From Ostrea edulis (Eukaryota), in contig NC_079166.1 in the NCBI RefSeq assembly GCF_947568905.1, positions 53,940,001 to 54,004,000 on the forward strand: 64,000 nt of DNA. The letters are read 5' to 3'. Below, piece after piece: positions 1-64,000 of the stretch. Made by a program: the position numbers and the translations under genes. The stretch's first letter is position 1. Each line of letters opens with the position of its first letter. A model generated the notes under the pieces. It ran no database searches. It worked only from the letters and a program-made list of their open reading frames with translations, and was not told where the DNA came from.

Positions 1-29172: not shown

Positions 29173-32034
29173 CTACTCAGTTTCCTGTAGAAGTTTGAGT
29201 ACGTACTTAATGAAATATTGTATTTTGACACCGTTTTCCTCCAAAATACTTGAACCTAAAACATTATGGCGGGGGTTAAAAAAGGACGGGACGAATCGAT
29301 TAGAGAGCCACTCGTCGCATTTGTTAAAAACACTTTTTACCACATCAGTATCACAGCCTTTGCATTTATTTGCGATATGTTTGGACACAGCGTCTGTTTT
29401 GCATTTATCTGCGATATGTTTAGACGGAGCCTTGAGTACAAGATGCTCTAGTGGATCTCTCATGTATAAAATTTTCTCCAGAACAGTTTGGGTACTTTCT
29501 CGGACTACCCTTTCTTCAATGGTATGAAGGAAAGCCATTTTAAGAATATATGATGGAAACATGTTTCCCACTTCTTCGTACATCTCGAACTCCTCTTCAG
29601 AAGACATACTATCACATCGGCTTCGATAATAATTCTTCTCTTCTTCGTAATTACCGAAGCTAACAAGGGGACAAACAGGCAAACTGATCAACGATTTGGC
29701 AGCGATGTAACTGTTTCGGATATGTGGAAGGCATCTTTTCATTATTGTTGTTTCCACGAGTGACAAGGAGCATCGCCAAAGGTTTTCGTCTCCATGACTC
29801 GTCATTTTGGGAACAGCGAGACATGGCAGACGCAGTTGATCTGGATCAAGAAGTTTAGAACTGATTCGTGATTTGTTTGGCCAAGACGGTAGGCGCACCG
29901 CTGGAACGAAATCGACGTTGATTTCTAAACTTTTATATTTGGAACCTCTCCAAATCAAAATTACTTTTGGATCGTTGCTAATGTCCTTAATCAATAACCG
30001 GTCGTCTTTGGGGAAATTTTCACTGAAAACGATATTGGACACACGCTGCGTAAATGTTTGAAACATCATATAGTTTGGAATCATCTTCGATTCCAGCTCT
30101 GTAAGTTCCGAGTACGGGTAGCTCGTCTGCTTCTTCAGAAAAATTAGAGTGTAGTCTGATACAGAAGACTGGGTTTCTTCAAAATCAACACCTTCCTCCA
30201 GGACTTCATGCTTTTCAGTTTCTTTATCAGGAATAAGATGAAAACTTTCTATTACATCACCCATCTCATGTTGTGGATAGATATTCTCACTGAGTTCATC
30301 GAAACAAACAACGTAATCAAATTCGTCCGGATATAGAGTTTTAGTCCCTTCAGAAGAGCTTCCAGCATAGTATACTGTACATCGCAGTTTTGGATCACTT
30401 TCAGATAGGTATCTCGCAGCATTTATTGCAAATTCATCAATGACACTACGGATTTCGTTGGCCTCGGATTCGTCGTACAAAATTCCTGTTGGTGATTCCG
30501 ATATTAAAGAGCTAAGATACTCATCCAATTCTCCGGGTTCCCTCAAATTCTCATTTGAATCTAATATATCTTGTAATGCTTTCAGCTGTAATAACCTATT
30601 AGAGTACTTTGAGTATGTCTTCATTTTCATATTTTGATGAGATTCTCTGCCATGGTCTTGAAAAACTTCCAGAACGTCAAAGCTTGATCGATATTCCGCG
30701 ACATCGTATGCAGTTTTCCCACAGGAATCTTGACACTCCATGTTGCATCCTTCTTTGAACAGGATATATGCAACAGACGATTTGTTATTCCATGCAGCAA
30801 AATGGAGTGGAGTAGATTGGTATATATCTTCTGCATTAATATCTGCTCCTTTCTGTATAAGTAATTCCAAGACACAATCCCAGCCGTTTTCCGCAGCGAT
30901 ATGTATTGGTTGTTTTTTAACCGAATCCTTCATGTTTACATCAGCCCCTAGATCAACTACCGCTTCTACTAGTTTCTTGTTGTTTTTCATAACAGCAAGA
31001 TGAAGGACTGTTTGTCCCCAAAGATCTTGTTCATTCACGTTAATTCCCATGTTTATCAGGTATTTTAGCACATCTGCAGCATCTTCTCTGTCTACGATGT
31101 AATGTAGAAGACCCTGTTTTCTGCTATCCTTAACGCTGAGCATACATCCTTTCTTCACGAGGCACACTAGAATCTGAATAGGTATATCACGAATGGCAAG
31201 GTGCAAGATGGTCTGACCAATTGCAGTTCTTAAATTTGCTGCCTGTTCGTTAACAATAAGACAATCAATAAATTTCCGGGACACCTCTTCGGCATCATCG
31301 GAACATCCTCTAGATTTTTCCACGAAGTGGTGTACTGGGGTTAGACCTTGTAAGTCTAAATCAGACAACGAAGCTCCACTTTTGATTAATACATTGATAG
31401 TTTCATATTTCTCAAGGAAATAATTCGTGGTAGCTAAATGCAACGGAGATCTATCTTGCGAATCTTTGCAATTTACACTTGCACCCCTTCCAACAAGTGT
31501 TCGAATCAAATTTGAACCGTGTGGTTCTTTCATGAAAGATGAGCAGAGAGTATGTAGGGCTGTCTGGCCTTTAGCATTTGTGTGATGTATATCGACGTCA
31601 GCAGACAAATAAAATTCCACCAAAGTTTCATTTCCTAACATGATCGCTCTCTGCAATGGAGTGTCTCCGAATTCATCGTTAGCATGCAGATCACCGTTGG
31701 ACTGAACCAGCAGCCGAGCCGAGACTAGATCTCTAACTACTAGTAATGGGTTGTATTTTGTATTGACAAGTGCTCCATTTTGCAGTAAGGTTTTGACTAC
31801 TTTTGTGTACCCTTTCTTAGTTGCAATATAAAGAGCTGTCAAGCCGTCGCCATCTTCAGCGTTGACATCACATCCGCCTGATATAAGAATTTTTAGTTGA
31901 GCCTCGTTTCCATCTCTAGCTACTCGATGAAGGTTGGGAGAGTCTAATGTCTCATCATCTTCAAGCACTTGTTTCATAAACTGGCCCAACTTGGCAAACG
32001 GCTTATAGGTCTCATTTGTCCTGTTGTTCTCCAT
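29173..32034 (-). CDS. Ankyrin-repeat cGAS-like receptor (about 13 ANK repeats + Mab-21/cGLR nucleotidyltransferase), 953 aa, single coding exon
   Basis: ANK consensus repeats over the N-terminal half; then YAGSSSEGTKTLYPDEFDYV, INVDFVPAV, LAVPK, WRCSLSLVE, PSYILKMAFL, PSFFNPRHNVL. ATG at 32034 directly follows a tttctctctgcag acceptor. Confidence 0.9.
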   Translation of the reverse strand: MENNRTNETYKPFAKLGQFMKQVLEDDETLDSPNLHRVARDGNEAQLKILISGGCDVNAEDGDGLTALYIATKKGYTKVVKTLLQNGALVNTKYNPLLVVRDLVSARLLVQSNGDLHANDEFGDTPLQRAIMLGNETLVEFYLSADVDIHHTNAKGQTALHTLCSSFMKEPHGSNLIRTLVGRGASVNCKDSQDRSPLHLATTNYFLEKYETINVLIKSGASLSDLDLQGLTPVHHFVEKSRGCSDDAEEVSRKFIDCLIVNEQAANLRTAIGQTILHLAIRDIPIQILVCLVKKGCMLSVKDSRKQGLLHYIVDREDAADVLKYLINMGINVNEQDLWGQTVLHLAVMKNNKKLVEAVVDLGADVNMKDSVKKQPIHIAAENGWDCVLELLIQKGADINAEDIYQSTPLHFAAWNNKSSVAYILFKEGCNMECQDSCGKTAYDVAEYRSSFDVLEVFQDHGRESHQNMKMKTYSKYSNRLLQLKALQDILDSNENLREPGELDEYLSSLISESPTGILYDESEANEIRSVIDEFAINAARYLSESDPKLRCTVYYAGSSSEGTKTLYPDEFDYVVCFDELSENIYPQHEMGDVIESFHLIPDKETEKHEVLEEGVDFEETQSSVSDYTLIFLKKQTSYPYSELTELESKMIPNYMMFQTFTQRVSNIVFSENFPKDDRLLIKDISNDPKVILIWRGSKYKSLEINVDFVPAVRLPSWPNKSRISSKLLDPDQLRLPCLAVPKMTSHGDENLWRCSLSLVETTIMKRCLPHIRNSYIAAKSLISLPVCPLVSFGNYEEEKNYYRSRCDSMSSEEEFEMYEEVGNMFPSYILKMAFLHTIEERVVRESTQTVLEKILYMRDPLEHLVLKAPSKHIADKCKTDAVSKHIANKCKGCDTDVVKSVFNKCDEWLSNRFVPSFFNPRHNVLGSSILEENGVKIQYFIKYVLKLLQETE

Positions 32035-32999
32035 CTGCAGAGAGAAATCGAACAATTGACTATTCGTTCAACTGACGTTTTGTGTGGAATCAATTCATTA
32101 TCAAGACTGAAACAGGTGCTATGTGTTAGTGCTCTGTAAGACGTCACATAATATACCATTTCATTGAACAATCTACTTGCTTACACGTTCTAGCTTGTAC
32201 TATCTTTTGAATTGAGTAATACATGCATGTAGATGTGATCACATAACTCCTACACTTCGACATCACCATACCATCCAGACGTCGTGTCATTTATCCGACC
32301 GATTTACACTAGAACCGAACAGGCCTTGACTGTGCTGTCATGAACGGCATTTGAGATTCTCATTTGGTCGGAAAATGCGTCATATCATACACAGACTAAG
32401 GGCTAGCGAAGAAAGTGTATTAATAGTTCCTGTCTTGAACAGCAGGGATAGTTTGTGAAAATCACTCTAAAATAATTTTAGATGTGCCAAAGAAAACTTA
32501 ATATTCTTCGCTTCAAAACGTTTCTACCTATAAATTACAAATGTGCCAATTCGGATGGAATGAAAACCGATTTCCTTACACACTTTCTAAAATACGCTAA
32601 ACATGAGATGCATTCCACGTAGTCAATTTGAAAGACCTGAAGATGATATCCGGAATAATCGACTTTGGTCTGTTCTAGCGGTATCAAATTAAAACATTTA
32701 GTACTTCATTTGGAATACCCCTGTGTTTCTATTTTGATTCATAAAGACCTCGATAGTCAAGTAGAAATGGAAAGTGTATGAATCATCATGTAAAGTATAA
32801 GAACGTACTATGACGAAGAGGGCGGGGGTGGACAATGCAATGCTCTTTTGAGTTTCACGAAGTCTTGTTATCTTTAATATAGAAAGGTTAGGTAATTGTT
32901 TCCTGTATATAGAATTTATGATTAAAGTCCAAATGTATAAAGCAATATAAAGCTTAGGCTGGTTCATTACCTATCACAAACTGGACACCCTTTGCATTT

Positions 33000-33310
33000 A
33001 TTGTGTGCATGGTTAATCATTTGTCACGTGATGCGGTGATAGAGTATGGCTCGGTATCCGATTCATTGTGTGTGGTTAATCATTTGTCACGTGATGCGGT
33101 GATAGAGTATGACCCGATATCCGATTCATTGTGTGTGGTTAATCATTTGTCACGTGATGCGGTGATAGAGTATGACCCGATATCCGATTTATTGTGTGTG
33201 GTTAATCATTTATCACGTGATGCGGTGATAGAGTATGACCCGAGACCCGATTTATTGTGTGTGGTTAATCATTTGTCACGTGATGCAGTGGTAGAGTATA
33301 CCCGATTTCT
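33000..33310. repeat. 63-bp tandem repeat x5, each unit with CACGTG
   Basis: ggttaatc at 33011, 33074, 33137, 33200, 33263. Confidence 0.95.
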
Positions 33311-33320
33311 ACACACTGGT

Positions 33321-33484
33321 TAACCTGTATCAATCCGCCGATATATCAGAATACCTCTTATAATCTGTATCAATCCGCCGATATATCAAAATACCTCTTA
33401 TAATCTGTATCAATCCGCCGATACATCAGTATACTGCTTATAACCTGTATCAATCCGCCGATATATCAGTATACCGCTTATAAC
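33321..33484. repeat. 40-bp tandem repeat x4
   Basis: taa(c/t)ctgtatcaatccgccgatatatcag at 33321, 33361, 33401, 33441. Confidence 0.95.
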
Positions 33485-33890
33485 ATGACGCGAAGCACCG
33501 TTATGATAAACTATTTATTTTATGCCATTAGTCATTTACTTTCTAAATTATTTTGGAAGTTACACCTATAAATTGTTACATTGAAAACGTTTATTCAAGG
33601 AATGGAAGTTGGAAATTCTAGGTATGTCAAAATTATGTTCTTATCAAGAATTGTTCTAAATGGAGATTTGAGTTACCAAGTTTCATAAATAATGAAACAA
33701 ATGAGGCTGGATTATTACCCAGACTTATTCAATAATGGAAATCAAACTTTATTTGTCTTCGTGATCGGTCTGTCTTTTCGGAAAGCATGTTATTGGAATA
33801 ATACCAATAGATATGGATATATACATATGTATACCATAAAACAAATACTTTTAACTAATCAAATTACAAAATGATTATGGCTTTGATAGA

Positions 33891-34098
33891 AGTGGCGGAT
33901 CCAGCGACTCCCTGACAAATATGATTCGCTTTTTATAGAGGTATGTCCAAAAACACAAAAAAATATACGCCTTATTTTGTCAGAACTCACTGTAGTTTCA
34001 TGGGGCTTCACTCTGGATCTACGGGAGGACTTAAGATTGTCCCTAGACACTCAGCCGTTCACTGTGCTCCCCGTCCAGAAATGCCTGGATCCGCCACT
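33891..34098. mobile_element. Short MITE
   Basis: Perfect 14-bp TIR agtggcggatccag / ctggatccgccact; no TSD found. Confidence 0.6.
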
Positions 34099-34317
34099 GG
34101 ATATAATATTATATTACTCTGCTGGGATTTAAATCTGTATTCAAAGTTTTAAAATCTGAGATTTTGTCTCTGCACTGTGAAGTTTGGTGACAACCTAACG
34201 AGAAAATGAAAGCTGAATTCATGACTCAAAACGGTTCAGTTATACTGCATTTACTTCCTTATTTACAAAAGAGTAGGCCTACATACATACTGGATGACAG
34301 ATTAAGGTCTCTACTAC

Positions 34318-34327
34318 GGAATTTCCC
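34318..34327 (-). promoter_or_regulatory. Candidate NF-kB site GGGAAATTCC
   Basis: Exact kB consensus match in the divergent intergenic region; motif evidence only. Confidence 0.3.
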
Positions 34328-35168
34328 ACGGTACATGTAGTAATTTATTAAACGGCAATATTATTTTGAGATTCCAGTGTTGGGTTTCTCGGTTAATTCC
34401 ATGTTATCATAATACTAGTACTTTGAGTGTTCAGTTCCTACAAGTGAAGGCCGGTAACTCTCAGAAGTACTGTAAACTTAATATCAATCATGATAAATTA
34501 TTCAAATGGCGGCGTTCTATACTAATACGATAATATCCCTACCTGGCACATGTATATCAACCGAGTTATAGCTAAGTCTTGAAATCTCCCAGCGTTTAAA
34601 TAGCAGATGAAATTTTAGTTCTATAGTCTTTACGCTGTTTGATTTTGACAAGCCGATTTCGACCAGCTTTAAACAATTTCGATCGACCGTTTGTATTGTT
34701 CTGGGATGAATCGACCGTGTGTATTGCTCTGGGATGAATGGGGAATTTCGAAATGTAGTTCAGTTTGTGTTCTCGACATTTGATGAGAATGAACATTCGC
34801 TACACTTAGGTAAGTTTTAATTATGTATTCCTCTTCATCACCATTTTTACCAAACCGTTTATTTTCATTTCGTATTTGACAAATTATTGTAAGATCCTTT
34901 GAACTGAATACACTCGATATACCAATGTATATCGTATTCACTGCATGTCTGAAGATTATAACCACTTACAGTATCATAGGCACAGTGGGAACATATGTCT
35001 TTACAAATTCAGGCACCTATCAATATACCATTTGTACAAAAAAATAGAAATTCATTTCATAGGTATATACTTTTTTTAAGTCAATCTATTTATCAGCTAC
35101 GAGGTTACTTCATAAAGACATGCAGTTTATTTCATGCAAATAGTTCATGTTAATAGATTTTACATATA

Positions 35169-36660
35169 CTAGTGGAAAAAAGAAACTGTGCATTATCTAA
35201 TATATGAAAAAATAATTTTAAAAATAACAATGAACAAATTTTATTTTTTGTAATTCTGTTAACAAATGTATTCCTTACAACATTTCATAATCCACTAATG
35301 TTAACGTCGAATAACGTCAATTTTAGCACACTCGAAAGACACTGGTATTCGAACTTAAATTAACAAAGTTAATAACGCGTGTGACCACCAATTGCATTTA
35401 CGCATGCTTGACAACGGCGCCTCATTGATGCCACTTAAGTGTTCAGAAATGCTTGAGGGATGTTGTTCCATATGTTGGTTAAAGCCTGGCCTAAATCAGC
35501 CAATGTCACCGGCTGATTTGGTAAACGGCGTAGAAGTCGTTCCATTTCATCCCAGACGTGCTCGATCGGCGATAAATCGGGGAAAACAGCTGGCCAAGGC
35601 AAGACATCAACATTCTGTTGAACAAAAAAGTCCCTGACTACACGTACAACATGTGGCCTTGCGTTGTCTTGCTGCAGAGTGATGTGATTTTGCTGTCTCT
35701 GTATGAAGGGTATCACATGGCGCTGAATAATTTCGTCTCGATAGCGTACGCTGGTGAGATTTCCATTGACAATTTGTAGAGGGGTCCTTCCACGTGCTGT
35801 TATCCCATCCCACACCATAACGCTACCTCCACCGAATTGTCGACGTTGCACAAGCGTCCTGGTACCGCTCCCCAACGCGACGATACACTCTACAACGGCC
35901 GCCACTGCTATCCAAATGAAATCTGGATTCATCAGTGAACAGAATATTGGCCCAGTCCTGTATTTTGAATCGAAGATGTCGTCTGCACCACGCTAGTCTA
36001 GCGATACGATGACGTTGAAGCAGTATTGGGTGCACCGATGGACGTTTTGGTCTGATGTTGTGCTCGCGCAGACGATCACGTACAGTTCTTGGACTGATTG
36101 GTCGAAGTCCAGGAATGCTACGAGCAGTCAGATTTGCTGTCTGGAAACGATTTCTCAGGTGCACAAGTCTAATGTGGTTGTCTTGTTGACGCGGCGTTAT
36201 ACGTGGACGCCCAGAATGTGATCGATCCCGAGTGTTACCCGATTATTGGAAACGTCTTCATAATGACTGGATGGTCTTCCGATGAACTCCAAAGTGTCTT
36301 GCTACGATATTTTGTGCCATTCCAGCTTGAAACATCCCAACATCACGATTACGTTGGTTTTCGCTGAGTAGTGGCATGACAGAAGGGTAAATTGTGTCAA
36401 AACTAAAGTGCTTTCCTTAACTAATAGTGTCTAAACAAACCTTTTACACTTCTTACTCCAAATAGTATTGGCCAGTATAACTCGTGCGTATGAACACTTC
36501 AATAAACAACATGAATAAGCCCGTGCATCTGAGTCGGGTAGTACCTGATATTGTTAAAAAAAAACATCACCTTTATCGATTGTTTAGATTTTATAAACAT
36601 GAACAATAAATATAGAAAAATTATACTAAATTTTATGATGCTGTATCTTTTTTCCTCTAG
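35169..36660 (-). mobile_element. Tc1-family (DD34E) transposon with a decayed transposase (ATG 36377 to TAA 35369)
   Basis: FTDESRF, QQDNARPH, PDLSPIE with 34-residue D-E spacing; SGRPR linker; internal stops and frameshifts; imperfect TIRs ctagtggaaaaaagaaac / gtatctttttcctctag, both flanked by TA. Confidence 0.92.
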
Positions 36661-37105
36661 TATATATACCTGTAGCTAGGAAACCACATGATTTCCCGCT
36701 ATTTTACTGAGGTAGCGTAAAGTAGTTTGAAACCGTTTGATCCAACTTTTCCTTTATAAATTTCTCCGAGAAGCATAAGCGTTGAATCCAGTTAATTTCT
36801 ATAAACTGGTATTTGGATATTGAGCAATGAATATGCAAAACTGTGGCTTACCAATGAAGAAAACTAATTGTGTACGACGATGTAGTCAGAATTATAAGAT
36901 GGTGTCATGTAGTCATCAGCGAGTGATATTCTAATAGGAGTAGGGACAAAAATCTTTGCTCACTGTAAATTTATTCATTTTGCAGTAAACGTGTTCGCCG
37001 TCCTTCATTAATTTTGAACCACAATATATCTTTATTTTCAGAGTGGTTTGTCTTTTCCATGCGTAACATTTTGGACGAGTGGACAATATAAAAACAGTAT
37101 ACATT

Positions 37106-40100
37106 ATGGAGGACTCTGATAGTGACAATGATTGGAATTGGATGGAATCACTGGATCCTATACAACAACATTGGGCCGAAGAGAACAAAACATTTGTTCC
37201 TACAAAAGCATCGGCATTTATTTCTGAAAAACTGCTAACACATGACAGAATTATTATAACAGGGTCAGCGGGATCAGGCAAATCTGCCATAGCGCAACAC
37301 ATCGCTCTCAAATATGCCATGGAGAATAAACGGATTTCCTACATCAATGCCTTGGACGAGATTGAAGAAAGAATTCCGAATATGGCAGGAACCGATATAG
37401 ACATATTTGTTATTGATGACCCCATAGGGAAATATCGTTTCGATCCATTGGCCTTTAGATGGTGGCGACGTCAGCGGAAACAGCTGAAATACTTCTTAAG
37501 ACGTGGACGAAAAAGAGAGAAGGTTGCTGAAGATATCAGAGTCCTTCTGACTTGCAGATCGGATCTTATAGATGACGATTCGTCATTATTCTTTAAAGAT
37601 TATACAATGATCAATATTGATGAAGATTCATTAGCCCTGACAAATGACGAGAAAGAGAACATTTTGAAGTCTCATATCAGTGTATCAGACTTGGGTGAGA
37701 ACGATATCAAACTTATTTCAGAATCAACTAAAGCATTTCCAACAATATGCCAGACTGTTGGATGCAATGAAAATTTTCAGGCTAACATAAACACATTTTT
37801 TCAAAATCCCTCCGAATTGATCAGAAAAGAAGTCCTACATTTGAAAGAAAATGCTAAAGAAAAATATCTGGCGCTGTTTTTGATTGTGATATTCAATAAC
37901 TCGTTTGTGCAAGATGATTTTTTGTTAGATTGCCAAGAGAATGTTGTTAATGATGATGAAAATGATGATGATGACAATGGAAGATTGGCTGACATTAACA
38001 AAGGAATACTTACTGATATGATGACAAAATTTGGGTTTTCGGAGACAACCTCTGCTCGGTCTATTCTAAGTAGTATGGAGACTTTGAACGGACCATTTCT
38101 AAAGAATATAGACGGTACTTTTCAGTTCCAAAATAGTTTGTTGTTTCAAACATGTGTTCACCTATTCTGTACAGAGGTTTACGATATATTCTTAGAATAT
38201 TGTGACAGTTCATTTTTTCGGAAATATGTCAAGACCGATCTTCAAAACAAAGGAAATTTGTTTGTGGATATATATCTAGAGGACAACTTCATTGGCGGAT
38301 TTGTAAAGAGAATAGCAAGTGACATTTATGATGGAACATTTTTGGATGTATTCTTGTGCCCTTGGACAAATGATGAAAGAGTGATAATGGCAATGGAGAA
38401 AATTTTGATTACCAAAACCACAAAGGATATTATGGAGTTGACTGTGAATCAAGCACTGTCAAAAGAGGATTCAGGACTGAAACCTTATAGCAAAAAGGAA
38501 CGAATTGTGCTGAGGGGATTTTCAAAACTTGATTTCATAATATATGGAGACAAAATATCGCCGATAGTTCTGTCATTGATTTTCAATCATAACAGAATAT
38601 TTTCTGCTATGTTTGATAAACTGAAACTCGATCAAATCTCTAGTAGCTGTCTAAAAAAGGAACCACTTTTAAGTGCTGCTTGTGCTAATGGTAACAAACA
38701 TTTAGTGGGGAAAATATTGGAATTTTATGGAAAAGCCTTGCCAAATGTTATGTGGAATGACAACGAAAAGATTCACGCCTTTCATATAGCTGCTAATTTC
38801 CACCACGTTGATGTTATGGAAATGTTTCTAGCCAAGAAGCAAGACGTAAATATCACAACAACTCTGAACGAATCTCCATTGTTTCTAGCCCTCTCTGTTG
38901 AAATGTGGTATGTAAAAACCTCGAAGCAAACCGACGAGGAAAGAAAGCAGGACGGGTTGTTGGAAACTCTCAGTCTTCTTATTAAGAATGGGGCAAATGT
39001 TAACACTCACTCAGAAAACAGAGAACATCCTTTGACTTTGGCTTGTAGCAAAGTGAATATCAAAGCCACGCAATTGTTACTTGAACATGGAGCAGACGTT
39101 AACAAAGTAGGTATCTCTAAAATTGGCGGATTACACTTTGCTGCGATGCATGGACATGCTGACCTCGTTAATTTATTGTTAGAAAAAGGAGCAGATATCA
39201 ACTTACGTACGTCAAAAAACCAAACTGCCTTATATTTCGCAGCAAGGAAAGGTCATCCTGCTATTGTCGAGATTCTTCTTTCCAGAGGAGCAGATAAAGA
39301 ACTGAAAACTCATACATGGAATTCACCATTCTTTGTGGCTTGTAGATATGGTCACGAAAAAGTAGTAAACCTTCTTTTGAAATTTTTCTCAGAAGACGTA
39401 AAGAAATCAGATAGAGATGAATGTCCTCCTTTACACGCAGCGATTGAATCTGGTAAGGTTGAAATCGTAAATTTGCTTCTCGAAAATGGCGCTAAGGCAA
39501 ACGCCAGAGAGGAAAGGTCTATGAAAAGTCCGCTCTATTTGGCAGCTGGTTTAGGAAAATTGAGCATTGTCAAATTGTTGTTACAGAAAGGAGTGTCTAT
39601 AGACATTCAAACAAAGGATGGGTGTACACCACTTATCAAGACATGTAAAAATGGATTTTGTTTAGTTGCACAATGTTTGCTTGCAAACGGAGCAAACGTG
39701 GATATTTGTGATAAACGCAAATGGACTCCACTGTTGTATGCTTCAAAATATGGTCATTTGGACATTGTTAAACTCTTGCTAGAAAGTAAAGCAGATATGA
39801 GTTTGAGTACCGGAAATGGAGAAGATCCGTTGTACATCGCGTCTTCTTGGGGGCATGAAGAAATAGTGAAAGAACTTCTAAAGCGGAAAGCAAATGGCAA
39901 TACCTTGAGCACGGGTCTAAGAACACCACTCTCTGTGGCTGTGAAGAAAGGTCATAAAAAGGTGTTGGAAGTCCTTCTTCTCAATGGTGCTAACGTGAAT
40001 CAACGAGTAGACCACAATGATACTTCCCTTATCATTGCAGCAAGAGAAAACTTGCTTGACATTGTAAACATACTGCTGAAAAACGGTGCTGATATTACAT

Positions 40101-41251
40101 TGAGTGATTGTGAAATGGAAAATGCATTGCACAATGCATGCCAAACAGCCAGCAACGATGTTATTGAGACACTGTTAGATGCTGGACTCGATATAAACGG
40201 CCCTCAATGTGAGGGATATTCTGCTTTACATTTGGCATTGATGAACCACAACAGACAAGCGGCTTTGTGTCTATTAGAGCATAATTCAGATGTTAATATG
40301 ATATCTAATGGGAAAACCCCAATTTCCCTTGCTTGTGAAACTGGATATTATGATGTAGTAGAAGCACTTTTGAATAAAAATGTTGAAGTTAATCCAGAAA
40401 ATGATAGTAGACCGTTGACACCCGATCCCCTGAGCATAGCAGCTGGGAATGGCTCTCTACAAATAGCACAAACTTTAATTCGATCCAAAGCCATTGTCAA
40501 CTCTCGAAATTCTGAAGGCGAAACTCCGTTATTTCAAGCCACTAAACAAGGACATTGCAGGTTGATGAAATTGCTCATTGATAACGAAGCTCGTGTTAAT
40601 ATCCAAGATAAATATGGAAAAACATGCCTACATCTGAGTGTGTGCAAACATAAAAGTGATGATATGGTATTGCTCTTATTGAAGAACAACGCAGCTGTGA
40701 ATGTGTGCACCAAAGACGGAATCACCGCTCTGATGATGGCTATCGCGGGAAAACAAGGAGTGTCCGAGAAACGGATCCGTTCTATCATTGAACACGGCGC
40801 AAATGTTAATGCACAGGATACATTTGGAAAAACTGCACTTCACCGAGCAGCAGAGTTGGGTTTGGGATCTGTCATAGAAACACTGTTAAATAATGACGCC
40901 AATGTTAATACATGTAATCAAGATGGCGAAAGTGCTCTATTCATTGCGACTAAGAGCGGACATGCAAATGTTGTTCAGTTACTTCTACAGAACAATGCAG
41001 AAGTCAAAGTACTTTCAAATTCCGGTGAAAGTCCATTCGATATCGCCAATCGAATGGAATTTCACAACATTTCCAAACTTCTACAGGAATCTGCAGCTAT
41101 CAAAGCAGATAGAGGTGATTCCCCAAAGTTAGATTCGAAAGAAGATTCTATAACTTCTAAGGAGCGGAAACTGGTATTGGTCAAATGTAACCCTTTGGGA
41201 CCTGCTCTGCCAAGAAAACGAAGTCCCTATAAGATACCAGTTCGACGATAA
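37106..41251 (+). CDS. nSTAND3-type STAND NTPase + more than 20 ankyrin repeats, 1381 aa, no N-terminal effector domain, single coding exon
   Basis: W..E.K.FVPT, Walker A GSAGSGKS, Walker B IFVIDD, sensor-1 LLTCR, helical region, long ANK array. First ATG is 37106; in-frame TAA at 37064; candidate acceptor ttttcag at 37041. Confidence 0.88.
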   Translation: MEDSDSDNDWNWMESLDPIQQHWAEENKTFVPTKASAFISEKLLTHDRIIITGSAGSGKSAIAQHIALKYAMENKRISYINALDEIEERIPNMAGTDIDIFVIDDPIGKYRFDPLAFRWWRRQRKQLKYFLRRGRKREKVAEDIRVLLTCRSDLIDDDSSLFFKDYTMINIDEDSLALTNDEKENILKSHISVSDLGENDIKLISESTKAFPTICQTVGCNENFQANINTFFQNPSELIRKEVLHLKENAKEKYLALFLIVIFNNSFVQDDFLLDCQENVVNDDENDDDDNGRLADINKGILTDMMTKFGFSETTSARSILSSMETLNGPFLKNIDGTFQFQNSLLFQTCVHLFCTEVYDIFLEYCDSSFFRKYVKTDLQNKGNLFVDIYLEDNFIGGFVKRIASDIYDGTFLDVFLCPWTNDERVIMAMEKILITKTTKDIMELTVNQALSKEDSGLKPYSKKERIVLRGFSKLDFIIYGDKISPIVLSLIFNHNRIFSAMFDKLKLDQISSSCLKKEPLLSAACANGNKHLVGKILEFYGKALPNVMWNDNEKIHAFHIAANFHHVDVMEMFLAKKQDVNITTTLNESPLFLALSVEMWYVKTSKQTDEERKQDGLLETLSLLIKNGANVNTHSENREHPLTLACSKVNIKATQLLLEHGADVNKVGISKIGGLHFAAMHGHADLVNLLLEKGADINLRTSKNQTALYFAARKGHPAIVEILLSRGADKELKTHTWNSPFFVACRYGHEKVVNLLLKFFSEDVKKSDRDECPPLHAAIESGKVEIVNLLLENGAKANAREERSMKSPLYLAAGLGKLSIVKLLLQKGVSIDIQTKDGCTPLIKTCKNGFCLVAQCLLANGANVDICDKRKWTPLLYASKYGHLDIVKLLLESKADMSLSTGNGEDPLYIASSWGHEEIVKELLKRKANGNTLSTGLRTPLSVAVKKGHKKVLEVLLLNGANVNQRVDHNDTSLIIAARENLLDIVNILLKNGADITLSDCEMENALHNACQTASNDVIETLLDAGLDINGPQCEGYSALHLALMNHNRQAALCLLEHNSDVNMISNGKTPISLACETGYYDVVEALLNKNVEVNPENDSRPLTPDPLSIAAGNGSLQIAQTLIRSKAIVNSRNSEGETPLFQATKQGHCRLMKLLIDNEARVNIQDKYGKTCLHLSVCKHKSDDMVLLLLKNNAAVNVCTKDGITALMMAIAGKQGVSEKRIRSIIEHGANVNAQDTFGKTALHRAAELGLGSVIETLLNNDANVNTCNQDGESALFIATKSGHANVVQLLLQNNAEVKVLSNSGESPFDIANRMEFHNISKLLQESAAIKADRGDSPKLDSKEDSITSKERKLVLVKCNPLGPALPRKRSPYKIPVRR

Positions 41252-42015
41252 TAGAAAGAAACAGAAGTATTTCTTGTCATACCTTTATGAATTGTTGCGA
41301 TAGAAATTGGAAAATCTTAATGCATTGCTAGAACTATGAATGTTTTGTCTTTTCACGATACCAACAAGTATCGTGGCTGTTCAAAGCTGTAATTTGCTGA
41401 GTAGTAAGGAAATTCGAAATTTAGATTACTTAATATAAGTGAAGATTCATTTACTCAAATTTCTTTAATTTTTTGTTTTTATATATGTATGTTTTATTTT
41501 TAAGATGAACCCGCATGATTACTACTCATAACACAAATACTTTTAACATATGTTATGCATATGTTTGTTGGTTTTTTTGTTGTTTTTTTTTCAGAACAAA
41601 ACCTCCTTTCTTAAATTACAGTATACTCTAGATATAAATTTTGGGGATGCTTAAAATTTTCTTTAGGATTTAATATTTTTCAACATTTTCTTGGTTATAC
41701 AATCAAGTAAATATCCAAGAAATTCGAAAAGGTTCCAATTCAGCTACTCAATGTAAATGTATTCGTATTTCATGTCCTATAAATGTATGGTGTGATTTTT
41801 GTAGTCGTTGTATCATGTTGAAGTTTATCAAATAAAATCAATCCACTATAGGAATTTACTGTTTTGTTTATTTGTTGAATTGTGCATTAACGTTTATACG
41901 AAGACATTTTTAAAAATAATTTTAGTATTATGTATTTACATGCAAATCTCTTGGTAAAAAGTTAAATAATTCATTCATTATAAATATCTGTCTGAAATAA
42001 GAATAAGTCATTTAC

Positions 42016-42143
42016 NNNNNNNNNNNNNNNNNNNNNNNNNNNNNNNNNNNNNNNNNNNNNNNNNNNNNNNNNNNNNNNNNNNNNNNNNNNNNNNNNNNNN
42101 NNNNNNNNNNNNNNNNNNNNNNNNNNNNNNNNNNNNNNNNNNN
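42016..42143. other. Assembly gap (~128 N)
   Basis: Run of N. Confidence 1.
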
Positions 42144-44549
42144 AGTCTCAGTAATCGGATACTAATATTTAAAAAAATATGGAAAAAAAAATACAGAAAT
42201 CCTCCATAAAACTTTAGCGCTTTCATTACATCTTCAGAAGCTTTACAAAAATGTATACATAGCAGTATCATAGTAACAGTGATTATGACGTCAAAGTAAG
42301 CGGAACGTTAAATGTCTATATTGTGACGTCATGGATAATGTAAAACAATGATCTGGAAAAAGTACGGGAAAATCATAGGCAATTATAAAAGACTATTAAA
42401 AGTTTTGGCTTTAGAATACCAATGAAATGTTTTTCTTTTTCCCGTCTCTGAATAGCACTGGCACATCTGAGTTTATAAAATGGGAAAATGTTAAATCGTT
42501 TTTTACCACACGTTTCCAGGTGTGCACTTAACTGGATTTGTCTGTATTCAGGTGTACTGATGTGCTGCTTATGTACACGTACACGGGCACGGAGAGTGTT
42601 GCCAGTTTCACCAATGTAATATTCCTTGCATCCAGGACATGTGATGGCGTATATGACATCCTTTGTATCGCATGACATGTTAGCATTAACTTTAAATTCT
42701 CGTCCGTTAAAATTATAACTGGTCCCTTCTGTAATGTAGTCACATGTACCGCATCGAGGGTGAGTACTCTTTGACATTGTATAAGTACGGTCATCTAATT
42801 GGGAGGAACAAAGTATTCTCTTAAGACTTTTGGGCTGGCGTTTACTGCTAATAAAACGACAGTTCTTGTATATGCCTTTTGTTTGTTCATCTTCCCTAAG
42901 TAGCTTGTTTAATTCATAAACAATTGAATTGATGTTTTGATTTCTCGGATTATAAGTGTGTACAAATGGTATTATTTCTCCGTCATTAGCACATCGTGTG
43001 TTTGAAAGTAGCTGTATCCTATCGCACTCCTTAGCCTTCATTATTCCATCGTCTACAAGTTGTTCTGGGTATTTTGGCTTAATAAATACAATTTTAATTC
43101 CTCCAAGCGGATATCCCTCGTATCGATATTGCTGACAATGGTACAAATCCTTCTTGCGAGATTATATGGTATAGCTGTTTTAGTATGGTGGGGATGGCAC
43201 GATCCGAAATGCAGGTATTGGTGGGTATCTGTGGGCTTATAATAAATATCCGTATTTAAGCTGGTATTTTCTTTTAATATAAGAACGTCAAGAAATGGCA
43301 TTTGCGTATCATCTGTTTCCATCGTGAATTTGATATCCGAGTTCATTTGGTTTAGTAGATCGTAAAACTCCAATAACTTATCGACATCATCATCCCACAA
43401 GATAAAACAATCATCTAAATATCTCTTCCATTTAGACTGTATATTATTTGCAAATTCTGCCCCCCACAACGTTCATAGTTGATCATGTAACTTATGTTCT
43501 AGATAACCTAGGGTTAATGTTGCATAGGTAGGTGCGACGTTTGTCCCCATTGCAGTTCCCTTAGCTTGGAGGTAATGATGGTCTGAAAAAGCAAACGAAT
43601 TGTTGTCTAGAACTAATTTTAGTGCTTCTAAAATAAAATCCTGTTGGAATCTGTCATTAAGTACATCGGGATATTTTTCCATCCAGAATTTTACCGCTTC
43701 CAATCCTAATTCTGTAGGAATATTAGTATATAAACTAATAACATCCAGAGTGACAAGTTTAGTGTTGGAGGTGACCTCAGTTTAGGTAAATGATTTATAA
43801 AATCCAGATCGTCTCTTACAAAGCTGAGTACTTTTTGGCAATATGATTTTAAAAGTATATCCAATAAATGACTCAGTCTCTGCGTTGAAGAGTTTGGTCC
43901 TCCTACTATGGGTCTGAAGGATAAGTCAGCTGGATCCAGACAAGTAATACATACACTATTTTGATTTGCTATGGCATTCTTAATAATTTTAAACTTGTGA
44001 ACTTTAGGTAAACCATAGAATTGACTCTCTCGGAATTCAAAGTTTGTCAGGTAGTCCTGTTCTTTATCTCTTAAACCTTCCGATAGTGGTCCATATACTA
44101 GATTTTTAATTTTTGTAATGGTTTTCTTCTCATGACAATTGTGTAGTCTATAATAAAATTTGTAGTCTTGTAACATTTGTAAAATTTTATATTTGTAGAA
44201 ATCCTTATTCATTAAGACAACTCCACCTCCTTTATCGGCCTCTTTGATAATGATAGTTGGGTCATCAGGGAGGTTTTTAAGAGCATTTTCCTCTTCCGTA
44301 GAGAGATTAGATTTAATATTCCTGGGTTTGTTTGGAAAATGAATATTTTCTAATGTGTCGCAAACGGCATCCAAAGTTCTATTTCTTCCTCGTTTTGGAT
44401 TAAACTTTGATTTATTTCTTACAAGGTTTGTTGGCTCTGCCTCTGTAGACTCGGATTCAGATTCACTGGTCTCACTTTCATGAAAATATTCATATAGTCT
44501 GAGTCGCCGAGTATAGACTTTAACATCCATTTTAAGCTCTTGATTATTG
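42144..44549 (-). mobile_element. Penelope-like retroelement (RT + C-terminal GIY-YIG, Neptune-like), 5'-truncated and disrupted
   Basis: RT motifs LVTLDVISLYTNIP, QAKGTAMGTNVAP, KRYLDDCF; GIY-YIG VIYAITCPGCKEYYIGET; Cys-rich linker; stops and frameshifts. Clade is tentative. Confidence 0.92.
42206..42246 (-). ncRNA. Minimal type I hammerhead ribozyme in the PLE 3' region (copy 1)
   Basis: GUAAAGCUU-CUGAAGA-UGUAAU-GAAA-GCGC-UA-AAGUUUUAU; stem I retained through G-U pairs. Confidence 0.7.
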
Positions 44550-44866
44550 ACTGCAATGGGGACAAAAGTCGCACCTACCTATGCAACATTAACCCTATGT
44601 TATCTAGAACATAAGTTACATGATCAACTATGTACGTTGTGGGGGGCAGAATTTGCAAATAATATACAGTCTAAATGGAAGAGATATTTAGATGATTGTT
44701 TTATCTTGTGGGATGATGATGTCGATAAGTTATCGGAGTTTTACGATCTACTAAACCAAATGAACTCGAATATCAAATTCACGATGGAAACAGATGATAC
44801 GCAAATGCCATTTCTTGACGTTCTTATATTAAAAGAAAATACCAGCTTAAATACGGATATTTATTA

Positions 44867-47800
44867 ATTAAAGAATCCGCCTGATAGATAAAACCAAAAA
44901 ACTGGCTGTAATAACAGTCCATGACTCATTGCAGTGAATAACAGACACAAGCAACGTTTACCAATTTATTCATATAACAGCAATGACACATTCGGGATAT
45001 ACTGAAATGGACAATATCGGCCGCATGTGAAAATTTTGTGGGGTAACTGGGGAGTCGCCCAGTGAGCCAGTTTAACTTAACTTGTAAGGGGTACACTGGG
45101 TGGCCCGAGTAAAACATTCAGTGCCCAGACCTGAACGGACGCCAGCGTTCTAAGGAGGTAAGCGAGACCCGCCCTTCTCACCCTGTCTCCTGCAGTGCTA
45201 CCTGTTATGTACATTATCATGTTGGACATAAGCCCCAAACATGCATCAGACTGTAGCATCCCCTCACTGAAGTGAGGTGGATGTGGGCCCAACCGTCCCC
45301 GGTGGTGGCCCCACTATTAGTTTACTTGTTCTAACTTGTACGACTTTTAGTACTGTAAATTGCAATCTGATTAAAACCAGATCCTGAGATCCGCTCACTT
45401 AGATCGCTACACTAGGATCTGACGTAACCCCATATAGGGTCACGTCCGCATGACCTTTCGTTAAACCAATGAAATTCACCCTGTCGATTTATACCAACGA
45501 TAATTTTTCTCCCATGAACCTTTGCGTCATTTACGTTAGAGATGCAAAAAAAAAAAAATGACAGACGACTGCACACCTGTCAAAACATGCGATTTAAACA
45601 ACGTCTGTATTCTCTGCGGGTTTTCTTTCATTCAAACGCTAAAAAATCCCAATGGAGTTCACAATTCAAGGAAAATGGCTTCGATTGTTTGGTTTGAAAG
45701 AAAACATATCACAGCTAGATGCGACGTCACAATGCACCGTTTACGTCGACTGGCGTTATATTCCTCGCGTTATTTAAGTAGACCATCTTGAAAACTATTC
45801 AATTCGTACCCGTCCCTATTCATACATAAATCTGAATTCACAATTAATTTAATTTGGGTATATTTCATATCGTACGTTTTGTTGTTTGAATGAACGGAAT
45901 AGATTAGGCATTATTGCGAAAGTTTAAAATTCGTTATGCGAGAATATACAACTTTACAGTGTGGAATAAACTTCGTGGGAGACAGATTGCAGCAATTTGT
46001 TTACGAATTGCCAGGAACCGCCTAAATAGCCATCATTGTCTGTATGGCGCAATCTGACTGGCTGATAGTTCTCATGAATATTCCAAGCGAAAGGTCATGC
46101 GGACATGACCCCCTATGGGGTTACGTCAGATCCTAGTGTAGCGATCTAAGTGAGCGGATCTCAGGATCTGGTTTTAATCAGATTGTGTAAATTGCCCCCT
46201 GCTTTAGAAGCAGGTGGGGGAAACAACCAGGTTTTGGAGCATAAACAGTCATCACATACCATTACCGACTCCCCAGTTCGGCCACAGACATTGGAACAAT
46301 GTCCCCCACAAAAACTTGTAGGATTAAAAGCTGAGTGAAACTCAAAATACAATAAAGAATTACATGGATAAGAATAAGTCATTTGATCAAACCACAGTAC
46401 TTGAAACTGGAGTTGCACAAAAATTACAGTAAACGCACAATCGGCAAACAGCAACAAGCACGAAATGATAAATTACTTGTGCGGCGGGTAAGAAAAACCT
46501 TGACATTTGAAGAAAAAGAAAAAAGAAATTCCAAGGCCGCTTGATATTGTTGAGAAATAATTGATTTCCCAAGACCGACATACAGACGAGTGCCATCTGT
46601 TCGGAACAACTCAATCTCAGTAGCCTTGATGACATGGTTGTGTCCAATGTACAAACCTCTAACCTGGTTAGCCATGAATTTTTATCATGCAGCTATGGGC
46701 AACATGCCAATATCTTCTAGGTACTGAAAACGTGTCGTGGGAGTGCCATCCGCATGAAAAGAGCAATATATAAGTAATGGGAGGGGGGCTATAAATATGC
46801 CTTAATTAGTAGTGTTGGGCAGATAATTTGACAACCTAGGGGTTTGCCGGTTTGGATGGTCTTGGACCTATGTGAAAATACCAACGCTTGACCTCGCTGG
46901 TTTTGAGAATCTTGTGGATTCGACGATGACAAAACTCACTGACTGCGCAAACCGTAAAAATGCCAATGAAAAGGCTGCTGAAAAAATAAGACATGATTAA
47001 AAAAAAAAAGGCGAGCGACATACTGATGTTAAAACACGAAAGATTTTAACAAATAATTGGTAAGATATAGGAAGTCTTGATATATTGAGACACCTATAAC
47101 CCGCTTGACACCTTCTAGGGATGAGAGAAATTTGATTGGTTGTTTATGTACATCAACCAGAATTCGCTGTGAATTTTGCCCCAAGACATAGCAGGATTGG
47201 AGGCCTTACGGAGTCGGAATTGGTCGTCATACTTTTGCCAATTTTGTGAACGATTAGCTGCAAGCCTTATATCTCGCATGTACTTAAGCATTTCTTGGGC
47301 CGTTTGACTATGTTGAAGTACAATGCTCATGTAAATCATGAAGGTTGATGTCCACTTTTCTATGTTCAAAAAGGAGTTAAGTTGGCGCTTGACTACGTAT
47401 AGCTTGCCATTGACAAGTTGTAAATCCCCGTGGGACTCAAATTGCTCCAATTCCGTAGCAGATTTGAGTAGGACAGACAGATCAATAAATCCCCCCTCCC
47501 ATATTTTTTGCTTGAGTTTAAGCGGGACATGACTGCCGATATCATCGTATGTAGATGTAAATTGACAAGGTAAAGCCAAGGGTAAATATGACGCTTGGTT
47601 CAACAAAAAATTGCAAGACTCACCCGGGTTATCCGGTGTATTATCGATTGGGAATCGAGGGACCTCCTCAGGGGGTTGTGCCTGCCCTTCTGCAGGGGCT
47701 AGTCGATCCGTCCAAGGTGTGGTCGTGTGATTTGGACTTCGTTCCCGGAGTTGAGCTGTTGTCCGACGATTACGTTTCATCCCGACCCCCCTGGCCGGGG

Positions 47801-48120
47801 ATTTCTGGGTCGCTGCTCGTTTTTAGGTGGCATTCCTAATGCAGGAAAAAATTGTCAAAAAGCTATGTGTAGGGAATAAATCCAAAAAAGGGGAGAAAAA
47901 ACTTCGGCCACGTGCTTGGTTTCCGCCTCAAATACAAGAATCACGTTGCTGCTTCGGTTGGAAAAAGTGTAATGAATGGGTTCGATCACAGGGAGTACCG
48001 AGTGTGACGTAGTGCATACAAATTAACTTGTACCATCTAGCCGCTAAAGTCACGTAGACCCGACCTACAGGGTGTATCAAAATTAATATGGACTATTTGA
48101 TATAAACTCAAATAATCTCG
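44867..48120 (-). mobile_element. Internally deleted tyrosine-recombinase retrotransposon relic (Ngaro/DIRS-type)
   Basis: gag-like ORF 47115-47780 (KIWEGGFIDL, IEKWTSTF..Y, WQKYDDQFR, WGKIHSEFW) with a frameshifted MPPK start at 47833; SGNH-hydrolase-like end LFRTDG..L...GNQLFLNNI near 46500-46640; flanked by ATTA. Confidence 0.65.
45363..46185. mobile_element. 823-bp MITE with 98-bp TIRs and a perfect 9-bp TSD
   Basis: TIRs 45363-45460 / 46088-46185; tgtaaattg at 45354-45362 and 46186-46194. Confidence 0.92.
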
Positions 48121-49118
48121 ATTATAAGCCCACAGATACCCACCAATACCTGTATTTCGGATCGTGCCATCCCCACCATACTAAAACAGCTTAACCATAT
48201 AATCTCGCAAGAAGGATTTGTACCATTGTCAGCAATATCGATACGAGGGATATCCGCTTGGAGGAATTAAAATTGTATTTATTAAGCCAAAAATACCCAG
48301 AACAACTTGTAGACGATGGAATAATGAAGGCTAAGGAGTGCGATAGGATACAGCTACTTTCAAACACACGATGTGCTAATGACGGAGAAATAATACCATT
48401 TGTACACACTTATAATCCGAGAAATCAAAACATCAATTCAATTGTTTATGAATTAAACAAGCTACTTGGGGAAGATGAACAAACAAAAGGCATATACAAG
48501 AACTGTCGTTTTATTAGCAGTAAACGCCAGCCCAAAAGTCTTAAGAGAATACTTTGTTCCTCCCAATTAGATGACCGTACTTATACAATGTCAAAGAGTA
48601 CTCACCCTCGATGCGGTACATGTGACTACATTACAAAAGGGACCAGTTATAATTTTAACGGACGAGAATTTAAAGTTAATGCTAACATGTCATGCGATAC
48701 AAAGGATGTCATATACGCCATCACATGTCCTGGATGCAAGGAATATTACATTGGTGAAACTGGCAACACTCTCCGTGCCCGTGTACGTGTACATAAGCAG
48801 CACATCAGTACACCTGAATACAGACAAATCCAGTTAAGTGCACACCTGGAAACGTGTGGTAAAAAACGATTTAACATTTTCCCATTTTATAAACTCAGAT
48901 GTGCCAGTGCTATTCAGAGATGGGAAAAAGAATAACATTTCATTGGTATTCTAAAGCCAAAACTTTTAATAGTCTTTTATAATTGCCTATGATTTTCCCG
49001 TACTTTTTCCAGATCATTGTTTTACATTATCCATGACGTCACAATATAGACATTTAACGTTCCGCTTACTTTGACGTCATAATCACTGTTACTATGATAC
49101 TGCTATGTATACATTTTT

Positions 49119-49159
49119 GTAAAGCTTCTGAAGATGTAATGAAAGCGCTAAAGCTTTAC
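49119..49159 (+). ncRNA. Minimal type I hammerhead ribozyme in the PLE 3' region (copy 2)
   Basis: GUAAAGCUU-CUGAAGA-UGUAAU-GAAA-GCGC-UA-AAGCUUUAC; perfect 9-bp stem I, palindromic AGCGCU stem III, CUA cleavage triplet. Confidence 0.75.
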
Positions 49160-49194
49160 GGAGGATTTCTGTATTTTCTTTTCATATTTTTTAA

Positions 49195-49225
<31 letters not shown>

Positions 49226-49475
49226 GAATAATTCGTCCTCCAAAAAGTGTGAAAAATACAAAAACATTTACCAACCATATTAATTTGATTTATTTCATTT
49301 TCATCATTATATTTATGGTGGCTCAATACACTTTGAACGAGTTTCTGATATCAATATTGAAAGATATGTTGGTATGTAATATGTAAATATGTCAAAAAGG
49401 CAAGAATATACAATTTCGGATTAATATGTGTAAATCATGATTTTCAAAAATGTATTCCAATAAAAATGAACAATA

Positions 49476-49545
49476 GGCTCTGGTGGATTTGAACACGAGA
49501 TCTGCGGGCCAGTATCCCTATACTTTATCCACTGGGCTGAGATGA
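49476..49545 (-). pseudogene. tRNA-like (A/B box) SINE-head remnant
   Basis: Minus strand tcagcccagtgg ... gttcaaatcc. Confidence 0.4.
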
Positions 49546-51300
49546 TTGACAAACAAATCGATCAATACATATAATTGCACGCAAAAACATTTGAATTAAC
49601 ATCTTGTGACGTCGTGTCATAAACAGTTTAAGGCTTGGTGTTATGAACCACCTTAGCAATAAACAAAACAATTGAAATTGTTTAAATTTCCTTTCGTTGT
49701 ACATTGAAAATCTTATTGTTGATAAAAGAGTCAGTCAGTCAAGTGCAGTTTTTAAATTTCAAGTATTATATATTTCAACTAAAGGTGCGATACATTCCCC
49801 TCAAAATGTTGGCTGTATCCAAAGCATAAATAAACATGAGCTGGTATTGAATTGTATGCAGTTTAATGTTGGATGAATGCCGTTGATCGATCAGATAGTC
49901 AAAAATTATATGCTTACTACAAGTCTACACCCAGACACATGTACATGTAGCTTTGTTATCATTCAACATATCTATTGACAATGACAGTCAAAAGTATAAT
50001 TTTATTTATTTTTAAAAGAATAAAGGCTGTAACAAACACGTTCACTTCCTAAGATTTGTGCCCTCTGTAACTGTAGAGGTAAATATGTTGAACTGTTGGG
50101 ATTTATTGTGACTGTAAATAGGAACTGAATAGAAATTCTTTTATTTATGAAAACAATAGAGAACATAATTTTGGAAATTGTATGCAAATACTTTACAGAA
50201 ATTCTTTGATAATCTGTAGCTTTCCTTTGAAAGATACGAATATCCATGCATATAACATTCGCTTTCAAGGTAACTGTAATAAAATTTTACGATCATTGTA
50301 TCTTGTTAAAATAATATTCAATGTATACAAGTATCGTTAAAGTGCAAAACTGAATGGGGCTTAATGACGGGCAATGATCGTATCCAAAACACACCAAAAA
50401 CATGCAATGGGATTTAATAAAAACTTGGTTTGTTTACAGGTACCACTCTGGATAAATCGAATGCAGGCCAAGAATGATATACGTTAATAATAGAGAGATT
50501 AAATTCAACACAAGTAAGTTTCCATTTTGTTATCTAAATGTTAAATTTTATACAGAACCGAGTTATGCACCAGATGTATATTCTTAGTATTTGACATTCA
50601 TTTACGTTGTGGTATTTAGAAAAAGTATTTCAAAATTTTCTTTCCAAGATCCACAAAGGTAAGAATATATCAAATTAATATGGAAGTCAAATAGGAGTTT
50701 AAAGTTGTGCGAATTAATATTTAGGAACATCCTTTAAAATTGTGCAAGCATCTTCATGTAGTGTTTGTTTGATTTTGTTGCCACCATGACATAATGGGTC
50801 TGTATGGGGTCATAGAAGGTGTTTTAAAAAGTTTTCCATCGGATTATTTTAAGGAAAATGATTTTCTTTGAAAATGTTTTCACGATCACCTAGGTTGCCA
50901 AGTTTTTTTTTAAAGATTAATTATCATAGTATCAATAATCCCCAGTAGGTTTACTTTGTTCACGTCCGAACTGCTGAACCATTTTTACGTATGTGAAGAA
51001 AATACTGCAATATATTCTCTTCGAAAGGAGTTTAAAGCATGTACATATTTAAATAAGAAAAGCGAACAGTAACAAATCTCTTACCTCGATGCTCAGGAGG
51101 AGCATGCATCCCCTGTTGACCAGTTACACTCATCTTGCGCCCTTTATCTTGGCCAGATAACGGAGTAATCCGTAGCCAAAATCAGTTTGTAAAGAAGGGC
51201 CTGACAATTGGTAAATGTATGAAACACACCAGATACCATTCAACCTAATCACAGTTTATAGTTGCAAATAACACCATTATAATAACTATAAACAGTTGAA

Positions 51301-51420
51301 AACCCTATAACATCAACTTATTTATCAGTAGCCTGTCTCGTACCCTGTAACATCAACTTATTTATCAGTAGCCTGTCTCGTACCCTATAACATCAACTTA
51401 TTTATCAGTAGCCTGTCTCG
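51301..51420. repeat. 40-bp tandem repeat x3
   Basis: accctataacatcaacttatttatcagtagcctgtctcg x3. Confidence 0.95.
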
Positions 51421-52660
51421 TTTTACAAATTCATCAAACATAAAGCATGTTCTCACGTATTGAATCAATTGAAAAAATAAACTTCATATGATGGAAATGG
51501 TGAAATTTACAGTAGCTGTATGAAGCTGACTTGTTAGTTTGTATTGTGTAAAACATTTATGAAACAGATGGGGAAAATTCTGTCGTGTTTTATTCCGAGT
51601 TCACTGGGGCATACTAACATCGATTCGACATATGAATAAATGTACATCACTCTCATCCATTGATGATACATGCATTAGTATATGAATACTTTTCGTAAAA
51701 TGAGTAGCAAGTCATAATACATTCAAGGAAGATTTTTTTCTTTCCTTTTTGAAATAACTTGTTTGTGTCTGTGAATAGAATTGGTTATGCTAGTGTATGA
51801 ATATTACAGGATCTCGGTGACTTCAATCATACAAACCAGCTGGTGGATCAAATATACATTGTAGTTTCCTTACTTCCCTCAGTCCATGTTTCAGTTTGTT
51901 TGTCAAATTACAACTGATTGTGAAATAATGAGAGTAATACATCTAGATTATTGAAAATCGTGCAAAGGTGTATGTTTCTTTATATGTTGAAAATCGTTAA
52001 TCATTATCGCTCTGATTCGCGTTTTAATTTCCTTATCACAAATTTGTAAACAGAATGTATTACAATATTAGTCATGAACAAATGCACTTAATGCCTCAAC
52101 TCTGTAATTGTTTTCAATTATAAACCTTCAAGAAATACCTAAAAATTAATTTTCTAGTACAAGGTGAAAGGTGTATCTATGAATTACACAGCACAGCAAT
52201 ACACGTCCAGTATCATCAACGTATATAGACCAAAATACTCTTAGCATTAAGCGAAATAATTTGGATCGTATTTAAATCAAATTGAAAAGAAACACTAGAA
52301 TAAGTGTGTGTTTCTTAACAAAACTTAGATATACTATATACATATAGCTATTCATGTACTGGTACAATACGCATGACATAGTTGTAGAAGGATATTCATT
52401 AGAGAAAAACATAATTGAGAATGCTTTAGATTGTAATGCTATTCTATTCATCTACTCGAATTGTAGACAAGTAATAGCACATCTCGTCACCGCTTTACAA
52501 TGATCACCTCAGATAACATACTTTGTTAAAATCTTATATAAATACAAACACATCATACATGTAAGACTTTATCATATAAGTGTCACATGCACATCCCTGA
52601 TGTCCCTTCTATTTCCGAACAAAAAACTTTAGCGGAATAGTTTAGACATCGGACTTCAAA

Positions 52661-55600
52661 ATGTGTGTAAAAATGCCCAGGTGTGGATGTGGACATCGCT
52701 TACCTTCCGCAGACTCGGGGGCAGAGGATGAGAACAGTGACGACGAAAATATGCCATCTTGGATAAAATTTTGGGAACAAGAAGATAGAAAATTCGTTTC
52801 AACGAGGGCCTCCAAACTTGTAGAGGATAAATTACGAAATTGTAACAGGGTTATCATACTGGGAGAGACTGGATGTGGTAAATCTGCCATTGCTCTAAAC
52901 ATAGCATTAAAGTATAGGTCTCGGAAGTGGAAAGTTGTGATGGTGAAGAATATCAGAGACTGCTCCTGTGAAAGAAAACTCTGTTTTTTTTCATTATCAA
53001 CGATCCGATAGGAAAAACTGTATTGGACGAAAAATCTTGTAGACAGTGGTACTTGCAGAAGAATTTGCTGAACCGTTATTTTTCGACAAAAAGGCAGAAT
53101 GAAAAAAAGGTCAAAACTCCAAAAGTTATTGTGACTTGTAGGTCGAGTCTTGCTGATGAAGACGTCAGTTACTATTTCAAGCAATTTTCTCTGATCAATA
53201 TGGATGAAAGGGGCTTTGAATTGGCTAAAGAGGAAAAAGAAAAGATATTAAAGAAGCATACAGATTGTTCACAATGTACCGATGCCGATGTCGATGAACT
53301 ACTGAAAACTGAGAAATCATTTCCTTTAATATCTGAACTGCTTTCTGCCAGTAAAACATTTGAAGGAAATATACTTGCGTTTTACAGAGAACCTTTTGTA
53401 GAAATCAAAAAAGAAATTCTATCTTTAAAAGACATTTCTAAAGAACAGTGTATGTGTTTGTTTATACTAAACGTGTGCGGAAATCGATTAACAAAGGAAA
53501 ACTTTGAAGAGAAAGAAGATGACTACAAGCATATTGAGAGTATTCACGATGACAGAGAGAATGGGGTAGTCAATAATGACCGAAAAAGTGAAAAGGGAAA
53601 CAATGAGAAAGACATTGAGAAGTCCAACGACTGCAACGGGGAAAGAATAGACAATTATAAAAATGACAACAAAAATGATAACGAGGATGGCAAGAACAAT
53701 AATGATAACTATGAACTCGATAAACAGATGATAAATGACTTATTGAAAGCTTTCAAGCTTCCTGAAAGCACATCCAAAAGAACTCTCTTCGAAAGTTTAA
53801 ATCAGTTTAGAGGTCATTACTTCGTGAAACGAATTAAAGATATTTTTCAAATCACAAATGGTTCTTTTCTGCGAGCATTGACTCATATATTTTGTACAAG
53901 CTTTCCAGCGCAATTCTTAAAATACTGCCCAAGTAATTTTTTTCGTACTTTGACAACATCAACTGCACAGTCGGATATCATTCCAAAAGTCCAATTACAA
54001 GATAATTATATCAATTTATTTGTGGATATAATTCAGGAAGATATAAAGACTGGCACATTTTTGGATGTTTTTCTGAGTCCTTGGATCCGGGATAAAAGCG
54101 TCTTGACCAATCTGCTTTTGCGATTCGAATCAATGCCATATGAAAAGATGATTGAGTTGACTCTCAACTCCAAATTAAATGCTCATCTGAAGATTGCAAA
54201 GCCCAAGGTACGAAAACAAATGACTGGCTTTTCTCGACTGGATTTGATTGGACTAAGTAAGGAAGTATCTCCAATAATTCTGTCACTTGTATTAAACCTG
54301 GATGACCTTTATCACGCCATGTTCACTTTGATAAGAAATAATGCAAATGGATCTAAATACTTGAATAATGCCCCTCTAATGAGTGCATGTTGTGTCAACG
54401 GACGAGAAGATCTTGCTAGGCTAGTTTTAGATATTGCAAATGACAGAAAAAGATGCTGGAGTAAACGAGAAAATATCTACCCCATGCACATTGCTGCCAA
54501 CTTCCTCAACACTGACATTTTAGACCTTGCTTTAGTTGGAGAGCATGATGTGAACATGACTACACGAACCATGGAATCACCTTTTTTCTTGGCAGCAGCA
54601 GCCGGAAAATACGCCCTCCAAAATATCCCCTGGACTCTCAAGCAAGAATTGAGCAACTCCTCTAAAACTTACGATGAATTGGTCGAGGAGAACCGTTTAA
54701 AGATCCTTACTCTTCTTTGGCAGAGAGGTGCAGATGTAAATATTCATCCAGATAAATCATCGTCTGCCCTTGCATATGCCTGTCAAAAAGGAGATATAGA
54801 TACAATCCAGTTTATGATTAAGAGTGGTGCGAGTGTGAAAGAAACTAATGATGAAAACTTTGGCGCACTACATTTTGCTTCAGAAGTAGGAAATATTGAA
54901 ATTGTTCAGCTGTTGTTGTGCAGTGGTGCAGATATCAATATCTGTACCTCAAAGGGTTTGACGCCGTTATATCTAGCATCATTCAATGGACATGCTGATG
55001 TAGTGGATATGTTTCTTTCTAAAGGAACCACCCAAGTATTGAAGGATAAATCAGAATGTAATCCATTCTTCGTAGCCTGCAAGCATGGTCATGAAAGGAT
55101 TGTCGAAATGTTTTTAGAATATGATCCGTTCGTGCATTGCAAATTGCCTGATAACACTTCAGCTTTATTGGCGGCTGTTGATAATGGACACAAGGAAATT
55201 GTTGAATTGCTTCTAAAAAAAATGGCGCTGATGCAAATATTGTTCAAAACAATAGTAAAATAAGCCCTTTATATTCTGCTTCCGGTTCTGGATATGATGG
55301 TATTTTGGAATTATTACTAAAACCCAGTGAGAGTGTCGACATGGAAACGATGAATGCGAATATTCCATTGGATATTGCATCACAAAATGGTCACCATTCT
55401 ATCGTTCAGACATTACTTGAAAATGGAGCAAATGTCAATCACTACACTTTAGAAAGGAAATCTCCATTGTTCCATGCAACTGAGAATGGTCATTATGATA
55501 TAGTGATGTTTCTATTGCAAAAGAAAGCAGAACTGAATTCCTGCACAAACAAAGGAAGAAATCCATTGATGCAAGCTTCATCTTGTGGATATGAAAATAT

Positions 55601-57194
55601 AGTTCGCGAACTTCTGAGTCATGGAGCTAATGTAAATGAAGCTGATGTCGAGGGAAGTACAGCACTTTATTTGGCCTCCGAAAATGGCCACATTGATATT
55701 GCAAAAGTGTTGTTGGCAAACAAAGCAGATGCTAGTCTGTGCAATGACGTTGGACTTACCCCACTGTATATTGCATCTCGATTTGGACATCATATAATTG
55801 TTCAAGAACTTTTGCAAAAGGATACCAAAATTTGTGGTACGTCCTCGAAAAACCCCCTACTAGCAGCGTCGTATTTTGGACATTACAAAACTGTTGACAT
55901 TCTTTTGCAAAACAGGGCAAATGTTAACGTACAAAATGACGACGGAGATACTCCTTTGATAACCGCGTCCAGAAAGGGATGGTGTGAAATCGTGAAAATT
56001 CTTCTGAAGTTTGAAGCTGATGTCAATCTTTATAATGAAGATGATGAAAATGCTTTACACTGCGCTTGTTTTATGGGTCATACAGACATTGTTAAGATAT
56101 TACTCGATCATGGTATGGATATCGATGGTCATGACGAATACACACCATTGCAGCAAGCTTTATTTGGGGAGCGTATGACTACTGCTTTGTTTCTGTTAGA
56201 TCATGTCGCAAATGCGAACATTGTCACCTATGGTACAAGTGCTCTTTATTTGGCATGTGATGCCGGATTCAAGGAACTGATGAATATTCTTTTGGAACTA
56301 AATGCAGACGTCAATCCAAAGAACCCTGATAATTCCCCTGCAGATTCTCCTCTTTTGGCTGCCATCAGAAATGGATCTTTTTACATTACAAAAGAACTTT
56401 TACGTCATGGGGCCAATATCATAAAAACGAACAGACATGGCGGCCAAAGTTTGTTAGCGATGGCTGTTGAGAACCAAAATCTTGGGATAGTGAAGTTACT
56501 CATTGAATATGGCGCTAATGTCAACGAACAAGATGAATATGGAACCACAGCTCTGCATGCAAGCGTTTATTATACAGACACTCTAGATTTCATGACAATA
56601 TTATTGAACAACAATGCCAATACGAATGTCAGGAACTATATTGGAACAACTCCATTAATGATGGCACTGCACAAAAATCCTGAGACGAAGGAACGAGTGC
56701 AGGCTCTCCTTACTCACGGAGCTGACATTAATGCCCGTGATAACTTTGGGTGTTTACCACTACACTCTGCTTGTAAATGGCCCGATGAACATGATGTTAT
56801 TCCATATCTACTAAATAATGGCGCTGACATAAATGCTCAGGATGAAAATGGAGAAACTGCACTTTATGTGACATCCTTTTATGGCTTTCTTGAGAATGTG
56901 AAAACACTTGTTCGATACGGAGCAGACATTAACCTTCACACGAGCGTTGGTCTCAGTCCACTTGATATTTCCATGCAAAACGGATATACAGATATCGAAA
57001 AATTTCTCAAACAAAATATGAACGAAGAGAAGAATAAAAGGGAAAAGAAAATATCTTCCAAATTGGAAAACAACAGTGTTTCTGTTTCACAAAGAGAGGT
57101 TGTTTTGGTTAGACAGAATGCTTTAGCGCCAGTTCTTGGAAGGAGAAACAACTCTATGAAACTTCAGAAGACATGGCAGCAAAGAAATTTTTAG
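52661..57194 (+). CDS. Second nSTAND3-type NTPase + more than 20 ankyrin repeats (~1511 aa if repaired); two frameshifts at homopolymers (assembly error or young pseudogene)
   Basis: ORFs 52661-53011, 53023-55263 and 55305-57194 join into one protein paralogous to 37106-41251 (GETGCGKS, FIINDPIGK, IVTCR, FLDVFLSPW); shifts at T8 52984-52991 and A8 55215-55222. Confidence 0.85.
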
Positions 57195-57619
57195 TGCACT
57201 TCTGTCGTCTTCAATTTTTTATATCGAACATTGAATTGATTTAATGGTATTCTATGTCCATCTTGAAAAACCTGCACAATCATTGATTGGTTTAAAAGAG
57301 ACGCCAGAATACATTAGACTGGTTCATAAGTGAATAATTTTTTAATTCATAACATATAGTGTTTATGAATTGTTTTATAAATTTATATTTTGTATAGATT
57401 CTTTCTCACAATATTATACTACATATGAATGATACCGTTTTTGAAAATTTTTCTCTCAACAGGGGATAATTATGTCGCAATTTCTATGGTCTTTATACAG
57501 ATCTAGTTCGTCAATACAGCCTATCTTCGGGTCAAATGCTGTCTGACGTGTTTCATACCGATTGTGAGACCGTTCTTGGTACACTGATTAAATTAACTTT
57601 AATCATTAATTACGGATTA

Positions 57620-57800
57620 TCCCGTTTGGGTGTGACCGGTCGACAGAGGATACTTACTCCTTCTAGGCACTTGATCCCACATCTGTTGTGTCCAGGGGCC
57701 CGTGTTTACCCAACTCTCTAATTTGAATTGTTTATAATTTCTTAATTTTGTATTCTTTATAAGAATTAAGAGATTTGTCACTGTTCGTTATCTTCACTTT
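57620..57800 (+). mobile_element. Short interspersed-repeat fragment resembling a bivalve PLE 3' tail
   Basis: gggtgtgaccggtcgacagaggatacttactccttctaggcacttgatcccac...cactgttcgttatcttcac; a related stretch occurs in the opposite orientation near 51090-51170. Recognised from memory. Confidence 0.4.
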
Positions 57801-60615
57801 TTCTTTAATCATATTTGGTTAGAGTTACAACTTTGGTTGGAAAAAATGCATTTGAATCAGAAACGTAATTGAAGCCCTAGACATTTCAAACAATATTCTA
57901 TCGTGAAGCGATATGGACCGTATTATTATTTAAAGTATACAAATTACTTTAATGTAGCTAAATTAGTTTTTTATCCACTTTCCCATAACTACATGCTTGA
58001 AAACATTTGCATGAAAAAGAAAAAAGTGAGAAGATTATTCAAAAAGCAAATACAGTGGAAACCCATTCATTCATTTGCCACTCGACAAGATGTTAGGCAC
58101 CTATAAATAGCCTCATGCACATGAGGGGAGTCCCAATATAAAGTATATAACTCAGACGAAACTATTCAAATCTAGGTTTGAAAGAGTGACTTACGACATG
58201 GTACTGTAGTAACAAAATACACAGGTTTACACAGGTAGAATCACCGATGATCCTCTGAAATGGACACGTGACTGTAACTGGACTCATCTTCTGAATTTGC
58301 AATTACAAATGGCCCTTTGACAGTTGTTTGTGAGCAGTGATTAAAACCTAAATAATTCTGGTTTTAAGATGTGGAATAATCTATGACATATGGAATATTA
58401 TCATAAATACATATGTGCGCAAATTTAACAGTGTTTTTACAAAGTGGACAAAATTTGTCGAAATTCGGACCATACAACTTGAACTAAAACTGTACTCTTC
58501 TTCTATTTTTCGTATCCTTGTGTACGTTTCGGAATTTGCCAGTACATGCGGATATGTAATAGCCGTTATAACTGTGGCCAAATGGTGAAAGTGATGGGAA
58601 AAAGATAACAGATATCAAATAAATGAAATAAATCTATTTTCAAAAACAAGTATAAGTTAAAGTGAGACAATACACTAGTGTGTTGTAGAACTATCAACAT
58701 CCATGTAAAATAGATTAGAGCACTATTAAATGTTTTTATCACTTTAACCTCGATGTTCATCTGAAATATTTTCCTTAACATCATTTTCTCCTTAATATAG
58801 CCATGGACTTTTTCAGGCAGTTGCAAATGATGAAATATATATGTTCCAGATCCCTGGATGATCGTGATCACTTTGTACATATTTAATTCTGCCTGGCCTC
58901 GTGTTAACGACAATTCCTAATACATGTAACCGTTTACGCGGTCCACTCATCCAAACAATGTTTTCTGCGCATTTAGTGAAAATAATTCAATACTGGAAGG
59001 AAAACGGTGAAATGACTGCAATATATACAGTAATTATTTTTTCTTCGAAAACTTTCCTCTCCTTGGAGTACAGTCTGTACTTTGATTAAATCTAGATATC
59101 CACTTGAGTTTTGACTCAATTCTCCACGATGTATTCATTATAACAACTAGATGAAAATCACAACCTAACAATATTGCATAGAGGAAGGAGTTTTTTAATG
59201 CACGTGAATTGAATGAACGCTATCTTTATTTCAAATGAATTGAAGAACAAATTTTGAATAATTGCGTGCATTAGGCCTAATTATGTTATATTGATTGATA
59301 TCATATGGAAGTCACTTGGGGCTACAAATTAAACGTTCCTTGTGTAATATAAATGATCTCTTTCCGTATTGAAAATTAGATAATGATTTTGCGAATGCAA
59401 TTGTAATCCGTCATGCCATTAAATGACCAACGGTCGTTCAAATTTCAAAATTTAGACTCAGTATTGCGAATGTATTTATGATGGTAGTTTTTATCCAATG
59501 CTACAATTTAAGAGCAAGATTATGAATACACATCGTTTCTTCTCGTCAAACGCGATAATCGAAATCGAAAACATAATGCACTATATGAATGCAGGGGCGG
59601 ATACAAGAATTTTTGAAAGGGCGTTTCTACCTTAATTTTGGTTTTCAAACGGGGGGGGGGGGGGTTTCAACCCTCAAAATGCGTAATTTAAAAAAGAAAA
59701 CTCCCCCTTTTTAAAGCTAAAACCGGAACTCTCCTATGGATCCGCAACATGTGAGATATTTACATATATTAAGTATCTCACAAGTGGTCATCTTAAAAGC
59801 TTACAGAAAGTAGAAATTAACTATTCAGAACGACTTGTGAGGGTGACCGATGGGGAAATAACATATTTTTTGATAATTATTGGTTCTGTATAAAAACAAT
59901 TTCATTCTAGAATGAGGGTATGTACATAAGATATATACAAGCTATCCACACTTCAAGTGCCTGTGGATAAATATGGGCCTAGTCAGAACTATCATAAGTA
60001 TAACACAACATCTACACAATTTTTGTTGATCATGTTGAAAACTAATCGCAACTTCTCAGTTTGACGGAAAGGGCAGAGAATGTGTGATTGGTTGTATGAT
60101 GTTGCCTCGCTTCGTTCTGGAAATTTCCATAAGGCTGATTCAAAACTGAAATCACGGATTAAAGCAACGAACAGGTATCTTCAACAATTATCAAAACTTC
60201 TATCTTCTAAAAGATCAAAATCAAGCATCGATAAACAACGAAGAGAAAAGAAAACTCGCTTGGATCCGCCACTTTACTCTCATTTTTGCTATTTCGGGGT
60301 AGTTTGCAAAAGTAGGTTTTTAATAAATTTTACGAACCAATTTACTAACCAATTAAAATTTTATTATAGTTTACAGACTTCATCTCACATATGAAACAAT
60401 ATTATGTAACTGTGGAGTAAGCGTTTCGGAGTACATTGGCAAAATGTGTTAATTCAGAAGTATAAATACATGTGTGTTTTAATGACTGACATTTTCTCAG
60501 ATTGTAAGTTATGGATCCGAGGTCTTCTTTTTTGATTAATGCAATCATTTCATTCCCAAAGGAAATGAACAAATCGATGCGATATTGATCTTTATCGGGA
60601 GCTAATTATATAATC

Positions 60616-60618
<3 letters not shown>

Positions 60619-60690
<72 letters not shown>
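60619..60690. repeat. Compound (TA)n(GA)n microsatellite
   Basis: Direct observation. Confidence 0.95.
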
Positions 60691-60693
<3 letters not shown>

Positions 60694-63050
60694 TCATTGT
60701 GTATTTTGCGAGGTTTTTCCTATACGTAATATTCTGTCTTTTTTAAGTATCTCTGGACGAATTTTAAAATAGAGTTGTAGCGCAATATACATGTATATAA
60801 AGCAGTGTTCAACAAAGAATAATGTACTCTGGGTTTTTTTTAATTCGTGTTGCTTCCTCTAAGCATTAAGCATCGCTTGTTAATGCATATTATCTATAAA
60901 ATATATACGGTACCCATTCTTAACCGTTTCTATCATTCGTAATGCCATAACAATAGCATAATGAATGTTAAGCATAACTAAGTAGTTACCGGACACTCTT
61001 TCGTCTCCACTGTAACGTGGTAACTAATCTGTAACGTACATAATCACTTACCAATCATTGAAAACAAACTCTCAATTCACACTATATATAAAGTCCGATA
61101 GATTAAGTTTAAGCTGGGTTAATACCACTAGTATATAACGATCTTTGTACAGCGCACGTATTACGACACATAGCACTGCTAATAACATCTTAACCTTTTT
61201 CTGTAAAAGTTCCTTTCAATATGATATCATTTCTCCTAGGCAGACTTCTTCACAAGTAAACATCATCAGCATTTTTTTTCTGAGATCTCCAGATAACGTT
61301 GCACACACTGCACTATTGATAACGTTTATTATGACCCGGGATAGGTTTATAGTATTTTTAATTTTGTGCATGTCTTTTTTTATTTTGTAAAATATTCTAA
61401 GGAGTGGGTTTTTTTGTTTGTGAGGGTTTTTTTGGGGGGGGGTTGGTTGTTTGTTTGTTTGGTTTTGTTTTGTTTTGTTTTTTTGGTTTTTTTGTTGTTG
61501 TTGTTGGTTTTTTCCTTCACAGCCAGTAGGTGCTCTCAGGTAGAAGGGGACAGTTTCGCACTAAAACTATAGGCCCGATCAACTTCCTTATACGAAGGAA
61601 ATGCACCATATTTAAAGTAATATTACAAATGTGTAAAAATGTATAGAATAATCTTAGGATACATGTCAAATGTAGCTGAGTGCTTAATGAAAATGTTGAT
61701 ATGCAACATGTAGGTGTCACCATGATTCCTATATATATATATATGGGTGTAAATACGAAACCTAGACCGTGTCTAAATCCCCTCGCTCAGTACCGTGATG
61801 GTATGTGGGTGGTGCGGATTAGCTCAAATGAGAGAAAATCAAAGCGAGAAAGAGGTACCTGCTCAGAACATGTTTAGTGCACCAGCGCCAGTATGTATAA
61901 ATTACATGTAATTTAGGATCATGATTTATTAACTATACCAATATGAATTACAACTATTGACATAAAAGGGAACTATGATTTTTCATTATTCTGTCATAAT
62001 CTGACTTTCATGTATACCTCCTACCCACCATTCTCTATCCAGAGTTCCGTGTGCTACTCGCATTATACGGTGTGAGTGAAACTCGTACAACACGCCCTCT
62101 GGTGAGAGAATGCCTACCCACATGTTTCAGAACCAAAACACTGACCCCTGGCACCTCACACAGTATCAGTAATATAGATACATCGTTCATCATGCACTGT
62201 GCACTAGACAGTAGTATCAGGGCTCATTGTGGAGTGTTTTGAGGGTTGGGAAAAAGATCAGTGTATTTATTATCTGCATCCTACATACGTCGCTATCTTG
62301 CATACACGTGGGTCAGGGTGGGAGTAAAGATTTTTCACACGTGACAACCTTTGCATCTTCATCTATATTTGCAACTCGGACCTCGTCAGCTGCGGGGACT
62401 TATAGAAATCGCGAAATGGCATTGTACACTGATATATATACAATAACGTAAATAATCATAGTAACTATAGTATTATATATTATTACTACAGTAACTTGAT
62501 CCGAAGAGTCGGATCACGTCGAGTTGACAGGCGCGGATCATCAGATCACACGAGACGCTAGTAGTAATGATAAATTTATTATATACCCCCTTGTGCATTT
62601 TAAATCCACATTTATAAGATAATTAATGTAATCCAAATTATAAAAAACACAGACATACCATGAAATTATGTTTTGTATACGCAGGTTCGTTTGTGACGAG
62701 TTCAACATTTTCCACAAATAACGTTGCGTTGTTGCATTGTGACGTCATTGTGACGGCATCAGTTTCAGAGGATACTGATACGGAATCGGAAAACCGGATC
62801 ACACGCTGTGAAATCCACAGTATCAGAGAACAATACATTGATGGGTATATAATAAATTGAATGATCGGGATGTACTGTAAGTGGGTGTGCCGACCTGTCT
62901 GAACTACGTGTCTGTATCAAACATACAAAGCTAAGGTTCACATGGACTTGGGGAGGAAATGGCATAGGCAACACATTGACGAGGAGAGATATTGAAACGA
63001 AATAAAGCTGAAAACCTCATGAAAACATGAAAAGACACAATTTTGAAAAT

Positions 63051-63163
63051 GATGTCTACATTACTAATATCCGAGACGTAATGACGTCTACATTACTAGT
63101 ATCCAAGACGTAATGACGTCTACATTACTAGTATCCGAGACGTAATAACGTCTACAATACTAG
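63051..63163. repeat. 32-bp tandem repeat x3.5
   Basis: gtctaca at 63054, 63086, 63118, 63150. Confidence 0.92.
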
Positions 63164-63206
63164 TCAATCGTAACTACTCGGCTATTTCCGTAACCGCAAA
63201 TGAACT

Positions 63207-63783
63207 TAGTCTCGTGCAACCAGACGCTCTGCTTTTTCCGTAAATATCCGAAGAGCAGAGAGTCTGGTAAAGATACGCGATAACGTTTGTAACGTCAGAT
63301 CGAGGCTTACCAAAATTTCGGTATTTAATTTGATTGGTTGATTCAACACACCTTCAAAATAACGACTACCGAAGAAATTTGTAATATATTGAATTTGCCG
63401 TTTAAGCTTAAGGATTTACAACTAGAGTGGTTATAAAAACTTTTGCAAAAGGAAAGGATTTATGCTGTTCTACCGACGGGAAATGGTAAAACCGTTTTAT
63501 CAAAATTACTTTAGGAGGCAAAAGTGAAAGTACAATTTCCAGCTGACAAAGAGCGTAATTTCTTTTTATTGGACTTATAGTTATGATTTTCCCATTTGTA
63601 TCACTAATGAAGGATCAACTAAATAGCGTCAAATTTCGGAATTGACTGTTTATGTCAGAGAGAATCCAACGGAAACTAAATTAGCGCTCCCTAGCGGTAA
63701 CAGTTATTATCGCGTGTCTTTACCAGACTCTCTGCTCGTCGGAGATTTACGGAGACAGCCGAGTGTCTGGTTGAACGAGACTA
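63207..63783 (+). mobile_element. Deletion derivative of a RecQ-helicase-bearing DNA transposon (AcademH-like)
   Basis: 77-bp TIRs starting TAGTCTCG (63207-63283 / 63707-63783); 10-bp TSD caaatgaact / caaatgaacc; internal FKLKDLQ...YAVLPTGNGKT and FPFVSLMKDQL remnants. Confidence 0.75.
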
Positions 63784-64000
63784 CAAATGAACCTCGTATG
63801 TGGATCGACGCCATCAGAGTTGGTTGCTACGTATACGTAAACGTAACTTTGACGCCACAGTCGTACGTTACACTATGAAACGTGAACTTTCAAAAGCATC
63901 TAAGATATTATACACATCTAAGGTATTGTACCACTATCAATTTCCACTTACATGTTATGTATTAGAGTGAATAAGACGTTAATGATACCAAAACTGAATC

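Follow-up and report, generated by a model that had tools for sequence, protein, structure and literature searches.

We report that a 64,000-nucleotide window of the Ostrea edulis genome (NC_079166.1:53940001-54004000) holds a head-to-head gene pair that probably constitutes an innate-immune gene neighbourhood specific to the oyster family and inherited by descent, in which an older ankyrin-cGLR gene stands beside a divergent, oyster-born STAND gene. The locus is best read as two genes for innate-immune sensors that have descended together in divergent orientation and may be co-regulated. The oyster-specific immune-gene neighbourhood is real; the joint working of the two proteins is a proposal only.

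Organization of the locus

An earlier note, made from the DNA alone, described an ankyrin-nucleotidyltransferase gene and two STAND-ankyrin genes in this region, and the open reading frames and Pfam domains match that description at all three loci. The view that each has a single coding exon holds for the cGLR and for the first STAND gene (STAND1) and fails for the second (paralog 2), which is split over three frames and is a pseudogene. The divergent orientation of the cGLR and STAND1 genes is likewise borne out, the shared spacer, put at about 5 kb, measuring 5.0 kb. The main features are the following:

15956..25590, minus strand: CDC5L exons on the 3' flank of the cGLR gene (collinear tblastx exon matches, 93-100% identity)
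29173..32034, minus strand: ankyrin-cGLR coding sequence, single exon, 953 aa (ORF with Pfam ankyrin and Mab-21 matches)
32035..37105, no strand: divergent spacer, start codon to start codon, 5.0 kb
37106..41251, plus strand: STAND1, nSTAND3-ankyrin, one exon, 1381 aa (ORF with Pfam matches)
42016..42143, no strand: intergenic assembly gap, 128 N
42373..43146, minus strand: ORF with a GIY-YIG domain (Pfam PF01541), a probable Penelope-like retroelement, starting 230 nt right of the gap
48258-48935, plus strand: second GIY-YIG ORF (Pfam PF01541)
52661..57194, plus strand: paralog 2, nSTAND3-ankyrin pseudogene in three frame pieces

The gap lies 765 nt past the STAND1 stop codon and ~10.5 kb ahead of paralog 2, and is crossed by no reading frame of the cGLR, STAND1 or paralog 2. 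It blurs only the distance and the join between STAND1 and paralog 2, the head-to-head pair lying entirely to its left. Five further ORFs in the window (43706-44530, 47115-47780, 43053-43469, 52642-53184 and 5996-6556) match no Pfam family.

The ankyrin-cGLR

The open frame of the cGLR extends over 29173-32055 on the minus strand (a 960-aa ORF), with its first ATG at 32034 preceded by in-frame stops, and an identical protein (P0001) is found on a collinear Logan contig. Two parts can be distinguished:

30616..31938, minus strand: ankyrin-repeat arm, ORF residues about 40-480 (Pfam Ank_2, E 3e-66, 8 stretches)
29176..30420, minus strand: Mab21/cGAS-like nucleotidyltransferase domain with a GS...DEFD...VDFVPA signature, pI 5.3

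Pfam Mab-21 (PF03281) passes its cutoff narrowly (26.5 bits vs 24.1), and Mab-21_C (PF20266) falls below its own (18.7 bits vs 24.1). The identification as an ankyrin-cGLR, already made in the earlier note, is corroborated by active site and fold. All of 20 orthologs keep the catalytic signature (in ORF numbering G565-S566, E578-F-D580 and D715) unchanged. An AlphaFold2 model of the catalytic domain (pLDDT 81, pTM 0.83), searched against the PDB with Foldseek, gives cGAS or Cv-cGLR1 for all of the top 50 matches (E 1e-13 to 1e-11), the best being human and mouse cGAS and Cv-cGLR1 (8gjw) at E 1e-13 to 1e-12; the catalytic motifs also align to 8gjw in HMMER. The protein presumably synthesizes a cyclic nucleotide for STING.

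The catalytic domain is acidic, and lacks the basic nucleic-acid-binding surface (pI > 8.5) of the dsDNA/dsRNA-sensing cGLRs (Li et al. 2023, bioRxiv 10.1101/2023.02.22.529553); by the criterion of that study, activation by nucleic acid is therefore unlikely. Such a basic surface defines a nucleic-acid-sensing subgroup of cGLRs and not the whole family. The ankyrin arm shares 59-66% identity with its oyster orthologs, a level of conservation nearly that of the catalytic domain. Derivation of this arm as a copy of the STAND arm was considered and rejected: at 22-31% identity, the two are no more alike than ankyrin repeats in general. The window yielded no trace of a second cGLR paralog like the one in Saccostrea.

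The nSTAND3-ankyrin proteins

STAND1 occupies an open frame at 37079-41251 on the plus strand (ATG at 37106), and a protein, P0049, lies on a collinear Logan contig spanning 36612-41591. Pfam nSTAND3 (PF20720) matches with 72.6 bits against a cutoff of 27.2. The protein is composed of three segments:

37193..38785, plus strand: NTPase, helical and winged-helix modules (Walker A GSAGSGKS, Walker B DIFVIDDP)
38786..41095, plus strand: ankyrin-repeat arm, residues 561-1330 (Pfam Ank_2, E 1e-124, 11 stretches)
41159..41248, plus strand: conserved C-terminal tail, …VLVK.NPLGPALPRKRSPYKIPVRR

Both Walker motifs, the first at residues 53-60, are conserved. An AlphaFold2 model of the NTPase region (pLDDT 84) recovers NLRP2, NOD2, Apaf-1, Dark, NLRC4, SAMD9 and Avs3/4/5 in Foldseek (E about 1e-5 to 3e-4). 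Only ~45 residues lie ahead of strand 1, packed onto the NTPase in the model, and no N-terminal effector or adaptor head (CARD, PYD, TIR, HEPN and the like) was found in STAND1. This agrees with the earlier claim that the STANDs lack an effector domain, about 30 residues preceding the Pfam nSTAND3 match in STAND1. Upstream coding exons supplying a head, which the earlier note had named as evidence that would count against it, were sought and ruled out: the Saccostrea and Magallana orthologs start at the same Met, in-frame stops lie ahead of the ATG, the M. gigas gene reads through as a single exon, and collinearity with the Logan contig reaches 494 nt upstream of the start. Relatives of STAND1 bear HEPN_DZIP3, CARD or SAM-CARD heads, and about two thirds of the best 150 STAND relatives, some of them fragments, have no N-terminal head. 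In an exhaustive HMMER scan only four representatives of the STAND1/2 clade were recovered, the next relatives having ~30% identity; as judged from these matches, the clade looks restricted to oysters.

The C-terminal tail (…LGPALPRKRSPYKIPVRR) is almost invariant and is the most conserved 25-residue window of STAND1: in six oyster orthologs, 80% of its positions never vary, whereas over the full length of the protein the figure is 33%. It is limited to the STAND1 clade and includes P-x-L-P, a core for which binding to ankyrin grooves is on record (cited in PMC4358367).

Paralog 2 is broken into frame pieces at 52661-53011, 53023-55263 and 55305-57194, its Walker A motif (GETGCGKS) starting at 52862; the intact relatives P0055 and P0064 are collinear with it. 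The frame is lost at two homopolymers:

52984..52991, plus strand: frameshift site 1, a T8 run
55215..55222, plus strand: frameshift site 2, an A8 run

Alleles were sampled from Logan short-read contigs of three genomic-looking runs. The T run has seven residues in all three and also eight in one of them, both lengths being out of frame; the A run has eight residues in X3 and X4, and nine, which is in frame, in X6. Paralog 2 is broken in every sampled allele. Assembly error as the source of the frameshifts was rejected, as independent contigs repeat the A8 and both T7 and T8 are out of frame. Since both sites are real and polymorphic in the short-read contigs, paralog 2 is a young, polymorphic pseudogene. 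The RNA-like run X1 has no match on it.

Conservation of the gene pair and its spacer

The head-to-head pair is also present in Saccostrea echinata and in Magallana gigas, which with Ostrea edulis makes three genera. In M. gigas the two are the consecutive RefSeq proteins XP_011436317/XP_011436318, the STAND1 ortholog is a single exon, and the next gene on the STAND side is dystrophin-like. The earlier note had named a lack of conserved adjacency in relatives as grounds for refutation. Adjacency is present in the two other oysters, but outside oysters that refuting outcome was observed: no STAND gene lies within 10 kb of the orthologous ankyrin-cGLRs of Pinctada, Mizuhopecten, Mercenaria, the crinoid Antedon and an ENA assembly, so that the partners do not co-occur wherever either is found. 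The CDC5L flank has the same order and orientation as in Saccostrea echinata, and in L009 a Myb_Cef gene adjoins a cGLR paralog. As this flank is also collinear, the adjacency of cGLR and STAND is ordinary inherited synteny, and conservation of the pair within the longer CDC5L block is therefore not specific evidence for coupling. The cGLR and STAND1 behave as 1:1 orthologs with moderate, even rates, and RefSeq names them as ankyrin or PP6-regulatory-like proteins. We found no paper on the M. gigas locus identifiers, nor any on cGLR-STAND or cGLR-NLR pairing in molluscs.

The spacer is 5.0 kb in Ostrea, 3.3 kb in the Saccostrea echinata pair (4.6 kb for the Saccostrea spacer compared by blastn below), 1.36 kb in M. 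gigas and 1.3 kb in the Magallana-like contig L008. In the window it is swollen by repeats and a transposase remnant:

32996-33306 and 33321-33484: tandem repeats
35435..35932, minus strand: DDE_3 (Tc1/mariner-type) transposase remnant (Pfam PF13358, E 3e-9)

Sensitive blastn among this spacer and those of Saccostrea and L008 found no conserved spacer or promoter sequence. Logan contigs continue unspliced past both start codons, reaching 494 nt upstream for STAND1 and 984 nt for the cGLR; those of the two intact genes cannot be called transcripts because the library type is unstated and their ends lie in repeats.

Function and evolution of the pair

We propose that the ankyrin-cGLR is a pre-existing enzyme of the cGAS fold, with an intact triad and an acidic surface, which would be triggered through its ankyrin arm, the trigger probably being a protein or a small ligand and not nucleic acid, its product presumably being a cyclic nucleotide for STING. 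STAND1 would be an oyster-born, NLR-like nSTAND3-ankyrin ATPase with conserved terminal peptides and no effector domain, and its output may consist of oligomerization together with the use of the C-terminal tail as a docking or autoinhibitory peptide. Each protein may have its own signalling route, and the two genes may have a divergent promoter in common. Tandem STAND paralogs would have been gained on one side, one of them now being the pseudogene. Several observations argue against wholly independent neighbours: the pair survived in three genera while its STAND-side flank changed; the short M. gigas spacer allows a bidirectional promoter, which would fit selection for co-regulation or joint function; STANDs with no known output domain would need a partner; and the invariant tail carries an ankyrin-groove-binding core (cited in PMC4358367). 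If the two are only neighbours, the locus still records the birth, duplication and ongoing death of oyster immune receptors, including a segregating pseudogene.

A narrower possibility, to which we give limited credence, is that only regulation is shared, a bidirectional, infection-responsive promoter serving products that act in separate pathways. Such an arrangement would account for the divergent orientation held in all three oyster genera and for the mere 1.36 kb between start codons in M. gigas, and the unspliced contigs would, if transcripts, narrow the untranscribed core; against it, the spacer has no conserved sequence, varies in length between 1.3 and 5 kb and has taken up transposons and repeats. 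The sensor-cyclase module suggested in the earlier note, in which the STAND-ankyrin protein senses a ligand, oligomerizes and then recruits the ankyrin-cGLR next to it or gates its activity, seems improbable to us. The link might be the STAND tail lodged in the ankyrin groove, and the cyclic nucleotide would become the STAND output. Such a module would explain why the pair is retained in three genera and is only 1.4 kb apart in M. gigas, the effector-less STAND1 among relatives with HEPN_DZIP3, CARD or SAM-CARD heads, the clade-limited tail as the most conserved part of STAND1, an acidic cGLR that is unlikely to respond to nucleic acid, and the conservation of the cGLR arm on a par with the catalytic domain. 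However, the cGLR family predates the STAND clade and is more widely distributed, and as it has no STAND neighbour at five other loci, coupling is not obligate or ancestral; further, the pair is conserved inside a longer syntenic block, and head-lessness is common in the STAND family (fragments being among the two thirds noted above). We accordingly regard an obligate physical module as unlikely. Its most explicit form, also rather improbable, has the basic, P-x-L-P-bearing STAND tail exposed on activation or oligomerization, docking in the ankyrin groove of the acidic cGLR and switching on synthesis, with the cGLR as the STAND effector.

Least probable, and very much so, is that both proteins are non-immune ankyrin scaffolds with housekeeping tasks, their Mab21 and STAND modules having developmental or structural roles, like MAB21L1/2. 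Both genes are single-copy and 1:1 orthologous, and their conservation is moderate and even in place of hypervariable repeats, and the RefSeq names point the same way; but the triad is fully kept in 20 orthologs, the nearest folds are cGAS and an oyster cGLR, the CARD and HEPN heads of the STAND relatives are characteristic of immunity and cell death, and tandem duplication with pseudogene turnover fits an immune gene family. An inherited pair of innate-immune sensors remains our preferred interpretation.

Comparison with known systems

For most of the hundreds of bivalve cGLRs no ligand is known, nor is an output known for many invertebrate STAND or NLR-like proteins. A head-to-head pair kept across oyster genera offers, in a farmed species, a concrete two-gene system for asking whether a cyclase can serve as the signalling output of an NLR-like ATPase, with two handles for direct experiment, the invariant tail of the STAND protein and the acidic surface of the cGLR.

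Ankyrin-cGLR fusions have already been catalogued (Li et al. 2023, Fig. 1C, S2A), and the oyster protein shares with them the ankyrin repeats at the N terminus ahead of a cGAS-like core, the complete active site and the bivalve expansion. None of those fusions is biochemically characterized, and that paper reports no genomic pairing with STAND genes; XP_011436317 was not found in those of its supplements that we could consult. Compared with Cv-cGLR1 of Crassostrea virginica (PDB 8gjw) and vertebrate cGAS, the fold is the same (Foldseek E about 1e-12, TM 0.63-0.73 by target) and the GS/DEFD/VD.VPA motifs align, but identity is only 13-17%, the domain is acidic and not basic, and there is a 32-residue low-confidence insertion besides the ~480-residue ankyrin arm.

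The nSTAND clades go back to Kaur et al. 2021 (PMC8195603). STAND1 resembles the HEPN_DZIP3/CARD-STAND-ankyrin proteins of marine invertebrates (nSTAND3, PF20720) in its NTPase family, its NBD, helical modules and ankyrin sensor arm, and its lineage-specific expansion; it differs in having no HEPN, CARD, Death or TM head and in its clade-specific invariant tail.

The plant NLR sensor/helper pairs RGA4/RGA5 and RRS1/RPS4 are head-to-head, with both partners NLRs that have been genetically shown to cooperate. The oyster pair has the same divergent orientation, a short shared spacer and one partner with no output of its own, but the other partner is a cyclase, and cooperation between the two is hypothetical. 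In bacterial defence islands, CBASS CD-NTases and Avs STAND sensors are separate systems clustered by mobile-island dynamics and do not make up a cyclase-STAND module. Here too a cGAS-family cyclase lies near a STAND ATPase, and the STAND1 model matches Avs folds; in contrast to such islands, the oyster genes are chromosomal orthologs in a stable syntenic block.

Inherited divergent gene pair in oysters

Three large genes had been claimed for this span by the earlier note; two of them, the ankyrin-cGLR gene (ankyrin repeats and a cGAS-like/Mab21 nucleotidyltransferase) and the neighbouring nSTAND3-ankyrin gene STAND1, are indeed open, while the third, a further nSTAND3-ankyrin locus termed paralog 2, lies in three frames and is a pseudogene. 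The first two diverge, the cGLR gene on the minus and STAND1 on the plus strand, from a spacer that measures 5.0 kb, in agreement with the approximately 5 kb noted before.

Features of the Ostrea edulis locus (window coordinates)
15956-25590 (-): CDC5L exons, collinear with Saccostrea
29173-32055 (-): ankyrin-cGLR gene, 960-aa open frame from ORF analysis, first ATG at 32034
32996-33484: two adjoining tandem repeats in the cGLR upstream region (63 nt x 4.9 copies; 40 nt x 4.1 copies)
35435-35932 (-): DDE_3 transposase remnant within the divergent spacer
37079-41251 (+): STAND1, 1381 aa, ATG at 37106, nSTAND3 followed by ankyrin repeats
41159-41248 and 57100-57191: conserved C-terminal tail of STAND1 and of paralog 2
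42016-42143: assembly gap (N run), 765 nt past the STAND1 stop codon, in AT-rich non-coding DNA
42373-43146 (-): GIY-YIG (Penelope-like) ORF between the STAND genes, 230 nt from the gap
48258-48935 (+): GIY-YIG (Penelope-like) ORF between the STAND genes
52661-53011 (+): paralog 2, P-loop piece
52984-52991 (+): frameshift site 1, a T8 run
53023-55263 (+): paralog 2, middle piece
55215-55222 (+): frameshift site 2, an A8 run
55305-57194 (+): paralog 2, ankyrin piece, each of the three pieces being in a different frame

The Saccostrea echinata locus (JAVQLB010000003.1, about 11.93-11.98 Mb) holds a STAND2-type gene (1460 aa; in the position that paralog 2 has here), the STAND1 ortholog (1337 aa) and, head-to-head with the latter, the cGLR ortholog (950 aa). 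Between this pair and CDC5L lie a Mab21 fragment and a second ankyrin-cGLR paralog of 930 aa (1310-2360 and 10001-12793 of L009, a piece of S. echinata DNA), whereas the window has a single cGLR at this place. Magallana gigas (OY970753.1) likewise has a head-to-head pair, cGLR (945 aa) and STAND1 (1393 aa), separated by 1.36 kb; the two are consecutive RefSeq proteins (XP_011436317, XP_011436318), and a dystrophin-like gene comes next on the STAND side. The same pair is found on a Logan short-read contig. Adjacency in relatives, which the earlier note had made a test of its idea, stands for these two species and fails at the other loci compared: annotation and tblastn place no STAND NTPase within 10 kb of the single-exon ankyrin-cGLR ortholog in Mercenaria, Mizuhopecten, Pinctada, Antedon or an ENA assembly. 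An exhaustive HMMER scan of a 1.84-billion-protein library recovered only four representatives of the STAND1/2 clade, the next relatives being about 30% identical. We read this as a pair that arose in the oyster lineage beside an older cGLR and has since been inherited within a longer collinear block.

The spacer contains no conserved sequence, and in O. edulis it is enlarged by tandem repeats and the DDE_3 remnant; the Logan contig bearing the cGLR stops inside the first (63 nt) repeat. Directly downstream of the cGLR stop codon is a further tandem-repeat field (27162-29108). At 28326-29105 a 34-nt unit is repeated about 21 times, and the left portion of the field (27162-28229) resembles a repeat at the equivalent site 3' of the S. 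echinata cGLR paralog (L009 13367-13870). On the other side, the assembly gap falls outside the reading frames of all three genes, and it makes the distance from STAND1 to paralog 2 an estimate and their join an assumption; ungapped Saccostrea DNA has the same order, STAND1 then STAND2-type.

A separate observation concerns the crinoid Antedon mediterranea, whose OZ206130.1 (10001-13202 of the extracted piece L011) codes for an ankyrin-cGLR 52% identical to the oyster protein, with a RING gene on one side and a semaphorin gene on the other. In the tree, this copy and eight ENA/Logan sequences group as sister to the oyster genes (support 100/100), leaving out the orthologs of pearl oyster, scallop and mussel, whose identity is only 33-37%. 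Horizontal transfer or mislabelled material might account for this placement.

A head-less STAND protein with a conserved tail

STAND1 gives an nSTAND3 score of 72.6 bits in Pfam, and its Walker A motif, GSAGSGKS, and Walker B motif, DIFVIDDP, are conserved. The model of residues 1-600 (pLDDT 84) matches the structures of NLRP2, NOD2, Apaf-1, Dark, NLRC4, SAMD9 and Avs3/4/5. The earlier note's description of the protein as head-less is borne out: residues 11-43 are modeled as confident helices packed against the NTPase, with disorder confined to residues 1-8. Upstream exons adding an effector domain were named there as a way for the idea to fail; we see nothing that points to coding exons further upstream, given that the Saccostrea and Magallana orthologs share the start Met, the M. 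gigas protein is translated from one exon, a Logan contig runs collinear over 494 nt upstream, and stops precede the ATG. The conserved N-terminus itself (37106-37150) comprises an acidic Ser/Asp run and then an aromatic-x-W-[MV] motif (MEDSDSDNDWNWM), the aromatic part of which opens the first modeled helix. Lack of a head is frequent in this family: of the 150 top-ranking representatives in an exhaustive HMMER scan, some 50 have at least 120 residues before the NTPase, the heads sampled being HEPN_DZIP3, CARD, SAM+CARD and transmembrane segments, and the others, some of them fragments, have no head.

The last 25 residues of STAND1 (…VLVK.NPLGPALPRKRSPYKIPVRR) are 80% invariant across six orthologs as against 33% for the protein as a whole, exceeding even the Walker regions. 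A related tail occurs in the STAND2-type proteins and paralog 2; the motif, restricted to this STAND clade, is present in none of roughly 200 other proteins compared. It includes P-x-L-P, S-P-x-K and a basic RKRSPYK stretch; P-x-L-P forms the core of one class of peptides that bind in ankyrin grooves (Xu et al. 2012, as cited in PMC4358367). We infer a possible docking or autoinhibitory role for the tail, which is also a candidate NLS peptide.

A segregating pseudogene

Paralog 2 is homologous to STAND1 (34-38% identity), and the intact STAND relatives P0055 and P0064 align over both of its breaks. The frameshifts were checked with contigs from sequencing runs over 52300-57300. We take runs X3, X4 and X6 to be genomic DNA because they cover coding and non-coding DNA evenly, including the spacer (67-90% of a 9.9-kb stretch); the RNA-like run X1 yielded no contig matching the region. 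At site 2, A8 recurs in X3 (depth 248) and X4 (depth 63) on a gap-free 1346-nt contig, with the caveat that both runs may derive from the assembly individual, and X6, from a separate study, has an in-frame A9 reading …LLLKKNGADANIV…. At site 1 the window has T8, and T7 is seen in X4, in X6 and, by depth, in roughly one third of X3. Only T6 or T9 could join the flanking frames, and the T7 allele meets a stop about 20 codons downstream; hence every sampled allele is broken at site 1, while site 2 is polymorphic. Since homopolymer lengths differ between sequencing runs and about 1,500 codons apart from the two sites are still open, paralog 2 is a young pseudogene whose alleles are still segregating.

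The ankyrin-cGLR and its relationship to STAND1

Pfam places the ankyrin repeats of the cGLR at residues about 40-480 and matches residues 569-773 to Mab-21 at 26.5 bits, barely over the cutoff of 24.1. The AlphaFold2 model of residues 480-960 (pLDDT 81, pTM 0.83) has human and mouse cGAS and C. virginica cGLR1 (8gjw) as its top structure matches (E 1e-13 to 1e-12), and the catalytic motifs also align to 8gjw by HMMER. All 20 orthologs compared, from oysters, pearl oyster, scallop, mussel and clam, retain GS-x10-DEFD … VD[FLIV]VPA. Between oyster genera the ankyrin arm (59-66% identity) is nearly as conserved as the enzyme domain (69-71%).

The data fit two genes for innate-immune sensors, inherited in divergent orientation and perhaps served by one shared promoter, and we lean toward the two being independent neighbours. 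That they share regulation and nothing else appears unlikely. More doubtful still is the earlier note's sensor-cyclase module, in which the head-less STAND sensor would recruit or gate the cGLR through its ankyrin arm: retention of the pair despite a changed STAND-side flank, a STAND protein without any output domain, its invariant tail and the acidic cGLR keep it in play, but the phyletic mismatch shows that the cGLR does not depend on this STAND protein, and conservation within a single family counts for little where gene order tends to be kept anyway.

Both gene kinds are already known, and our literature search found no paper on a cGLR/STAND pair. The retained pair and the tail of the STAND proteins are new, if modest, observations, and they define clear experiments. 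The ankyrin-cGLR architecture is itself known, as such fusions form a class in the list of Li et al. 2023 (bioRxiv 10.1101/2023.02.22.529553). Unlike the dsDNA- and dsRNA-sensing cGLRs of that study, with pI > 8.5, the catalytic domain here is acidic (pI 5.3), and hence it is probably activated by something other than a nucleic acid.

Follow-up and report, generated by a model that had tools for sequence, protein, structure and literature searches.

The window considered here, a stretch of 64,000 nucleotides of Ostrea edulis DNA, carries between positions 29173 and 32034 what is almost certainly an intact gene for an ankyrin-fused cGAS-like receptor (ANK-cGLR). The initial annotation had described an ankyrin-armed cGAS-like receptor with an intact catalytic triad at this place, with its strand unstated; it is indeed present, as one uninterrupted frame on the minus strand. 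The features of the locus are the following, with the basis of the assignment in brackets:

37079-41251, plus strand: 1390-aa open reading frame for an nSTAND3 NTPase with an ankyrin array, head to head with ANK-cGLR (Pfam)
32035-32052, minus strand: probable 3' splice acceptor, a pyrimidine tract and CAG, abutting the ATG (sequence inspection)
29173-32034, minus strand: complete ANK-cGLR coding sequence, its coding part intron-free; 953 aa, stop codon at 29173-29175
30649-31938, minus strand: ankyrin arm of 13 repeats, aa 33-462 (Pfam Ank_2, E 2.5e-66)
30475-30648, minus strand: acidic, predicted flexible linker between arm and enzyme, aa 463-520 (pLDDT <50 throughout)
29176-30474, minus strand: nucleotidyltransferase domain of Mab-21/cGAS-like type, aa 521-953, to which the N-terminal spine helix belongs (Pfam and AlphaFold)
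30316-30363, minus strand: GS loop (G558, S559) and first two catalytic acids (E571, D573) in GSSSEGTKTLYPDEFD (profile alignment)
30346-30363, minus strand: GSSSEG, aa 558-563
30316-30327, minus strand: DEFD, aa 570-573
30148-30273, minus strand: acidic N-lobe insert predicted to be disordered, aa 588-629, with a conserved SVSDY at its end (pLDDT <50 in both models)
29899-29916, minus strand: third catalytic Asp, D708, in VDFVPA, aa 707-712 (alignment)
29272-29778, minus strand: C-lobe nucleotide-contact motifs WRCSLSLVE (aa 753-761), SYILK (aa 828-832) and PSFFNPRHN (aa 916-924)
29761-29778, minus strand: WRCSLS, aa 753-758
29539-29553, minus strand: SYILK, aa 828-832
29359-29436, minus strand: tandem duplication of 39 nt that keeps the frame (13 aa, SKHIADKCKTDAV / SKHIANKCK...), lying in a disordered loop of the C lobe (direct repeat D10)
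29272-29289, minus strand: PSFFNP, aa 916-921
29099-29104, minus strand: possible polyadenylation signal, AATAAA, some 70 nt past the stop (consensus match only)

The open reading frame (29173-32055, minus strand, 960 codons) starts with TTG, and its first ATG, at 32034, opens a frame of 953 aa with no internal stops, whose product is 100% identical over 953 aa to a protein annotated by NCBI on a 98.3-Mb chromosome. Its orthologues, of 929-950 aa, can be aligned with it from end to end. Since the acceptor-like sequence lies immediately before the ATG, a non-coding exon is implied upstream of it and, judged from these letters, is probable. This agrees with the gene model in Saccostrea, which takes up 4133 nt although its product has 950 aa, and whose collinear translation fails. 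The 39-nt duplication is specific to this genome: it is missing from all orthologues, and the contig of a related taxon skips 29359-29397.

Orthologues of ANK-cGLR are found at the syntenic site in three oyster genera. The dN/dS ratio is 0.05-0.15 among oysters, where dS is saturated, and 0.22-0.40 in the sister group, where it is not, in each case for the ankyrin and the enzyme parts; by this measure, both halves of the protein are under purifying selection. The layout of the subfamily is fixed: proteins of about 940 aa, encoded without introns, carry 13 repeats, and both their enzyme half and their N-lobe insert are acidic. A word search for standalone relatives of the enzyme half returned only fragments and other fused proteins, and an atlas search with the sister group matched only generic Mab-21 clusters. 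Regarding a possible gene transfer, GC and GC3 composition are uninformative. As to carriage by a mobile element, the gene is flanked within the window by satellites only, and not by terminal repeats. A close relative occurs in a crinoid; in Antedon, two direct repeats of about 96 nt flank the ANK-cGLR gene.

No RNA libraries were found among the sequencing runs that carry the gene. Three of these runs cover ANK-cGLR and the intergenic DNA evenly and are thus genomic, while in a fourth, presumed to be RNA of a taxon with 95-97% identity, the contigs are confined to 29067-31177, which hints at transcription but does not prove it. The Logan contigs L001 and L011, which carry the gene, are collinear with genomic DNA and so do not display splicing.

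From the perspective of its enzymology, the C-terminal half is supported as a cGAS/cGLR-type nucleotidyltransferase with a complete predicted catalytic site. The HMM search and structure prediction proposed in the initial annotation both bear this out. Mab-21 (PF03281) scores 26.5 bits at aa 562-766, over a cutoff of 24.1, and the ankyrin family also exceeds its Pfam cutoff; Mab-21_C, at 18.7 bits on the enzyme half, stays under its own. The AlphaFold model of the domain (pLDDT 73.7, pTM 0.75) retrieves cGAS and Cv-cGLR1 in Foldseek with an E value of 5e-12, and VIA-align superimposes it on the entire catalytic domain of mouse cGAS with Z 27.8 (326 of 361 residues, rmsd 3.2 A) and on Cv-cGLR1 with Z 25.3 over 327 aligned residues. 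All the motifs that had been read from the sequence, GSSSEG, DEFD, VDFVPA, WRxSxS..E, SYxLK and PxFFxPxxN, are present, and the catalytic Glu/Asp/Asp align with those of cGAS. Profile alignment places the GS loop, E571 and D573 on GSYYERVKISAPNEFD of pig cGAS, and shows NQFN at the place of DEFD in the catalytically dead 4kb6 construct; VDFVPA aligns with EISVDIILAL of pig cGAS and with IDVDLVPAI of Cv-cGLR1. No variation is seen at the GS residues, E571, D573 and D708 or in the C-lobe motifs across the 26 relatives compared (bivalves, corals and one crinoid), down to about 31% identity, and E620, S626 and Y628 of the N-lobe insert are invariant in the orthologue alignment. The marks of a cGLR according to Li et al. 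(2023), namely a bilobal Mab-21/cGAS fold and a GS loop with [E/D]h[E/D] and a third acidic residue, are thus found here, together with the ankyrin and cGLR domains in a single frame that characterize an ANK-cGLR, a layout repeated in the orthologues. An intact triad does not by itself prove catalysis: Li et al. (2023, PMC9980059) screened 140 purified cGLRs and describe activity for only a small part of them.

Preceding the enzyme, the roughly 13 ankyrin repeats counted earlier correspond to 13 helix pairs between aa 33 and 462 in the full-length AlphaFold model, with pLDDT 85-95. Overall, this model has a pLDDT of 66.5, and its linker is of low confidence or disordered; the computed pI of aa 471-540, a segment overlapping the linker, is 4.2. 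The model contains no confident contact between arm and enzyme, so it is the architecture of the protein that speaks for sensing or autoinhibition by the arm. Mean pairwise identity is 0.58 at the DARPin-type binding positions of the arm, versus 0.65 at other ankyrin positions and 0.73 in the enzyme core. The binding face is therefore nearly as conserved as the rest, with no hypervariable ankyrin face, a pattern of residues that suggests that the arm has a conserved partner.

The charge of the protein bears on what its ligand may be. Nucleic-acid-sensing cGLRs are basic and offer their ligand a long surface of positive charge; their pI exceeds 8.5 in the work of Li et al. (2023, PMC9980059), who propose non-nucleic-acid, positively charged ligands for the groove of acidic cGLRs. 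The protein described here is not basic in this sense, since its computed pI is 5.29 at full length and 4.96 for linker and enzyme (net charge about -23). Each of the 21 relatives computed likewise has an acidic enzyme half (pI 4.6-5.6). A zinc thumb, sought as an H-x5-CC-x6-C insert after the catalytic core and before the SYHVK helix, has no counterpart in the aligned stretch TIMKRCLPHIRNSY in alignments with cGAS and the orthologues; this stretch is followed by an acidic Ser/Glu-rich loop (aa 784-828) of low pLDDT in the full-length model. Arginine at the start of the cGAS spine helix contacts DNA, and profile alignment puts acidic residues at this place in ANK-cGLR. The acidic enzyme half, the absent zinc thumb and the acidic start of the spine helix together make activation by dsDNA or dsRNA appear unlikely. 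Of the input foreseen in the initial annotation, its non-nucleic-acid nature is thus favoured, by the family-wide pI and the lack of a zinc thumb.

Taken as a whole, the reading that accounts best for the locus, and one held with slightly better than even confidence, is that of a functional oyster gene for an ankyrin-fused cGLR. The enzyme half would most likely make a nucleotide second messenger. A cyclic dinucleotide, to be read by one of the oyster STING proteins, is the probable form of this messenger; no STING gene lies in the window, and oysters encode several STINGs (Li et al. 2023, PMC9980059). The 13-repeat arm on its flexible acidic linker would most likely serve for input or regulation, binding a conserved protein or another non-nucleic-acid partner so as to control the activity of the enzyme. 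This mechanism, in which the arm binds a partner and controls the enzyme, is proposed tentatively, at just under an even chance.

The alternative that survives best, although unlikely, keeps the enzyme active and makes the arm a docking or scaffold module instead of a sensor, for instance a tether to the neighbouring nSTAND3-ankyrin NTPase, activation being due to induced proximity or to a cationic ligand that enters the acidic groove. It agrees with an arm whose binding-face positions are conserved and not diversifying, with the positively charged ligands proposed for acidic cGLR grooves and with the neighbour itself, whose orthologues keep this orientation, head to head with ANK-cGLR, in three oyster genera (gene tables of Saccostrea, L002, and M. 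angulata, L006), with full-length collinear tblastn matches of 56% and 49% identity and a distance of 1.36 kb between the two genes in M. angulata. However, CDC5L is likewise syntenic at the oyster locus, so that this adjacency may be ordinary conserved gene order; in the crinoid, scallop, Pinctada and further loci the family has no such neighbour and yet persists under purifying selection, and the two ankyrin arrays are only generically alike (23-24% identity). On account of the latter value, an origin of the arm from the nSTAND3-ankyrin neighbour was also rejected. The neighbour has no effector domain, and a speculative extension, which we regard as improbable, is a two-gene immune module in which the nSTAND3-ankyrin protein senses and oligomerises, recruiting ANK-cGLR as its missing effector and thereby sending a nucleotide signal to STING. 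If true, such a module would be an animal counterpart of the bacterial pairings of a sensor with a CD-NTase, and would give cGLR-STING signalling a protein-triggered input.

Also improbable is the possibility that the Mab-21 domain is not a cyclic-dinucleotide synthase, and instead produces linear 2'-5' oligonucleotides as OAS does, transfers nucleotides to another acceptor or has a non-enzymatic role as other Mab-21 proteins do. The GSSSEGTK...DEFD pattern is generic for nucleotidyltransferases of the Pol-beta type, similarity to solved cGLRs is weak (14-18% identity in structural alignments, phmmer E 0.029) and sequence cannot tell the type of product; yet cGAS and Cv-cGLR1 are the best structural matches across the full domain, and WRxSxS..E and SY..K, C-lobe motifs of the cGAS type, do not vary among the relatives. 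An ordinary nucleic-acid-sensing cGLR with an accessory ankyrin arm is very improbable: it is true that dsDNA and dsRNA are the only cGLR activators known to date (Li et al. 2023, PMC9980059), but the family-wide acidity, the lack of a zinc thumb and the acidic residues of the spine helix point away from it. Least credible of all is an unexpressed or decaying gene copy, for which the missing RNA libraries and the lineage-specific duplication could speak, since the frame of 953 codons is unbroken and under purifying selection, syntenic orthologues persist in three genera, and the duplication keeps the frame and sits in a disordered loop.

The preferred reading, an ankyrin-fused cGLR with a proposed non-nucleic-acid input, can be set against known systems. 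With Cv-cGLR1 (Crassostrea virginica, PDB 8gjw, dsDNA-activated) the enzyme shares its fold, an oyster origin and the GS, ExD, D and PxFFxP motifs, but only about 17% identity, as compared over the crystallised catalytic domain; Cv-cGLR1 is basic according to Li et al. (2023), whereas the enzyme half of ANK-cGLR has a pI of about 5. In common with mammalian cGAS it has the bilobal Mab-21 nucleotidyltransferase fold, the conserved triad and the C-lobe nucleotide contacts; it differs in having no zinc thumb or basic DNA-binding platform and an extra acidic insert, and in the replacement of the disordered basic N-terminus by the ankyrin arm. Acidity and a proposed non-nucleic-acid (cationic) ligand relate it to Pd-cGLR of Pocillopora damicornis (pI 5.0, auto-active; Li et al. 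2023), which is, in contrast, a single-domain protein of demonstrated activity, whereas ANK-cGLR has an ankyrin arm and a predicted activity.

Li et al. (2023, Cell; preprint PMC9980059) already list fusions of this kind in their Fig. 1C, S2A and Table S2, show S. pistillata examples in Fig. 4C and suggest that the ankyrin repeats interact with proteins or ligands. Their class, found in bivalves and corals, likewise joins ankyrin and cGLR in one polypeptide with a predicted complete active site; what sets the present proteins apart is their fixed subfamily layout. The accessions of M. gigas and other orthologues are absent from one part of the supplements of Li et al., which weighs little. The literature searched contains no paper on LOC105334528 and no biochemical or later functional work on any ANK-cGLR. 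Both the ankyrin-cGLR architecture and the idea of non-nucleic-acid ligands for acidic cGLRs are already in Li et al. (2023), and the protein is already annotated; as the fusion class had been listed before, the gene is not a new kind of thing. Its significance lies in that the ANK-cGLR subfamily, with its fixed 13-repeat arm, invariant active site, acidic enzyme half and orthologues in farmed oysters, is a well-defined test case for the ligands of orphan bivalve and coral cGLRs, one that could show whether a protein or another non-nucleic-acid cue drives cGLR signalling.

The ankyrin-armed cGAS-like gene at 29173-32034 (-) in Ostrea edulis is confirmed, and all of the motifs listed by the initial annotation are found in its translation. 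Pfam recognises ankyrin families (E 2.5e-66) and a Mab-21 nucleotidyltransferase domain (26.5 bits; cutoff 24.1) in the protein, Mab-21_C falling under its cutoff. The full-length AlphaFold model folds aa 33-462 into 13 helix-pair repeats (pLDDT 85-95), in agreement with the approximately 13 ankyrin repeats first counted, followed by a low-confidence linker (aa 463-520) and the enzyme domain, with no confident inter-domain contact between arm and enzyme. Modelled by itself (pLDDT 73.7, pTM 0.75), the stretch aa 485-953 matches cGAS and Cv-cGLR1, the dsDNA-activated cGAS-like receptor (cGLR) of the oyster Crassostrea virginica, in Foldseek (E 5e-12), and VIA-align gives Z 27.8 against mouse cGAS (rmsd 3.2 A, 326/361 residues) and Z 25.3 against Cv-cGLR1. 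When the family profile is aligned with solved structures, GSSSEGTKTLYPDEFD falls on GSYYERVKISAPNEFD of pig cGAS, a position that reads NQFN in the catalytically dead construct 4kb6, and VDFVPA falls on the third catalytic Asp. The protein has the structure and active site of a cGLR, and lacks the features that distinguish cGAS proper and nucleic-acid-sensing cGLRs.

The open reading frame runs uninterrupted over 29173..32055 (-), with its first ATG at 32034, and the resulting 953 codons are translated into a protein 100% identical to the one annotated by NCBI on the 98.3-Mb chromosome; its nearest named relatives are from Saccostrea echinata (68%) and Magallana gigas/angulata (63-65%). The coding part is intronless, although a non-coding exon upstream is likely, since a pyrimidine tract and CAG immediately precede the ATG and the Saccostrea gene model extends over 4.1 kb. 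An AATAAA lies ~70 nt 3' of the stop. The gene appears in no RNA library on record; contigs that contain it either come from genomic DNA or follow the genome collinearly. Several repeats accompany it. A satellite whose period alternates between 34 and 41 nt (higher-order unit of 109 nt; 28213-29111) begins ~60 nt 3' of the stop, and all short-read contigs break at 29067. On the 5' side lie arrays of 63-nt (33004-33318, readable as a spurious 106-aa repeat ORF) and 40-nt period (33321-33520). Within the gene, an in-frame 39-nt tandem duplication (29359-29436) lengthens a disordered loop of the C lobe by 13 residues and is missing from a related taxon's contig and from all orthologues.

The GS, ExD, third Asp, WRxS..E and SY..K motifs, and PSFFNP with minor substitutions, are kept in 26 relatives from oysters, scallops, mussels, Pinctada, corals and a crinoid, some just ~31% identical (the SY..K stretch is unaligned in Montipora). 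Pairwise dN/dS among oysters, rough values as dS is saturated, is 0.09-0.15 for the arm and 0.05-0.11 for the enzyme half; in the sister group of the oyster proteins, with unsaturated dS of 0.3-0.6, it is 0.28-0.40 and 0.22-0.30. Both halves are constrained. A related taxon differs from the window by 16 synonymous and 22 non-synonymous changes, of which only two, both synonymous (at S559 and G563), lie inside catalytic motifs.

The gene is flanked by CDC5L and, head to head, by a gene for an nSTAND3 NTPase with an ankyrin array and no recognisable effector domain. Full-length orthologues of this neighbour (56% and 49% identity) occur in Saccostrea echinata and Magallana angulata, with the same order and orientation and a gap of 1.36 kb in M. 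angulata:

37079-41251 (+): nSTAND3-ankyrin gene, O. edulis window
2534-6682 of L002: orthologue in Saccostrea echinata
4432-8640 of L006: orthologue in Magallana angulata

No such neighbour occurs within 10 kb at the crinoid, scallop, Pinctada or ENA/metagenome contig loci, and the two ankyrin arrays share generic similarity only. The pairing, shared by three oyster genera, is therefore a case of synteny conserved among oysters; the two genes may be functionally linked, though nothing found supports this. In Saccostrea echinata the cGLR gene is duplicated in tandem, and the two ANK-cGLR paralogues, which share 59% identity, lie between the nSTAND3-ankyrin gene and CDC5L (JAVQLB010000003.1, 11.93-11.98 Mb); the 352-aa ankyrin-only gene sitting between them may be a remnant of a duplicated STAND partner. 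The window also contains a second nSTAND3-ankyrin paralogue at 52724-57194 (+), 33-43% identical to the first, which is spread over several frames with two long ORFs (53023-55263 and 55305-57194) and is either broken or intron-bearing. Transposon remnants are represented by a DDE_3 endonuclease fragment between the head-to-head genes (35435-35932, -) and by two GIY-YIG ORFs (42373-43146, -; 48258-48935, +), which may be Penelope-like.

The sister group comprises the crinoid Antedon mediterranea, a Tara metagenome scaffold (from Tara Pacific, at a guess from the sample number) and several ENA contigs; L004 and L007 are among its marine metagenome contigs. Compared end to end, its members are 52-58% identical to the oyster proteins, and within the enzyme part 54-62%; for the fusions of scallop, mussel and Pinctada the figure is only 35-38%. 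The crinoid and marine metagenome proteins are thus far nearer to those of oysters than are the fusions of other bivalves. The tree joins oysters and sister group in one clade with full support; this clade nests among bivalve sequences, and corals fall outside. In Antedon the gene is on a chromosome-scale record (OZ206130.1, L003 10001-13202), where its neighbours on either side, RING and Sema genes, contain introns, and it is flanked by two ~96-nt direct repeats (L003 7957-8052 and 13903-13997). DNA similarity among the sister-group loci stops ~80-100 nt beyond the coding sequence. The crinoid lineage may have received the gene by horizontal transfer; alternatively, the contigs may derive from unsampled bivalve hosts, or the closeness may reflect paralogy with uneven rates.

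ANK-cGLR fusions are an already catalogued kind, to which the oyster gene belongs; Li et al. 2023 (PMC9980059) treat them as a minor architecture among animal cGLRs and mention, for those of S. pistillata, a potential role in protein or ligand interaction, with none characterised. A literature search found no later functional study of ANK-cGLRs. The same study places dsDNA- and dsRNA-sensing cGLRs above pI 8.5 and proposes positively charged, non-nucleic-acid ligands for acidic ones. Linker and enzyme of the oyster protein have a pI of 4.96 and a net charge of ~-23, and every family member computed lies at pI 4.6-5.6. Alignment with cGAS reveals no zinc thumb. The spine helix starts with acidic residues (DESEANE), at a point where cGAS carries a DNA-contact Arg. 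Taken together, the family-wide acidity, the absent thumb and the acidic helix start argue against dsDNA or dsRNA as the ligand. As for the arm, which may sense, inhibit or simply dock, mean pairwise identity is 0.58 at its canonical DARPin-type target-binding positions, 0.65 at other ankyrin positions and 0.73 in the enzyme core. Since comparison of these binding positions across the family reveals no hypervariable face, the pattern fits a conserved partner of the ankyrin arm more closely than it fits an arms race against proteins of pathogens.
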